Origin: a virus
DNA: 64,000 nucleotides
IMG/VR virus record: IMGVR_UViG_3300035703_000036
Location: 32,001 to 96,000 of that record
Strand: one strand, 5' to 3'
Within the stretch, counting starts at the first letter, position 1; every line of letters begins with the position of its first letter. The translations under genes and the position numbers were made by a program. The notes beneath the pieces were generated by a model. It was not told the DNA's origin, did not search any database, and worked only from the letters and a program-made list of their open reading frames with translations. Below are positions 1-64,000 of the stretch, piece after piece.

Positions 1-132
1 GGTTGAATATGTAGTTATGGATGGATTAGACCTATGCTCTGAGTGTTTCTATTCAGTCGTGTGGCTAACAGATAAAGAGGCCATGTTACAGACAAGCAAA
101 AGAAACGGAATGATTAGAAGTGATAAGGAACA

Positions 133-282
133 ATGATAAAAATAATTAATACAGCTCTTTGTTTTATTTTGGGCCATAAAGATAGGGTGATTATACGTAC
201 TATAATGCCTCTTTTTAAAGGTGAAAAGATAAGATACAGGCACTGTTTATTCTGTGAAAGATGCGAAAGGCTAGAGGATTAA
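133..282 (+). CDS. Small Zn-binding phage protein (DUF1660-like C-x3-GH...CxxC), 49 aa
   Basis: Manual translation MIKIINTALCFILGHK...CLFCERCERLED; AAGGA RBS; abuts next ATG at 283. Confidence 0.65.
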   Translation: MIKIINTALCFILGHKDRVIIRTIMPLFKGEKIRYRHCLFCERCERLED

Positions 283-519
283 ATGGCAAAATTATTGTTA
301 ACTCAAAACAACCTAGATCAATTAGAAAAAATCATGCTAATTCAAGCAGAGGTTGCGGAAAAAGCTCAAAAGGTTTTAGACTCTCCAGTTCCAATTGTTC
401 ACAGTTCAGCTAGTGATTTAAGAGAATCTTTACTCAAACTTGGCGCTGCTTTGGAAAAAGTTTCTCTAGATAAAAAAGAAGAAACTTCAGAATTACAGAC
501 GATGGGAGACTATAAGTAA
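283..519 (+). CDS. Hypothetical protein
   Basis: GAGG RBS, tightly packed with neighbours. Confidence 0.7.
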   Translation: MAKLLLTQNNLDQLEKIMLIQAEVAEKAQKVLDSPVPIVHSSASDLRESLLKLGAALEKVSLDKKEETSELQTMGDYK

Positions 520-521
520 TT

Positions 522-863
522 ATGCCTAAGTTCAAATTTGGAGATAGAGTTATAGTCAATGGAAATAAAGGCCAAGTAGTCTCAGTTTATAAGGATTTTA
601 ACGGAGATTATACTTGTCGCGTTAGATTTGATGACCGCAACTTATTACCGCCAGAAATGGATTATCCAGAAAACCACGTAAAACCTGATCCGGACGATTA
701 TGATTATTTCTTTGGCGGATATTACAAAAAAGCTCCTGCCTATGTAGATACCAATAAATATTGCCCAGTATGTAAAACTGCTTGGGCTGAAACTAAATTT
801 AATAATAAAATTTGGTATGATTGCAATAAATGTAAAAAGAAAAAAGAGGAATTGGTAAAGTGA
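522..863 (+). CDS. SH3/KOW-like N-terminus plus C-terminal Zn ribbon
   Basis: FKFGDRV...G.V motif; CPVC...CNKC. Confidence 0.6.
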   Translation: MPKFKFGDRVIVNGNKGQVVSVYKDFNGDYTCRVRFDDRNLLPPEMDYPENHVKPDPDDYDYFFGGYYKKAPAYVDTNKYCPVCKTAWAETKFNNKIWYDCNKCKKKKEELVK

Positions 864-1207
864 ATAATGAAGATATATTAAAATATCAGACCTCTTGGGA
901 AGAGTTTAGAAAAGCCTGCGAAATAAAGGCTAAAAATAGATGCCATCTAAATACTTCAGCTTGGAAAAGACTCAAGGAATTTCATATTGAGCAATATTTG
1001 CGCGACATGGAAAATCCTTTTGGTTTTCTTTTTGTTCTGAAATTTTATCATAATAGCTTTTTTAGATCTATCCCTAAATCGGCCTGTCTATATTCTTTTT
1101 ATTTAAAGAAAAGACAAGAGGATTATGGTATTATAGTAGATAAAAGCGGTATGTTTTCTAATTATAAGGATAGTTTATATGGTAGAAAAGATTCTAGTGA
1201 TAATTAG
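860..1207 (+). CDS. Hypothetical protein
   Basis: Start overlaps upstream stop; GAGGA RBS. Confidence 0.55.
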   Translation: MNNEDILKYQTSWEEFRKACEIKAKNRCHLNTSAWKRLKEFHIEQYLRDMENPFGFLFVLKFYHNSFFRSIPKSACLYSFYLKKRQEDYGIIVDKSGMFSNYKDSLYGRKDSSDN

Positions 1208-1397
1208 CACTATTTTAGGTATAATAACAGTCGGAATGGTCAGTTTAGCCGCTTTCTTGACTGCGATAAACTTTATAAATGGAGAGAGCATGACACCTTC
1301 AGACAAATTGGGTCTTTTTATTATTTTTAGTTTCTTAATACTTCCCTTGATGATTATGGGGGTTATGGAAATTAAAATCAGGAGAGATCGTGATTAA
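1179..1397 (+). CDS. Small two-TM membrane protein
   Basis: Two hydrophobic stretches; AAGGA RBS. Confidence 0.65.
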   Translation: MVEKILVIISTILGIITVGMVSLAAFLTAINFINGESMTPSDKLGLFIIFSFLILPLMIMGVMEIKIRRDRD

Positions 1398-1800
1398 ATA
1401 CAAGCGACAGCATGACAACTATTCATGTGGCGCTGTGGCTATAGAGAATTATTATCGCTATTTAGGTAAAAAATCGCCCAAGAATATCAAGAAAAAAATT
1501 AAGTGCAAGCCTAGATTGGGCAGTTATAGCGATGATATTGCCAAATTCTTTAAAAAAAGAGCTAAATATTTATCTAAATTTAGTGAAGTAACTTTTTTTA
1601 TTGATAAAGGCCCCTGCATAATAGCTTATGGAGGGCATTTTGTATTTTGTCCGTATTCAACTAAAAAATACTTTTATGCAGCAAACGACTGGAATGAAAG
1701 ACTTGGAACTTATGTGTGTTTCAAAAAAAATCCAAAATATATACTCAAAAAATTCCTAAAAGAAGAAGATATAGAGATTATTTGCTTAAATAAAAAATAA
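1390..1800 (+). CDS. Papain-like cysteine peptidase (C39-like)
   Basis: RQHDNYSCG (Q...C) and GHF catalytic His pattern. Confidence 0.7.
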   Translation: MIKYKRQHDNYSCGAVAIENYYRYLGKKSPKNIKKKIKCKPRLGSYSDDIAKFFKKRAKYLSKFSEVTFFIDKGPCIIAYGGHFVFCPYSTKKYFYAANDWNERLGTYVCFKKNPKYILKKFLKEEDIEIICLNKK

Positions 1801-1810
1801 AGGGGTAAAA

Positions 1811-1975
1811 ATGTTAAACATGTTAATATTAATCGGAATCGCCACATTAGGACTTTTAGTTAGTTTGACTGGCGTTATCTATATGGCTAATCAGCAAAAG
1901 CAAGGTTCTATTATGGTGTCTATTGGGATAGTTATAATGCTAACATGCGTTTTTTTAAAAAGGATTTTGCTGTGA
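1811..1975 (+). CDS. Small two-TM membrane protein, 54 aa
   Basis: Manual translation MLNMLILIGIATLGLLV...KRILL; AGGGG RBS. Confidence 0.55.
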   Translation: MLNMLILIGIATLGLLVSLTGVIYMANQQKQGSIMVSIGIVIMLTCVFLKRILL

Positions 1976-2172
1976 ATTACAAAGAATATAGAGAAAAGAA
2001 TCCTATGTATTCTTATCCATTATCAGAAAAAGATGGTCAAGATATCTGGAAAGCGGCAAAAAAAGATCTTGTAGATAGAATACAGCACTTAACCGCCCTT
2101 GGGGTTTCTTGCTCTTCGGATATGTTAGAGATGATTGTAGAGGAAATGAATGAAAATTTGGAAAAAAATTAA
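1972..2172 (+). CDS. Hypothetical protein (start moved to GTG 1972)
   Basis: GTGA overlap with upstream stop; AAGGA upstream. Confidence 0.55.
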   Translation: MNYKEYREKNPMYSYPLSEKDGQDIWKAAKKDLVDRIQHLTALGVSCSSDMLEMIVEEMNENLEKN

Positions 2173-2656
2173 CGATCCAAAATTTACATGCGGACTATTG
2201 GTAGGATCTGTTTTGGTTTTATTTATACTTAGTGCTATAATTGAAAAAAAGATGATACCTAAAGGATACTTAAAAAAGAAAAGTTTCTTAATGGATGGAA
2301 AGTACTATGAGGCTATAGAAATCGGAGAATGTCAAGGTAGAATCAAAGAGGCAATTAAACAGGAGGAAGAAATGTTTGTTAGAAAAAGCACTTACGAAGA
2401 TTCGCAGAGAGAAGTAAGAAGATTGCAGGAAGAAAATGATTGGCTGAAAAACCATGTAGAAAGATTAATCGAGGAAAAAGAAGGCCTTGAAAAAAGTTTA
2501 AATGAAGTAAGAGAATTAGACATGGATTTTCTAGATGCTATTACAAGAACTAAAGAAGGCAGAGCTGTCTTAAGAAAAAAATTAATAGAAAGAGGAATTA
2601 TTAAAAAGGCCGGAAAAAGTGCCTCTAGCAAAAAATTAAAGAAGAAGGCGTCATAA
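2150..2656 (+). CDS. Membrane-anchored coiled-coil protein; possible internal start at 2372
   Basis: N-terminal TM, C-terminal heptads; GGAGG ahead of an in-frame ATG at 2372. Confidence 0.6.
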   Translation: MKIWKKINDPKFTCGLLVGSVLVLFILSAIIEKKMIPKGYLKKKSFLMDGKYYEAIEIGECQGRIKEAIKQEEEMFVRKSTYEDSQREVRRLQEENDWLKNHVERLIEEKEGLEKSLNEVRELDMDFLDAITRTKEGRAVLRKKLIERGIIKKAGKSASSKKLKKKAS

Positions 2657-2661
2657 TATCT

Positions 2662-2838
2662 ATGAGCATGTCAAAAACTTATATAAGACTTAGGTTATAT
2701 GGAATGGCTTTTTTATTTACTATAGGTCTTTCAATGTGTTTTTTGGGTTTTGTTTCGTTACTTGTCTTAGTTTTGGTAAAGCTAGAAAGGTTAATTGAAA
2801 AGTTACTTATGATGTGCGCTGGAGCGAAAGATAGATAA
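2662..2838 (+). CDS. Small membrane protein, 58 aa
   Basis: Manual translation MSMSKTYIRLRLYGMAFLFTIG...; fills the gap between genes. Confidence 0.45.
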   Translation: MSMSKTYIRLRLYGMAFLFTIGLSMCFLGFVSLLVLVLVKLERLIEKLLMMCAGAKDR

Positions 2839-2870
2839 TTGTGTTATTATATAATAAAGGAGTTTTATTT

Positions 2871-3173
2871 ATGAGACTTTTAATTGTTGCCATTTTAACA
2901 ATTGCTGTATGCGAAGCTAAAACTGTTGTAGTAAAAGCTAGTAAAATGAAATTTAATCCTTCCGTTGTAAAGATTAGTCAAGGTGATACGGTTGAATTTG
3001 TAAATGAAGATAATATGATCCACAATGTCGTCGGATCTAAAAAAGAATTTAGAAGCCCTTTTTTAAAGAAAGGGGATAAATTTTCTCATAAATTTGAAAG
3101 TAAAGGCGTAGTGGAATACCACTGTGAGCCCCACAAGGCTATGGGAATGAAAGGAAAGGTTGAAATAGAATAA
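2871..3173 (+). CDS. Exported cupredoxin (plastocyanin/amicyanin-like blue copper protein)
   Basis: Signal peptide; F.P..V.I..GDTV.F.N; HNV and C-x2-H-x4-M type-1 Cu ligands; AAGGAG RBS. Confidence 0.9.
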   Translation: MRLLIVAILTIAVCEAKTVVVKASKMKFNPSVVKISQGDTVEFVNEDNMIHNVVGSKKEFRSPFLKKGDKFSHKFESKGVVEYHCEPHKAMGMKGKVEIE

Positions 3174-3583
3174 TGAATAAAATGCCCGCAGGCCCTTCAG
3201 CTTATTGCGACATAGACGACACTCTAGTGTCTTGGCAGAAGCCTTCTAAGGCTACCGAGAAAGATTCGGTAATTGTCAGATGTCGAGGTTTTGAAGAAAA
3301 AGTTTATATCAATAAACATAATTTAAACTTTATCAAAAAACTAGCAAATAGAGGTCATTGCGTGGTACTCTGGTCGGCAGGTGGGGTCTGCTGGGCTGAA
3401 GCTGTTGCAAAAGCTTTAAAAATAGAAAAATACGTATGGGCAGTAATGTCTAAGCCGACTTATTATGTTGATGACGCTCCGGATTCAAAAAATTGGATCG
3501 GAAAGCACAGATTTATTGATTTTGACGGAAATATGTGCTATGATCATGGGGGAATGGTAAGTTACAACAAAACGGAGGAATAA
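3173..3583 (+). CDS. HAD-family phosphatase-like protein
   Basis: DIDDTL motif I, WSAGG motif II, K...YVDD motifs III/IV. Confidence 0.75.
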   Translation: MNKMPAGPSAYCDIDDTLVSWQKPSKATEKDSVIVRCRGFEEKVYINKHNLNFIKKLANRGHCVVLWSAGGVCWAEAVAKALKIEKYVWAVMSKPTYYVDDAPDSKNWIGKHRFIDFDGNMCYDHGGMVSYNKTEE

Positions 3584-4257
3584 TGAAAAAAATTGTAATT
3601 GGAATTACAGGAGTTAAAACATCTGGCAAATCAACTGTAGCCAATATTTTAAAAAGAACATTGTCAGGAGCAAAAGAATCTGCTTTGGCTGATAAACTAA
3701 AAGACGTAAGTTCTAGAGTTTTTCTTGTTCCTCGTAATTATTTTGATGATCAAGAACTAAAAGAATCAAAACTAGAAGAGCCAAGAATTTTAACAATGAC
3801 AGATATTGAACAAATCATAGATTCTTTCAATAGCCTGAATAAAGTTACGCCAGAAATCAGAGAAAAGTTACATGAAATTTGCGGCATGGAATTGGATACG
3901 CCTAGAAAAATAGCTCAAATTGTAGGAACTGAAGTCCTTAGACTATTAGGAGAAGATATTCACTGTCGTAACGTTGAACTTCACGAAGGTATCACGATTG
4001 TCAGCGACATTAGATTTCCAAATGAGTTTAATTTTTTTAGAAATAATGAAGATCTAGAATTTATCCCTCTTTACATCTCAAGAAAAGAAGCAGAAAGCAA
4101 AGTTAGCTCTGGCTCACACTCTTCGGAAACTTCTGTATTCCTGTTTAAAGATGAGTGCAATAAGATTGACAATGACGGAAGCTTAACTAACACACAAGCT
4201 CAAGTTTTATCGTTGTTAACTAATGAATTAACAAAATTAAACAAAGTAATTTTTTAG
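3583..4257 (+). CDS. Deoxynucleoside monophosphate kinase
   Basis: GITGVKTSGKS P-loop, ALAD.LK, TPR...Q..GTE..R, SDIRFPNE, H.SE. Confidence 0.85.
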   Translation: MKKIVIGITGVKTSGKSTVANILKRTLSGAKESALADKLKDVSSRVFLVPRNYFDDQELKESKLEEPRILTMTDIEQIIDSFNSLNKVTPEIREKLHEICGMELDTPRKIAQIVGTEVLRLLGEDIHCRNVELHEGITIVSDIRFPNEFNFFRNNEDLEFIPLYISRKEAESKVSSGSHSSETSVFLFKDECNKIDNDGSLTNTQAQVLSLLTNELTKLNKVIF

Positions 4258-4269
4258 GAGAGTGAAAAA

Positions 4270-4656
4270 ATGGATAATAAAGAATATCTAGAAAAGTCAG
4301 CTCGTACTGTTAGTGATAATTACAGTGAAATTTCAACCAGAATGGTATCAGAAAATAAAGTCATAGATTTACAGCATGCCGCTATGGGAATGATAACTGA
4401 ATCCGCTGAATTTATGGACGCCCTTAAAAAGAGCATATTTTATGGTAAGAAGTTAGATACAGTAAATCTTAAAGAAGAAGTAGGAGATTTGTTGTGGTAT
4501 GCCGCTTTAGCTTTAAGAGCTTTGGATGTTGATTTTGATTCTGTTATGGATAGGAATATTGAAAAACTAAAGGCCAGATATCCTCAAAAATTTACAGAAG
4601 AAAAAGCAATTGTTAGGGATTTAGAAGTTGAAAGAAAAATTTTGGAGAAAGAATAA
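4270..4656 (+). CDS. MazG-like nucleotide pyrophosphohydrolase
   Basis: E..E..D..KK...EEVGDLLWY...N..KL..RYP. Confidence 0.88.
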   Translation: MDNKEYLEKSARTVSDNYSEISTRMVSENKVIDLQHAAMGMITESAEFMDALKKSIFYGKKLDTVNLKEEVGDLLWYAALALRALDVDFDSVMDRNIEKLKARYPQKFTEEKAIVRDLEVERKILEKE

Positions 4657-4904
4657 TGACTATAGTGTTATTTCAAAAATGTTTTGATGGGCTTTTCGAT
4701 TATCTAGAAATTGGACTGACATTACCTTCAATTAAACTCGGAGCTTTAGAGCGCAATGATGTAGGAGTCATTTCTGAGAAAAAATTTGGAATTATTGCGC
4801 CCACTAATATTTATGTTTTAAAAGATTCTGATTGCGATATTTTACTGATGGAATTAAGACTCTTAGGTCTTGGCCTTTATTATAAAAGACAAAAAGGTTA
4901 TTAA
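4656..4904 (+). CDS. Hypothetical protein
   Basis: TAATG overlap with upstream gene. Confidence 0.5.
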   Translation: MTIVLFQKCFDGLFDYLEIGLTLPSIKLGALERNDVGVISEKKFGIIAPTNIYVLKDSDCDILLMELRLLGLGLYYKRQKGY

Positions 4905-4906
4905 TA

Positions 4907-4916
4907 GCAATCTTTA
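4907..4916 (+). promoter_or_regulatory. GCAATCTTTA motif (candidate late promoter)
   Basis: Intergenic, 20 nt ahead of a structural-type gene; recurs before other structural operons. Confidence 0.6.
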
Positions 4917-4936
4917 AGGTAACTAATTGGAATTAT

Positions 4937-6316
4937 ATGGCTTTAACTCAAGACGAAAGAATCGCTTTATCTAAAAAAATTATCGACATTCCTAGGGAAA
5001 ATGCTCAGGCCGATTTGATTAAAGATCAAATTAACGAAGGACTGATTAAAGCCCAGAATCAAGATAGTGCTAATAAATCGTTGCAAGACGATAAGACTTC
5101 CCTTATTAATGGATATCAATTAGAAATTACTAGGTATGATGGAAATACTAGAACAACAGTTCTTGAGCAAGATATCATTGACTCGGCAAATAAAATTAAA
5201 CAAAACGCTTTTTTCCCTAATGATTTATCCATTCCTTTGCCATCCGTAGCTGATGGGGTTTGGAAAAATTTCATTCCTTTTAGTAGAGGTAAGGCAATAG
5301 GTAAAAATTATTTAGAAGTCTATCCTTCAGTGATTCAGAAAGAGCAAGATCTTATTAATATTATAAATGGCTACATTTCTACTATGGAAACCTATTCTGG
5401 AATCGGAAGAAGTACAGGGCAAAAATGCACCACAACTAGCGGCTCCTGCTCCTTGCCGATTTACACTACTCAGCCTACTTGTGTTGCTGGCGGAGGGATT
5501 TGGACAGCGGGTTCAGACGTTATTGCTGCCGATCCATTAATTCAAGCTACGGCTACTTCTTTGGTTACAGCTATAAATGACTGGAAAACTTTTATTCAAG
5601 CAACCGACGCCGTTATTATCACGACAGATCCTAATTCTACAAGGCAAAATCAAAACAATATTTCAAAAAACAATATTTCAAGTACGGTTGTAGTTATTAA
5701 TAATTGGTCAGCTTTGCCTAATTTTGATACTTCTCATGGACAGACAACTTGTGTTGGATTTAACTCCTATGACCCAAATTTATTGGCAGCTACAAAATTC
5801 AGATCTGCCGAATTGCAACTAATCAAAAATCAGATAACAAATAGAGCGAATTTTATTGTCACAAGAATTTCGGAAATAAATGTTAATTTAGGATCAATTA
5901 ATCAAGATATGTCTAATGGGTCATTAATATCTGCTTCTGGATTGTACGGAGATAGGCTAAGAATAATTGATTTAAGACTTAATTTAATGTCCGGATCTTT
6001 AAATAAAGTCTATGCGATACAAAGAGGTCAAGGCGCTCAAGATGAGTTAAAATCTTCAAATGCAAATGCTCTTCTTGTATATTCTTCTGTAATGGTGGCT
6101 TCTGCTTTTAAAGCCCCATCAATAGGATCTGATAAAATTCATCTTGAAAGTATTACAGGACTTAACGTAGGAGATTCGGTCTATGTAGTTGCTGAAGATC
6201 AGCAGGAAATTTCCGCTGATATTTTGGCTATTTCTGGACTAATGGTAACTCTAAATAAGGTTATACCTCAAAAATACACCAGATCAAATAGATCCAGACT
6301 ATACAAAATAGTCTAA
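4937..6316 (+). CDS. Putative virion structural protein
   Basis: S/T/N-rich composition like the tail genes; preceded by GCAATCTTTA. Confidence 0.55.
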   Translation: MALTQDERIALSKKIIDIPRENAQADLIKDQINEGLIKAQNQDSANKSLQDDKTSLINGYQLEITRYDGNTRTTVLEQDIIDSANKIKQNAFFPNDLSIPLPSVADGVWKNFIPFSRGKAIGKNYLEVYPSVIQKEQDLINIINGYISTMETYSGIGRSTGQKCTTTSGSCSLPIYTTQPTCVAGGGIWTAGSDVIAADPLIQATATSLVTAINDWKTFIQATDAVIITTDPNSTRQNQNNISKNNISSTVVVINNWSALPNFDTSHGQTTCVGFNSYDPNLLAATKFRSAELQLIKNQITNRANFIVTRISEINVNLGSINQDMSNGSLISASGLYGDRLRIIDLRLNLMSGSLNKVYAIQRGQGAQDELKSSNANALLVYSSVMVASAFKAPSIGSDKIHLESITGLNVGDSVYVVAEDQQEISADILAISGLMVTLNKVIPQKYTRSNRSRLYKIV

Positions 6317-6621
6317 TCCTGATTTAAATCTTCGCCCATGTACTTTAAATTTTCGTATTTTTGATAAACTTTATTTTTTATTTTTGCGTATTCTTTTTCA
6401 TAATAATACTGATCTATTTTTCCGCCACTTTTTAGCTCAGCATCTAGTTTCAAATACAGAAAAGCGCACTCTTTTTCATAAACATCTTTTAAATAATTTT
6501 CTACAACTAAAAGAAGTTTATCTTCGGATAGCTCACTATATCCGTTGTGCTTTTTAAATCTTTCGTAAAATAAATCTACGTAAAGTTTAAAGTCAATTGG
6601 ACGGAAATCGTTTTTCGACAT
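6313..6621 (-). CDS. Hypothetical protein
   Basis: Last gene of antisense island. Confidence 0.55.
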   Translation of the reverse strand: MSKNDFRPIDFKLYVDLFYERFKKHNGYSELSEDKLLLVVENYLKDVYEKECAFLYLKLDAELKSGGKIDQYYYEKEYAKIKNKVYQKYENLKYMGEDLNQD

Positions 6622-7171
6622 AATTTTTCTCTAAAGCAGCATCAAAAAGTTCATCCAGATAATACTGGTAATGTTCATTTAAACAGTAATCACTAATTTG
6701 AATCGGGTGCATTAAAGAAGAAGGGCAGTAATCCGGTAACATTCCTCTAACTTTAATTAAGCCTAGTTTCATTAAAAAAGCCTCAATTTCTCCCCATAAA
6801 TCACCTCTTTGTTCGGCGGTATGAGGTCTATTTAAGATACAATGACCAAGCTCATGAAACATCAAAGATACTCTTTGTTCGCTAGATTGATTTTTTTCCC
6901 ACCAATCTTTATTGATATGAATTTCCTTGATCCAAGGGTAGCATGTTCCTATTACATTTTGTTCGTCATTAAAAGATCTAAAACCAATTGTTAAATTTTT
7001 TAGATGAGCCGGCTTAATCCTACCTCTTGACACAAAAACAAATTCTTTTACATAGCTAGAAGCTTCTTCGTCGATTTTGTCATATCTTTTTTTAAATACA
7101 ATTTTATTTGAACAAGAAGTGCTAAATAACATCAATATCATGAAAATAATAATTTTAATTCTATTTACCAC
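6593..7171 (-). CDS. Lipoprotein zinc metallopeptidase (metzincin-like)
   Basis: Lipobox-like STSC; HELGHCILNRPH and Met-turn SLMHP. Confidence 0.8.
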   Translation of the reverse strand: MVNRIKIIIFMILMLFSTSCSNKIVFKKRYDKIDEEASSYVKEFVFVSRGRIKPAHLKNLTIGFRSFNDEQNVIGTCYPWIKEIHINKDWWEKNQSSEQRVSLMFHELGHCILNRPHTAEQRGDLWGEIEAFLMKLGLIKVRGMLPDYCPSSLMHPIQISDYCLNEHYQYYLDELFDAALEKNYVEKRFPSN

Positions 7172-7316
7172 ATCTTTTCCTTACTTTTCTGCAATTTTGA
7201 CAAGTGTTAGATCTACTTCCGTGTTTGTTATACCAAGTATGTCCAAAAAGATGACACTGACTCTTTTTAAGAGCCACAAAACATATTATTAAACCTAATA
7301 TTTTTGTTAATGTCAT
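7161..7316 (-). CDS. Small Zn-binding protein (DUF1660-like), 51 aa
   Basis: Manual translation ...CHLFGHTW...CQNC; ATGA overlap with phoH stop. Confidence 0.65.
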   Translation of the reverse strand: MTLTKILGLIICFVALKKSQCHLFGHTWYNKHGSRSNTCQNCRKVRKRCGK

Positions 7317-8503
7317 AAAATCTTTGTTGCAATATCAGCCAATTCTGATCGCTCCCCTTTTGTCAAAGTAATGTGAGCCGCTATTTTTTGATCTTTAAAT
7401 TTCTCAATCACGTAACTTAAGCCATTATTTGTAGCGTCCAATCTAGGATTGTCAATCTGATCAGGATCTCCAGTTAAAATTATTTTCGTTCCTTCACCAA
7501 CTCTTGATATAATTGTCTTAACTTCGTGTTTTGTTAAATTTTGAGCTTCATCTATGATTATATATTGTTGAGGAATACTTCTTCCTCTGATATAAGTCAA
7601 AGCTTCAATCTTCATTAGTCCATCATTTTCTAGATCTTTGTAAGCATCGGCTGTGCTAACTTTTTTATCGGTGTCAAACAAAAGTTCAAGATTATCAAAG
7701 ATAGGCTGCATCCAAGGGCCCATTTTTTCATTTATATCGCCAGGCAAATATCCAATATCATTTCCCATTGGAACCACAGGTCTAGATACTAAAAGTTTTC
7801 TATACTTATTTTCCGATATAGTTTTTTCAAGACCTGCCGCTATTGCTAGTAAAGTTTTCCCAGTTCCTGCTTTTCCGCTAAGGGTAACAAGCTTAATATT
7901 ATCATCCATTAAGGCATCGATAGCACATCTTTGCTCTAAATTTTTATGCTTTATTCCCCATATTGATCTGTCTTTGCCTAGAGATTTATAAATCTCTCCA
8001 GTCCATCTTTCGAGTTTTCCACCACTTACAATGTATTGGTTAGGAAATTCAGCATTTAGTGTTGCTGCGGTTTCTAAATCAAAAAACTCCGGTTCTTTTA
8101 CAATTCCCGTATATTGCTCTTGCTCTTTGGCCAAGAATATATCGTTATGAGTTTCTGTTACAACTTCCATACAAGTAGCCATAATTTGCATAAGAATATC
8201 GTTGGTTAATAATGTAACCTCTTGAGATCCCGATATTTCTTGGGCTAAATTAATAATTTTTTGATCATTATTTTCGCCTTCTCTAGGCTTACCAAGTGAA
8301 ATTTTTCCTGTTTTTTCTTTTATTTTGCAATCTAATTGTCTTACAAATTCTCTAACATTTCTAGCTTTTTCGTCCGTGCCTACTTTAAATTTATCCAATT
8401 CCATTAAAACTTCGTAAGGTATAACGATCTCATCTCCAATTTTATTTAAAACATAAGGATCTGAAATTATTACATTTGTATCAAGCACATAAGCTTTTTT
8501 CAA
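7313..8503 (-). CDS. phoH: PIN-PhoH (PhoH2-type) ATPase
   Basis: VLDTNV PIN domain; GKAGTGKT, GYLPG, RGRS, IIDEAQN, GD..QID. Confidence 0.95.
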   Translation of the reverse strand: MKKAYVLDTNVIISDPYVLNKIGDEIVIPYEVLMELDKFKVGTDEKARNVREFVRQLDCKIKEKTGKISLGKPREGENNDQKIINLAQEISGSQEVTLLTNDILMQIMATCMEVVTETHNDIFLAKEQEQYTGIVKEPEFFDLETAATLNAEFPNQYIVSGGKLERWTGEIYKSLGKDRSIWGIKHKNLEQRCAIDALMDDNIKLVTLSGKAGTGKTLLAIAAGLEKTISENKYRKLLVSRPVVPMGNDIGYLPGDINEKMGPWMQPIFDNLELLFDTDKKVSTADAYKDLENDGLMKIEALTYIRGRSIPQQYIIIDEAQNLTKHEVKTIISRVGEGTKIILTGDPDQIDNPRLDATNNGLSYVIEKFKDQKIAAHITLTKGERSELADIATKIL

Positions 8504-8637
8504 TTTTTTTCCCCTTTTAAGAGTTTTAGTTTAGGTCTAGGACGGTACAAGATTAATGATTTAGTAATAGAAAATAAGATTAAATTAAGGGCAAAAATGT
8601 TTGGTAAAATAATTAAAATTACAATAAAATCAATCAT
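8500..8637 (-). CDS. Small membrane protein, 45 aa
   Basis: Manual translation MIDFIVILIILPNIFALNLILF...; overlaps both neighbours. Confidence 0.45.
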   Translation of the reverse strand: MIDFIVILIILPNIFALNLILFSITKSLILYRPRPKLKLLKGEKN

Positions 8638-8776
8638 TTAGATCCTTAACGAGTTCCTTTTTTAATTTTTTTCTGTCGTATTCTTTATCTGATTTTATTG
8701 TTTTATTAGGAGGCATCTTAACGCCTCTCGTCTTTATTTTAGGTAATTTAATTTTTATGCTCTTAAATTTTCCCAT
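8630..8776 (-). CDS. Small highly basic protein, 48 aa
   Basis: MGKFKSIKIKLPKIKTRGVKMPPNKTIKSDKEYDRKKLKKELVKDLND; AGGAG RBS. Confidence 0.65.
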   Translation of the reverse strand: MGKFKSIKIKLPKIKTRGVKMPPNKTIKSDKEYDRKKLKKELVKDLND

Positions 8777-8788
8777 ATACTCCTAAAA

Positions 8789-8828
8789 TAAAGATTGCGA
8801 GTCACAATCTTTACATTGATATCAATAT
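8789..8828. promoter_or_regulatory. Divergent pair of CAATCTTTA motifs (near-palindrome) plus GATATCAATAT element
   Basis: TAAAGATTG-cgagtca-CAATCTTTA between divergently transcribed genes. Confidence 0.65.
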
Positions 8829-8866
8829 ATTACCACTCTTATCACTTAAATCAATCGGAAATTTTA

Positions 8867-11515
8867 ATGGCAAAGGGATTATTTCCAAATCTTAATAATA
8901 GTATAAATAAAGCCTTGGGTATTCAAGGGTCTACTAATATTGGAACTAATAAAAAAGCGCCTTGGGAAAATTGGAACGGCTCTAATACTGATGGCGATAT
9001 TTTTTTTAGTCCTTGGGTTATTAAACCTGAAAGATGGAATAAAACTTTTCCATATAGGTTATTAGTTTATGACGTAAGTAAAGGCGCAATAGTTGCCGGA
9101 TCTAGTGGATCTGGAAATGTTACTAATGAATACTCATACTTAGAAGGTAATGGATTTATTCTTTCTCAAGAGGCTGCTGATCCAAATTGGATTTATAATT
9201 TTCAATTAACTCCTCAGCAATTCACTGTCGCCGATCAATATTCAATAAATACTACATCAACTATGAGAGGGATTGTAGAAGAACATAATGGTGTAAAATT
9301 TAAAAATGTAACTATAGCCGGTACTACGGGTGTGTGGCCTAAAAAGCCTACAATTGCTGGAACCCCAAAAGCTCCCTCGTTTTTAGGTAGCGCTTTAGGC
9401 GGAACTTTAGAAGCTACAAAAAAACTTAATGAATCTTTGTCAAGAATTGCAAATGCCGCTACCGGAAAACATCCAAGCGGTTCTACAAATTGGGATAAAC
9501 CTGAAGATTTAGGACAAATACAGTCTACTGGATATTACCAAGCTTTATTGTTAAGTCAATTTTTAGAAAGATATGCTCAAGCAAAGAAGAATCCAGAAAA
9601 TAAATCTTGGAGATTAGTTTTAGATAATCCAAAAGAAAATCAATCTTTTGTTGTTACGCCTATAAATTTTTCTTTACAAAAAAACCAACAACATCCTCAC
9701 ATGTATAATTACAGTCTTCAATTGAAGGCTTGGAAAAGAATCAATTTAAGCATACAACCGATTGATCCTCCTACTTTTCAAGGAATTGATGCTAATTTCT
9801 TGCAAAGAATGAACTCTACAATCAGAGAAACCAGAAGAGCCTTATCTAATTCTATTAATCTTATAAAAGCAGTCAGAGGTGATTTTCAAGGGCCTTTAAA
9901 TACTTTAAGACAAACAGCTTTGGCCGTAAAAGATCTTGGCGGATTAGCGTTCACAGCCGCAGATTTGCCTCGACAAATTCAAAATGATTACAAAAGCTCT
10001 CTAAAAGACGCTTTATACATAACTAGAAATTCCTTCAAAAGAGATTCTACACAAAGAGCTAATCAAGGTACAGGCGGCGCAAGCTCATCTTCTTTAAAGA
10101 ATTCCAGCTCTACTGTTAGAGCGGCAGCGGCAGTTAGCGCGATCACTTCGGATAAACTGACTCATGAAGGAGTTTCAGATTCTTTCGTTGCTTCAGGCGC
10201 GTTGGGAGTGGGAGCTTCTCAGTTAAATCAAGTAGATCCTTTAAATAACATATTTCAAAATCCTGAAGAAAATTTTGAGTTATTTGATTCGGTTAATCTA
10301 GACTCCTTAACTTTAACCCCAGAACAGACTCAAAGAATTGAAGATGAAATAGAAAATATTAGACTTATAAATATCGATGATCTAAGAAATTTCAGAAATA
10401 CAATAGAATCTCTTGCGTATGATATTGCAAATAATTTTGGAGCCGGAGATAGTACTTACGCGTATGTCTACGGTAAGCCTACGCCTAAAACAAGAATTTT
10501 TGAAATGACTACAGAAGAAAACGAGCTTTTAACTTATTTATATGAAACTATACAATGTTACGATGTATTGACAGCAACATTATCTTGGGATGATATTAAA
10601 ATTGAATCTCCTCTAGGATATGTTGGCGGAATAGCTAAAGATGCAGGTTTAACTTTTAATGATTCTTCATCAAAATTCCTAGTTCCTGTGCCATTTGGAC
10701 TAACTATTGAGGCAATTGCAGCCAGATATCTTGCAAATCCTGACAGGTGGATAGAAATAGCTACTTTAAATAATTTAAGATCTCCATATATTGATGAAAC
10801 CGGCTTTACTTATAGCTTCTTATCTAATGGAGATGGAAGACAGTTTAATGTTGACGACAGTTCGCAGAAGCTTTATATAGGTCAAAGAATAGTCCTTCAA
10901 AGCGATACCGTTCCTCAATTTATCAGAAATGTGGTATCAGTAGAAAAAATTAGCGATACTAATTATCTCATTACAGTGGATGGGTTGGCAAATTTAGATT
11001 CCCTAACTACAATTGGAAATGCCAGAATGAGGGGTTATTTGCCGGGCACTGTTAATAGTCAAAATCAAATATACATACCTTCTGATGCGCCTTCTGATCC
11101 TGACGATAGAGTTAAAAAAATAGATGCTTTTTCTGAAGATAAATTAGTTAAAATATCCAAAGTTGATTTTTTGATCACTGATGACGGAGATCTAGCTCTA
11201 AACTCTTTAGGAGAATTTAGACTTGCGGCCGGATTAAACAATCTAATTCAGGCTTTAAAAATAAAGGTAAAAACTAAAAAAAATACTTTATTAAATCATC
11301 TAGATTTTGGCCTAGGATTAACTCAAGGAATATCTGTGGCCGATATTGAGGCTGGAGAATTAATAAATGAATTCAATAGAATAATAAAACAAGATCCCAG
11401 ATATTCTAGAGTTTCTAGGATACAAATTAAAGTTCAGCCCCCACAAATAACTATCGATATGGCGGTAGAAGTGGCGAATGGCAACGGGGTAATTCCTATA
11501 AGTTTTACTGTTTAG
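8867..11515 (+). CDS. Baseplate hub/tube-initiator-like protein fused to LysM and gp25-like wedge domains
   Basis: LysM-like TIEAIAARYLANPDRWIEIATLNNL; C-terminal GDL...GLNNLIQAL...H.DFG gp25 pattern; directly upstream of baseplate J. Confidence 0.7.
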   Translation: MAKGLFPNLNNSINKALGIQGSTNIGTNKKAPWENWNGSNTDGDIFFSPWVIKPERWNKTFPYRLLVYDVSKGAIVAGSSGSGNVTNEYSYLEGNGFILSQEAADPNWIYNFQLTPQQFTVADQYSINTTSTMRGIVEEHNGVKFKNVTIAGTTGVWPKKPTIAGTPKAPSFLGSALGGTLEATKKLNESLSRIANAATGKHPSGSTNWDKPEDLGQIQSTGYYQALLLSQFLERYAQAKKNPENKSWRLVLDNPKENQSFVVTPINFSLQKNQQHPHMYNYSLQLKAWKRINLSIQPIDPPTFQGIDANFLQRMNSTIRETRRALSNSINLIKAVRGDFQGPLNTLRQTALAVKDLGGLAFTAADLPRQIQNDYKSSLKDALYITRNSFKRDSTQRANQGTGGASSSSLKNSSSTVRAAAAVSAITSDKLTHEGVSDSFVASGALGVGASQLNQVDPLNNIFQNPEENFELFDSVNLDSLTLTPEQTQRIEDEIENIRLINIDDLRNFRNTIESLAYDIANNFGAGDSTYAYVYGKPTPKTRIFEMTTEENELLTYLYETIQCYDVLTATLSWDDIKIESPLGYVGGIAKDAGLTFNDSSSKFLVPVPFGLTIEAIAARYLANPDRWIEIATLNNLRSPYIDETGFTYSFLSNGDGRQFNVDDSSQKLYIGQRIVLQSDTVPQFIRNVVSVEKISDTNYLITVDGLANLDSLTTIGNARMRGYLPGTVNSQNQIYIPSDAPSDPDDRVKKIDAFSEDKLVKISKVDFLITDDGDLALNSLGEFRLAAGLNNLIQALKIKVKTKKNTLLNHLDFGLGLTQGISVADIEAGELINEFNRIIKQDPRYSRVSRIQIKVQPPQITIDMAVEVANGNGVIPISFTV

Positions 11516-11544
11516 TGTTAATATTATGTAAATGAGGTTTATAT

Positions 11545-14500
11545 ATGGCTGATCAACCAAAAGTTAAAAGTAGAGAGCAAATTTTAGGAGAAATGTTAGC
11601 TACATTTTTGTCTAAAACAGGTATTAACGATCTTAACGTAGGGTCTGTTAACACTTCATTTTTTGAAACAATGGCTCAGGCTATTTATAGAGCTTCTGGA
11701 GATACCTTATCTATATTAAGAGATTTTTCAGTAGATAGAGCTACGGGCGAGGCTTTAAAAAGAATTGCTACAGAAGAAAGAATTTATCCAAAATCAGCAA
11801 GAGTGGCTACTGGAAAGGTTACTATTATTGATACTTCTTTTGAAAAAATTTCAACAAAAATTTATGCAGGAGCCAACTCTCCAAACGTAGGATCTTCAAT
11901 GATTCTAGTTTCTGACGCTTCTCTTTTTACTCCTGCTGGAGCTATCTATATTGGTAGAGGAACTCCAAATGTAGAAGGGCCTATTTCGTATTCATCAATA
12001 ACGCCAGTTGGAGGATATTATCAAATTAATTTATCTACTCCAACAACTAAATTTCATAATATATCTGAATCGGTAGTACTTTCTCAAGGTGGGCTTAGAA
12101 ATATTTCAGTAGGAACCTCAGTAAGAGCGCCGGCTACAGGCGATACTGATGATATCGTTTTTTCTGTAACATCTGCTGCTGTTATTTTGGACGGAGAAAA
12201 TCAAATTTCAAATGTTCCAGTCGCTGCTCAACAGCCTGGCACTGAAGGAAACGTTCCGAGAGGTGCTATTAGAGAGTTTGTGTCTCCTCCTTTTACTGGA
12301 GCTTCCGTTATCAATGAATCTCCTTTTTCTACTGGTAGAAATGAAGAAACCGATGAAGAATTAAGAGATAGAATTAAGAGATCTCGCATATCAAAAGGGC
12401 TAGGTACTTCTATTGCAATTAAAAATGCGGTACTAGGCGCTCAAGCTACAGATGAAAGCGCAGTAGTTTCATCAGACGAAATATTTTCTTTTGGATCAGA
12501 CAACACAGTTCTTTATGTAGACGATGGAACTGGATATGAAGAAAAATCTTCTGGAGTAGGATTAGAATTTATAATAGATTCAGCTCTTGGTGGAGAACAG
12601 TATTTTCAATTAGCTACTGGTGGTAGACAGACCTCTATTTCTAAAGCCACTTTAGAGTCTATTCAGGATGGGCCTTTTGATATTATTCCTACAGATAGAT
12701 TAGCTATTTTGGTCGGCGGAGTTTTAAGCGAACATATATTTAATTCAGGAGATTTTAGAAGTGAAGGTTTTGCTACGGCTTATGAAGTCGCAGCAAGTAT
12801 CAATTCAAATTCTTCTTTAACTTTTTCGGCTTCAACTTCTTCAAATGGAAAAAGAGTAACTATTCAGGCTAAAACCGAATCTAATGAAGAGCTTTTAATT
12901 ACATCTCCCACAACTGGAAGAAATGCCGGAATTGCTTTATATTTTCCTTCAAACGAAATTCAAACTTTAAGACTTTATAAAAATAATAAACCTCTAAGCA
13001 AAAACGGTCAATCTGCTATTATTGAAAGTAGAAATCAAAGCGATTGGTCTAGCACTATTGGATCAGGAGATACATTAATAATTTCTGTAGATAATACAGC
13101 TTCAATTACATATTCATTTACGGATGCTGATTTCCTAGCTGAAGGAAACTATATATCAGTAAATAAAAACAATTCCCTTCAATCTTGGATTAATGTTATT
13201 AATAAAAAAGTTACCGGAGTAACCGCTTCTATAGATGGAAATAAAATAAAAATAATATCCAATAAAGGCGCAAATTCTACGGCTGCTTTATCGATCGATG
13301 TATTATCAACTCTAGTAAGTAAAGGGATGTTTAGCGTATCTACAGGCCTAGTTTCTTCAGGAAAAGCTGCGGATTTTATCGTATCTAGAAATACAGCCCA
13401 AATCAAACTGACCAGCCCTTTAGAAGCTGGAGATAGCTTGGCGGCAGGTTCTGAATTTACAAAAGGATATATTTACAGTTCGCCTATTTTAGGCGGAAAT
13501 TTGACTTTAACATCTGATGCTTATTTGTGGCTACTAATAGATAATGCGGACGCTGAAATTATTAGTACTGGAGTAGTTGGAGATACATTAGTAGATGTTT
13601 CTAAACCTTTTGCCAATATAGTTAGATATACATCCAACTCACCTTCAGCATTTGCAAATGTGCAAGTTGGGGATACGGTTATTGTATGGTCTAATGAATT
13701 GAGCTTAGGAAATAGGCTTGAAGCTAAAGTTTACGCTAAAACTAATACTACTCTAGATATTAAGGTAACTTCAGCAGAATACGCTGCCGCTGTAGTGGAA
13801 TCTGCAATTGTTTTTAAAGAAGGTTTTGTAGTTATTAGAACAGACAAGGCTGTACAAAAAATAAAAATTGCTTCTGGGGCTTATAACATCAATACTATAG
13901 TTTCAATTATTAATTTACAATTAATAGGGGCTACATCTTCCGTAATTGGAGATGAGATTATTAATATTACGACTGATAGCGAAGATATCTATGGTTGTGT
14001 TTTATTGGTAGCTCAAAATGATGCTGGTAAAGGTCTTAATTTTACTTTAGCATCTTTTGCTAAAACTGAATTTTCTCAATTTGCTTTTTATGAAGCTAAA
14101 AATGCAGATAGCTATTTTCCGGCTTTTGTTCATTCTAAAATAACCGATGATAATTTTGCTGACGTACCAAATTCTTTTATCACAAGTTTTAATTCTGCCG
14201 TAGTATTAGCTTCTGAAAATATTGATCCTAATTTTATGGTCTGTCCAGTAAACCCTTTTAGCCCTGTTGCTGATAATATATCGGACAATGAATGTGTTCA
14301 AATTAAAAATTTAAGCTCTAATACTGTAAACATCAATCAGAGTCCTTTAATTAGAAGATTAAGAATAGACGATAGATTTTATGCCGCTCTTCCTTTTGAT
14401 TTTGGATATAATGATTCTGTTGTGGTAATTCTTGATGCTGACGCTACTAATAAAACTTTTCCTATACCGCTATATAGAAAAGCAATAGTGAATAATACTA

Positions 14501-17500
14501 TGCCTGTAAGCGCAAATAATTTCAGAGCCTATGATTCTGATTCTGGGCCTACTACTCAATTTTCTCAATTTTTTGGATCTTCTTATAGTTTTGATAACTA
14601 TAAAGTTCTAATGCAAGCTAAAAATGCTATCAATCCTGCTTCAAATACTATCAACGAAGACTCTATACTATTTAGAAGTGCTAGATGGGGAAAAGATGGA
14701 GAAAGAATTAATGTAGGATATTCTTATCCAACATCTTCTAATCTAGGTATTTCTCATACAATCATAGTTGATTCTATGATTAATATAAAAATATCTTTAA
14801 AATCAAACGGAATAATTCCAAATACTATTGATGGCACTACAGAATGGGATGTGACTGTAACGCCAAATACCCCTGTAGCAGGAGTTGATTCAGTTACCTA
14901 TTCTTGGAATAGTATAGGAACAGATCCTGCAATGACAACTCTAAGTCCTGATCACTACGTTACAATAAACTCTTTAGGAGATTTTAGTCCGGAAAATATC
15001 GGAACTTTTAGAGTAGACTCTGCCACTTCAACATCTTTTACAGTTTTAAGGCCTAATGGCGTAGCTGTAAATGAGTCTGCAATTGCAACTTTAACTACTA
15101 ACACCATTTCCTTATATCAGAATAATAGTACGACTGCTCAGGAAATTGTAAGTTATGTAAACTCAAATCTTTCTGATTATATCTCAGCGTCTATTCTTGA
15201 TGATAATGGAGTTTCTGGGGCTGGTATAATTAATAAAAGTACTTATGAAGATACCAATTTTGCTAATGAAGGCGTAGATTTATTTGATGGAATTAATTGG
15301 ATTCTTTCGACTAATCTGTCTGCTCTTTCTCCTAGTCAACAATTTTCTTTTAAAAAATCTTTAACCATACCTAGCATCAATACCGCTACATCGGGGGCTT
15401 ATAATTTTACGGACGGAGAAGAATTAAGACTTATTCCTACGACATCAAAACAAATTAGTGAATTAATATCTACTTTAGCCGTTTCAGGTTTTACAACTTT
15501 AGGATCTGTATCAAGTTCAAATAGAGAGAGTCAATTACAAATATCTAGTCAAATATTAGGATCTAACGGAGCCGTTCAGGTAACAGGAGGAACGGCTAAT
15601 TCTGTTTCTGCTCAAGTTATAGGGCAATCAAGCAAAGTTTCTGGAACTGACTATATTAACGTCTCAGTTTTAAGATCTCAAGCGTCAGGCTTGCATGTAG
15701 ATCAAATGGTTAAATTGAGCGCGTTCTATTCTCAGAAAAAAGAAACTGGAATTAGTGAGACAACAGGTGTTACAATATTAAATAATCAGCCGACATTAGG
15801 TCAGGCTATTGTTGAATTATCGAATAGAGAAGCTCAAGATAATTATTTTGGAATTCCAAAAAATTGTTTTAGAGATAGATCTAGAGCTTTTCATGTGGAA
15901 AAACAAGGGGCGTTAGTTTGCGTATCTTGGGATGAATCTACTGGAGGAAACCCGATTTTTAATAAATTAGTTGAAATAAATGACGGCGGCGGTGGATCTT
16001 TATCGGTAGATTTTGACGCTAATTTAGGCGTGACATATTACACTGTAGCTTCAGGGAATATTAGATTTTTTGAAGTAAATAAGGGTGACAAACTAACTAT
16101 ATCAGTACTAGCTGACGCTCAAAATAATGGAACTTTTAATATTTTAGGAGTTTCTGAAGACGGCCTAACGATCGCTACCGATAATACTTCAGGATTAGAT
16201 GCCTTACCTTCAGCAATAGCCCCAAATGATATCGCAATAAATACCGAAGTTCAAGAGGGTGATACAGTTTCTATTTCTTCTCCTTTTTCTATATTAAATC
16301 AAGGAAATTTTAGAGTTATTAGAAAATATCAAAATAGTTTTTATATTGATAACCCATCTGCTGTAGAAGAAAGAGTGATTATTTCTGATAATTTGCAATC
16401 GTTAAATTTCGATGCTACAACTCAGTTTGATGTTTCAATATCTGACGGATCAATGAAAATTTCTTGGAATGGAGTTGGAACTGAGCCTAGTTTAAACAAT
16501 GCTAAATTAGGAAATATTTTAAGAGTAGGATCTGCTTTTACGGCCAATAATCAAGGCGATTTCATGGTTGTTAGATCAGAAGGAAATCAGTATCAAAAAT
16601 TTGAAATAAATTGTTCTGATGCCGTTTCAATTACAAGCGGACAATATTTTACATTAGATCTTCCAAACGGCGGAACTTCTTATTACGCTTGGTTTAATAA
16701 AGACGGATCAGGCGGAAATCCTTTTCCAATTGGCAAAACAGATATATCTGGAGGATCTGGAATTGTAATTTCCACAGGCGATTCTTCTAGTATAGTAGCA
16801 AATGCAGTTCAGGCTGTTATTGATGCGGTTGTTGGTTTTACATCAACTGTTTCCGGAAATATTGTCACAACAATCTGTGACAATGCAGGGCCTACAATCA
16901 ATGCTGCAAATGTAGACGTTGGCGGAAGCTTCTCTATTGTAATTAAAAAACAAGGCGATTATCAGTTTATTGAATGTGCTAACGCAAAAGCTTTTGCTCA
17001 GTCCGGCATAATGGTATCGGGAGTAGGTCTAGATGTTTTAGAAAGTCATATTCCTTCTCTTATTTTTAGAGAATATGAAGCAGCTATAGCCGGAGATAAA
17101 TTTGTAGTATCAGGAAGCGTATTAGGCTCAAACAATATTTCAGACTATACAATTTATGAAGTTTTAAGTAAAAATAAGATAGTAGTAAGTTCGAATATGG
17201 ACGAAGTAGAAAGTCTAGTTTTAAATTCTGACTATATTCAAGTTTATGTAGAGGAACAAAATCCTTACATTGGTTATAAAAAAATATATTCCATGCTAGT
17301 AGATCCTAGCAATTCAAATAGAATGAATTTAATTTTTGATACAAACAATCAAAGATTAAAAATTAATGACGTAGGAGAAGTTACAATATCTGCAATTGGC
17401 AAGCTATCTTTTTCTGAAGTCGTTAAAAAAGGTCTAGATTCATACCGTTATAATACAGGATTAATTGCCGAAGCAAATAGAATTGTGTACGGAGATCCTA

Positions 17501-17859
17501 GAGATAACGTAACCTACTCAGGTGTAGCGGCTGCGGGCGCTGAAATTTTCATAAAGCCGCCTTTGCCTAGACGTATTACAGTATCTATTAGCGTAAGAGT
17601 TAATACTGGCGTTCCTTTTAATAAAATTTCGGAACAAGTTAGAAGTAATATTGCATCGCTAGTCAATTCTAGCCCTATAGGTCAGTCGATAGCTATCAGT
17701 GATATTGTCGCTACTGTTAATTCCATACCAGGTGTTTTTGCTGTAGCAATCAGCTCGCCTACTTATGATGTATTAAATGATGTTATTGTAGTTAATCCTG
17801 CAGAAAAACCAATTATTATTGATATTGTCAATGATATTACAGTATCAAAGGTCGGATAA
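11545..17859 (+). CDS. Very large baseplate J-like wedge protein (2104 aa)
   Basis: DRATGEAL, A..PG..GNV, G...ETDEELR.RI at N-terminus; J-like C-terminus (IG..I..S.I...V..IPGV). Confidence 0.88.
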   Translation: MADQPKVKSREQILGEMLATFLSKTGINDLNVGSVNTSFFETMAQAIYRASGDTLSILRDFSVDRATGEALKRIATEERIYPKSARVATGKVTIIDTSFEKISTKIYAGANSPNVGSSMILVSDASLFTPAGAIYIGRGTPNVEGPISYSSITPVGGYYQINLSTPTTKFHNISESVVLSQGGLRNISVGTSVRAPATGDTDDIVFSVTSAAVILDGENQISNVPVAAQQPGTEGNVPRGAIREFVSPPFTGASVINESPFSTGRNEETDEELRDRIKRSRISKGLGTSIAIKNAVLGAQATDESAVVSSDEIFSFGSDNTVLYVDDGTGYEEKSSGVGLEFIIDSALGGEQYFQLATGGRQTSISKATLESIQDGPFDIIPTDRLAILVGGVLSEHIFNSGDFRSEGFATAYEVAASINSNSSLTFSASTSSNGKRVTIQAKTESNEELLITSPTTGRNAGIALYFPSNEIQTLRLYKNNKPLSKNGQSAIIESRNQSDWSSTIGSGDTLIISVDNTASITYSFTDADFLAEGNYISVNKNNSLQSWINVINKKVTGVTASIDGNKIKIISNKGANSTAALSIDVLSTLVSKGMFSVSTGLVSSGKAADFIVSRNTAQIKLTSPLEAGDSLAAGSEFTKGYIYSSPILGGNLTLTSDAYLWLLIDNADAEIISTGVVGDTLVDVSKPFANIVRYTSNSPSAFANVQVGDTVIVWSNELSLGNRLEAKVYAKTNTTLDIKVTSAEYAAAVVESAIVFKEGFVVIRTDKAVQKIKIASGAYNINTIVSIINLQLIGATSSVIGDEIINITTDSEDIYGCVLLVAQNDAGKGLNFTLASFAKTEFSQFAFYEAKNADSYFPAFVHSKITDDNFADVPNSFITSFNSAVVLASENIDPNFMVCPVNPFSPVADNISDNECVQIKNLSSNTVNINQSPLIRRLRIDDRFYAALPFDFGYNDSVVVILDADATNKTFPIPLYRKAIVNNTMPVSANNFRAYDSDSGPTTQFSQFFGSSYSFDNYKVLMQAKNAINPASNTINEDSILFRSARWGKDGERINVGYSYPTSSNLGISHTIIVDSMINIKISLKSNGIIPNTIDGTTEWDVTVTPNTPVAGVDSVTYSWNSIGTDPAMTTLSPDHYVTINSLGDFSPENIGTFRVDSATSTSFTVLRPNGVAVNESAIATLTTNTISLYQNNSTTAQEIVSYVNSNLSDYISASILDDNGVSGAGIINKSTYEDTNFANEGVDLFDGINWILSTNLSALSPSQQFSFKKSLTIPSINTATSGAYNFTDGEELRLIPTTSKQISELISTLAVSGFTTLGSVSSSNRESQLQISSQILGSNGAVQVTGGTANSVSAQVIGQSSKVSGTDYINVSVLRSQASGLHVDQMVKLSAFYSQKKETGISETTGVTILNNQPTLGQAIVELSNREAQDNYFGIPKNCFRDRSRAFHVEKQGALVCVSWDESTGGNPIFNKLVEINDGGGGSLSVDFDANLGVTYYTVASGNIRFFEVNKGDKLTISVLADAQNNGTFNILGVSEDGLTIATDNTSGLDALPSAIAPNDIAINTEVQEGDTVSISSPFSILNQGNFRVIRKYQNSFYIDNPSAVEERVIISDNLQSLNFDATTQFDVSISDGSMKISWNGVGTEPSLNNAKLGNILRVGSAFTANNQGDFMVVRSEGNQYQKFEINCSDAVSITSGQYFTLDLPNGGTSYYAWFNKDGSGGNPFPIGKTDISGGSGIVISTGDSSSIVANAVQAVIDAVVGFTSTVSGNIVTTICDNAGPTINAANVDVGGSFSIVIKKQGDYQFIECANAKAFAQSGIMVSGVGLDVLESHIPSLIFREYEAAIAGDKFVVSGSVLGSNNISDYTIYEVLSKNKIVVSSNMDEVESLVLNSDYIQVYVEEQNPYIGYKKIYSMLVDPSNSNRMNLIFDTNNQRLKINDVGEVTISAIGKLSFSEVVKKGLDSYRYNTGLIAEANRIVYGDPRDNVTYSGVAAAGAEIFIKPPLPRRITVSISVRVNTGVPFNKISEQVRSNIASLVNSSPIGQSIAISDIVATVNSIPGVFAVAISSPTYDVLNDVIVVNPAEKPIIIDIVNDITVSKVG
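16590..16950 (+). repeat. Copy of a ~110-aa module shared with the 21045 gene
   Basis: ITSGQYFT...YY.WFNKDG.GG.P.P.GK...AANV.VGGSFSIV. Confidence 0.8.
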
Positions 17860-17860
17860 T

Positions 17861-19459
17861 ATGGCAACAATTGAAGATGAAAAAAAGAGGTTAAGACAAT
17901 ATCTAAATCCTACTATCAAAGGGCCAAATGTAGATTCTGTTTTGGAATCTTTGGCTACTGGTACTTCTCATTTAATAAACAATGTTGAAGCCGTAAATGA
18001 TTCGCTATATATCGTCACAGCTCAAGGAAAATATCTTGATGCTAGATTAGCAGATAAAAATTTAACTAGACCAGAAAATGTAGGACTTTCAGACGAAGTT
18101 TTTAGACAAATAGGTATAGAAGTTTCCGCTAGAAAACAAGTAAGAGATTTAATTTTGTCTATTCTAGGTATCGTTTACGGAGAAGAGTTTACAAAAGCCA
18201 CAATGAATTCTACTGAATTTGAGCCTTATCAGCTTGAAAATGGTGACTCTTTAATGATTCAGTTTGATGATGAAGAAAAAGTAGAAGTATTCTTTGATTC
18301 ATCTCAGTTTGCTAGTATAAATGCCGCTACAGCGCAGGAAGTTGCGGATACAATTACAAAAGAAATTAGAAGACTAGGAAGAAGAGGATCTGCAGTTGCT
18401 AAAAATGATGGTGTAGGCGGATATGTAATGCTAATGTCTGAAACTTTAGGCCCCTCTTCAACCGTTAAGGTGGTTGGTGGCAAGGCTCAAAATAAATTAA
18501 AATTCCCAAGCATTAGACCTACTTCAGGACTTGCTTCAACTCAATGGAAACTGGAGCTAGTAGCGGGCGGACTTGTAAGAGCTACTTGGATTGGAGGAGC
18601 AGATCCTTCGGTTGGTAAAGTTAAAAAAAATGATTATGTAAATATATACGGATCTTCTTTTGATTCTTATAATAGAGGGACTTTTACCGTAGTAAATGTC
18701 AATGGTGGACTTGCAGGTGAAGCTTATTTTGAATTTATAAACCCAAGCGGAGTTCCAGAGACAAAAGCTCAAGGAATATCTGAAGGTGTTTTATTTTTTA
18801 ATCCAATTAGAAATACTATAAATTCTAAAACAACTTTTGCTACATTGTATCAAACAGAATCTAGATTGCTGGAAGTTTTTATGCCAGCCACTACAAAAGT
18901 AGTGAGAAGAGAAAGGATAGGATCTGCCCATTTACATGAATCTGGAGCTTCTGCATCAGACGAGCTTGGGCCTTATATTTTTGATGTAACTAAACCCTAT
19001 GTCATAGGCCAAGAAGAATGTAATACAACCACTCAAGTTGATTCTGGAACAGGAATTATTGTGAATGTGGATAATTCTGCCAATATACCAGATCAATCAG
19101 GATTTTTAGTGTTTGGCTTTGGAACTTCTTTAGAAGAAGGGCCCGTACCTTATATTGCCAGACCGTCATCAAATAGTATTATGATCAATCCTTCTTATAA
19201 ATTTAAAAATGTTCATGCTTCTGGAACTAATATATCGCTAGTTGCTCAAAATTACGCTTACGATGTAGCCAGAGATGGTTCTGATTACGCTTTCTATATT
19301 ACGGACGTAGTGGCCGGTAGAGTTTATGCGGAAGATTTAATTAAATTAGTTTATGCTACAGGTATTAAATTAGTGATTACAATCTTGTATCCTAATGATA
19401 TCGGTCTTGGAAAATACGGAACAGAAAATTCAGAGAAAGTTGTTATTTGGGGAGAATAA
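17861..19459 (+). CDS. Baseplate wedge/peripheral protein (gpI-like N-terminus)
   Basis: TAQGKYLD...R....SDEVFR pattern; follows baseplate J. Confidence 0.65.
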   Translation: MATIEDEKKRLRQYLNPTIKGPNVDSVLESLATGTSHLINNVEAVNDSLYIVTAQGKYLDARLADKNLTRPENVGLSDEVFRQIGIEVSARKQVRDLILSILGIVYGEEFTKATMNSTEFEPYQLENGDSLMIQFDDEEKVEVFFDSSQFASINAATAQEVADTITKEIRRLGRRGSAVAKNDGVGGYVMLMSETLGPSSTVKVVGGKAQNKLKFPSIRPTSGLASTQWKLELVAGGLVRATWIGGADPSVGKVKKNDYVNIYGSSFDSYNRGTFTVVNVNGGLAGEAYFEFINPSGVPETKAQGISEGVLFFNPIRNTINSKTTFATLYQTESRLLEVFMPATTKVVRRERIGSAHLHESGASASDELGPYIFDVTKPYVIGQEECNTTTQVDSGTGIIVNVDNSANIPDQSGFLVFGFGTSLEEGPVPYIARPSSNSIMINPSYKFKNVHASGTNISLVAQNYAYDVARDGSDYAFYITDVVAGRVYAEDLIKLVYATGIKLVITILYPNDIGLGKYGTENSEKVVIWGE

Positions 19460-19460
19460 T

Positions 19461-19889
19461 ATGGCACAGTCAGTAGTACTTAGAGGCGCTGATGTTAAAT
19501 TGTATTTAGGTGGAAAATTGTATAATGAAGTGCAGAATGTTTCCTATACAATTGATTACGGCGAGGTTGAAATTTTTGGAATTGACTGTGAATTTGCCCA
19601 AGAAATCGCGCCCACAAAAGTTGTAGTTTCTGGAAGTGTATCCGGAGTAAGAGTAAAATATTCGGGCGGATTACAAGGTCATGATGCTAGATCTAAAATA
19701 AATCAAATTCTATATGCTCCATATATATCTTTTAGATTAAAAGATAGAGATAGCGATGTAGATATATTAATGATTTCTGAAATAAAAATAACATCTGAAA
19801 CAATGAACATACCATCAAAAGGCGTTGCAGTATTATCTTTTGCTTTTAAAGGAATTATTCCTCTAAACGAAGTGGATATTTTTGGCTAA
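19461..19889 (+). CDS. Tail tube-like protein
   Basis: VKLYLGG...VQNVSY.I...IFGID...EIAP pattern; GGAG RBS. Confidence 0.6.
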   Translation: MAQSVVLRGADVKLYLGGKLYNEVQNVSYTIDYGEVEIFGIDCEFAQEIAPTKVVVSGSVSGVRVKYSGGLQGHDARSKINQILYAPYISFRLKDRDSDVDILMISEIKITSETMNIPSKGVAVLSFAFKGIIPLNEVDIFG

Positions 19890-19983
19890 AATCTTCAAAA
19901 ACTTTACTTGAAATTCTATCTCCAAGCGTAATAAAATACCCAAAAAATCCAACATATAAAAACATCATAAAAATAACAAACAT
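19855..19983 (-). CDS. Small membrane protein, 42 aa
   Basis: Manual translation MFVIFMMFLYVGFFGYFITLG...; TAATG overlap. Confidence 0.4.
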   Translation of the reverse strand: MFVIFMMFLYVGFFGYFITLGDRISSKVFEDFSQKYPLRLEE

Positions 19984-20219
19984 TATAATTCTGCCTTATT
20001 GTCAGTCTGACCGTTTACCATGATTGGCAATTCTCTTTTTTCATGAATATCTTTACAAATACTGTAGGCTATTTCTTCTCTAATATCTTCTCTGACCATT
20101 TTAACTACACAATCTTCAGTAGCAGTTTTTCTTTTATTTTTTCCAGTTACAGGCCCTAAAGAACAACCGGTCAAATTGATCAATAATAAAAACGACATAC
20201 ATTTTAAAATTTTAGACAT
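19983..20219 (-). CDS. Small lipoprotein (start moved to 20219)
   Basis: MSKILKCMSFLLLINLTGC lipobox; GGAG RBS. Confidence 0.7.
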   Translation of the reverse strand: MSKILKCMSFLLLINLTGCSLGPVTGKNKRKTATEDCVVKMVREDIREEIAYSICKDIHEKRELPIMVNGQTDNKAEL

Positions 20220-20472
20220 CTTCTTCTCCGCAATCTTTGCATTTATAATAAAAGGAATTAAATAAAGGTTTCTTTTCTTTGTTTTCATGTTTACATAATT
20301 CTTTAGGTATAGGCGGCGGTTCATCTGGATATTCAAGATCCTCATCTTTAGGATAGCTATGAATAATACCATAACCGCCATCGTCTTCAAATTCGAAGTC
20401 AAAATCATCCATAGAATCTAGCATTTCTTCAAATGCTTTTAATAAATCTTCATCTATCTTTTTATTCGACAT
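20212..20472 (-). CDS. Acidic protein with C-terminal CxH...CxxC Zn ribbon
   Basis: CKHENKEKKPLFNSFYYKCKDCGEE. Confidence 0.7.
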   Translation of the reverse strand: MSNKKIDEDLLKAFEEMLDSMDDFDFEFEDDGGYGIIHSYPKDEDLEYPDEPPPIPKELCKHENKEKKPLFNSFYYKCKDCGEEDV

Positions 20473-20686
20473 AAATTACAAGAGACGTTTTGCAGCCTTC
20501 TGTTTCCTTGCACGGTCTACGTGCTGATTTTAGTTTTTTAGGGTGAACATTTTTTTTCTGTACAGATACGACCCGATTAACAGACCCATCCCAATCTCCC
20601 ATATAAACAACATCGGGTTTATCAATATAAATTTCTGTATCTTCACTAAATTTATCTAACATCATTTTTAATTCTTTGACCGTCAT
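20462..20686 (-). CDS. Hypothetical phage protein (MTVKEL start)
   Basis: GGAGG RBS ahead of MTVKELKMML. Confidence 0.65.
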   Translation of the reverse strand: MTVKELKMMLDKFSEDTEIYIDKPDVVYMGDWDGSVNRVVSVQKKNVHPKKLKSARRPCKETEGCKTSLVIYVE

Positions 20687-20913
20687 AGCTCCTCCCCACA
20701 ATCTATACACGTATGATACGTACTTGTAAATAGGAATTTTTTCATTTTGTTAATATGCTGACATTTTTTACTTTGTTCGTATTGTTGAACAACAGGACAA
20801 GAAAGGTATGTATTTTCAGATAAACTATTAAGAGTTTCCCCTTTGGCGGAATAAGATTTGTGCATCTGAGCTAACCTATTGAATTTATTGCCTTTATACT
20901 TATCTTGAAACAT
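20683..20913 (-). CDS. Protein with C-terminal CxH...CxxC Zn ribbon
   Basis: CQHINKMKKFLFTSTYHTCIDCGEE; AAGGAG RBS before MFQD. Confidence 0.7.
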   Translation of the reverse strand: MFQDKYKGNKFNRLAQMHKSYSAKGETLNSLSENTYLSCPVVQQYEQSKKCQHINKMKKFLFTSTYHTCIDCGEEL

Positions 20914-20933
20914 ATTCCAATCTCCTTTTTTCA

Positions 20934-20961
20934 ATTATACCATAAGTATGATTAAAGTCAA
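20934..20961 (-). promoter_or_regulatory. sigma70-type promoter TTGACT-N16-TATAAT with TGn extension
   Basis: Direct match ahead of antisense island. Confidence 0.75.
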
Positions 20962-20969
20962 AGGAATAA

Positions 20970-20993
20970 TAATCTTTAATGTGATATCAATAT
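20970..20993 (+). promoter_or_regulatory. AATCTTTA-N4-GATATCAATAT element (candidate late promoter)
   Basis: Same sequence and spacing as 8806-8828. Confidence 0.65.
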
Positions 20994-21044
20994 CATGTCT
21001 TAAAAATCCCAACATTTATGGTAATATTCTATTAGGGTGTAAGT

Positions 21045-24000
21045 ATGTCAGTAAGAAGAAGACAATCGTTTATTTCACAATTAAGAGTTGACGTTCCTCA
21101 TTTGCGTTCAATTGAATCGGCAACCTCGAATGATTTTGATGAATTATTAAGTGCGTTAGTCACTGGAATAAGCAAAAGCTACGTAGTTAGAGGGTTAGAA
21201 ATCTCTATGAGCGGCGCGATAGGATCTTCCGCCAATGGGTTACAGCTTATAGTGGCTAACTCTGCGATTTTACACGGAACATCAAATGTTTCCGGTACTT
21301 TTTATTCAATAAATAATTCCGCTCCAAATCAAACTCTTAGCTCAATTACAAACACAAGAGTTAGTGGATCTTTTACTCCGAGCGCTTTAAACTATATTGG
21401 GATAGAGCTTACTAGATCGGTAGACAATACTACGGCAAGCCAAGTATACCTTTGGAACCCTACATCTAAAAATGAAATCACAAAAACCCTTCCCTTGGCA
21501 GAGGTTTTGGATTATAAAATAGTAATTACATCCTCAGTGTTTGCTTCAAATGTTTTGCCTATAGCAATTATTGAAACGGATTCTGCAAATAACGTTCTTT
21601 CAGTTGAAGATAGAAGACCTCTTTTGTTTAGATTAGGAACGGCCGGATATACTACTCCAGATCCTTTTTATGTTTATCCTTGGACAAATCATTCTGAAGG
21701 TAGAACAGAGAATTTTTATAAATCAAGCTCATCCGCAGTATCTCCTTTTCGTGGCGGAGATAAGCAAATTTCAAACTTAAAAGAAATGTTAGACGCAATT
21801 ACTTCTAGTCTTAAAGAAGTAAAAGGTACGACATACTGGTACTCTTTAAATAAGGGCGGATCAATCTTTAAATTAAGAACTGATCTTGCGAATTTAGTCG
21901 TAACAGGTAGAGCGGCTTTAACTCATAGTGCAACAACTGCCGGTCGATTAAATTGGAATAAGGACATTTTTTTAAATTTAGTAGGAAGTCGTTTAAAGTA
22001 TAAAATATCAGCTAACCCTAGTTCTTCTTATGTAGTTTTAGCAGACGATCAAGTAGCTTATATAAAATTAATTAGAGGAGTAGATATTACTCCTAACTTA
22101 ATTTTTACAAACGGTTCCGCTACAGTTAGTTCTGTAGGATCTGTCGCTTGGACGGCAAATGTACTCGCTGGAGATTTCATCAAAAAAGCTGCTGAAGATG
22201 ACGGCAAATATTATAAAATATTATCTGTAAACTCAGCTTCTCAAGTTACTTTAACTGAAAATTTCGCTGAAACTTCTACAGGTTTAGCTGGAGCTGATGC
22301 TCAATATGCTTGGGGAACTTATAGCGCAGTAGCTGCGCCTTCTACTGATAGACATATCAAAGTTGTCAATCGTAAAGATATGGCAATTGAAGAAGATGTT
22401 TTTTGGTTATTTGCAAGAGATGATAACGGAACGGTGGGCCAAGAAGTTTCTCAAGTTGTGACTTTAGCGGATACGGCAAATAGTCTAGATGGAACTTATT
22501 TTTTATTAAATGCCAACGATGATATTAGAAAATTTTATGTTTGGTACGATACTGGATCAAATACTGATCCGGCTATTTCAGGTAGAACAGGAATAAAAGT
22601 ATCAATTTCTACAAACGATTCTGCGAATACGGTAGCCGCTAAAACTCAAGCGGTTATCAATACTCAGCCTGATTTTTCGGCTTCTGTGATTGGAAATACC
22701 GTAAGCATTACTAATGTTTTTGATGGAGATTCTTCTGATATTTCTGATGGAGATACAGGCTTCAGTTTTTTAACTACAACTCAAGGCGGAAAGCCGAAAG
22801 TTTACGTTAGATTCGTAGGATCAGAAGTTGAACAAGGTGAAACTCGACAAACTTCTGACAATACTAATTATGAAATAATGCTGTACACAGGAATGAAATC
22901 CGAAGCAGATTCAGCTCCTGATTATACTAACGCTATAGATAATTTAACTCCTGAAGTTACAACTATAACTCTACCTCCCGCAGCATCAATTACGAGCGGG
23001 CAATATTTTACAATAAATTCAGCGGGAGATGTATCTCGATATTATGTCTGGTTTAATAAAGATGGAGCCGGCGGAGATCCTCTTCCGGTTGGTAAAATAG
23101 GAATTCAAGTAGCAATTTCTACAGGAAATTCTAATTTAGTAGTAGCTGCGGCTACTGCTTCGGCAATTCTTTCCGTATTAGATTTTAGTGTATTAGATAA
23201 TTTAAATGGAACTATTACTGTTTCCAATAATACGGCCGGATATTGCACTAATGCTGCAAACGTGAATGTAGGCGGAAGCTTCTCTATTGTGACCGATATT
23301 GAAGGCGCAGGACATCCTAATTATTTTCTAGTAGATGGAGAAGATTTAACTAAATCTAATAAAAGATTAGATCAAGCAATTAATACTGCACTATCTGGAT
23401 TTGATCATGAAGCGTACGATGAACTTCTAACAATAGTTTCCGGATCTCCAGCAAATGATAATGAAGTAATGGGGCCAATTTCAGCTTCAACTATATTAAC
23501 AATACCTCTTGATTCTAGATCTGGAAATATAGTAAAAGGATATATTGTAGGTCAGGCTGAATTAGAAGTTTATTTAAACGGACAATATTTAGCTGTAAAT
23601 AATTCTTGGGCTGAAGTCGGAGCATCTGGATCTGAGTCTGTTCAAATACAAATTTTAATTGATTTAGTAGTAGATGACGTTCTAACTTTCCGTATTGATA
23701 ATGGTACATTAGGTAATTTTGCTACAGCTACAGGTGAAGTTAATACGGGATCTAATGTAGGAACTGGCGCTGGAGTTTTTAAAACCAAAGCCGGAGTCGA
23801 TCTTCAATTTAGAACTTTAAAACAAGGATCAAATGTAACTATTGTTCAGACTGCTGATGAATTAACAATTTCTTCTTCCGCCGGTACTGGCGTAAATAAT
23901 ATTCAATCTGTTGTGGGCACTGATTTTACAATTTTAGCTTCCCATGATTTTATTAAAGTTACCAATAGCGGTGTAAATGTTACTCTAACTCTTCCTGATG

Positions 24001-24185
24001 CTTCTTTAGTTACCGGTAAAGAATATAAAATTAAAAAAATTGATTCAGGAAATATTCTGTATATTGAATCTGTTTCAAATCAAACTTTGGATGGAGTAGA
24101 TATTACGGCTTCTCCACACGCTATTACTATTCAATATGAAAGTTTAATTATTGTATCTGACGGCAGTTCTTGGTGGGTTTTATAG
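21045..24185 (+). CDS. Large baseplate/tail-fibre anchor protein
   Basis: S/T/G-rich beta protein; C-terminal TLTLPDA...GKEYKIKKID fibre domain; two copies of the shared module. Confidence 0.7.
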   Translation: MSVRRRQSFISQLRVDVPHLRSIESATSNDFDELLSALVTGISKSYVVRGLEISMSGAIGSSANGLQLIVANSAILHGTSNVSGTFYSINNSAPNQTLSSITNTRVSGSFTPSALNYIGIELTRSVDNTTASQVYLWNPTSKNEITKTLPLAEVLDYKIVITSSVFASNVLPIAIIETDSANNVLSVEDRRPLLFRLGTAGYTTPDPFYVYPWTNHSEGRTENFYKSSSSAVSPFRGGDKQISNLKEMLDAITSSLKEVKGTTYWYSLNKGGSIFKLRTDLANLVVTGRAALTHSATTAGRLNWNKDIFLNLVGSRLKYKISANPSSSYVVLADDQVAYIKLIRGVDITPNLIFTNGSATVSSVGSVAWTANVLAGDFIKKAAEDDGKYYKILSVNSASQVTLTENFAETSTGLAGADAQYAWGTYSAVAAPSTDRHIKVVNRKDMAIEEDVFWLFARDDNGTVGQEVSQVVTLADTANSLDGTYFLLNANDDIRKFYVWYDTGSNTDPAISGRTGIKVSISTNDSANTVAAKTQAVINTQPDFSASVIGNTVSITNVFDGDSSDISDGDTGFSFLTTTQGGKPKVYVRFVGSEVEQGETRQTSDNTNYEIMLYTGMKSEADSAPDYTNAIDNLTPEVTTITLPPAASITSGQYFTINSAGDVSRYYVWFNKDGAGGDPLPVGKIGIQVAISTGNSNLVVAAATASAILSVLDFSVLDNLNGTITVSNNTAGYCTNAANVNVGGSFSIVTDIEGAGHPNYFLVDGEDLTKSNKRLDQAINTALSGFDHEAYDELLTIVSGSPANDNEVMGPISASTILTIPLDSRSGNIVKGYIVGQAELEVYLNGQYLAVNNSWAEVGASGSESVQIQILIDLVVDDVLTFRIDNGTLGNFATATGEVNTGSNVGTGAGVFKTKAGVDLQFRTLKQGSNVTIVQTADELTISSSAGTGVNNIQSVVGTDFTILASHDFIKVTNSGVNVTLTLPDASLVTGKEYKIKKIDSGNILYIESVSNQTLDGVDITASPHAITIQYESLIIVSDGSSWWVL
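22440..22790 (+). repeat. Divergent copy of the shared module
   Basis: LDGTYFLLN...FYVWYD...DPA...GIKVSISTNDSANTVA. Confidence 0.6.
22950..23300 (+). repeat. Close copy of the shared module
   Basis: DNA-level matches to the 16.6-16.9 kb copy, e.g. TGGTTTAATAAAGA and GGCGGAAGCTTCTCTATTGT. Confidence 0.8.
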
Positions 24186-24192
24186 GGGTAAT

Positions 24193-24642
24193 ATGTCATA
24201 CAGACCTTACGAAGCAATTATAGCGGCAGCGGCGGGGCAAGTTTCTACGTTGCGTATTTATTTGACTAATAATACGGGCATGACTATTGTTGATTTGTCG
24301 CCAGTAAGAGCTAACCTAAACGGTGAGATGGATACGGTAGATGTTTCCATAGAATCACAAGTCATGTCCGCTGTCGGAATCCTAGAAGCAGCCACATTAG
24401 ACGGCTCGGATGGAAATGTTGTTGTAAGCGGGAAAATATCCAATATTTCAACCTCTTTTTCCCTTGGTGACTATGTTTACGTTTCTAAAATAGGCGGACT
24501 AACCAATATTCTTCCTTCGGAGGGTATTGATGGTTTTGAAGCCGGAGATTTCATAATTAGAGCTGGCGTAATAGCTAAAAATCCTATTAATCCTTTACAA
24601 AAAGATTTATTAGTAAATTTTGGTATAGTGGGGCAATTATAA
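24193..24642 (+). CDS. Virion accessory protein (DUF2190/cement-like)
   Basis: AVGI...G.VV.SG...GDYVYVS..GGLT...P pattern. Confidence 0.55.
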   Translation: MSYRPYEAIIAAAAGQVSTLRIYLTNNTGMTIVDLSPVRANLNGEMDTVDVSIESQVMSAVGILEAATLDGSDGNVVVSGKISNISTSFSLGDYVYVSKIGGLTNILPSEGIDGFEAGDFIIRAGVIAKNPINPLQKDLLVNFGIVGQL

Positions 24643-24881
24643 TGGAAAATAGAATTAGAAAAGTGGACGTTGAAAAACTTAACGAAGAGCAAATTGCTAG
24701 AGTTGAGAAAAAAATTTCTGAGGAAGTAAGCTCTATTATTAATAGAGCAGATAGTGAAATCAATAACTTACTGAATATTTACGGAATGGAAGCTGTGCTT
24801 TCTATCCAGTTTGGACTACAAGGGATTAAGGAAAAAGCCAAGAAAATAAAAGCTAAGAAAAGCCCTAAAACCTCCAAATAA
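24642..24881 (+). CDS. Hypothetical protein
   Basis: TAATG overlap. Confidence 0.6.
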   Translation: MENRIRKVDVEKLNEEQIARVEKKISEEVSSIINRADSEINNLLNIYGMEAVLSIQFGLQGIKEKAKKIKAKKSPKTSK

Positions 24882-24890
24882 AGTTTAATA

Positions 24891-24926
24891 GTAATCTTTA
24901 AATTAATCGTTCGATCGCAATCTTTA
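24891..24926 (+). promoter_or_regulatory. Tandem GTAATCTTTA / GCAATCTTTA motifs
   Basis: 24891-24900 and 24917-24926, intergenic ahead of 24962. Confidence 0.65.
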
Positions 24927-24961
24927 TATAAAAATACCAACAATATTAGGGAGATATATTT

Positions 24962-26656
24962 ATGGCAGACATTTCAGTTTTATCGCGTTTAGTAAATGCG
25001 GTTCCACGAAATGTGGATTTATCAACAAACGCTTTAGTAGTTGATAATATCAAAATTAAGTTGGGCGGATCTTTTTACGCTACTTTTTCTGGCTCTTTGA
25101 CTGGCGCTAGAACTATTACAATGCCTGATGCTAATGTGAATTTAGGTCATATAGCAAATCTAAATACTCTTTCTGGTGTTTCTGCTGGAGATGTTGATCT
25201 GGGAACTTTCACAGGCTCAACTATTTCAGATAGTACTACAATTAAAAATGCTTTACAAGAACTAGAAACAGCAATTGAGTCTGCCGCTAGCACTACAGAA
25301 TTTCTAGATAGTGCTTTTAGAATTAAAGATCAATCTGACTCTACTAAAAAAATCGCTTTTGAAGCTTCTTCAATATCTGGCTTTGCTACCAGAACCATTA
25401 CAATGCCTGATGCTGACGTAGATTTAGGGCAAGTAAATACCGCTATCTTACAAGACGGCACAAGATCAATGGCTGCCGCTCTAAATATGGGTACTTTCAG
25501 AATTACAAATCTAGGAAGTCCTACCTCAGGCTCAGATGCAGTTACTAAAAGCTGGGTTGAATCTTACACTACAGGTCAGTTTAATTTCTTAGAAGATGTA
25601 GATGCAACAGTCGCTGACGCTACAACAACAGCGCCAGACGACGGATTACCGTCCGCGGTGGCTGGTCAAAGATATATTTTAGAAACAAACACTTCTTCTC
25701 TTCACGCTAATTGGGGAACCATTACGGGCGTTGGTGATGGTGATATTGTTCAATATGATGGAACGGCATGGCTTGTTGCTATGGATGCTTCTTCTGCTTC
25801 AGCTGAAGGAAATCTTGCTTGGGATAAAAATTTAAATGTATTCAAAAGATATCTTTCTACTTGGTCTGAATTTGGAGGTCTTTCTGGAATTACAACGGGC
25901 GCAGGTTTAGACAAATTAGGGAATACAGTTTTTGTAGATTTAGCTACCGATCCAGCTCTAGAATTTGACGCTTTAGGTGACGCCGGAAAATTAAGAGTAA
26001 AGGCTGATGAATCTACAATTGAAAGACATTCGGGCGGATTAAGAATTAAAGCTGGCGGTGTTAGTTCAAATGAACTAGGACTGGCTTCAGTTTTATTTTC
26101 AAAACTATCAGCTGACGTTATCACTGGAGCTACAGAAGAAACAGGCGCTGACGATGCTGACTCAATTTTAATTTACGACAATTCGACTTCTTTATTGAAA
26201 AAAATGACAAGAGCAAATTTCTTGTCAGGATATGAAATTGACGGATTAGTAAAACCGTTTGTTGCAGGAGAGTCTTTTGCAGCTGATACAACTTTCCTAG
26301 TAAGAGTAGCTATAAATGGCGAAACTTTAGGTAGAGTTTATAAAGCAGATAAAGCCGCAGGAGCTGAAGGTTCAGAAAATCATAAGTATTACGTAATGGG
26401 CGTTATGATGTCTACATCGTTAGTTTCTGCCGGAGATCCAATCCTAGTTAGAATGATTGGCGAACATACTTTAGGATCTTCTGACGCTAGCTTTTTGGCG
26501 GCGGATATTGGTAAGCCGGTATTTTTAACAGCTTCAGGAGCTTTCTCTTTAACTGCTCCTTCATCAACTAATGAAGCGGTTGTTAGAGTCGGTCAAGTTG
26601 TAGCTACGAATAAAATTTTAATTCACTCTATTCAATTAGTAGGAATTCAAGCTTAA
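24962..26656 (+). CDS. Fibre/whisker-like virion protein with C-terminal cement-like domain
   Basis: Internal repeat RTITMPDA.V.LG x2; ITNLGSP...DAVTK.WV fibre motif. Confidence 0.7.
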   Translation: MADISVLSRLVNAVPRNVDLSTNALVVDNIKIKLGGSFYATFSGSLTGARTITMPDANVNLGHIANLNTLSGVSAGDVDLGTFTGSTISDSTTIKNALQELETAIESAASTTEFLDSAFRIKDQSDSTKKIAFEASSISGFATRTITMPDADVDLGQVNTAILQDGTRSMAAALNMGTFRITNLGSPTSGSDAVTKSWVESYTTGQFNFLEDVDATVADATTTAPDDGLPSAVAGQRYILETNTSSLHANWGTITGVGDGDIVQYDGTAWLVAMDASSASAEGNLAWDKNLNVFKRYLSTWSEFGGLSGITTGAGLDKLGNTVFVDLATDPALEFDALGDAGKLRVKADESTIERHSGGLRIKAGGVSSNELGLASVLFSKLSADVITGATEETGADDADSILIYDNSTSLLKKMTRANFLSGYEIDGLVKPFVAGESFAADTTFLVRVAINGETLGRVYKADKAAGAEGSENHKYYVMGVMMSTSLVSAGDPILVRMIGEHTLGSSDASFLAADIGKPVFLTASGAFSLTAPSSTNEAVVRVGQVVATNKILIHSIQLVGIQA

Positions 26657-26690
26657 TGATATGGTAATATATTATTAGGAGAAAATATAG

Positions 26691-27011
26691 ATGGCTAATT
26701 TTCTAAAAATCTCAAATGGCGTACCAAGATCGGCTGCTGAAACAGCTAATATGCCAATTTATGATGAGACTTTAGAGTTAGTATCCTCATCGCCAATTTC
26801 AGGTCAAATTTTAGGGCCAATTTTGACCGGAGCTGCAGTTACTCTTCCTAACAGTGGTTTTTATACGGGCGACGAATTGGAAGTTTACCTTAATGGTAAA
26901 AGACTTTACGACGTTTACGATTACAATTATTATAGTTCTACTCAAACATCTTTTACCTTCGATTTAATAGTCGGAGATGTAATTAGATTTAGAAAAGATA
27001 GGCCAGCTTAG
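26691..27011 (+). CDS. Small virion protein (LEVYLNG domain)
   Basis: Paralogous to the segment at ~23415-23700. Confidence 0.65.
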   Translation: MANFLKISNGVPRSAAETANMPIYDETLELVSSSPISGQILGPILTGAAVTLPNSGFYTGDELEVYLNGKRLYDVYDYNYYSSTQTSFTFDLIVGDVIRFRKDRPA

Positions 27012-27020
27012 AGGTTAATT

Positions 27021-28367
27021 ATGTCAATACCCTTTGATACGCGACAGTCAGTACAAAGAAGTAACTTAAAAAATTTAGGTAAAACTTCTGGATCAAGACT
27101 AGACGGAATCGTTAGCAATATTAATACGGAACTTGATTCTCCGTTAAAAATGTACGCTACTTTTCCTGCTGCTGACGCTAAATTAAATTTTTCTGATGCT
27201 CAAGTCACATCTGCTGACGGTACTAAAAAAGTAGTATCTCCAATTTCTAATCAAGTTTTTAGCAGTCTATCATCTCTTTGGATTGATTTTCAAACACAGG
27301 CAGTTTCAAACGCTGCTAATTTTGATATTATTTGGCCAGTTGGCAGTACAGTAGGCAAGTTTAGATCGGCTGGAATTAGCTTAACAGATTCTGGAAAAAT
27401 AAATGTTCTGTTTTCTTCCGAAGAAACTTCAGAATCCGCCCTACCAGATGCCGGAACTTTAATGGCCTCAGGCGGACTTCCTTTAGGTTACATCATATTA
27501 GAATGTACTAATAGTTTAGGATATTTTAAAACAGCCGGAAGCTCTACTAGTATAATTGAAAATACAAAAATATATAGATTTGGAGCGGGTTCTGGCGGCG
27601 GCGGTGGCTCCGGTGCTAATAATAAAGTAATATTCTCTAGCCGTGTTCTTGCAGACGGTTCAAGCGCAGACAATTGTTCTCTAGCTGTCGTTTCAAATAA
27701 AACCGAAGTAACTCTTTCTTCAGCTTATATATACGATCAAAATTCAGGAAATACTCAGGGAGATATTTTTGTATATATTAACGGGCAAAAAATTGAAAGA
27801 AAAATTGCCGGTATCAACGATTATGTAGGTAACGTTATTTTTGAAGAAGACGTATCTGGTACAAAAATTTATATTTATCAAATTGTATCAGGCCCTGCTA
27901 CTCAAGAACTTTCTGGTTCTGTTTTAATAGAATGTTGCAAAGTTAATTATACAGTCGCATCGTTAGACTCTATATCTTCTGACCTCGTATCTACAATTAG
28001 TAATTATTTCAATATAGGAAATCTTGCTTTTTTTTGGAAAAGAGCTTATGTAGCTTCTTCTGTAACTAAAGATGTAGTTATTTCAGCATTAAATATCGAC
28101 TGGTCATTAAGTAACACTTTCACTAAATCAATTTCAGCTACATCTACTTTTACTTTTTCAAATTTGCCTAGTAGCGGAAATTCTCAGACAATTATCGTTA
28201 TCGTAACTAATACCTCTGGAACGGATCGAACAGTGAATTTTCCAGCCGGTATAAAGTGGCCTGGCTCTTTTCCGGTCACTACAGTCCTAGCTAATAAATC
28301 TGTTATATATACTTTTATATGTGTACAGTCAGTAGTTTATGCCGTATCGGCAGAAGGAATGGGCTAA
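27021..28367 (+). CDS. Tail fibre-like protein
   Basis: Gly linker; C-terminal IDWS...TFTFSN...FPAGIKWP domain. Confidence 0.65.
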   Translation: MSIPFDTRQSVQRSNLKNLGKTSGSRLDGIVSNINTELDSPLKMYATFPAADAKLNFSDAQVTSADGTKKVVSPISNQVFSSLSSLWIDFQTQAVSNAANFDIIWPVGSTVGKFRSAGISLTDSGKINVLFSSEETSESALPDAGTLMASGGLPLGYIILECTNSLGYFKTAGSSTSIIENTKIYRFGAGSGGGGGSGANNKVIFSSRVLADGSSADNCSLAVVSNKTEVTLSSAYIYDQNSGNTQGDIFVYINGQKIERKIAGINDYVGNVIFEEDVSGTKIYIYQIVSGPATQELSGSVLIECCKVNYTVASLDSISSDLVSTISNYFNIGNLAFFWKRAYVASSVTKDVVISALNIDWSLSNTFTKSISATSTFTFSNLPSSGNSQTIIVIVTNTSGTDRTVNFPAGIKWPGSFPVTTVLANKSVIYTFICVQSVVYAVSAEGMG

Positions 28368-28369
28368 TT

Positions 28370-29389
28370 ATGTTACCTACACCAATGATTATTCAAGGTA
28401 ATTGGCCATTTGGCAAAGACGGCGATTTGATCATTACTTCTGGTAATGTAGTAACTATACAGGCAGGTTCTATCAAAGACTACCATTCAATTAGAATCGA
28501 TGCAGGATGTGCTTTAGTTATAGATGGAACAACTTCTACTTTACCAACAATAATTGGATGTAAAACAACCTGTGTTATCAACGGAGTTATCAGAAATAAT
28601 TCAGGATATATAGCAGGGACTTTTTCTAAAACAGATCCATTTGGACAAACTTTATCTTACACTACAGTACAAAAATTAGGTGGAGATGGAGGATTGCCAG
28701 CTTCCGGAGTGGGCGCTACTCCCAATTCAGGTCGAGGCGGTACGGACGGTTCCGGTGGTGGTGGACGCGGTGGAGATGGATCAGGATGGGCAGGTGCTGG
28801 TGGCGCCGGTGGTTACAATGGTAGCGGCGGTATATCAGGTATTTATAATTACTATCCTAGCGGTAGCAGTGGCGGTGTTTTAGTTGATAATGGAAATCTT
28901 ACTTTTGGAGACGGAGAAACAACGATATATGGAAATATAGCGGGATCTAAAGGTGGTGGTTCCGGCGGCGGTGGCGGTGGCGGAAACGGAAGAGGGTATT
29001 CAGAAGATCATAACGCCAATGGCGGTGGTGGCGGTGGATATCGAGGCGCTCACGGCGGATGTCTATATTTGCATTGTTTAAGCAGTATAACTGGCGCAGG
29101 CTTAATTGACTGTAGCGGTAAAGTCGGTTTTAAAGGCGGAACAGGAGGCTTTGATGGTGGACATGGTAACTACTTGTCTTATCAGGCTGGAAATAGTGGT
29201 GGCGGTGGCGCTGGAGGTTCTGGCGGTAAATTAAAAATTAGATGTAGAACTGCTTTTTCGGTATCTTATTCTGTTGCTGGAGCGGCAGGAGGCGTCGGAG
29301 GTTTGGCTAACTACGGAGATACAGTTACTTATCCAGGCCAACCGGGACAAACCGGAGATAATGGAACTGCAGATATTGTGTTAATATAA
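28370..29389 (+). CDS. Glycine-rich tail fibre/receptor-binding protein
   Basis: Extensive GGxGG tracts. Confidence 0.7.
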   Translation: MLPTPMIIQGNWPFGKDGDLIITSGNVVTIQAGSIKDYHSIRIDAGCALVIDGTTSTLPTIIGCKTTCVINGVIRNNSGYIAGTFSKTDPFGQTLSYTTVQKLGGDGGLPASGVGATPNSGRGGTDGSGGGGRGGDGSGWAGAGGAGGYNGSGGISGIYNYYPSGSSGGVLVDNGNLTFGDGETTIYGNIAGSKGGGSGGGGGGGNGRGYSEDHNANGGGGGGYRGAHGGCLYLHCLSSITGAGLIDCSGKVGFKGGTGGFDGGHGNYLSYQAGNSGGGGAGGSGGKLKIRCRTAFSVSYSVAGAAGGVGGLANYGDTVTYPGQPGQTGDNGTADIVLI

Positions 29390-29403
29390 TTAAGGAATAA
29401 TAA

Positions 29404-29805
29404 ATGTATCATTTATTTAATAAGGAAGAATATTTGGGCCATTATGTTATACGTGTAGATTTACAAGTGTTTCTAGATACTTACGCTTTAAATCACTCTA
29501 TTGGTACAGAAAATCTCCATATATATGAAAGCGAATACTTTGATGCTGCAGGAAAAGTTGTTAAATATTCTACTAAAGAAATATTATTATGTAAAATTGT
29601 TGATGAAGATATTTTTATATTAAGAAATGTCTACGATGAACTTAGATCAGATATAACTGAAGAAGAAAAAAATAATATTTTGGAAAATAAAGCCTGTATT
29701 GAAAATGGATTAGATCCAATTCATCCATGGCCAAAAAAAGAATTCAGAGAAATAGGCGGTAAAGAAGTGGTTTTAGAGACCTATCCGCTAAAGCTTGTTC
29801 TGTAA
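29404..29805 (+). CDS. Hypothetical protein, possible fibre assembly chaperone
   Basis: Position after fibre gene; AAGGA RBS. Confidence 0.5.
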   Translation: MYHLFNKEEYLGHYVIRVDLQVFLDTYALNHSIGTENLHIYESEYFDAAGKVVKYSTKEILLCKIVDEDIFILRNVYDELRSDITEEEKNNILENKACIENGLDPIHPWPKKEFREIGGKEVVLETYPLKLVL

Positions 29806-29834
29806 TTGAGGCTAGTTATTAATCATATAAAGAA

Positions 29835-29844
29835 GCAATCTTTA
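29835..29844 (+). promoter_or_regulatory. GCAATCTTTA motif
   Basis: Intergenic ahead of tail fibre gene. Confidence 0.6.
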
Positions 29845-29906
29845 TAGTAACATAGCTCAAAATTTGTATGGATAATACTTATAAAAGCTATTTTTGGGAG
29901 CTTTAA

Positions 29907-32108
29907 ATGATAAAAATTTTAGGGGTAAGTCAAGTTATACCGGTCAATACTTTGACCGCTTCGAGTATTATTGATAACGGCAGCCTTATTCTCAAGTCTA
30001 CAACTGATTCGGTTACCACTGGAGCAAACGCTACTTTAAATAACATATCAACTCCTATTATACGAGTAACTAGCAGCTCATTAACAGGGCTAGACATGAT
30101 ACCTGCCGGCGTAGACGGTCAGGAAATAACTCTATCAAACGATACCGGATCTTCTTTAATTGTAAATAACGATTCAGGAAGTACTCCTGCTAATAGAATT
30201 TTTACTGGAGCTGGAACGAGTATTGTTCTTCTTAATAGATCATCTATTAAACTACAGTATAATTCAACATCTCAAAGATGGTATGTGATAGGCGGATCTG
30301 GAAGCGGGTCAGTCGGAGCAGGCAATCTAGATATTTTGCTTTCTCAACCTTTTGACGGTTCTTCTTTAGTAGATTTTGTTCAAACAGGATTAGAGCTACT
30401 AGACAATCCAAATATTCAAGGAACAAAAACCGCTAGATTAACTCATCAGCCTTCAACGATCCAGTCTTTTAAGCAAATTAAAAGCGTAGATAATAAATTT
30501 CGAGGAAAAAATGTTAATCTAGAATTAGAAGTTAGATCAACAGCTCAATCTGGAAATGTTACAATTCAATTTTATGATGAGTCAAATTCTCAAGATATCG
30601 GAACTGTTGAGACAGTAACTACAGGGTCAGAATTAATATCGGCTGATACTAACCTTAATAACGTATTAACGAACATATCTAGTCTAGATATTTTAAAAAT
30701 TAAAGTAGGACAGTCTATCACAGGATCTGGTATTCCTGCCGGAACTATTGTGTCAGATGTTGACACGATGTCTTTAACTGTTACTATCTCTAAAAATGCT
30801 ACATCATCTTCTTCTGAAATATTGAGCATCTCAGATATTTCAAGAAAACAAATTTTTTATTTTGATATTCCATTAAAATGTTCATCTCTTTCATATACTG
30901 TAAAAGCTTTAGCTGAAAGTGATTTTCCAGAAACTTATATAGACGATTTAGTTATCCAGCTTAGTCCGTCTTCTTCATCAGTTACTCCTCCAGTTATTAA
31001 TAGCGATTTAGGATACATTGATGAATTTGGCAACACTGTAATGCCTTTAAGCCCAATTCTAACTTCTATAGTAATTCAGGCTTCTGATTTACAAAACTGG
31101 GCTTTGACAGCTGACAATGATGGAAATATTCAGATTGAAACTACGACAAATACAGCAAGTAATATTCTTTTTGTTGCTGATAATAGTCAGACTGTGGAAA
31201 TTGATATTGAAAATGAATCTTTAGTGGTAAATACAGTTACAGGTACAGGAACTTTATATGACAACATATACCTGTCCGCTCCAAACGGAATGGTTTTTCG
31301 TTTAGCTATAGATTCTAGCTATCAAATAAGCTTAGAAGATTCTGGTACTAATTCATTAAAGATACAAGACAAATTAGGTGTAAACTTATTTAAGATACAG
31401 CAAACGGTCGATGGGGCTTTAGCATATTTAAAAGCATTTACAGGAAATTTACCAACTCCAGAAACTGTAACCGGATCTTTGCCGATAGCAATAGATGCTT
31501 CGGGATCTGGTAATCCTATTTTAAAACTTTGGAATTCTGTATCTAGTTCTTGGATGACTCTTATAACAAAAGAAACAAAAAGCGACGCTTATCCTGTCGG
31601 AACAATAATAACTAGTTTTTTAGATTTGCAAACTTTTAGAACAGAGATGAATGATACTGGTACTGTTAAAAAATGGAAAATGTTAGACGGATCAAGTGTT
31701 GCGACAGATGATCTTAAAACAGTATTAAACTGGAATATACTACCTGATGGTCGCGGTAAGTTTTTAAGGATGATGGATGACACCACGACTCCTGTAAGTG
31801 ATTCGGATGTAGAGTCAAGACTTAGACATCAGAGTCAGTACATGGGATCGTACCAAGATGATGCTATGCAGGGTCACAGACACTTTTTAGGATCTTCAGA
31901 CGGTGACAATACAACGTCAGGACAAAACGTAGCAACTGGTTGGACACTTACCGGAGCTGCTGCTACCGCTAAAAATGTCATAACAGCAAGTATTATTCTT
32001 TATGCTAATGATCCTAGAACAGATAACACTAACGGAACACCTAGAACAACTTCTGAAACAAGACCTAAAAATATAACTGTAAATTACTTTGTGAAAGTAA
32101 ACAGATAA
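29907..32108 (+). CDS. Tail fibre with C-terminal tail-collar domain
   Basis: YPVGTII...LDGS...LPDGRGKFLR...QDDAMQGHRH...ETRPKN. Confidence 0.88.
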   Translation: MIKILGVSQVIPVNTLTASSIIDNGSLILKSTTDSVTTGANATLNNISTPIIRVTSSSLTGLDMIPAGVDGQEITLSNDTGSSLIVNNDSGSTPANRIFTGAGTSIVLLNRSSIKLQYNSTSQRWYVIGGSGSGSVGAGNLDILLSQPFDGSSLVDFVQTGLELLDNPNIQGTKTARLTHQPSTIQSFKQIKSVDNKFRGKNVNLELEVRSTAQSGNVTIQFYDESNSQDIGTVETVTTGSELISADTNLNNVLTNISSLDILKIKVGQSITGSGIPAGTIVSDVDTMSLTVTISKNATSSSSEILSISDISRKQIFYFDIPLKCSSLSYTVKALAESDFPETYIDDLVIQLSPSSSSVTPPVINSDLGYIDEFGNTVMPLSPILTSIVIQASDLQNWALTADNDGNIQIETTTNTASNILFVADNSQTVEIDIENESLVVNTVTGTGTLYDNIYLSAPNGMVFRLAIDSSYQISLEDSGTNSLKIQDKLGVNLFKIQQTVDGALAYLKAFTGNLPTPETVTGSLPIAIDASGSGNPILKLWNSVSSSWMTLITKETKSDAYPVGTIITSFLDLQTFRTEMNDTGTVKKWKMLDGSSVATDDLKTVLNWNILPDGRGKFLRMMDDTTTPVSDSDVESRLRHQSQYMGSYQDDAMQGHRHFLGSSDGDNTTSGQNVATGWTLTGAAATAKNVITASIILYANDPRTDNTNGTPRTTSETRPKNITVNYFVKVNR

Positions 32109-32121
32109 CAGAGAGGAAAAA

Positions 32122-35100
32122 ATGACTAAAAAAACCCACTTAACCAAACAAGAAGAAGCTCAAGTTGAGCATGGATTACAGGTAAGAAGTGATAATCCTT
32201 CTTCTCCTTTATCGAACCATATTTGGTATAATAGTAGTGAAAATAAACTATCAATGTTTATAGGCGGTATTGAAAAAAGAATCAACGTAAGAGTTTTATC
32301 TGGAGATCCTTCATCGCCAGTTGAAAACGAAGTGTGGATCAATACTTCTGCAAGTGCTTTAAAATTTCACAGCGGAGGAGTTACTACTTCTATCAATTTT
32401 GGAGCTGGAATAGTAAACACTGATGTTCAAGATAATGGGGAACTTTATCTTTCTATTTTAGACGATGCTGAACTTGCTTTAATTGCAGACGTCTCTATGA
32501 GAAATCCTAACTTTTTAATTGATTCATTTCAAGCTGTAAAAGAATCTTCTACTTATACAAACACTATTGTTGAAGCTTCTAGATTAGCGTTACCAAGCGC
32601 TAGCAATTCTGGTACTTACTCTAGAACAGAAAAAATGTCTAATTTTTCTAACAGTGTTGAAGGCGTTGCTGTTGTATCGGCGCAAGCTTTTGCTCCACAT
32701 TTAGTAACTCACAATGGCGGAATAGTAAGTCCTACAAATGAAATGGTAGTTTTTTACGGCGATTTAACTTCATATTTTGCTGCTAACAAAAAAATGTTAT
32801 GCTACGAGCTTTATACAATCGATAGCGTAGATAAGCACTTATATGTTCTTGATTCAGAACATAAACCACTAGTACTCACTATCGCTGCGGTTACTTATGA
32901 TGCGGTTTTAAATAGAACATCAGTAGAAATCAATAGCAGTGGGACTGACTTAACTTTAGGTTATGGATCAGCTTTACACTATGCTAAAATTAGATTTATT
33001 AATAACAACATTAAAGTAGAAGCTTCTGCGGGAACTACTCTTACTGAATTAGATATTAAAGAAGCTCACGCTACACGTTATAGACGTTTAATTGGAGAAA
33101 CTAATCTAACAGATTTAACTTCACAATATGCCGGATCAGTCAATAGTTTTGTCTGTAAGGCTTCTCCATCTGGACAATATGTTTTTGTAATGGCCGCAGT
33201 GGAAAGAACGTCTAATTCAAATACTATTGTAATTTGGTATTCAACAGATTACGGTAAATCTTTTAAACAAGCCGATAATTTCAGCTCAAATCTAACTGAA
33301 GTCGGGGGCGATGAAGCTTACGTTCATTCTAATGCTTTTTTAAGTGAATACTCAAACGCTTACATGTCTCCTAGAGGAATAGAGATTAGTGACGATGGTA
33401 AGGTTATTTTCACTCACTATATCTATAACGCTTCTGCTTATCCGCAAAATGCTTGTTTTTTTGCAAAATTAACTTCGCCTACTTTTGATTATAGACCAAT
33501 AGCTTCTTCTGGATATAAGGGCGGATTCATTCAAAGAGGCGCTACTTGGTACGGAAACAGCTGCGCTTTAGCTATGGATTTTTCTAACAATATTTTAGCC
33601 GCAGTATTCAGTCAAAATGGTGATGGATACGTGAATTTTTATTCAATAAACTGGACAAATATGTCTAGCTCTTATGGATCAAACGCCGCAATTGGAGGAT
33701 CTACTGCGGGCGCTCAATATCCTATTGTAACTTTTTGGAAAACTTATGAGGGTGAACAGCAATTGTTTATCGCTCTTACAAACAGCTCCAACGCTTATAA
33801 TTATGCTTGGTCTATTAGATACAGTGAAGTTGCTGCTGGTATGGCGGCTTCAACTACCGTTACGGCTAGAGGAGCTTTTGCTACTTCTCCTACATCTGGA
33901 AGAAATACAGACAGCACTTTTACACATTTGATTACTTCATCAGGATCTTTTGTTGATTGGTGTTTTAGTGATGATGGTAACGAGCTACTTATCTACAAGC
34001 ACGATACGGACGGAGAACAGTATCTAATTACTTTAAATTTTGGAGTAACAAGTGCTACTACTTTCTTATACCACGGAAACCCTAGTAACTATAAATACAA
34101 TACAGTCGGATCTTTAATTAGATTAGACGCCGCAGCTTTGATTGCTACCGATTATGACGGAAACCCTGTTTCTACAGATCTAGCATATCTTAGAAGATAT
34201 TCTAGCCAGAGAATGATCGCAAAAGGAAACACTATCCATGTTAACGTTCCTTTAAGAAAGACAGTGGGAGCTACTTATACTTCTGCTCTTTCAACTTATA
34301 TGAAAATACCAGACTATAAACAATTGCTTGGTCTTCATTATGTTAACGTTCCTGGCGCTCAATCAAACGTATCTCTGAACTTACCGGCTGATGCTGCTGG
34401 TAACGGTACACGTTTTTATCAATCTGTTACTATCCCGACTTCTTCTAACTATCCTACAGCAAACAACTATTCTACTTTTTATACTTCTGGCTTGGTTCCA
34501 ATTAGAACTATTGCTTTATTGATGGGTAAAAACTATGCTACTAAATCAGCTTATAAAGTAAATGGTAAAATTTCTGTAAAATTATACGGAGCAAATGGGG
34601 ACGGTACGATTAATTTATCTAGCGTTTTAGCTACTTCTAAAAATGCTTGGATTGTAAACAACCTTACTCAATATGCTGAAAATAACTGGTTTGAGTTTGT
34701 TTTTGATAACGTTCAATTAGCACCAGGTACAACTTTCTATATCGGAGTAGAGCCTGATTGGGATATGAGTAAAGCCGCTAACTATAACCCAACCGGATTA
34801 GCTTTGACAACAAGAGGATTTGTAACTATTGGAGCAAGAGCCGGTACAGGATTTCCTAGATGTTATAGAGGATTAGATAATGATACGTTAGCCAACATAT
34901 CATTAGCTAACTTTGAATTATGGTATAGAATTTTTGACTTCTTTAAATGTCCAGTTGGAACTATGCAAGATAACCAATACTGGTATACAGCTTCAGACTG
35001 TAACGCTGATTATTTTGGAGCGGATTCAGAATCTACTATTGCTTGGTATAATAAAACAAGTAGTGAAATGACTGTCACTTATAAAAATGGCGCAGCTACA

Positions 35101-36267
35101 CAGGCTATCAACAATGCTAATTACGGCACTGGTATGGATAGAACTTGGTACGGTAAAATTACAGACTCTTTAGGAGCTAATTTTATGCCTGTCTTCTCAG
35201 CGCCTTCTGTGCTTGGTGTTGCTGATTCTCATGAAAAATCAATGCTATTTGCTGTAGCTTTAGGTTCAGATGATTCTAGAACTATTGACCCTAGAACAGG
35301 AGTTGCGGATAGTTCTAAATACAATTACAGAGCTATCGGTGGTATTCCGATTGATCCAGCTTCTAATACTAACTTGTCTAAAGCTATTACCGCATCTGGA
35401 TTGACTTATGGGGTAACGGATGATTCTGATTTTATTCAAGGAAAATGTTTATCATTTAAAGGTAATACCTATCTTTATTATGACCAATACACACGTTTTT
35501 TAAGAATGTTAGGAAGTCGTGACTTTGTTGTTCAAGCAGAAATAAAGCCTGATAGTACTGATTTAGATTTAGCTTACCATTATATTTTTGGTATGGAAGG
35601 TTTTGCTAGATTAAGTATATATCAAAATAAGCTAACTGCTCTTATCTGGGATAACGTAGGAACAACTTACACATATCAATCGTCAGAATTAATGACTACA
35701 GCTTATAGAGTTGTAAGATTAAGTAAATCTAGTACTAGCGGTATTAAGTTAAGCTATAGTTTTGATAGAGTTAACTTTTTTGATTTAACCTTAACCGGAT
35801 CAAACCCTTCAGAATTTTCTGGAGGAAGAACAGTCGGATATGCTGCGACTTCTTGGAGTTACCTGTATATTGGTTCGCACACTTCAGCTTTACCTTTTTA
35901 TGGTAAAATCGGAGAATTTAGAATTTATTATAATACAGCTACTCCTCCTTCAACTTCTCTTACTAAGTTGAATTACGATTTACATCTACCAAGATTGAAC
36001 GTTATCAATGGCGGAATTAGAATTTGCGCATTAACAGCTAATCATCATAATGCAACTAGTTATAGAGAGAATTCTGCTAGAATGACTTTTTTACCTATTA
36101 ATCATGGAAATTTAAATTCTATCGTTGCTACTAATGATCAGTTATTTAAATTTAACGAACCGGTAAACGAAGGCCAGAACGCTAAATTACAGATAACTAT
36201 GGAAAGAGTTAGCAATAAAGATCCTAACAATGTTCAAGGTATCCTCGTCAATTATTTGAAAAAATAA
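32122..36267 (+). CDS. Large receptor-binding protein (Asp-box propeller, C-terminal LamG-like domain)
   Basis: YSTDYGKSF Asp-box; LYIG...FYGKIGEFRIY; duplicated PSSP...W.N at N-terminus. Confidence 0.7.
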   Translation: MTKKTHLTKQEEAQVEHGLQVRSDNPSSPLSNHIWYNSSENKLSMFIGGIEKRINVRVLSGDPSSPVENEVWINTSASALKFHSGGVTTSINFGAGIVNTDVQDNGELYLSILDDAELALIADVSMRNPNFLIDSFQAVKESSTYTNTIVEASRLALPSASNSGTYSRTEKMSNFSNSVEGVAVVSAQAFAPHLVTHNGGIVSPTNEMVVFYGDLTSYFAANKKMLCYELYTIDSVDKHLYVLDSEHKPLVLTIAAVTYDAVLNRTSVEINSSGTDLTLGYGSALHYAKIRFINNNIKVEASAGTTLTELDIKEAHATRYRRLIGETNLTDLTSQYAGSVNSFVCKASPSGQYVFVMAAVERTSNSNTIVIWYSTDYGKSFKQADNFSSNLTEVGGDEAYVHSNAFLSEYSNAYMSPRGIEISDDGKVIFTHYIYNASAYPQNACFFAKLTSPTFDYRPIASSGYKGGFIQRGATWYGNSCALAMDFSNNILAAVFSQNGDGYVNFYSINWTNMSSSYGSNAAIGGSTAGAQYPIVTFWKTYEGEQQLFIALTNSSNAYNYAWSIRYSEVAAGMAASTTVTARGAFATSPTSGRNTDSTFTHLITSSGSFVDWCFSDDGNELLIYKHDTDGEQYLITLNFGVTSATTFLYHGNPSNYKYNTVGSLIRLDAAALIATDYDGNPVSTDLAYLRRYSSQRMIAKGNTIHVNVPLRKTVGATYTSALSTYMKIPDYKQLLGLHYVNVPGAQSNVSLNLPADAAGNGTRFYQSVTIPTSSNYPTANNYSTFYTSGLVPIRTIALLMGKNYATKSAYKVNGKISVKLYGANGDGTINLSSVLATSKNAWIVNNLTQYAENNWFEFVFDNVQLAPGTTFYIGVEPDWDMSKAANYNPTGLALTTRGFVTIGARAGTGFPRCYRGLDNDTLANISLANFELWYRIFDFFKCPVGTMQDNQYWYTASDCNADYFGADSESTIAWYNKTSSEMTVTYKNGAATQAINNANYGTGMDRTWYGKITDSLGANFMPVFSAPSVLGVADSHEKSMLFAVALGSDDSRTIDPRTGVADSSKYNYRAIGGIPIDPASNTNLSKAITASGLTYGVTDDSDFIQGKCLSFKGNTYLYYDQYTRFLRMLGSRDFVVQAEIKPDSTDLDLAYHYIFGMEGFARLSIYQNKLTALIWDNVGTTYTYQSSELMTTAYRVVRLSKSSTSGIKLSYSFDRVNFFDLTLTGSNPSEFSGGRTVGYAATSWSYLYIGSHTSALPFYGKIGEFRIYYNTATPPSTSLTKLNYDLHLPRLNVINGGIRICALTANHHNATSYRENSARMTFLPINHGNLNSIVATNDQLFKFNEPVNEGQNAKLQITMERVSNKDPNNVQGILVNYLKK

Positions 36268-36271
36268 ATTT

Positions 36272-36309
36272 TAAACGCCAAGATAAGTGAATAACTGTCT
36301 TGGCGTTTA
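36272..36309. other. 12-bp perfect stem-loop
   Basis: TAAACGCCAAGA ... TCTTGGCGTTTA; no U-tract on the + strand. Confidence 0.7.
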
Positions 36310-36319
36310 CCTATCTACA

Positions 36320-37036
36320 ATGAATATAGATCAGTGGTTTAACCCTACACACGGACTTGAGCTAGAGCCTGATATTAATTTTGGCTCTAGAAATAACGAA
36401 AATGGAATACTGTTCTATTGTGTTTATATCATTTTATTAAAAGAAAGAAGAGAGCTATCGGTAGACGAAATTAATAGACTGGTATTTCTTTTAGAAGATC
36501 TTGAATCCTACGATAAAAACGGAAATAGAATAAGAGGATTGTACGATCGAGGAGCTAGGGAATCTTTAACAATTCCTTACGACAAAAGAAGAACAATCTC
36601 TCACGATAATATCACAGCTATCTCATCTTTATCCCCAGATCATGCTAAAGATATTTACAAGTATGGTTTAAAGCATTTCTTTATATACAATAACTGCAAG
36701 CCAAGATTGAGGGCTCCAATGAACCCTTCAAATTGGTCTATCTGGTCATACAATGGCGGATCTAAGTTTTTTTGGATGTTATTCGCATGGATATATGTCA
36801 TTAACATGCTCATATCTTGTAATAAATCTCCAAAAGAAACTTCTTCAAAGCAGCTTTATTTTGTAGAATTATACAACGTAAAAGAAAGTAACTTATTTTG
36901 GAAATTGTGCTGGAAATATTACAAAAGAAAAATGACTAAACAATATGGTGAATTTTGGCTTCATGAAATAGCTAAAATATACTATCAACATCCGGAACAT
37001 CCTAATCGTATCCTGTCTGAAGGAATGAGGTTTTAA
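36320..37036 (+). CDS. Hypothetical, probably helical enzyme-like protein
   Basis: NENG, SHDN segments; function not recognised. Confidence 0.6.
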   Translation: MNIDQWFNPTHGLELEPDINFGSRNNENGILFYCVYIILLKERRELSVDEINRLVFLLEDLESYDKNGNRIRGLYDRGARESLTIPYDKRRTISHDNITAISSLSPDHAKDIYKYGLKHFFIYNNCKPRLRAPMNPSNWSIWSYNGGSKFFWMLFAWIYVINMLISCNKSPKETSSKQLYFVELYNVKESNLFWKLCWKYYKRKMTKQYGEFWLHEIAKIYYQHPEHPNRILSEGMRF

Positions 37037-37324
37037 ATGCAAGAATGGTGGAAAGAATTTGTTAATAAACTGAACGAAAAAGGAATTCCTTTGCCTACTC
37101 TTAAAGATCCTCAAACTGGAAAAGGGTCAGTCACTCTAACTCTAGTTTTTATATCGGCTAATATTGTCATAGTAGCTCTTTTAAATTCTTTTGCAAAGGT
37201 TTTTAAAGGCGTAGATACCGATAACGCTATTCAGTTCTTTTTAATATGCTTAGGCGGATATTTAGGTCGTAAATTTCAAACAAAAAATGGAAGCTCTATA
37301 GAGCCTCCATCAGATAAGAACTAA
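37037..37324 (+). CDS. Holin-like two-TM protein
   Basis: Two TM helices, charged C-terminus, end of late module. Confidence 0.5.
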   Translation: MQEWWKEFVNKLNEKGIPLPTLKDPQTGKGSVTLTLVFISANIVIVALLNSFAKVFKGVDTDNAIQFFLICLGGYLGRKFQTKNGSSIEPPSDKN

Positions 37325-37360
37325 AATTCAAAACTTATCATTACGCACTTGTTAATAGGA

Positions 37361-37531
37361 TTAACGGAAAGGGATCGGCTTATCGGAAACTCTCCCTAAT
37401 CGCTCTTGACGAGCCCTCACTTTTTCTAGGCAAGATTCTTTTTCAGATCCGATCTTACTGTCGCATGATAAATTAGATGAACTAGAGCATCCAAAAGTCA
37501 TCACGGTAACCAATAATAAAATAAATTTCAT
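37361..37531 (-). CDS. Small lipoprotein, 56 aa
   Basis: Manual translation MKFILLLVTVMTFGCSSSS...; two further Cys. Confidence 0.7.
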   Translation of the reverse strand: MKFILLLVTVMTFGCSSSSNLSCDSKIGSEKESCLEKVRARQERLGRVSDKPIPFR

Positions 37532-37532
37532 A

Positions 37533-37772
37533 CTATTCTTCCTCTTCTTTATTCGATTCTTTTTTATCTAGCTTGGCTAATTCCAAGTAAACTCTATTCA
37601 AAACGTGTTCTGGCTCTAGATAAAATTCATCTTTCCATCCATCGCCTGTGCTTTTATTTTTTACAAAACCAAAATTGCTAAGTATTTGACCAAATCTTAG
37701 ATCTGGATTATTCTCTATCAGATCATACAGTATTACCATTAGCTCCCTATTTGCGTTCTGCCTATCACTCAT
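37533..37772 (-). CDS. Hypothetical phage protein (NPDLRFGQ family)
   Basis: NPDLRFGQIL motif common in phages; start uncertain. Confidence 0.65.
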   Translation of the reverse strand: MSDRQNANRELMVILYDLIENNPDLRFGQILSNFGFVKNKSTGDGWKDEFYLEPEHVLNRVYLELAKLDKKESNKEEEE

Positions 37773-38037
37773 CCTCATGCTCCAGATCTTCTTCCGCGTC
37801 GTAATCAAAATCCACTACACCTTTTTGTCTTAGCAAGATATTATCAAGCTCATCTTTCATACTGTCTTCGCTTATTGCCTCGTACATATCGGCCGGAACA
37901 ATATCAATTAAACAATTATCCTCAAAAGTAAATACTACATTAGTAGTCTGAATAGTGTCGTCTTCCCCTATTTCGTATTCGATATTAGCGGCGTCCAACA
38001 TTCTTTCTAAAGTTTTCATGTCATTTTTAGCAGCCAT
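37765..38037 (-). CDS. Acidic hypothetical protein
   Basis: GGAGG RBS. Confidence 0.65.
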   Translation of the reverse strand: MAAKNDMKTLERMLDAANIEYEIGEDDTIQTTNVVFTFEDNCLIDIVPADMYEAISEDSMKDELDNILLRQKGVVDFDYDAEEDLEHEDE

Positions 38038-38045
38038 AATTCCTC

Positions 38046-39023
38046 CTATAATTTTTTAATTTCTTTTACCGCTTGCTTAGTGATATTACAATCCTGAGCT
38101 AAATTAAATCTTATTAACTTCTGTTCTTGATCTAAAGTAACAAATCCAACTCCAATGTCTTCTAATTTTTTCATCAAAAATTCATCAGCAAAAACAGGAT
38201 AAAACATACCGTTTTCAGGAACTTCCTGAGAATCGAACAAAGAACTTAGTTTAGCCATCTCTTCTCTGTTGTAATCAATATATCTTGCTGCCTTTTTGTG
38301 AAATACATCTAAATCTGTTTTTTCTAAAATCTCTATCATAAATCTTTGAGATACCGTACTGACATTCATTATAGTATATTTTACCGTATCAAAACAATTT
38401 TTGAATATTTCTTCATTATTTGTAGCGATCCATCCGACACGCCATCCGGCTAGTCCAAAAGATTTACTATAAGATCCGACATTTACAACATGAGCAGGAT
38501 GAGCGATTGCGCCTCTAATATCTCTAATTTTGCTTTTTTGGTAAGCAGGGCCTGCGTAGACACTATCCCAAATTGTGTTAATTCCATTTATTTTACACGT
38601 AGATATGCTGCCCCAAGGATTACTAGGGCTATCGTCTATAACTAGTCCATCATGCTTGTCTACTTCATCTCCACCAATTACAGGAGTCATTCCGGCTTTT
38701 TTTATAATTTGAGGATAATAAGGAAAATGCTGCTCTCTAATCAGAACTATGTCATTTCCTTTTTGAGAAAAGTAATTTAAAACAACAGATAAAGCATGGG
38801 TACAGCCGTCGGTTATAATTAAATACTTGTAGTCAATACCGATAGTATTTTTAATAAATTTCTTTGTTAATTCAACAAGCTTTTGCTCGCCGCCATATTC
38901 CCCATATCCTTGAGAAATAAGATCCGGCTTATTTATCTGAAGTCTACCGTTAAACTCTTCAAGTAAGGCTTTTCTAATACAGACAGGATCTCCCCATCCT
39001 AGCGGATATTTAATTTTATTCAT
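38046..39023 (-). CDS. PLP-dependent aminotransferase class I/II-like enzyme
   Basis: SPSNPWG, WDSVY, SYSKSFGLAGWRVGW (Schiff-base Lys), C-terminal IRFN. Confidence 0.9.
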   Translation of the reverse strand: MNKIKYPLGWGDPVCIRKALLEEFNGRLQINKPDLISQGYGEYGGEQKLVELTKKFIKNTIGIDYKYLIITDGCTHALSVVLNYFSQKGNDIVLIREQHFPYYPQIIKKAGMTPVIGGDEVDKHDGLVIDDSPSNPWGSISTCKINGINTIWDSVYAGPAYQKSKIRDIRGAIAHPAHVVNVGSYSKSFGLAGWRVGWIATNNEEIFKNCFDTVKYTIMNVSTVSQRFMIEILEKTDLDVFHKKAARYIDYNREEMAKLSSLFDSQEVPENGMFYPVFADEFLMKKLEDIGVGFVTLDQEQKLIRFNLAQDCNITKQAVKEIKKL

Positions 39024-39465
39024 TCTTTTTGTCCGCCGTTTCTTGTAAAAACTTATCCATCTTCTCTATGTAAAAGCTGGTTTTAATCATCATGAAATCA
39101 TTTCCAACATCTCTAATCTGTTGTTGGGTCAATGAATATTTAGTTGCAAGGCCTTCTATTGCTTTGTCTTGATATATTTTAAACTCTTCTTCTTTTTGCT
39201 TATCTAGTAAGTAATGATTAATTGCTTTCTTTTGCATAAAAGCATCTCGCCCACTTATTTTACCGCATTCTTTGCAAACCGTATTATCATTAATAATTAC
39301 CCAAGAATGAACTTTACATTGATTTTCTTCCATTTCTTTATATTTTTTGTTATTTTTATTTAATCTAATCATTTCTTGTATTTGCTCAATTATCAAAATA
39401 AATATAATAAAAATAAGAACCGATATTACAATTACCGCAGATGCCGTTACTATTGTTTTTAACAT
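39016..39465 (-). CDS. Membrane-anchored protein with CxxH.W...CxxC Zn site
   Basis: N-terminal TM; CKVHSW...CKECG. Confidence 0.65.
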   Translation of the reverse strand: MLKTIVTASAVIVISVLIFIIFILIIEQIQEMIRLNKNNKKYKEMEENQCKVHSWVIINDNTVCKECGKISGRDAFMQKKAINHYLLDKQKEEEFKIYQDKAIEGLATKYSLTQQQIRDVGNDFMMIKTSFYIEKMDKFLQETADKKNE

Positions 39466-39761
39466 TATTTTTTACCTTTTTTAATTTTCTTTTTAGCTTT
39501 TTTTACCTTCTTAGAAAGCTTAGCGCGCAAAACTTTACGATATTCTTTATGCACATTTATAATATCTTTTTTAGATGGACATAAGCTTTGCTCTATTTCT
39601 TCCCAAGTAATTTCGCCTCTTTTTACAGCTAAACAAAGCTGAGTATATGCCATTTGAAAAGCAAAGCTATCGGGATCACGCTTGGGGTCTATCATAACCG
39701 TAGGCCCTCTTAAGTAAGAGCATTTTTTGATTCTTTTAATAGCGTTTTCCAAGATTGTCAT
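39465..39761 (-). CDS. Basic hypothetical protein (start moved to 39761)
   Basis: AAGGAG RBS; Lys-rich tail. Confidence 0.6.
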   Translation of the reverse strand: MTILENAIKRIKKCSYLRGPTVMIDPKRDPDSFAFQMAYTQLCLAVKRGEITWEEIEQSLCPSKKDIINVHKEYRKVLRAKLSKKVKKAKKKIKKGKK

Positions 39762-39777
39762 AATGCTCCTTTGTTCT

Positions 39778-39818
39778 ATAAAATAGAACAATTGTTACAT
39801 AAAATAGAACAATTGTTA
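39778..39818. repeat. Tandem 20-bp direct repeat ATAAAATAGAACAATTGTTA (period 21)
   Basis: 39778-39797 and 39799-39818, each containing palindrome AACAATTGTT. Confidence 0.9.
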
Positions 39819-39831
39819 ATTATTATATGTA

Positions 39832-39860
39832 ATTTTAGCACGATAATTAATTTAAGTCAA
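39832..39860 (-). promoter_or_regulatory. sigma70-type promoter TTGACT-N17-TAAAAT with TGn
   Basis: Direct match. Confidence 0.7.
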
Positions 39861-41360
39861 TTATTTTTTAAGGCCTTCCCAATCATAAACACCGTTACCC
39901 CCAAAAACTTCGTCAGCAAATCCTAATTCTACGGCTTGTTGGGCACTTAGGAATACGTCTTCTTTTTTATTCATTTGATCAATAAGCCATTTTCTAATCG
40001 TTTCTTCTTTCTTGTCTTTCATAGATCCTTGTTTTTTAATAGAATCTATATAAATGTCCAGCATTTGTTTTTGCCTAATATTTTCCTGCTCCATTTCAGT
40101 TCGAAATTGCTTGACTGTGCCGCTCATTCCTAGGGTTCCTTCGTGAAACATGAATACAGCATGAGGCATCATGACTCGCTTATCTGCAGCCTGTAGGATT
40201 AGTGACGACATACTTCTAGCGTGTGTGTAGACTAGGATAATGATTTTATTTGGGCACGATTTAAGGGCGTCATAAATAGCCATACCCTCTGACCAGTCGC
40301 CTCCGCAATTGTGAACCGCCACATGATTAGCTACGTATGAGTGATCTTCTTCTACTGTAATATTGTAGACTTTTTGTCTGTAAGTATTTTTTTTAACATG
40401 TTTACTGGTAACTTTTACTTTGCAAAATCCGCTTTCTTCATCGTATTCATACCAAGTATAGAAGCTTTTAGATGCCTGATTATTATATGGATGATGCCAT
40501 ACAACATCGTCTACATATTCCATAATTTTAGCGTTTTCATATTTTTGTTTTTTTACTTCTAAAGATTTACCTGTCATTTTTTCTACTTCAAAAGCTACTA
40601 TTTTACCTTCCTTGTAGCCAATAATATCAGGTATAACTCCAGCGCCTACTGGAACTACTTGCCATCCTTCATTTTTAAGTTTTTCACAAAAAGGCAGTAT
40701 GTCCTGTTCAAGATGAGATTGTTGGCTACCTATTCCTTTTCTTTTTAATCTGTCGCAATTAAAGTTCTTTTTTCTTCTCCAAAAAGGTACTTTTTCTCCT
40801 GTAAATTCACAATCTTTTGATTCTACAAAAATAACATCATCTTCCACTACATCTTTTATTGGTACAAAAATTTTTTTACCTTCACGCTCTACCATAATAG
40901 GATGATCGGCTGTGGCGGTTATTTTTGTAGATTGGTGTTTACTTCTACCATAATATAGAGTGACCATATCTCCTTCATACATGTGAGACATAGTATCGAT
41001 AACTTTTCTATATCTACCCTTATGGGTCATTACCATATCGCCTATTTTTATATCTACAATTTTTTTATTGCCTTTATCTGTAAGAATATTGGTTTTTCTT
41101 GAAAAACAAGTTTTCATGTGAATTAAGATAGGCTCATCAGATTTTCTCATAAGGATGTTAAGATTCTTAATAAATCTATTGGCCATAACGTATTCCACGC
41201 CAGGCTCATCTCCTTCATGGACGTCTGAGTATGTATCTTCCCCAAACAGATATAAGGCGTTTGATTTTAAATCAATATTATACTCATGACTATGCCATAC
41301 TGGGTCGTCAGTCTTATATCCTTTAACATTTTTTTCTTTAATGTGCGTTAACTGACTCAC
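39861..41360 (-). CDS. clpP: ClpP-like protease precursor containing an intein
   Basis: GMAIYD, ARSMSS (Ser), MFHE (His), DVFLSAQQAVELGFADEV (Asp). Confidence 0.88.
   Translation of the reverse strand: MSQLTHIKEKNVKGYKTDDPVWHSHEYNIDLKSNALYLFGEDTYSDVHEGDEPGVEYVMANRFIKNLNILMRKSDEPILIHMKTCFSRKTNILTDKGNKKIVDIKIGDMVMTHKGRYRKVIDTMSHMYEGDMVTLYYGRSKHQSTKITATADHPIMVEREGKKIFVPIKDVVEDDVIFVESKDCEFTGEKVPFWRRKKNFNCDRLKRKGIGSQQSHLEQDILPFCEKLKNEGWQVVPVGAGVIPDIIGYKEGKIVAFEVEKMTGKSLEVKKQKYENAKIMEYVDDVVWHHPYNNQASKSFYTWYEYDEESGFCKVKVTSKHVKKNTYRQKVYNITVEEDHSYVANHVAVHNCGGDWSEGMAIYDALKSCPNKIIILVYTHARSMSSLILQAADKRVMMPHAVFMFHEGTLGMSGTVKQFRTEMEQENIRQKQMLDIYIDSIKKQGSMKDKKEETIRKWLIDQMNKKEDVFLSAQQAVELGFADEVFGGNGVYDWEGLKK
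40308..41108 (-). mobile_element. Intein (267 aa) with central PD-(D/E)xK-like nuclease domain
   Basis: C1 CFSRKT, block B TADHP, block F VYNITVEEDHSY, terminal VHN followed by C+1. Confidence 0.92.
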
Positions 41361-42241
41361 TTATTACCTCTCAGTACTTGATTAAATCCGTTCCTAATAC
41401 TATTATACCATTCATTCCTGTTAAAATCTCTTTCTTCTTGATAAAACTTATCTAATTCTGCAGCGGCTTGATCTAACGTAAACCCTGCTTTACAAAACTC
41501 TATACCGAGCTTAAACCACGTATTTTGCCGTCCGCCTCTTTTGCTAAAATCTATTCCATTATGAAGCTCAGCTAATAGCCATACAGGTAATGAAGTTAAG
41601 TTGCCTCCGGCTAATTTTACATCATATTCTCGATCTATTATTTTTGGCTTAGGCTTTTTATCGGGATGTTTGTTTAGCCATATATATAAATCCTCTTTCT
41701 TAATTCTTTCTTTTAGCCAAATTAAACGCTGAATATTGCCTGTCTCAACTCTTTTATTATTTGGAAATCTAATGCTTCTAGTAGGATTTTTAGTAAGCTG
41801 ATCGGCCTTGCTCATTATGTTTAATATCCATTCCGCAATAAATTTATAGTTCTCTATACTCTCTAGATCTTTATCTAAAACTATTCCAAAATGTAAGCTT
41901 TTACTTCCTGAAAAAACACAGGCGCTAAAAGGCATTTCCATTTTATCAATATAGGATCTTTGCTCAGGAAGAGACAGTCCGTCCACTTCTACTAGAAAAC
42001 TTCTAAAAGCAGTCACATTATCATCTTGTCTAAAACCTTTTACAGGGTTTAAGGCCATAAGATTAATATCATATTCCGATATTTTAAATGGCTTTATATC
42101 TTTATTGGGAGATATCAAAGTAAAATCATCATTGAGATCTTCCTGATTAATACTATGGTATCCATATTTACTATTTGATACGCAAATAGTTTCACCCTCA
42201 TTAAAAAAAAGATTAAGAAAATCCTTAGTCTCTTTTCTCAC
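41357..42241 (-). CDS. Primase/prim-pol (AEP-like) with helical C-terminal domain
   Basis: LVEVD, FSGSKSLH, R..R.P motifs; adjacent to helicase. Confidence 0.75.
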   Translation of the reverse strand: MRKETKDFLNLFFNEGETICVSNSKYGYHSINQEDLNDDFTLISPNKDIKPFKISEYDINLMALNPVKGFRQDDNVTAFRSFLVEVDGLSLPEQRSYIDKMEMPFSACVFSGSKSLHFGIVLDKDLESIENYKFIAEWILNIMSKADQLTKNPTRSIRFPNNKRVETGNIQRLIWLKERIKKEDLYIWLNKHPDKKPKPKIIDREYDVKLAGGNLTSLPVWLLAELHNGIDFSKRGGRQNTWFKLGIEFCKAGFTLDQAAAELDKFYQEERDFNRNEWYNSIRNGFNQVLRGNK

Positions 42242-43328
42242 CAGAACCTCCGCCAGTGGTTTTTCTCATAAGCTCAGCGGTTTCTTTAGCGGTTTTCTCC
42301 AGTTGAATTCTGTTTTTAAATTCATCAGTATATTCAACATATTGCCCTCTATCAAATCCGCAAGTAATAGTAATCCCTGCTTGATGTGAGAAACGGTTTT
42401 TATGGAAAATAAATTCAGTACATCTATCGGCCTTATTTGCTTTAACTTCAACACCTACTGTGGCTGAGTTTAGGATAGATTTTCTACCTTCAATTCTTTG
42501 TTTAAAAGAAGCATTATCCTTGGTTGCTGGGTGTAGCTGGCTAAGTATGACTAGTGGGCACTTTAGTTTTCTACGATAAATATCTAGTAATTTACCCAGC
42601 CTGTGCTGAACCTGCAATTCTGTCATTTCAGGGAATTTTTTTGAAAATTCAATATTCTGGTAGTAATCCAGTATCACAACCCCATACTTCTCACCCTTAC
42701 TCTCTTCAGCGACAATGTTATCTAAAATGGAAATGATACCTTCAAGGGAGGTCGTAAAACCCGACGATCCACCATAATTATCATCTAATACTAGCATTCT
42801 TTGAGATAGGATCTTTACAGATTCTTTATATACTGGGATTCTTTCTTTAGGGATAGACTGGTGATCAGTATAGGCCCACCCTTTAATTAAGGAAGTAACT
42901 CTATTGTAAACATCATCTTTAGATTCTTCGTTTGTAATTACAACTACTTTGTTTCTATCTGCACTCTGTTTAATTGTTTGCAAACAAAGGTTAGAAGTTA
43001 AGGTTGTTTTACCTTCACCTGTTAAGGCTCCTAACAATATCAGATTCCTACCAAAAAATGGCATTACTCCCTTGAATTGATTATTGATAAATACAGGTGC
43101 ATTCCTAGCAAGCACGAAGTATTCTTCCATGCTTTCAGTGATATTGTTTACGTAGTCATCATCGCCAAACTTAAGGTTAATTTTCTTAAAAGCTTCATTA
43201 TCTTTTTCATTCTGAACAGTTCTTTCATATTCTCGATTAGTTTTTGCCTTCTTAAGGTAAAACTGCTTATCACTGAGATCTGCCGCTTCTTTTAGCGTAT
43301 CTTCAGGGGATTGGATTGCATTACTCAT
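42225..43328 (-). CDS. Replicative DNA helicase (DnaB/SF4-like)
   Basis: GALTGEGKT, ITNE, ILDYYQ, LSQL, KNR. Confidence 0.85.
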   Translation of the reverse strand: MSNAIQSPEDTLKEAADLSDKQFYLKKAKTNREYERTVQNEKDNEAFKKINLKFGDDDYVNNITESMEEYFVLARNAPVFINNQFKGVMPFFGRNLILLGALTGEGKTTLTSNLCLQTIKQSADRNKVVVITNEESKDDVYNRVTSLIKGWAYTDHQSIPKERIPVYKESVKILSQRMLVLDDNYGGSSGFTTSLEGIISILDNIVAEESKGEKYGVVILDYYQNIEFSKKFPEMTELQVQHRLGKLLDIYRRKLKCPLVILSQLHPATKDNASFKQRIEGRKSILNSATVGVEVKANKADRCTEFIFHKNRFSHQAGITITCGFDRGQYVEYTDEFKNRIQLEKTAKETAELMRKTTGGGSGEKRD

Positions 43329-43779
43329 TATTCTTTACCTCAACGCCCAAAAGTTTACAATACTCTTCATCTATCTCCATAGACCTAAGCTCTTCTGCAT
43401 CTATTGAAATTACCGGCTCATCTGCCGTTAGATCTACTTCATCCTCGTCAATAATTAAATTGCCTTCCTTGGCTTTTACATCTTCCTTAACTTTAACTGT
43501 CTTATTAATTAAATGGCCTAAAAAAACTATATTGATAGCTTTCTGTATGTCCTTCATTACATAATTTCTTCTCTTTACTTCTAAACAATCCGGTGTGTTT
43601 TCTTCTAATTTACATGTTAAATTTAAAATATGATTGGCTATTTCTTCATCAAATAAATTCTTATCCGCCCCTTCAATTCTGGATTTTACAAACAATTTAA
43701 TTAACATTGTCAGTCTGCTTTCTGGAGTTACCAAAGCATAATCATAGCAAAGTTTTTTAAATTCTATCTTATCCATCAT
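43321..43779 (-). CDS. Hypothetical protein, possibly leaderless
   Basis: ATG 4 nt after TGGTATAAT; no SD. Confidence 0.65.
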   Translation of the reverse strand: MMDKIEFKKLCYDYALVTPESRLTMLIKLFVKSRIEGADKNLFDEEIANHILNLTCKLEENTPDCLEVKRRNYVMKDIQKAINIVFLGHLINKTVKVKEDVKAKEGNLIIDEDEVDLTADEPVISIDAEELRSMEIDEEYCKLLGVEVKNNE

Positions 43780-43784
43780 TTCAA

Positions 43785-44675
43785 TTATACCACATTTCTC
43801 ATATCTTTCAAAAGACGTCGTGCTATTTTTACTTCTTCCTTAAGAGTATCATTTGTCGCATGGTCATAAATGAACTTATTTAACATTTTTCTTTTGCTTT
43901 TTTTATCGAAATTTTGAAATTTCCTTTCTAAAGCCTCAAATTCCACCTCTTTCTGAAGAAACGAACATGCGATTTCAGGATCTTCATAGTAGATATTTCT
44001 AGACATAAAGGCTTCTTCATGCTCTTCTACCGTAAGACTTCTCGGCATTTCCTCATAAATATGAACTTTAAAGCCTTTATCGTCAAACATCTCCCCATAC
44101 TCGCCTTTAGGCTTTTTCTTAATCTCTTTAAATTCATTCTGAGTTACAACTCTAAATCCATATTTCTTAGGCTCTTTAGCAACCATATAAATATCAACTT
44201 TCTTTGACTTGTCAGTCTCAGCCAAATAGATCTTTACGTGAGATCCTCCCAATATATTTCTTCCTTTCCTCACAAAAACTAGGCAGCAATGGTACAATTT
44301 TTGTCTTAAAAAATTAATAAGGTTATTCCTTTCAACCCTATTAACTTCTTCTTTGGGAGGGTGGGCATCCTTGCCGTGCTTAGCTTTATACTTCATCAGG
44401 AACTTTTCCATAGCTTTTTCATTGTGCCTTAAACTATATAGGCTCATATAATATATGGCATACATATTTGAAATAGAAATCAAATCTTCCATCTCAAAAC
44501 CAACAATCCTCATAACATTATGATTTTGTTGATAAATTATCTCGGTAGTATTCCAAATAATCCCCCTATATTCTCTAATATAGGAGCCATCCATTTCAGC
44601 TATTCTTCCGGCCAAATCATGCCTCAAATACAGCTCCTCAAAATTATCATCAAATGTTTTTTCTCTTTTAGCCAC
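43785..44675 (-). CDS. Putative divergent sigma-factor-like protein (region 2-like; start moved to GTG 44675)
   Basis: YRGII...GFEMEDLIS and NLINFLRQKL resemble sigma 2.1-2.4; AAGGAG RBS. ORF is secure, function tentative. Confidence 0.4.
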   Translation of the reverse strand: MAKREKTFDDNFEELYLRHDLAGRIAEMDGSYIREYRGIIWNTTEIIYQQNHNVMRIVGFEMEDLISISNMYAIYYMSLYSLRHNEKAMEKFLMKYKAKHGKDAHPPKEEVNRVERNNLINFLRQKLYHCCLVFVRKGRNILGGSHVKIYLAETDKSKKVDIYMVAKEPKKYGFRVVTQNEFKEIKKKPKGEYGEMFDDKGFKVHIYEEMPRSLTVEEHEEAFMSRNIYYEDPEIACSFLQKEVEFEALERKFQNFDKKSKRKMLNKFIYDHATNDTLKEEVKIARRLLKDMRNVV

Positions 44676-44685
44676 GGTGTTCTCC

Positions 44686-45051
44686 TTATTTAAATATAAG
44701 TGTGTATTTTCCCTTGTAAACTTCAAGATTTTTTGGGTATACTTGCATATTTCTAACTGTTGAATTTCCCCAGCATTCTGTGGAGACGTCTCTAATTTCA
44801 ATCTTCATCTCCTTTTCATATTCTTCATCTTTTTCTTGATTATACATTGAAACCATAGCCATTACATCTTGGTTAGGTACTTCAATTTCAAACCCCTGAA
44901 TTCCATCAGAGTAAATCTCCATAATCAGGCTCCACTTGATCTCTACTTCGGCTGAGCCGCCTTCCGCATCCACATGAAGGCTATTTTTGTAAATATCCAT
45001 ATTTACTTTAGATGTAAAGTCAATTTTTTGAAAACCTATAAATTTACTCAT
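44686..45051 (-). CDS. Hypothetical early protein
   Basis: GGAGG RBS; own promoter TAGAAA-N17-TATAAT (45070-45098). Confidence 0.75.
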   Translation of the reverse strand: MSKFIGFQKIDFTSKVNMDIYKNSLHVDAEGGSAEVEIKWSLIMEIYSDGIQGFEIEVPNQDVMAMVSMYNQEKDEEYEKEMKIEIRDVSTECWGNSTVRNMQVYPKNLEVYKGKYTLIFK

Positions 45052-45099
45052 AAAACCTCCGATATTGATATTATATCAGAAAATTATAAAAATTTCTAT

Positions 45100-45128
45100 A
45101 AAAAAGTGGGCTTTCGCCCACTTTTTTT
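45100..45128. terminator. Bidirectional intrinsic terminator
   Basis: AAAAAGTGGGC-TTTC-GCCCACTTTTT. Confidence 0.9.
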
Positions 45129-46056
45129 ATGCTGCCATCTCAACTGCCGTGTTAAGGGCTCTTTCTAGGATCGTTTTTGACTGACCAAACCAAAGATTGT
45201 TTAGTCTTGTCTGGGCGTCAGTACCTCTTTCGTATTGAAGGTATTCTGAAACGCTATTATAAGCCGCCCAATATGTACCCTTAATTTCTCTCATATCGTT
45301 TCCGCGGCCCTTTTCAAAAAGCGGAATAATGTTGCTTAGTAGCTTCTTGCCTGAATCTTCTTCTTCCAATTTGAAGACTAATTTAATAAACTTCTCTAAA
45401 TCTTTTCCATTGATATCTTTATTAGCAAGAAATTTATACTGGGCCAATGTAGCTTCAAAAGCGTTATTAGCTAGATTCATAACTTTACCGATAGCCTCAA
45501 GATTCTCTTCAACTTTTTGAGAATGCTTAATACGGATCAGTTGAGACTCGCCATTGTGATGAGCCATGCTTAAAGTATTTTGACAAACTACTCTCTGAGG
45601 AGTAAATCCAGCTCTTACTGCCATAGTTCCATCATGGCTATTAGAAAGTAGAATGTAGCGCTCAATAACGTCATTACCTTTAACTACGTCAAGGTCAGAT
45701 TTAATTTTTGCTTGTACCCAAACTCTCTTACCTTTCATAAGAGATCCGGCAGTTTCAATCTGTGCCATTCCAGACTCAACGAATGGATTAAAGAAGTCAA
45801 AAGCATTTTTATTCTGTAATGGCTTGTAGTTATTTCCAACAACTCCAAGGATAGAGTTGTCAGAATCACGCACATTCGCCATAGCCGGAACATCTCTTCC
45901 GTCATCTAAATAGATTTTCTTTGTAGAAACAGTCCAATCAAGTCCTGCGGCTACCATAGCTTCTTCAAGAGTTTTAGGCGCCTCAATAAAGCGAGATCCA
46001 AGGTTGTGCCAAGGTGTTGCTCCTACATACATCATTTCTTCTACCATGTGTGCCAT
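45127..46056 (-). CDS. DUF932 (TIGR03299-type) phage/plasmid protein
   Basis: PWH.LG, LGVVG..Y.PLQN, ETAGSL..G, NSHDG, RVVCQNT. Confidence 0.9.
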   Translation of the reverse strand: MAHMVEEMMYVGATPWHNLGSRFIEAPKTLEEAMVAAGLDWTVSTKKIYLDDGRDVPAMANVRDSDNSILGVVGNNYKPLQNKNAFDFFNPFVESGMAQIETAGSLMKGKRVWVQAKIKSDLDVVKGNDVIERYILLSNSHDGTMAVRAGFTPQRVVCQNTLSMAHHNGESQLIRIKHSQKVEENLEAIGKVMNLANNAFEATLAQYKFLANKDINGKDLEKFIKLVFKLEEEDSGKKLLSNIIPLFEKGRGNDMREIKGTYWAAYNSVSEYLQYERGTDAQTRLNNLWFGQSKTILERALNTAVEMAA

Positions 46057-46088
46057 AAAATTTTCTCCTTTGTTTTATTCGATAACTG

Positions 46089-46117
46089 ATTATACTACTA
46101 ATAATAAATATGATCAA
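46089..46117 (-). promoter_or_regulatory. sigma70-type promoter TTGATC-N17-TATAAT
   Basis: Direct match. Confidence 0.75.
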
Positions 46118-46126
46118 TACTTTTTT

Positions 46127-46396
46127 TTAAAAATCTTCGTCTTCTTCAATCATTTCAGCAGCTTGCTCATCAAAAGACTTTAAACTTTTATTAGAAGGTA
46201 AGAATTTAGAGAGATCATAGCTAGATTCTACTCTAAAAAAATCACTTAAAAATCCATCCATCAATTTCATTCCTGCTAAAAATGAGAGTACAATTAATGC
46301 TACCGATAGAGGATTCATTCCTTCTTTAACCATTTTTAATAAATTAAATCCAATCACAACATCTAAAACAATAATTGCTAATAATTTCTTTTTCAT
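46127..46396 (-). CDS. Two-TM membrane protein
   Basis: GGAG RBS; hydrophobic helices. Confidence 0.7.
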   Translation of the reverse strand: MKKKLLAIIVLDVVIGFNLLKMVKEGMNPLSVALIVLSFLAGMKLMDGFLSDFFRVESSYDLSKFLPSNKSLKSFDEQAAEMIEEDEDF

Positions 46397-46404
46397 AATC
46401 TCTC

Positions 46405-46707
46405 CTATAGTGTTATTAAAAGTCCGGTTACTTCTGTAAAAATTTCTTGTAAATTTTCACTATAAACATCTTCAAAAGATGCGATAGTTTTTGTCTTTGT
46501 TCCTCTTATCGAAAGAAACGTCATTTCGTATAAATCTTTTCCATAGACGTATTTAACTATTACATGACTTACTTTTCCTGCGTTTCTTCCTAAGCCAAAA
46601 GATAAGTAGTCAGTTCCTGCCCCCAAATTTTTTGCTCCTGACATAATGACGAATCTATTTCCGCCTAACTGGTCTAATATTGTTTGAGCTACTTCTAATT
46701 TATTCAT
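46405..46707 (-). CDS. Conserved small phage protein (ILDQLGG..F..M.GAK family)
   Basis: Recognisable phage motif; AGGAG RBS. Confidence 0.75.
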   Translation of the reverse strand: MNKLEVAQTILDQLGGNRFVIMSGAKNLGAGTDYLSFGLGRNAGKVSHVIVKYVYGKDLYEMTFLSIRGTKTKTIASFEDVYSENLQEIFTEVTGLLITL

Positions 46708-46718
46708 AAAAACTCCTA

Positions 46719-46979
46719 TTAATTATTTACGATTTGATAGGCGTCAAGCATAAAATCGATTACCATTTGCTCAGTCAAAGCATTCCAATAGCACATTTCT
46801 GATTTACTTCCTAGCCATTTAATATTAAAAAGTTTATCTTCAGCTCTATAAAAGACAGTAACATTACATACTATATCAAAAACCTTACAGTCAACAACGA
46901 TAACTGATCCTTGTTTTTTAGCAAGGCGAATATCTTGCTTAGCAAATCTTGTAAGAGATTTTTTAAGTGATGCTTCCAT
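46719..46979 (-). CDS. Hypothetical early protein
   Basis: AAGGAG RBS; own promoter. Confidence 0.7.
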   Translation of the reverse strand: MEASLKKSLTRFAKQDIRLAKKQGSVIVVDCKVFDIVCNVTVFYRAEDKLFNIKWLGSKSEMCYWNALTEQMVIDFMLDAYQIVNN

Positions 46980-47008
46980 TTTTGTCTCCTTGTTTTAGGT
47001 TATAAGGT

Positions 47009-47037
47009 ATTATACAGTACAAATTAAAATAAATCAA
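47009..47037 (-). promoter_or_regulatory. sigma70-type promoter TTGATT-N17-TATAAT
   Basis: Direct match. Confidence 0.75.
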
Positions 47038-47046
47038 CATTATTTT

Positions 47047-47340
47047 TTATCTTTCATTTTCATATTTTTCATAATAGTACTCATCAGCTTCAGCCGCTCC
47101 AAGAAGGACAGCCATCAAATAATGTTTTGTATTATTTAAAAATTCTGATTCGCTAACTTTGCTTTCCAAGACCCATAAAATCTGACGGTCATCATTAAAC
47201 CTTGCCGTCATTCTAAAAACGTGAGAAGGAAATTCCTTTTTAAAATCTTCTCTAGCTAAATCAACACAAGCGGCAAATACCGCGATCGCCTGCTCAGAGT
47301 AGCTATTAGCTGGACAACTTTTTCCCCAAATTGATTTCAT
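47047..47340 (-). CDS. Hypothetical early protein
   Basis: GGAGG RBS; own promoter. Confidence 0.7.
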   Translation of the reverse strand: MKSIWGKSCPANSYSEQAIAVFAACVDLAREDFKKEFPSHVFRMTARFNDDRQILWVLESKVSESEFLNNTKHYLMAVLLGAAEADEYYYEKYENER

Positions 47341-47363
47341 AAAAAACCTCCGTTATATATGGT

Positions 47364-47392
47364 ATTATAACATTTTTATAAAAAACAATCAA
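47364..47392 (-). promoter_or_regulatory. sigma70-type promoter TTGATT-N17-TATAAT with TGn
   Basis: Direct match. Confidence 0.75.
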
Positions 47393-47430
47393 GAAAAAAG
47401 ATAGCACATAAGTACTTGATATTAATGAAG

Positions 47431-47451
47431 AAGGCCCCTTCATGGGGCCTT
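47431..47451 (-). terminator. GC-rich hairpin after recA, probable terminator
   Basis: AAGGCCCC/GGGGCCTT stem; weak U-tract. Confidence 0.6.
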
Positions 47452-47470
47452 TGGGAGGGGAAGGAGAGAG

Positions 47471-48511
47471 TCACAGGTCTCTTGCGTAGACCTGATCTAG
47501 TATTTTCTTAGCAATTTTTTCGTCCTTCAAAGCCTCAGCAAACTCGGCTTTGGAACTATACTGTACGCCATCCATGACGTAAGTTCTATTATTTGGTCGC
47601 TCTACAAGACCTAAATTTTTTGCCATCTCAAAAACTTCTTCATAAGTATTAACGAGACCTTCTTTGTAGCTCAAAGTAAATTCACCGCTTCTTCCTGCCA
47701 CACCTACTGATGATTCGGACATCTTAGCGTAAATTTTATGTCCTGTTACTTCTTTATTTCCACGAAAATCTTTTGCGCCATCATCCTCAAATTTATTTCC
47801 CAAAACATCTGCTTTACTCTCGGCACTATTATCTCTTTTGATTTCTACAAAATATTCAAAGAAATGTTTTTGAGCCCAAGCTCCGGCCATTTTTTCTTTT
47901 GGGCCATACATGCCAGCATCTAAATTAGCTCTGATATGTGAAGTACAAATTAAGGCTATTTTATGTTTTCTAATAATAGGCAAAATAGCTTTCAATCCTT
48001 TCTGAATAGTAAGCGCGCTATCTCCGATTTGTTGATTAGTAATACTTTCTGCTTGAGATTCGCGAATACCCTGAATGCCCTGAAGTGAATCGATAACAAT
48101 CAACTTAAGAGGCATTCCGTCCTCAACCATAGGTGCGATTTCGCGCACAATCCTATCAAAAATTAATTCTGGCTGGTTTACGTTATATGCGATATATCTA
48201 TCTTGATCAACGCCCCAATAATCGGCCATCTGACCTTCTTCTCTCATTTCTGTATTAAATTTGATGACCATAGCGTTTTTATCTGCCTGATGCAATGCTC
48301 CTGCAAACAAATTTGATACTAAAGATTTACCTGATTTTGGAGGGCCAAAAAGAACCGCACTATATCCAAAAGGAATGCCTGCTCCCTTTCCAAAAATCCA
48401 ATTTAAACTAGGTGATTTTGATTGTAATACATTTCCTTTTGCAAAAGGATCGTATTCTTTATCTACCGCTCCATCCATGCTTTGGAGAGTCTTCATCCAT
48501 TTATTACTCAT
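47471..48511 (-). CDS. recA: RecA/UvsX-like recombinase
   Basis: S.SL...G.GIP.G, GPPKSGKS, IVIDS. Confidence 0.88.
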   Translation of the reverse strand: MSNKWMKTLQSMDGAVDKEYDPFAKGNVLQSKSPSLNWIFGKGAGIPFGYSAVLFGPPKSGKSLVSNLFAGALHQADKNAMVIKFNTEMREEGQMADYWGVDQDRYIAYNVNQPELIFDRIVREIAPMVEDGMPLKLIVIDSLQGIQGIRESQAESITNQQIGDSALTIQKGLKAILPIIRKHKIALICTSHIRANLDAGMYGPKEKMAGAWAQKHFFEYFVEIKRDNSAESKADVLGNKFEDDGAKDFRGNKEVTGHKIYAKMSESSVGVAGRSGEFTLSYKEGLVNTYEEVFEMAKNLGLVERPNNRTYVMDGVQYSSKAEFAEALKDEKIAKKILDQVYARDL

Positions 48512-48519
48512 ATTTACTC

Positions 48520-49047
48520 CTATTTAGTTACGTATTTATCGCCAGAAATTCCGCTTCTAATTACTAAGTCCATTTCTTTCTTGATAAATCTAGAAACATT
48601 TTCAAAATATTTAATATAGCTACCTTCAATAAGTTCAGACATAGCCTTTAAAGAATCGATCCTATCCTGAGCTTCAACATAATCTTTTTGCTTTTCTAAA
48701 AAAGCATCCCTGATTGTAGCGTTGTCCTTCAATCCCTTATCCTTAAGAAATTGAGGATAATCATCTAAAATTGCTCTTGATCTGGCTTCTCTAAGGGCTT
48801 TTTCTGCCTGAGTTATCTCATAATTAATGACGGTTAATATCTTCTTTCCTTGACGATATCCTTCATTAAAAGTGTATTCTAAATCATAGTAGGTAGCAGG
48901 GTTAACAGCTTTAGCTTCGATCAATCTTTTTCTAGCGTCCATCATCTTAGTCATATCAAGATAAATTGCTGGCTTGGAATTAAAGGCCGGTATTACTAAC
49001 TCGGCCTTTTCGTCAAAATTTGTAGGCAAAGATTGATCGTTGCTCAT
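48520..49047 (-). CDS. Coiled-coil protein, possible UvsY-like recombination mediator
   Basis: Helical; lies between SSB and RecA. Confidence 0.45.
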   Translation of the reverse strand: MSNDQSLPTNFDEKAELVIPAFNSKPAIYLDMTKMMDARKRLIEAKAVNPATYYDLEYTFNEGYRQGKKILTVINYEITQAEKALREARSRAILDDYPQFLKDKGLKDNATIRDAFLEKQKDYVEAQDRIDSLKAMSELIEGSYIKYFENVSRFIKKEMDLVIRSGISGDKYVTK

Positions 49048-50111
49048 TATCTACTTCCTAAAAAGCTCATAAAATCTTCATCGCTCATCTTGCTAATATC
49101 AACACCGCCCGCTGTAGCTGTCGTTGTTGTTACGGTTGCCGCCACAGTCGCTGTTGCGGTTTCTTGTTTTGATACATTTAACAAGTTTTCATCTACTGTA
49201 AGTGTTGCTGTTTTAGCGGTAGCACTTGTAGTATTTGAAGGTAGTACTTCAGATAAATTACTAGTTTGTTTTTTTAGAGCCGGCTGTTGCGTAACGGCTG
49301 TATCCATATCTGGCTCATCATCTTCCACTGTAGATGTTGATGTATTATTTTTTCTAGCTTCTAAAATTGCAGTAAGTGCTGAAGGCCCGCCTTTAACTAC
49401 TGACTCTACTTCTTCAGGACTTAATCTTAGATACATTTTATCAAGCTCTGTAGCTTCAGTTGATAGCCTGCTCAAGATTCCATCGTCAAGCTTGTGGATA
49501 ACATCTTTTTCAACCATTCCAATTCCATCTACTTTGATTTTTTCCTTAAGAACAGATACCTGATGTAGTGTATCTAGACCTCTTCCGCTACGAGAAAAAA
49601 CAAAAAAACGTCCGTTATTAACTGAGGTTGGATCGACGCCTTCAGACATTAATTTCTTAATAGTTTCATCTAGGGCCTGCTTTGCTCTATGAGGGATTTT
49701 AAGAACTCCAATTTGACCGTTTTTGTCAACCACATTCATGTGCCATTTAGAGTCTTGATTAAAGTTGTCTACCATTTCTTTAACTTTATTTAAGGTAGCT
49801 TCATCGGCGCCATTAATTTTAAGTTCATTAAGTTTTGCTTTTAATTGCTCACGACGAACATGTGCTGCTGATTCTACTTCGACCATCTTATTCTGTCTAT
49901 TAACAACTCTTACATCCAAGAACGGCTTCATTCTACCTGAAGTATCTTTATACCCATATTCAACACGGTAAAATACTGCCCAAGTTTTCTTGTCAGCTAG
50001 ATCAAACATAGGAGGTAGAATACGGTATACGTTTTCCCCGTCTTTTAGTGAGAAGATGTTTTTCTTAGCACCTTGCTTTTCATAACTTGCTGTTCCAATT
50101 TTAACGCTCAT
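49047..50111 (-). CDS. Single-stranded DNA-binding protein (gp32-like)
   Basis: LKDGEN.YRILP, DP....G..F...RSG.G..T; long T/A linker and acidic-aromatic tip. Confidence 0.7.
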   Translation of the reverse strand: MSVKIGTASYEKQGAKKNIFSLKDGENVYRILPPMFDLADKKTWAVFYRVEYGYKDTSGRMKPFLDVRVVNRQNKMVEVESAAHVRREQLKAKLNELKINGADEATLNKVKEMVDNFNQDSKWHMNVVDKNGQIGVLKIPHRAKQALDETIKKLMSEGVDPTSVNNGRFFVFSRSGRGLDTLHQVSVLKEKIKVDGIGMVEKDVIHKLDDGILSRLSTEATELDKMYLRLSPEEVESVVKGGPSALTAILEARKNNTSTSTVEDDEPDMDTAVTQQPALKKQTSNLSEVLPSNTTSATAKTATLTVDENLLNVSKQETATATVAATVTTTTATAGGVDISKMSDEDFMSFLGSR

Positions 50112-50129
50112 GTTTTTCTCCTTTTTTCA

Positions 50130-50138
50130 ATTATACCA
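50130..50138 (-). promoter_or_regulatory. Extended -10 TGGTATAAT
   Basis: Ahead of SSB RBS; same 9-mer at 20934, 41402, 43784, 51838, 56053, 59884, 63918. Confidence 0.7.
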
Positions 50139-50909
50139 CTAATTAATGTTTTTTTTGATGGCAATTAATGCGCTTTCAATTTCTTTTTTTGATACTTTTT
50201 CAATTGTTACTGTTGATTGATTTAATAATTTTTCATTTTCTACTTTGCCCGCTGATATTAGGAATACATTTCTACTAATTAAAGACAAATCTTTTAATAG
50301 ATTATTCAGAAGCTTTTCATCTTTAACATTAATCATTACCGGCACAGTTTTACCCTTGTACCCTTCGTTAATTGCCTGATGAGCGGCTTTGTCTATCGCA
50401 AACACACCGATGGCCTCAGATCCTACAATATCAGTAAAAACATCTCTCATCAATGAAATTAGGTCATCTTTACTCTTAAGAATTCTTTGATATTTAGTAT
50501 CAAATAACATTGCTTTAAAACTAGAAATCCCAATATCTCTTGCAATTTTTTCAAAGTTAGCTTGAATTAAATCAAAAACCTTAGAAGAAGAAGATTGATT
50601 TAAGTAGTTAGCTTCATGAATTTCGTCAGCAATAGTTATCAACATATCGTCGGAATTACTCGTAAAGCAATTAAAGTCTTTTTTACATATAGAGATAACC
50701 TTATCGGATTCATCACCATTAACTAGCATAAAAACTACATTATTAAGAACTTCTTTTCTATATTCTAGAAAAAGTTCTTCTAGGTCTTCTTTTGCCTTTC
50801 TTTTCATTCCCATTCTCATATTAAGAGTAGAAGGGTTGCTGCCGTCTATTTCCATAGTTGCTAATTTTTTTGTTTCATCAATTTTCTCTAATAGATTTTC
50901 AAAGCTCAT
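50139..50909 (-). CDS. Hypothetical protein
   Basis: GGAGG RBS. Confidence 0.7.
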   Translation of the reverse strand: MSFENLLEKIDETKKLATMEIDGSNPSTLNMRMGMKRKAKEDLEELFLEYRKEVLNNVVFMLVNGDESDKVISICKKDFNCFTSNSDDMLITIADEIHEANYLNQSSSSKVFDLIQANFEKIARDIGISSFKAMLFDTKYQRILKSKDDLISLMRDVFTDIVGSEAIGVFAIDKAAHQAINEGYKGKTVPVMINVKDEKLLNNLLKDLSLISRNVFLISAGKVENEKLLNQSTVTIEKVSKKEIESALIAIKKNIN

Positions 50910-51148
50910 TTTAAACCTCCTAAGCCAAAATATCCTTTAACTTTTTCATCTGTGTCAAATTGTTTAACTGTATTTTCCATATTTTCTATACCAAAAATAT
51001 TATTAGTAAAACTCTTCTGAATTCTAAACTTTCCTTCTTTATAAAAAATATCTAAAAACATTGTAGATTGATCTAAAGACATTAGAATATTAATTTTTAA
51101 ATCCCTTGAGATTTTTTTTGTCTCAATTAATCTTTTTTCTATTTCCAT
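50906..51148 (-). CDS. Hypothetical protein
   Basis: AAGGAG RBS. Confidence 0.7.
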   Translation of the reverse strand: MEIEKRLIETKKISRDLKINILMSLDQSTMFLDIFYKEGKFRIQKSFTNNIFGIENMENTVKQFDTDEKVKGYFGLGGLK

Positions 51149-51156
51149 AAATCTCC

Positions 51157-51822
51157 TTAATCCTTGAATAATTTACCAGTATATATTGCCGTAGCTTGAC
51201 TTGTTCCAGTTAAAGACGGTATACCCTTTTGAACTCCGTCTTCCTTGTCTTCAACTATATTACCATAATTAGATTTAAAATTACCTATTGAAGTGCTAGA
51301 TCCTATAACTCTAAATAAGCTCGTATTCTTAACCATTGTTTTATAACATGCAGGATAAGTATTGCATTCTTTGTTTAAATTCACTCCGTCATTTCCAGCG
51401 GCTACTGACATGCCTATATTTTGGCTATTTATTTTATTTAATAAAACATATTCTTTAATATTAAATCCATCACCAGCAAGCGACATGTTTACCCAGATTA
51501 CATTTTTTTGCTCTAAAACCATATCTAAAGATTTATTTAGGCCTTCCATAGCCCCTTCTCCTCCAAATCCTGAGTGAAATTTGATGGATACAATACAGTA
51601 TTCTTTTGAGTTGATTTGGTCTCCAATTAGACCGGTAATGTTAGATCCATGAGGATGCTGAGCAAGTCCTTTATCATCTACGGCAGATAAGACTCCATGA
51701 TCGCACATGTAGTCCTTAGACTTTTGAGATATTGACACGCCCGTATCGATAACTACTATTTTCTTTCTCTCTAAGGAAAAGACTTCAGAAGCAAAAATTA
51801 ACGAGAATATTATTCCGATCAT
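51157..51822 (-). CDS. Secreted minimal subtilisin-like (S8) protease (start moved to 51822)
   Basis: Signal peptide; VIDTG, HGS, AAGN, GTSQA; GGAGG RBS and TTGACA-N18-TATAAT promoter. Confidence 0.88.
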   Translation of the reverse strand: MIGIIFSLIFASEVFSLERKKIVVIDTGVSISQKSKDYMCDHGVLSAVDDKGLAQHPHGSNITGLIGDQINSKEYCIVSIKFHSGFGGEGAMEGLNKSLDMVLEQKNVIWVNMSLAGDGFNIKEYVLLNKINSQNIGMSVAAGNDGVNLNKECNTYPACYKTMVKNTSLFRVIGSSTSIGNFKSNYGNIVEDKEDGVQKGIPSLTGTSQATAIYTGKLFKD

Positions 51823-51856
51823 AAAACCTCCAAAAAAATTATACCATGAAATAGGC

Positions 51857-54800
51857 TTAGTTGTCAATATAAGAATCTACTGAGGTTTTTATTATTGACA
51901 TCCAAGGGCTATTTGCTTTCTTGTGGTAAAAAAAGTGAACAATACATCCTTTTTTTAGATCTTTAGGATAAGATAATAATCCGGTTTCTCTATCGGGCCA
52001 AATTACTTTTTCTGAAATATAGCCTGAGCTATCGATTAATATTTTTAAAGCTTTTTTAGTTCCATTTTTATAGGCAAATTCTTTAGCGTCTATGACATAT
52101 CCGCTAACGCAAAAATATACATCAGAATTGGTCTCCATAGAATCTAATCTTTGCAAAACTTCTCCGCTAAAGTAATTAAATTCTTTTCCTGTTTCATCAC
52201 AAATTACAGGCTGTTTTCTGTCTGAAAATATCTTTAATTTAGAATCTTTAAGTAATATTCTGTGTAAGTCCATGATCATTGTAGGAAATACATTCTTTTT
52301 TAATAAGAAGTCTTGCTTAGGAGAGAGACCTAGAAATCTTTCGTCTATCTTTCCTTTCTTAGGAGGCTGAGCTTTTACGCCTTCGTTAATCTTTTTATTG
52401 TAAAGCCTTATTCTTTCAGCGTCTTCTAGTCTTTGCATTTTCTGTTCTAAATCAAGGCCCGATTCAAACAAGCTATCTAAAACTCCAACATGCGTTAATT
52501 TTCTAGACAATTCCATTCCACAAGGGTTTTTATTTACAAAATCCTGAATATCTTTGTAGGGTCTTTTTTGGATAATGTTTTCAGATACCTTTGCACCTAA
52601 ACCACTAATAATAGATAGCTTTGATCTAATTTTGCCGGTCGTATAATCGATAATCATTTCTTCGCTAGATAGGTTTATATCTGGAGCAATTACAATATCT
52701 TTAACATGTTTCCAAAAAATTTCTTTAATCTCTTTTTCTTCGGCGTTTGATAGAACTGAAGCCCACCATTCTAAAGGATAGTGATGTTTTAAATACATAC
52801 AGGCATAGGATATCATAGAATACCCTACAGCGTGAATAATTGAAAAACCGTATCGAGCAAAAGTTTCCATCTGATTCCAGATCTCCTCTGCCGTCATCTG
52901 ATCAACAACCGTAACTGCACCTTCCATAAATTTAGGCTTTAGAGCGGCAAGATCTTTCTTTCTTTTCTTGCTCATGAAAATACGAAGATTTTCAGCATCA
53001 ATCGGATTCATCTTACCTATTTCTTTTCCGATTTTTGTGATGTCTTCTTGAAAACATAAAATACCGTAAGTATCTGGAAGCAACTCTTCCATTATCGGTA
53101 TTTTACAGCTAGAATTACCGAATCTTCTTTCGATGTATTCCTCTGCCATGTTTCTTCCGGTTTCTGGATCGATAAAATCAAGAGGGCCTGGTCTAACTAA
53201 AGCTGAAATTGTCGCCATGTCCATAATAGATCTAGGGCATATCTTTTTAACAAAAGGATACATTGATACTGTGTTTAACTGAAAGATACTAACCGTATCT
53301 CCGTTATTTAACTGATCATAAACCGCATCATCATGCGGGAGATCCCAAATGTATTCTTCTTTTCCGTCTTTAATAAAGTTACCGGCAACTAGGTTATCTC
53401 CATTTTTCTGATTAATTTTTTTTATTGTCATACCAATATCTTTCAAAGCGGAAACTACTAGAAAGTCGTATTTGATTAGCTTTGCCCATTCCACCTGTTT
53501 AGCTTCAAACTGTGTAATGCTGCCAACCCCTCCGACTTCAAAAGTAGGGATAATATCTGTAATTGGTTTATTGGCAATAACAAAAGCGCAGGCATGGCGG
53601 CCAAATTGACGAGAGATACCTAGAGCTTTTTGAACTACTTCCCATTCATCCGGTCTATTTTTAATGTATTTTTTTAAATCTGAAGATTTCTCTATTAACC
53701 CCTCAACATGGTTCCCTTCTTCGTCAGTATAGCCAAAAACAAAATCTTTATCGTTAATGCCTTGTGGAGCGGAGGGTAATGATTTTGTAAAATCTTCGAT
53801 TGACTCTTCTACGCTTCCTTTTTTATATCTGTTTACATCCTTAATTGATGACTTCAATCTCAAAAGCGTTCTTGTCGATATTTGAGCGGCTTTATCTCCC
53901 CATCTGCTATATAGATATCCCGACTGACCATTAGAGCCAACCAAAAGCTCTCTATGGGGCAAATCTACGTCCACATCGGGAAAATTACCCTGCTGAATAC
54001 GATCGGCTGATAGAAATCTGGAAAATGGTAAATTATATTTGATTGGATTTAGCTGTGTAATACCCATAAGATAAAGAAGCAACGATCCGCCAGCAGATCC
54101 GCGAGAAGGGCCTGTAACTTCGCCTTTTTCCTTGTAATGATTTAAAATATCTCTAATTGGAAAAAAGTAAGGAATGAGGTTAATTACACCGTTGTTTTTA
54201 ATAACGTCGATTTCATGCTTAAGCCTCTCTACATAAACCGGATCTTCCCACTTCATCCTTCCGTTTTCTTTAATGATCTGAATCATTTTCTTTTCAAAAT
54301 CAGGGCCAGCATCTGGTAAACTATAGTCATACTCTAGTTTAAAATTATCAAAAAGAGAGGCCCAGTTATTGTTGTTTTCAATAATAGACAAAACATCTTC
54401 CTGTGACATACCCATTTTTGTAGACAAATATTCGTAAGCCTCATCGCCGCTTTTCATGTGCGTATACTGCGATATTTTACGGTCTTCCAGCATCATATCC
54501 TGTACCATTTTATCATCCTTATTGGCATAATAAGAATATGAGGATAGAAGAATTTTATCGTTATTTCTATTTGCTAAAGCCTTAATTAATTTATTGGCAA
54601 TTAATTGTAAATCACCCTGTTCAAAATTTGTAAACTTAGAAATTAAAACCGCGGTCTTGATTGGCTTATTTACTGGGTATTTAATTTTATTAATGTAGAT
54701 AGATTTTAAAATTTTATGCTTATTGTATCTATCTTCAGCCAGTTCCTTAGCTATCATATTTGTTTTAGATTCACTTTCAACCCTATCTGTGGAAGGTATG

Positions 54801-55402
54801 CTAACAATATGTCCGTTTATATTCAGCTCTACAAAACTTTGCCAGTATTGAGAATGTTCAAAAGGAATAATACAAGCAAAAAAGTTGTCTTTAAAAATAG
54901 ATTTTAACTTAGAATAATATTTTACGCTTAGATCTGGTCTGTTTACTAGTAAATGTTTTGATACCATACACTCTATATTACTAGTGCATACGGTAACGTT
55001 TTCCTTAGATAGCTCTTCTAGATCGGCCCAGTTAAAAATAGGATATTTATTTTCATTAATAATAATTGTATCTTTTTTATCAGAAGACATCTTTATCATT
55101 TTTTGATAAGATTTTTGATCTTTAAAATGTACAACTAATTGAAAATATTTAATTTTTTCTGATTCTGTATTTTTAATAATATCACAGTTTTTATCTTTAA
55201 AATAAATCTCAACCCCTGCGATAGTTTTTACGTTAGATTTTTGCCCCATATTGTAGGCCTTCAATATAGACATCATATAGCCATGATCAGTTACGGCTAG
55301 ATATTTTAAGCCTAATTCCTTAGTTCTACCGATCATTAGATCAACAGTAGATGCCGATAAATAGGACTCAATATGGTTTACTGGGCTTACAAAATTAATC
55401 AT
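51857..55402 (-). CDS. dnaE: DNA polymerase III alpha subunit (family C)
   Basis: PHP domain (TDHG), RGSAGGS, PDVDVD, KYDFL, RPGP, YGF...HA..Y. Confidence 0.95.
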   Translation of the reverse strand: MINFVSPVNHIESYLSASTVDLMIGRTKELGLKYLAVTDHGYMMSILKAYNMGQKSNVKTIAGVEIYFKDKNCDIIKNTESEKIKYFQLVVHFKDQKSYQKMIKMSSDKKDTIIINENKYPIFNWADLEELSKENVTVCTSNIECMVSKHLLVNRPDLSVKYYSKLKSIFKDNFFACIIPFEHSQYWQSFVELNINGHIVSIPSTDRVESESKTNMIAKELAEDRYNKHKILKSIYINKIKYPVNKPIKTAVLISKFTNFEQGDLQLIANKLIKALANRNNDKILLSSYSYYANKDDKMVQDMMLEDRKISQYTHMKSGDEAYEYLSTKMGMSQEDVLSIIENNNNWASLFDNFKLEYDYSLPDAGPDFEKKMIQIIKENGRMKWEDPVYVERLKHEIDVIKNNGVINLIPYFFPIRDILNHYKEKGEVTGPSRGSAGGSLLLYLMGITQLNPIKYNLPFSRFLSADRIQQGNFPDVDVDLPHRELLVGSNGQSGYLYSRWGDKAAQISTRTLLRLKSSIKDVNRYKKGSVEESIEDFTKSLPSAPQGINDKDFVFGYTDEEGNHVEGLIEKSSDLKKYIKNRPDEWEVVQKALGISRQFGRHACAFVIANKPITDIIPTFEVGGVGSITQFEAKQVEWAKLIKYDFLVVSALKDIGMTIKKINQKNGDNLVAGNFIKDGKEEYIWDLPHDDAVYDQLNNGDTVSIFQLNTVSMYPFVKKICPRSIMDMATISALVRPGPLDFIDPETGRNMAEEYIERRFGNSSCKIPIMEELLPDTYGILCFQEDITKIGKEIGKMNPIDAENLRIFMSKKRKKDLAALKPKFMEGAVTVVDQMTAEEIWNQMETFARYGFSIIHAVGYSMISYACMYLKHHYPLEWWASVLSNAEEKEIKEIFWKHVKDIVIAPDINLSSEEMIIDYTTGKIRSKLSIISGLGAKVSENIIQKRPYKDIQDFVNKNPCGMELSRKLTHVGVLDSLFESGLDLEQKMQRLEDAERIRLYNKKINEGVKAQPPKKGKIDERFLGLSPKQDFLLKKNVFPTMIMDLHRILLKDSKLKIFSDRKQPVICDETGKEFNYFSGEVLQRLDSMETNSDVYFCVSGYVIDAKEFAYKNGTKKALKILIDSSGYISEKVIWPDRETGLLSYPKDLKKGCIVHFFYHKKANSPWMSIIKTSVDSYIDN

Positions 55403-56037
55403 TGTTCAATAATCGCAAGTAGTGAGTTATTTGAAGATCCTGCAAAATCTGTCTTTTTGCTTATAAACATATTTTTAAATTTTTTATAAACTTCAATTGT
55501 CATCAAAACATCTTCCTTTTCATTGTGGTAATCTCCACTTGGAATATTAAAATATTTGACTAAACTTTCTAAATTTCCTAAATCATCAGGAATAAAACTT
55601 ATATCTTTTAAAAACGTTACAATCTGCAGGGTGTCTAGAGAGTTGTAGTGAACCCCTAATTCGTCAGACCATACATCTTCCGGTATTAGAAAAGCATTAA
55701 CAGCCTTAATATCATAGGCTACATTTTGACCTAATGGTCTAAAATGTTTTCTTTTATTTTTTATTTTATGTTTTTTAAGAAAGGCAATTAATAGTTTGGA
55801 TGCCTCAGAATATACTATAGCTTCTTTATCGTGTTCTTCCAGATTAATTTTGGTTATTTTTAAAGCTTCTTCGGTTACATTGTATTCTTGTCCGGCGCTT
55901 TTATCGGGCTTTATTTTCAAATGGATATCATCTATAAACTCTAAGCTATCGCTTAAAACTCTCATATAGATGGTTAGTGGAGAGTGTTTTTGAGGATCTT
56001 TTCCTCCGGTTTCTAGGTCAAAAGCTAAAATATTCAT
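55399..56037 (-). CDS. DEDDh 3'-5' exonuclease (epsilon-like)
   Basis: FDLETG, GQN..YD, DT, H....D. Confidence 0.88.
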   Translation of the reverse strand: MNILAFDLETGGKDPQKHSPLTIYMRVLSDSLEFIDDIHLKIKPDKSAGQEYNVTEEALKITKINLEEHDKEAIVYSEASKLLIAFLKKHKIKNKRKHFRPLGQNVAYDIKAVNAFLIPEDVWSDELGVHYNSLDTLQIVTFLKDISFIPDDLGNLESLVKYFNIPSGDYHNEKEDVLMTIEVYKKFKNMFISKKTDFAGSSNNSLLAIIEQ

Positions 56038-56061
56038 AATACCTCTTACCCTATTATACCA

Positions 56062-56280
56062 TTATTTTATATTAATGCAATCTCTTATTTTATTCACCGC
56101 TGATTGAAATATATCTTCAACTTCTTTTTCAGAGATCATGAGGGCTTTAGCGATTTTGTCGTTATCTAATCCATCTGGATTTTTTTGAATTAATAATTTT
56201 AACGAGTTATTTAGTCTAGGATAGTAGATAAAATCTTCTTCATTTTCAATTCTTAATCTAATCTTGTCCGTTACCGCCAC
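56062..56280 (-). CDS. Stand-alone sigma70 region-4-like HTH protein (start moved to GTG 56280)
   Basis: GLDNDKIAKALMISEKEVEDIFQSAVNKIR; AAGGA RBS. Confidence 0.6.
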   Translation of the reverse strand: MAVTDKIRLRIENEEDFIYYPRLNNSLKLLIQKNPDGLDNDKIAKALMISEKEVEDIFQSAVNKIRDCINIK

Positions 56281-56659
56281 TTTCCTTTTTTCTGAAGAGC
56301 AGGACAACTTTTTCTTTTTCTCTGTTTTTGTATTCATTTTCATATTCCTTTGCAATTAATTCATACTCTCTTTGAAGCTTGTCTAATCTGTTGGCGATTT
56401 TATTTCTAACTGAAGTTATTTTTTCAAGTTTTTGCCTTACAAAATCTAATTCTATTATTGACTTCCTATACTCAGAGGCCACAGTTATTATTTCTGGTTT
56501 TTTAAGCAGGGTAATATTGTCTATAAGAGTGTCTATTAATTTAGACATATAAGCAATGTCTTCGTTATAACTTAGCAGGTCTTGTTCCATTATATTTAGC
56601 TCTATTTCCATAGCTATTAATCGTCCTGCTAAATCTTTAAATTTTTGTTTATCACTCAT
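56258..56659 (-). CDS. Coiled-coil protein
   Basis: Heptad pattern. Confidence 0.65.
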   Translation of the reverse strand: MSDKQKFKDLAGRLIAMEIELNIMEQDLLSYNEDIAYMSKLIDTLIDNITLLKKPEIITVASEYRKSIIELDFVRQKLEKITSVRNKIANRLDKLQREYELIAKEYENEYKNREKEKVVLLFRKKESGGNGQD

Positions 56660-56981
56660 TAATTTTTTCCGCAGAACCGCATGACAAGCATTTCATCATG
56701 TGAGAATTTTTTCTCTTTATAATTCTGACTTTTTCACTATAGCATTGAGAACAGCTACCAGAATTTTGTGTGGATGACTTTTTATCGTTAGCTCCGATTA
56801 AATCTTCTAGCTTTTTGTTTTTAGTCATTTCTTTTATGTGATGTTGAGTTTTATACCAAGCATCCTCTAAGGTTTGTATTTCTGATTTAAGCTTTTTATT
56901 CTCTGACACTAATCCTCTTACTTTCTCTTTTAGTCTTCTATTTTCTTCGGCCAGATATTTTTCTTCTTTTTTATCACTCAT
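56652..56981 (-). CDS. Coiled-coil protein with C-terminal Zn ribbon
   Basis: CSQC...CLSC. Confidence 0.7.
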   Translation of the reverse strand: MSDKKEEKYLAEENRRLKEKVRGLVSENKKLKSEIQTLEDAWYKTQHHIKEMTKNKKLEDLIGANDKKSSTQNSGSCSQCYSEKVRIIKRKNSHMMKCLSCGSAEKINE

Positions 56982-57032
56982 ATTTTCCCTGCCATTTATA
57001 AAATATTACCATAAAACAGCATTTTAAAAACT

Positions 57033-57057
57033 AAAAAGCCCCTTTCGGGGCTATTTT
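57033..57057. terminator. Intrinsic terminator
   Basis: AAAAAGCCCC-TTTC-GGGGCTATTTT. Confidence 0.85.
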
Positions 57058-58266
57058 TTATTCATTTGGATTTAAGCAAATGGGAAAACTTCTAAAAAAT
57101 GATCTTTTACGAGTCTTAGGTTCTACATAATAATTCAGTACTTGAATAGCTTCTGAAGCAAAACCTTTATTCTCAGCATAATTATCTTGACCAGGCACAG
57201 ATCCATTAACAATCATTCTACCTCTGGCATATACCGTGTATTCATGCCAGTGCCCTACCCTATAGTAATCTACGACCTTATTAATCTGATTACCTCGTTT
57301 AGACATCAGATTTTGAATGGTATCCCTATTTAGATTCTTAAGCTCGTCTCCATGTTCATAGACTACTGTGTTACCATATATTTCAGTCTGTAAATACAGC
57401 CCTAAAGCAATCTTAAACTTAACATGCTTAAAACCCGCCTGTACACACATGATTTCTAATGTTTTATAGATAATATATGTCAGGTTTTCTTCGCCAGGAT
57501 CATTATAGCTTTTATGATCTTCAGGTCGATCATGATTTCCTGTTACGCAAGGAATCTCTACTTCGATACCTAACGGAGCGGTAGCTATAGCGATAGGCTT
57601 AATTAAATCTTCAAACATAGATTCGATGGCTACGGCAGTTTGTTTTGAAGAACTAAATTCACTAGACTTTCTAGACTCTTGACCATGAAAGTGAGCGTTT
57701 TCGATAATATCTCCAATCATAGCGATAATGATTTTATGAATATTAAAAGACTTACTTTCTCTTTGGACTTCATCAAGAACTACCTTGGTGATTTTGCTAA
57801 CTCTTTGCCTAATAACGGAAGCGTCTACTTGATTATTTTCAATACTTTTAATAAGTTTTCCATAGTGGACATCTGAAAAAAGAAGTTCAAGGGTCATATT
57901 TCTTTTACCCTTGACCGAGCTTTTTTTAGCTTTATTAATCTTTACCTTATTAATTCTTGAAACAACACCCTTGATCTCATCCATAAGATCTTCGCGCTTA
58001 GTAAGGTAGTCCGTTAAGATCCTATTTTCTTTAGCAGTTTCAGATTTAACCTTTTTTTGTCTAAAAATATCCTTAATATTCTTAACTTGATATTCCTGAT
58101 CAGAGGCTAAATCTCTATACCGATAATATGTTTTCTTTATATTATCGGCAGTTTTATTCTTTTTAAATCTAGTATTGTAAAGCTCGGCAATCTCATTGAA
58201 TTGGAGACCTTTTTGCTCTCTTTTTTCAATAATAAAAGCGACTTCTTTTTCGTTAAACAATTCCAT
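57058..58266 (-). CDS. HTH plus calcineurin-like metallophosphoesterase
   Basis: DVHYG, GDIIE, GNHD, HGD, GHWH; N-terminal FNEIAE helix-turn-helix. Confidence 0.85.
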   Translation of the reverse strand: MELFNEKEVAFIIEKREQKGLQFNEIAELYNTRFKKNKTADNIKKTYYRYRDLASDQEYQVKNIKDIFRQKKVKSETAKENRILTDYLTKREDLMDEIKGVVSRINKVKINKAKKSSVKGKRNMTLELLFSDVHYGKLIKSIENNQVDASVIRQRVSKITKVVLDEVQRESKSFNIHKIIIAMIGDIIENAHFHGQESRKSSEFSSSKQTAVAIESMFEDLIKPIAIATAPLGIEVEIPCVTGNHDRPEDHKSYNDPGEENLTYIIYKTLEIMCVQAGFKHVKFKIALGLYLQTEIYGNTVVYEHGDELKNLNRDTIQNLMSKRGNQINKVVDYYRVGHWHEYTVYARGRMIVNGSVPGQDNYAENKGFASEAIQVLNYYVEPKTRKRSFFRSFPICLNPNE

Positions 58267-58268
58267 AT

Positions 58269-58835
58269 TTATCCTTGCTGATTTTGATCCTGTTCAAAAT
58301 TAAGGTTTTTTTCCGTTTCAACAATTTTATAAAGTTCAGTAATTTCTGTAGAAACTTCAGATTTATCTGTAGTAATAATATCGCCTACTTTTTTACCTAA
58401 AATTAATTGCTTATTTTCTTCTCTAAGAGACGGAATAGAGAACTGAAGTCTAGGCACTACAACTTCTCCATTTAAAAGATCTCTAGCAACAACAAAGGAA
58501 TTGCTATTAACAGTTCCTTCTTCATCTTTTACCAATACACCCTGATCAACTAGGAATTTAATTTTTTCTTTTAAATCATTAACTTCATAATCCTCTATCT
58601 TTCTAGTTACCTCGTCATTATTTGCAATATTTTTGTCGGTTAAAACATCTACAATTGCATTTTGTCTGCGAGCTAAAAAAGATAAGTTAACATTGGTACG
58701 CTCAATTTCTTCAGCCATAACCTCGATAGATCTTCTGTCTGCCATCACCAGCTCGTTTAATTGGGCAATTTTGCTTTCTAATTGCTCTAATTTTTGAGCC
58801 GCTGTTAAGTTCGTGTTCTTTTTCTCATTTGCCAT
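58269..58835 (-). CDS. Coiled-coil protein with GreA-C-terminal-like domain
   Basis: C-terminal LILGKKVGD...EITEL; ORF secure, function tentative. Confidence 0.4.
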   Translation of the reverse strand: MANEKKNTNLTAAQKLEQLESKIAQLNELVMADRRSIEVMAEEIERTNVNLSFLARRQNAIVDVLTDKNIANNDEVTRKIEDYEVNDLKEKIKFLVDQGVLVKDEEGTVNSNSFVVARDLLNGEVVVPRLQFSIPSLREENKQLILGKKVGDIITTDKSEVSTEITELYKIVETEKNLNFEQDQNQQG

Positions 58836-58844
58836 AGTTTCCTC

Positions 58845-59864
58845 CTAATCTACTTGTTGTATTCTTGACCCGCCTTTTTTAGAGGCGAGAACTCTTGCTA
58901 GTACATTTTCAAATCCGGATTTGTCATTTCTACCTGAATCCATAGCTTGTTGCATTTCATAGTGAGAAGCTATTTGTTCGGCAGTAGGTAAAGGTCTGGG
59001 ATTTTCTGGCACAGCTTTAACCCCTGTTGCAATTTGCGAGTTAGCTCTTGCCAATTCTTCAGATGACATTTTACTTGCGGGCTTTCTATTTTTCATTTTT
59101 TTCAAATCTTCTCTGGCGATTTCTTCAATGCTCTTACTTACATCAGAAACAGGAACTACATTTTTTGCAGGTTTTTGAATTGAAGTAGCTCTTAACGGTT
59201 CTTCTTTTTTTGCCGGAGTTTTAGTTTTCAAAGAAGGTTTAACGGTAGAAGTTTGCGCCTGATTGATCGGAGCCAATCCTTTAGGCTTTGTTGGTCTAGT
59301 TGTTTCCGACATTTTTTTAGGAACAGTATTTTGAACGGAAACAGACTCTTCTCTAGCGCTTGACTCGGTAGATAGGTAGACATCATCTCCATTAGTACTT
59401 GCGCCTTGGGTTCCTTTGTAAGATAATTGCTTTAAAAATTCCACTTCAACAGTATTGAAAGGCAATTTAACTGAAGATTCTACTACATGAATAGTTTCGG
59501 TTTTTTCCGTTTTTTCAGATTTAATTCCTAAAAGAATTTCTAATCTTTGAACGATAAATTCCTTGATCTCTTTTTCGACATTTTTAAGCGCCGTAGGGTT
59601 GGCTTTAATTCCTTCAAATAGATTGTGCTTAATCAACATCTCATAGAGTCTAGCCTGTTCTAATCTGACCATAGCTTCGCCAATAACGCTTCTTTCTCTT
59701 TCCGTTACAGTTTTGTAAGGAATCTTAACCGGCTCGGTTCTAGGCTCATCTTCCATAGTTTCAGGAATATCATCCTCATCAATAGAATCCGCATATTGTT
59801 TATTAACCTCTTCTATCAGATCGATTTCTGAAGTGTCTTCATTATCCCAATCAAAATTACTCAT
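58845..59864 (-). CDS. Hypothetical largely disordered protein
   Basis: Acidic N-terminus, P/K/T-rich middle; AAGGAG RBS. Confidence 0.75.
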   Translation of the reverse strand: MSNFDWDNEDTSEIDLIEEVNKQYADSIDEDDIPETMEDEPRTEPVKIPYKTVTERERSVIGEAMVRLEQARLYEMLIKHNLFEGIKANPTALKNVEKEIKEFIVQRLEILLGIKSEKTEKTETIHVVESSVKLPFNTVEVEFLKQLSYKGTQGASTNGDDVYLSTESSAREESVSVQNTVPKKMSETTRPTKPKGLAPINQAQTSTVKPSLKTKTPAKKEEPLRATSIQKPAKNVVPVSDVSKSIEEIAREDLKKMKNRKPASKMSSEELARANSQIATGVKAVPENPRPLPTAEQIASHYEMQQAMDSGRNDKSGFENVLARVLASKKGGSRIQQVD

Positions 59865-59894
59865 AAATAAAACTCCTTAACATATTATACCACA

Positions 59895-61604
59895 TTATGC
59901 TTCACAAGCCTTACATTCGTCACCTCTTGAAGCGCTATCGGCCCTTAAAACGCTAGAAGTTCGGCAATAATACAAAGTTTTTATCCCCATTTTCCATGCC
60001 TCTAAGTGAACTTTGTGAATAAATCTAGGATCTGCGTTAGCCGAGAAAAATAGATTTAAACTTTGAGATTGACATATATATTTTTGCCGTTGAGATGCCT
60101 GCCTAATGATGGCCATTTGATTAATCTCATACGCCGTTTTAAACACTTCCTTTTCTTCAGGAGAAAGAAAATCTAAATGTTGTACAGATCCGTATGCGGC
60201 ATTGATCGATTTCCATACTTCAGGTATATCTCTATTATGTTTTTTAAGAATAATTTTTAAAGTTCTATTTTGTCTTAAAAAGACTCCTTTAGCTGTTTTA
60301 TCTGTATAAGCATTAGCAATAATCGGTTCAATTCCTGCGCTAACGTCTCCGCTTATAATTGAGTTAGATCGAGTAGGAGCTACAGCTAAAAGATGACTAT
60401 TGCGCATACCCGTGCCTTTTAACCATTCCGGCTCACCATAGGCTATTGCTAGTTCTTTGCTGGCATTTACCGCTTTTTCTTTAATACTTTTAAACATTTC
60501 ATTATTTAATGCCATAGCTTGAAAAGAATCAAAGGGAATCATTTTTTCTTGCAGCAGAGTATGCCACCCTAATACGCCTATTCCAATAGCCCTACCTTTG
60601 ACTGCGCTTCTAATAACTTTTTCAAAACCAGACATAGCTGAAGCTTTTTCTATAAATTCTGACAAAACCGCATCAAGAAATAGTGTCGTATAAAAAACTA
60701 AGTCTGAATCTTTCCATTCATCGTATTTTGCGGCATTTAGAGAAGATAGGCAGCAAATAAAACTATGGTCGCTATCAGTAAATAAAGTAATCTCGCTGCA
60801 AATATTGGTCATGCCTACTTTTAAATTATTAAGGTTATAACCTTCAGGATTGTTTTTGTTTACTGTATCAGAAAACATAATATAGCTTTCGCCGGTTTCC
60901 ATTCTGGTTTTGAGTAGTTCTCTCCATTTTTCTCTAGCTTCTTTTTCCCCATCTACAACTTTTTTCATAAAACTGTCGGGAATAATAGAGCAATGGTGTG
61001 TGTTTAGGCATTGAAAATTAACATCGCCTTCAGGCCTTCTCATTCGAATAAAATGAGGCCAATCTTTATGTGTAATACTAAGATTTGCACTGTACGCACC
61101 TCTTCTGACTTGACCTTGACTAGTTACCGCTCCGGTAGCGTCATATATCTTAATCCATCCTAAGATACTTCCTGTTTTACCGTTTAATCCACCTTTAATA
61201 GGAGATCCACTAGGTCTTAGTCTATCAAAATTAATTCCTACACCGCCAGAAGCCGCGCTTAATTTTCCTGCTTCTCTTACGCCGCCGAAAATTTCATCTA
61301 GGTTGTCTCCCACATCTGTTCCATAGCAGGAAATAGGAAGAGCCCTGTCAGTTCCCAGATTACTTAAAACTGGCGTAGCTGGGCATAGCCAATTTCTCCA
61401 CATCAAATCAAAAAAAATGTCTTCCAGATGATTTGTAGCATTATAATTACTTAAATAAGAAGCCGCAGATTTGGCTACTCTTTTGTACATTTGTTTTGGA
61501 GTTTCATTGTCAAGCAAGTATCCTCCGCAAACTGTAGTATAACTTTCTTCGCTGTACCATTCAGGGGCTTCCCCTGTTTTCTTTAATTCCTCTAAATTAG
61601 ACAT
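59895..61604 (-). CDS. nrdA: Ribonucleotide reductase class I alpha subunit (no ATP cone evident; start moved to 61604)
   Basis: PATPVL, PISC, NICSEI, CCLSS, APT, KTLYY, C-terminal CKAC. Confidence 0.95.
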   Translation of the reverse strand: MSNLEELKKTGEAPEWYSEESYTTVCGGYLLDNETPKQMYKRVAKSAASYLSNYNATNHLEDIFFDLMWRNWLCPATPVLSNLGTDRALPISCYGTDVGDNLDEIFGGVREAGKLSAASGGVGINFDRLRPSGSPIKGGLNGKTGSILGWIKIYDATGAVTSQGQVRRGAYSANLSITHKDWPHFIRMRRPEGDVNFQCLNTHHCSIIPDSFMKKVVDGEKEAREKWRELLKTRMETGESYIMFSDTVNKNNPEGYNLNNLKVGMTNICSEITLFTDSDHSFICCLSSLNAAKYDEWKDSDLVFYTTLFLDAVLSEFIEKASAMSGFEKVIRSAVKGRAIGIGVLGWHTLLQEKMIPFDSFQAMALNNEMFKSIKEKAVNASKELAIAYGEPEWLKGTGMRNSHLLAVAPTRSNSIISGDVSAGIEPIIANAYTDKTAKGVFLRQNRTLKIILKKHNRDIPEVWKSINAAYGSVQHLDFLSPEEKEVFKTAYEINQMAIIRQASQRQKYICQSQSLNLFFSANADPRFIHKVHLEAWKMGIKTLYYCRTSSVLRADSASRGDECKACEA

Positions 61605-62580
61605 CGGCCATCCCCTCTTCTTTGTCGTACATCTTATCCCAGTCAATGTGTCCCTTAGAATACTCAGTTACTTTCTGAGCGAAAAAATCTTGAAATTCTA
61701 CGCCAGAACTAATATACTCGAACCATTCCATTTTTGCAAGAGATTCTTTATCAATATTTTTCCAGTTAACTTTTAAGTTTAAATCCTGAAGTTTTGTATT
61801 AGTTCTGTGCCTAATAAAGTTTTTAAGATCTTTAGGATCTAACCCTCTAATTTCTCCTAAAGAAAAAGCTTTATCAATAAAATTATCCTCTAATTCCACA
61901 GTTATTCTAGCAGCTTCATAGATTTCTTTTTTTAAATCATCCGTCCATATTTCAGGATTTTCTGAAATAAACTCTCTAAATAGTCTGCATCCAGCTTCCG
62001 AATGTAGGCTTTCATCTCTAATTGACCAGCTTACAATCTGAGATACACCCTTCATCATATTAAATCTACTGAGATTTAATAAAATCGCAAAAGAGCTGAA
62101 TAAATTAACGCCTTCAGTAAACCCAGAAAAAATAGCCAAACTTCTAGCTATGTCTTTCTTGTCCTTGGTTTTTACATATTTTAATCTATCTAATTTGGCC
62201 ATAGCCGAATCATCTTGAAGAAAAGCTTTATAATCATCCAAACCTAATGAGTCATTTAGATAACTATATCCCCACATGTGGACACATTCCATATTGCTGA
62301 ATGCGCTAGACATCATACATATTTCAACTACCGGAAACCATTTGGAAACTCTTTTACTCCAATAATCATTGACATAAGTTTCAGTTTGAGTAAAAGATTT
62401 TAAGATCTGTCCTAATACTTGTCTTTCTGATTCAGTTAGATTTTGATTCCAATCTTGTATATCTCCTGACATGGCAACTTCCGTAGGTAGCCAATGAGCT
62501 TGGTTTTGTTTTTGGCAATAATCAAACGCCCAATCATATTGAAAAGGCTTGTAGTAATCCCTAGTCTTAGTTAGAGACAT
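61597..62580 (-). CDS. nrdB: Ribonucleotide reductase class I beta subunit
   Basis: W...E, ECVH...Y, EG..LFSSF, DESLH, FF tail. Confidence 0.95.
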   Translation of the reverse strand: MSLTKTRDYYKPFQYDWAFDYCQKQNQAHWLPTEVAMSGDIQDWNQNLTESERQVLGQILKSFTQTETYVNDYWSKRVSKWFPVVEICMMSSAFSNMECVHMWGYSYLNDSLGLDDYKAFLQDDSAMAKLDRLKYVKTKDKKDIARSLAIFSGFTEGVNLFSSFAILLNLSRFNMMKGVSQIVSWSIRDESLHSEAGCRLFREFISENPEIWTDDLKKEIYEAARITVELEDNFIDKAFSLGEIRGLDPKDLKNFIRHRTNTKLQDLNLKVNWKNIDKESLAKMEWFEYISSGVEFQDFFAQKVTEYSKGHIDWDKMYDKEEGMADV

Positions 62581-62592
62581 ATATATCCTTAG

Positions 62593-63252
62593 TTATTTTT
62601 TGTTTGTTTTAAGTAGCTTCTTTTGTTCTCGTAAACGCTTTCGCTCTTCTTTCTCCTCAAGTTCACGGCGTTGTTTTTGTAGATGGTTTTGGTATAGCTT
62701 TTCAAATTCTATATTCCTTTTATTGATAAACTCTTTATCGAATTCATTTTCAGGATTAAGATGAAAACCGTTATCCATTTCTTGATCAATCGCAAAATCA
62801 TTCCATCTATCTCTGAAAAAGTTTTCTTTTGTACTTTTCCAGCTATGACAACTTTTTTGTCCTTTAGGAAGATCTTTTGATTTTGTACTACATAGTACTT
62901 GAAGATTAGATATTTTGCAAAATATCCCTCTGGCGAGTTCGTCGTAAGTCATCTTTTCTTCCTTTTTCCATAGAGGAACTACAGGTTCAATGTGATCTAC
63001 TTGAACATTCTTTTGGGAAAACAATCCCTCACAATGAGCGCATCGGTATCTTACTTGGTTTTTTTTGCCAACAGATCCATCTTTAAGAGTCTTAGGAGGA
63101 AGCTCTACTCTGGCGGCCTGTAGAACTTCCTTCATTTGAGGAGAAAGTCTAAAAGATCTACGCATAGCTCCTTTTATTCTTCCTCTTTCTTCAACCCACC
63201 GACCATTTTCGTCGTATAAAGATTTTTCTTTTTTATTTAGTTTCTTCGGCAT
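62593..63252 (-). CDS. HNH endonuclease
   Basis: CAHC...VDHIEP...NLQVLC...CH..K. Confidence 0.85.
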   Translation of the reverse strand: MPKKLNKKEKSLYDENGRWVEERGRIKGAMRRSFRLSPQMKEVLQAARVELPPKTLKDGSVGKKNQVRYRCAHCEGLFSQKNVQVDHIEPVVPLWKKEEKMTYDELARGIFCKISNLQVLCSTKSKDLPKGQKSCHSWKSTKENFFRDRWNDFAIDQEMDNGFHLNPENEFDKEFINKRNIEFEKLYQNHLQKQRRELEEKEERKRLREQKKLLKTNKK

Positions 63253-63535
63253 CGCCTGACTTTTCCTTAATCAATAAATTAATATAAGCTAATTTATCTT
63301 TTAAAGCAGACAAAGCATCCCTATATGGGCCCGACAATTCTGATAACTTATCTTTAGTAGCCTCTAACTCTTCATCGTTTTTCTTTGCCAAAATAGTATC
63401 TTCTCGATGTTTAGCGTAAGTCATTAGAGTTTTTTCTAGATCGGCAATGTTAAGGCCGTCTACTGAATCAGTAAATGACCCGTATTTTTTTTGAATTTTT
63501 TCTTTTTGCGTTCTTGAGCTTAATTTTTCAGACAT
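63233..63535 (-). CDS. Helical hypothetical phage protein
   Basis: GGAGG RBS. Confidence 0.7.
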   Translation of the reverse strand: MSEKLSSRTQKEKIQKKYGSFTDSVDGLNIADLEKTLMTYAKHREDTILAKKNDEELEATKDKLSELSGPYRDALSALKDKLAYINLLIKEKSGDAEETK

Positions 63536-63546
63536 ATTTCCTCCTG

Positions 63547-63900
63547 TTAAAAACTATCGTCCGTTCTATAGTCAAATTTAGGTAATCTTTTTAAACAATC
63601 ATTTTTATTTAAAAAAGCAATCGTAGATTCCACTATACACAGAACACTCTGATGTTCCTCTTGAATTTTTATTTTGCTAACTCCTAGATATGTTGGAAAT
63701 AGTTTATTTGCCATCATACTTTTTGCGGAGCTAGTAATTTGATGTAAGCTATTGTAATCCATATTAAAATTAGATTTACTTAAATGAGTATATTTATCAA
63801 GCAAATTAATTAAAGTTTTAACTTTATCATTATGATCTTGGCTTTCGATATTTTCAAAAAATCTAAGAACATCTGCTCGTATCTGATCTTCTAAATTCAT
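63547..63900 (-). CDS. Hypothetical protein
   Basis: AGGGG RBS; TGGTATAAT at 63918-63926. Confidence 0.7.
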   Translation of the reverse strand: MNLEDQIRADVLRFFENIESQDHNDKVKTLINLLDKYTHLSKSNFNMDYNSLHQITSSAKSMMANKLFPTYLGVSKIKIQEEHQSVLCIVESTIAFLNKNDCLKRLPKFDYRTDDSF

Positions 63901-64000
63901 TTTTACCCCTTTCCATAATTATACCATACTAACAGAACTTTCTTCACCGTTTCTTATAACTGTAACAACTTCTGACATCATTTCTTTTAATTCTGAACTG

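Follow-up and report, generated by a model that had tools for sequence, protein, structure and literature searches.

The 64,000-nt stretch of viral DNA analysed here, hereafter the window, appears to carry the late-transcription signals of its phage together with part of the machinery that would act on them, a reading that we hold, taken whole, with moderate confidence. Exact copies of GCAATCTTTA occur four times in the window (4907+, 8789−, 24917+ and 29835+) against 0.56 expected, a count reached in none of 100 shuffles; with one mismatch allowed there were 15 copies vs 10.9 expected, which is no enrichment. The informative core of the motif is AATCTTTA. Within the 104.6-kb record that we analysed, 8 of its 34 copies are intergenic, co-oriented with a gene and less than 200 nt from the gene start (binomial P 0.011), and the same placement was found for 18 of 48 copies in relative G005, 14 of 34 in G003 and 21 of 29 in G017. 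The binomial test used a non-coding fraction of about 9–11% and gave P values from 1e-2 to 1e-14 over the phage’s own genome and these three. The core box stands at equivalent sites in five relatives, and the 68 sites tabulated over six genomes, all of them chosen as co-oriented with the downstream gene, have the consensus AAAA-t-n-R-C-AATCTTTA. In G001 the core box is the top word upstream of genes, and more distant relatives carry variants of it: CAATCTTA in G018 (18 of 21 copies), GCAATCT in G021 and AATCTT in G009. The motif that the original prediction had described before structural operons is therefore borne out in the window, and its proposed recurrence in related phage genomes was also found.

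Features discussed in the text, with positions in the window (the last row lies beyond it and is numbered in continuation)
Feature	Position	Strand	Remarks
Late box GCAATCTTTA	4907..4916	+	20 nt upstream of ATG of 459-aa ORF 4937-6316
Late box	8789..8798	−	Faces minus-strand unit 8776-6313, including a PhoH-like gene; back-to-back with 8804-8813 box
Late box aCAATCTTTA	8804..8813	+	Upstream of baseplate operon 8867-19889
Late box, core 20971-20978	20969..20978	+	Upstream of ~1000-aa ORF 21045/21207-24185
Two tandem late boxes, cores 24893 and 24919	24891..24926	+	Upstream of virion structural protein gene 24962-26656
Late box	29835..29844	+	Upstream of tail-collar-fibre-like gene 29907-32108, then a 1381-aa ORF
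Core copy gGAATCTTTA, status uncertain	36559..36568	+	In a gap or within ORF 36287-37036, according to which start codon is used
Sigma-2-like protein (modelled fold), 296 aa	43785..44675	−	GTG start behind AAGGAG
Predicted extended −10 promoter TGATATAAT	45070..45078	−	Upstream of ORF 44686-45051 and the sigma-2-like gene
Stand-alone sigma-4-like four-helix protein, 72 aa	56062..56280	−	Acidic ‘recognition’ helix; overlaps end of coiled-coil ORF 56258-56659
Predicted extended −10 promoter TGGTAATAT	57003..57011	−	Head of the unit holding the sigma-4-like gene
Core protein, 188 aa	58269..58835	−	Long N-terminal helix/coiled coil; C-terminal beta-rich domain with LxGKKxGD (FKBP/trigger-factor-like)
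Truncated sigma-70-family gene	70191-71231		~6 kb past the window; has regions 2-3 and ends in helix 4.1, without 4.2

The box stands in short gaps, and the genes behind it encode the prohead protease, baseplate, tail, fibre and virion proteins, and one box-preceded gene has a homologue in Myxococcus phage Mx1 that adjoins the terminase. Genes of the baseplate operon match Mx1 baseplate assembly, J-like and kelch/fibre proteins. Among the relatives, G001 has a box with G replacing the last A upstream of a 434-aa gene, orthologues of the ~1000-aa ORF in G017, G005 and G003 are also preceded by the box, and tandem pairs recur in G001 and G005. Start codons mostly follow the box at 13–35 nt, and in five cases at 4–7 nt. 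No conserved −35 element was found among the tabulated sites.

From this placement we infer that AATCTTTA is probably the late promoter of the phage, made up of one −10-type element that stands without a −35 partner. In such a promoter AATCTT would align with the −10 hexamer, keeping A−11 and T−7, and transcription would start about 5 nt past the box, so that some messages would begin at the ATG itself, as some ATGs lie only 4–5 nt downstream. The box would be read by the host core polymerase together with a sigma-like specificity factor that the phage encodes. The box might instead be the operator of a DNA-binding repressor or activator, or a signal at the RNA level, and the inverted repeats formed by some copies would suit an operator: the pair at 8789/8806 in the window recurs upstream of the baseplate gene of G001. 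However, the spacer of this divergent pair differs between the genomes (7 vs 10 nt), as expected of two independent divergent promoters, and the sites are mostly single. Co-oriented sites make up 14–21 of 29–48 copies in genomes that are 93–96% coding, a count of sites selected as co-oriented; many box-bearing gaps hold no other promoter-like element, and the 4–5 nt spacing to the ATG fits a transcription start there. We regard an operator or RNA signal as very improbable.

The phage belongs to the 150-kb class and is a relative of Mx1. Searches of the record with PF00940, PF00623 and PF00562 gave no match to a phage RNA polymerase, and in 19 near-complete relatives, chosen by their truncated sigma gene, PF00623 had no match and PF00940 nothing above the cut-off. 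The lack of a polymerase gene noted for the window thus extends beyond it, and the source is best explained as an uncultured Mx1-like myovirus of about 150–170 kb that relies on host RNA polymerase. The replication module was predicted to use host-type promoters, and this too held: 24 copies of the extended −10 word TGGTAWWAT were counted in the window vs 4.1 expected, and these promoters sit 15–25 nt upstream of many minus-strand genes. The truncated sigma, sigma-2-like and sigma-4-like genes would be transcribed with the replication genes from such promoters.

Two proteins are candidates for the specificity factor, with a small third one as its possible companion. The truncated sigma-70-family protein has more than 700 homologues, and when its family profile was run against the PDB, sigma factors were the only matches (regions 2–3; E 5e-4). 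The same 4.1-like end helix closes all eight aligned homologues, and the Mx1 homologue, annotated as a putative sigma factor, likewise ends in 4.1. The original prediction had named a phage RNA polymerase or full-length sigma elsewhere in the genome as something that would explain the motif in its stead; a sigma-70-family gene does lie beyond the window and in part tells against the prediction, but it is truncated and has no region 4.2. The truncated sigma is an equal or better candidate than the protein at 43785–44675 both for reading the box and for partnering the small HTH protein, and that it reads the late box seems to us nearly an even prospect.

The small protein at 56062–56280 is encoded by a real ORF with homologues of 67–89 aa. 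Its best three profile matches in the PDB were region 4.2 of FliA and of another sigma, at E 0.3, and its neighbour clusters in the Atlas contain Sigma70_r4 in 63–83% of members. The free region-4-like HTH originally described is thus a real gene with a consistent, but sub-threshold, sequence signal suggesting likeness to sigma region 4.2. At the recognition-helix position the family consensus is EEEVExIYQEA. Given this acidic helix and the lack of a conserved −35 element, the protein is unlikely to serve as a ‘region 4 in trans’ that reads DNA. Binding to the flap, in the manner of T4 gp33, suits it better: most likely the 72-aa protein would occupy the beta-flap tip, where sigma region 4 and gp33 also sit, but would read no DNA and would there favour promoters independent of a −35 element.

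The ORF at 43785–44675 is also real, with about 179 cluster representatives of ~300 aa. Its AF2 model (pLDDT 82; >90 at residues 30–130) has a sigma-domain-2-like fold at residues ~23–143, with a ~35-aa insertion and a long last helix bearing a conserved FLRQ motif; an alpha/beta domain comes next, and then three C-terminal helices of unknown fold. Sigma factors filled about 25 of the best 38 rows of a fold search over 48,161 chains, with an rmsd of 2.4–2.6 across 67–71 residues that cover the whole domain-2 core. Conservation in the family is highest in the motifs at the region 2.2 and 2.3/2.4 positions, and the ED(L/I) and FLRQ motifs are retained even in Mx1 and G021, both of which lack the insertion. 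At the sequence level the protein had no Pfam, PHROG or PDB match: none of 98 family members matched the Pfam sigma families, the family profile found nothing in the PDB, and hhalign against the phage’s own truncated sigma found nothing. The predicted region-2-like ORF lacking region 4 therefore stands in that no region-4 HTH was found and the modelled fold resembles sigma region 2, but the likeness is confined to the fold. As the reader of the late box this protein is a possible, if doubtful, candidate.

Its position at the head of the helicase–primase block, between a DUF932 gene and genes for a DnaB-like helicase and primase, makes a role in replication possible. The protein could be a helicase loader or initiator whose domain-2 likeness is incidental, leaving the truncated sigma, with or without the HTH protein, to read the box. 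The Mx1 homologue, between a primase-helicase and a primase, points the same way, as do the absence of sequence similarity to sigma factors and of sigma-like features at residues 147–296. Against this stand the predominance of sigma factors in the fold search, the conservation at the region 2.2 and 2.3/2.4 positions and the lack of a Pfam or PHROG match to any helicase-loader family, and we think a replication protein rather unlikely. All the candidates are core genes, so their joint presence does not help to choose between them: in the 19 genomes picked by the truncated sigma, the sigma-2-like and HTH families are both present in 19 of 19, and the 58269–58835 family is also core, so the expected co-occurrence of the predicted genes was found. 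Mx1 carries the truncated sigma, sigma-2-like and HTH genes, though AATCT is not enriched in it. A single phage-specific box constant across the clade was found, which leaves one of the two sigma-like proteins without a target.

The original prediction joined 43785–44675 (as region 2) and the HTH protein (as region 4) into a two-subunit sigma reading GCAATCTTTA, with a Gre-like 58269–58835 in the secondary channel. The sigma-2-like fold, the sigma-4-like signal, the core status of all three families and the one promoter type that the genes share in the replication module agree with this model, and 58269–58835, a real and conserved protein, resembles GreA/GreB in its domain order, with helices at the N-terminus and a small beta domain after them, and in an LxGKKxGD...EI motif. 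Yet the box offers region 4 no −35 partner to read, the recognition helix is acidic, and the truncated sigma, which is equally core and stops exactly before region 4.2 in every genome, is the more evident partner of the HTH protein; only co-occurrence supports the proposed pairing. The Gre assignment gained no support beyond these two resemblances. Neither 19 members of the 58269–58835 family nor the genome matched the Pfam Gre families, a PDB search reaching E 10 found no Gre, and hhalign, which set LxGKKxGD against LIGKEEDD...EVI of E. coli GreA, gave a probability of 2.3%. Unlike Gre factors, which show no profile-level similarity to it, the protein has a single-sequence AF2 model with one long helix in place of a hairpin (its C-terminus is unreliable), and its homologues have long acidic Pro/Ala-rich tails; its Atlas model reached a GreA cluster at TM 0.33, with trigger-factor/FKBP clusters matching equally well or ranked higher. 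It is a conserved protein not demonstrable as part of the late-transcription system, and the two-subunit model as written appears improbable. What survives of the original prediction, whose observations were partly confirmed, is the general idea of a phage with no polymerase of its own, sigma-like genes in its replication module and a private single-element promoter ahead of its virion genes.

No published description of this system was found. T4 late promoters are a single −10-like element, TATAAATA. T4 late transcription uses gp55, a sigma region-2-only factor with a long last helix in its sigma-2 domain, the flap-binding co-activator gp33, stated to be structurally unrelated to region 4, and the gp45 sliding clamp (PMC7892883). 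As in T4, virion genes are preceded by one 8-bp −10-type box that lacks a −35, the factors are encoded amid replication genes, the modelled sigma-2-like domain has an over-long last helix and a small separate protein could occupy the beta flap. In contrast to T4, the box has another sequence, the small protein carries sigma-4-like signals, and there is a further sigma of more canonical type; neither a sliding-clamp gene nor a clamp-binding motif was identified, and no protein showed sequence similarity with gp55 or gp33 (no PHROG or Pfam match). In Bacillus phage SPO1, host sigma-A gives way to gp28 and then to gp33/gp34. This cascade (PMC13401047) is likewise a case of several phage sigma-like proteins retargeting host polymerase, with host-type early promoters, whereas here there is one clade-constant phage-specific box, neither sigma-like protein is detectably related to gp28/gp34, and one sigma lacks region 4.2. 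Sigma functions are also divided between two polypeptides in SigO–RsoA, the two-subunit sigma of Bacillus subtilis, but the split here would part region 4 from regions 2–3, a −35 is missing from the promoter, and the stand-alone region-4-like protein seems unfit for the usual DNA binding. The phiEco32 protein gp36, an ECF-like sigma that retains region 4, acts at single-element middle/late promoters and is similarly a phage sigma-family protein reading one short element on host polymerase, with no sequence relation to the present proteins as far as searched (no PHROG match). We infer that in this phage two sigma-like proteins and a tiny sigma-4-like protein probably retarget the host polymerase.

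The motif that the original prediction had seen recurring before structural operons held up on counting and in other genomes. Its exact 10-mer, GCAATCTTTA, is present in four copies in the window against 0.56 expected; allowing one mismatch in GCAATCTTTA gave no enrichment in the window, and the informative part of the motif, which we call the late box, is its core, AATCTTTA. Across the whole record, nine copies of the late box are intergenic and point towards the following gene, a placement that is weak evidence taken alone (binomial P 0.011). Besides a baseplate operon, the genes behind these boxes encode a virion structural protein, a tail-collar-fibre protein, a tail-fibre-like protein, another fibre-like product of ~1000 aa and an unknown protein of 459 aa; a PhoH-like unit lies on the divergent side. 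We found the same placement before virion genes in relatives from IMG/VR. In one of these, G001, whose sigma-2-like protein (the counterpart of ORF 43785-44675) is merely 33% identical to that of our phage, CAATCTTT is the top upstream 8-mer, and the late-box sites include a back-to-back pair before a baseplate gene and a tandem pair, both as in our phage. Three complete relatives have genomes that are 93-96% coding, and in these a co-oriented gene follows closely on 18 of 48, 14 of 34 and 21 of 29 copies (P 4e-8 to 1e-14); among the genes are those for prohead protease, baseplate and fibre proteins and one whose homologue in Myxococcus phage Mx1 adjoins terminase. The box of a further relative, G018 (166 kb), is CAATCTTA, one T shorter, with 18 of its 21 copies just upstream of genes and frequently 4-6 nt before the ATG; this natural variant would be of use in specificity tests. 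The GC-rich relatives G021 and G009 retain GCAATCT and AATCTT. Enrichment of the motif was looked for in the Mx1 genome and none was seen, and a literature text search for the box returned nothing relevant, merely unrelated uses of the word. Thus the case for the late box as a candidate regulatory element, weak from the phage's own record, is strong with the relatives added.

A matrix built from 68 sites reads AAAA-t-n-R-C-AATCTTTA-n-n-k-T-A, and no -35 element accompanies the box in this matrix. The box lies mostly 13-35 nt from the start codon, and 4-7 nt from it in five cases. Superimposing AATCTT on the -10 hexamer preserves A-11 and T-7. By established sigma-70 promoter geometry, a box 4 nt before an ATG would put +1 on the A of that ATG. 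Together, these features lead us to read the late box as a putative late promoter with a -10 element only. It is unlikely that the box is an operator instead: most boxes stand alone and are strand-specific, and where two form an inverted pair, the distance between them varies from genome to genome. Read as a promoter, the other arm of the divergent pair faces a PhoH-like gene and a metalloprotease-like gene, and both would then be late genes.

Positions of the promoter elements and genes considered here
Feature	Position	Strand	Remarks
Divergent late-box pair	window 8789-8813; G001 19277-19303		inverted repeat before baseplate gene
Full TTGAC-N17 promoters	window 39465-39761, 45127-46056, 46719-46979; genome 29893, 31927		before a few small genes and the DUF932 gene
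499-aa ORF	window 39861-41360	-	weak match (E 5.5e-12) to a ~190-aa Mx1 Clp-protease-like protein
Extended -10 promoter TGGTATAAT	window 43784-43792	-	overlaps stop codon (43785-43787) and last codons of the sigma-2-like gene; faces a 152-aa ORF and the helicase gene
Sigma-2-like ORF	window 43785-44675	-	296 aa; likely start GTG at 44675, preceded by AAGGAG
Sigma-4-like ORF	window 56062-56280	-	72 aa
Coiled-coil ORF	window 56258-56659	-	
Proposed Gre-like ORF	window 58269-58835	-	
HNH endonuclease gene	window 62593-63252	-	adjoins ribonucleotide reductase genes
Truncated sigma-70-family gene	L003:6191-7231 (window-equivalent 70191-71231)	-	346 aa; own TGTGGTATAAT promoter
Sigma-4-like ORF of Mx1	Mx1 record 157458-157727	-	largely unannotated in GenBank; upstream end alone overlaps an annotated CDS

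A model in which the sigma-2-like ORF and the free HTH protein make up a bipartite sigma is weakened by the presence just outside the window of a truncated sigma-70-family gene. Its product is composed of regions 2-3 and helix 4.1 without 4.2: the C-terminus is a 4.1-like helix (...RKVIRLKGVDL, stop), all eight aligned homologues, including that of Mx1, end in the same helix, and there is no region 4.2 beyond it, the following gene being unrelated. More than 700 homologues share 50-58% identity with it, JGI lists some of them as sigma subunits, and the one in Mx1 carries the annotation putative sigma factor; the gene order at the locus (helicase, small ORF, phosphoesterase) is also the order around this Mx1 'putative RNA polymerase sigma factor'. 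A single-sequence Pfam search gave no match. The family profile compared with PDB gave 58 sigma factors among the 60 matches listed, the best at E 5e-4 to 1e-3 and spanning regions 2-3, and it matched FliA regions 3-4 at E 0.0055. On these sequence comparisons, the truncated sigma is certainly a member of the sigma-70 family.

The ORF described at the outset as sigma region-2-like and lacking region 4 resembles sigma factors in predicted fold and has no recognizable HTH, but no sigma match was obtained for it at the level of sequence. Its family comprises ~179 cluster representatives of similar length and has a member in all 19 complete relatives (G001 and G002, where this gene was first seen outside our phage, are fragments without the other genes), and the family profile matches a 541-aa Mx1 protein via its N-terminal part (E 1.5e-27). 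The ORF belongs to no Pfam family and has no PHROG match, none of 98 family members matched sigma families, the family profile found nothing relevant in PDB, hhalign against the phage's own sigma family was negative (probability 0.1%), and tblastn against 50,697 phage records gave no match. The AF2 model is good (pLDDT 82). Foldseek searches of BFVD and PDB with this model found nothing; a Foldseek-independent aligner run over 48,161 chains returned sigma factors in ~25 of the best 38 rows, with all of the sigma-factor matches on residues 23-143. Group-1 sigma domain-2 structures fit the model with an rmsd of 2.4-2.6 over 67-71 residues. A stretch of ~35 aa between the ED(L/I) and FLRQ motifs is absent from the G021 and Mx1 homologues, which are therefore nearer to canonical spacing. 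No HTH family was matched by the ORF or by the 98 family members, the three C-terminal helices gave scattered structural matches only, and the searches provided no explanation for the remaining 150 residues. Taken on the predicted structure, the ORF probably holds a genuine sigma-2-type polymerase-binding domain. It would resemble T4 gp55 in having such a domain, with a last helix that is long in the model as it is in gp55 (PMC7892883), and in the presence of a -10-only box, although here we infer the link between protein and box. It differs from gp55 in that sequence homology was not found by Pfam, PHROG or tblastn, and no clamp gene was identified in the phage.

The family of the sigma-4-like ORF is present in 19 of 19 relatives, and its homologues are 67-89 aa long, which supports the GTG start originally chosen. 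In Mx1, an unannotated family member lies directly upstream of DnaE, in the same place as in our phage. Against Pfam, the best signal was GerE at a sub-threshold E of 0.01; the three best PDB matches to the profile are all sigma region 4.2, at E 0.3, and the nearest Atlas clusters (scores 0.93-0.94) are small viral proteins of which 63-83% of members carry Sigma70_r4 (PF04545). The notion of a free region-4-like HTH is therefore retained in part: the signals point to sigma region 4, but those from Pfam and PDB are sub-threshold and the would-be DNA-reading helix is acidic across the family (consensus EEEVExIYQEA, aligned with FliA residues gesrvsqlhsqa). A basic or polar recognition helix for -35 contact was not found in the family consensus. 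T4 gp33 binds the beta flap without reading DNA (PMC7892883). Because the helix is acidic and no -35 element goes with the late box, the most economical role for the sigma-4-like protein would be to bind the beta-flap tip without reading DNA, functionally as gp33 does. The coiled-coil ORF and the start of the sigma-4-like ORF (56062-56337, - strand) share a stretch that is read in different frames and contains an A-AAA-AAG heptamer; Mx1 shows this overlap too. A frameshift fusion of the two ORFs was rejected, as a -1 shift meets a stop four codons on and the HTH is read in frame +1. The PHROG 'sigma factor' match of the coiled-coil ORF (E 0.0016) was likewise rejected as coiled-coil noise.

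The expectation that the replication module uses host-type promoters was supported. The window has 24 copies of TGGTAWWAT where 4.1 are expected, and the word is found 15-25 nt upstream of most replication genes; promoters of this type head the units of the sigma-2-like gene (45070), the small HTH gene (57003) and, outside the window, the truncated sigma. We treat this extended -10 class as host-type because its word changes in relatives (TGATATAAT, TGATAGTAT) and, in G021, 6 of 10 sites have a TTGAC -35 at 17 nt. The idea that TGGTAWWAT is read by the truncated sigma, which without 4.2 would need the TG contact, was dropped in view of the G021 -35 elements and the host-type variation between sub-clades. 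A third promoter set of our phage, with a full TTGAC -35 at ~17 nt, is probably the earliest, host-sigma class.

The proposed Gre-like ORF belongs to the core genes, being present in 18 of 19 relatives, and Mx1 has a 166-aa gene at the equivalent position. Members of the family have a helical N-terminal region, a conserved beta-rich domain with the motifs F-V-V-G-R-E, P-R-x-Q-F and L-x-G-K-K-x-G-D, and commonly an acidic Pro/Ala tail. Assignment to the Gre family found no backing in sequence searches: the GreA_GreB_N and GreA_GreB Pfam families matched neither the ORF nor 19 family members, a genome scan for Gre families at E up to 1 gave no match, and no Gre protein was found in PDB at E up to 10. 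Alignment to E. coli GreA by hhalign covered the LxGKKxGD segment only (31 columns, probability 2.3%). The Atlas ESM model reached TM 0.35-0.38 with trigger-factor/FKBP clusters and 0.33 with the GreA cluster; a single-sequence AF2 model was too poor for use (pLDDT 61, one long helix at 12-97, C-terminus unmodelled). The likeness to Gre thus appears to consist of a shared domain order and one motif, and membership of the Gre family is unsupported.

Which protein reads the late box has to be judged on other grounds than distribution, since the three transcription-type genes are all core and have the same type of promoter, so that co-occurrence and expression class do not pick partners. Covariation of box and protein is equally uninformative: the box is CAATCTTA in G018 and CAATCTTTA in the relative G017, and both the truncated sigma and the sigma-2-like protein are merely 45-47% identical between the two. 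The truncated sigma is our leading candidate, at a little under an even chance. Its family membership is certain, it has a region 3 that could recognize the conserved R-C immediately 5' of the hexamer, and it is strongly conserved, on par with the box. The sigma-2-like protein, which has the gp55 analogy in its favour, is a more doubtful though still plausible reader, and the remainder falls to joint action or to neither protein. A wider scheme would have a multi-polypeptide sigma (the truncated sigma, the acidic sigma-4 protein on the flap and the sigma-2-fold protein) retarget the host core to a -10-only box conserved over a large uncultured clade with hosts from 35% to 60% GC, with frequent leaderless late mRNAs and a Gre-fold 58269-58835 protein in the secondary channel. 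We consider this scheme improbable.

The parent record of the window, which takes up its bases 32001-96000, is a linear IMG/VR sequence of 104,662 bp, 66% complete by CheckV estimate, with a GC content of ~34%. Among its products are myovirus baseplate proteins, one of them a 2104-aa J-like protein, and a DnaE-type replicase. As originally noted for the window, no phage RNA polymerase was seen: searches of the whole record with PF00940, PF00623 and PF00562 gave no match, and in the 19 near-complete relatives PF00623 had no match and PF00940 none above its cut-off. The 2104-aa ORF was considered as a crAss-type virion polymerase and rejected; it is a baseplate wedge/J-like protein. The sole cultured relative found is Mx1 (169.6 kb, GC 55%), whose replication module is collinear with that of our phage (DnaE, SbcD-like nuclease, ribonucleotide reductase, SbcC-like protein, RecA and SSB). 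With the truncated sigma gene as query, we found 66 IMG/VR loci, 19 of them in near-complete genomes of 149-177 kb, which makes the phage part of a large clade with hardly any cultured members.

How phages take over host transcription is understood from few models: T4, SPO1, T7, phiKZ/AR9, P23-45 and Xp10. The genome announcement of Mx1 does not discuss transcription and, as far as we found, the transcription programme of this clade is undescribed. The group is widespread: its sigma has more than 700 homologues, and near-complete genomes (150-177 kb) number in the dozens. Its system would join a constant promoter box with host-type promoters that vary by host; besides a sigma that naturally has no part for reading a -35, it would include a second protein of sigma-2 fold and, as a separate polypeptide, a sigma-4-like module. 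The late box offers an immediate handle for annotating late operons in genomes of the clade, and the sigma-like proteins are compact candidates for the study of sigma splitting and enforced -35-independent initiation.
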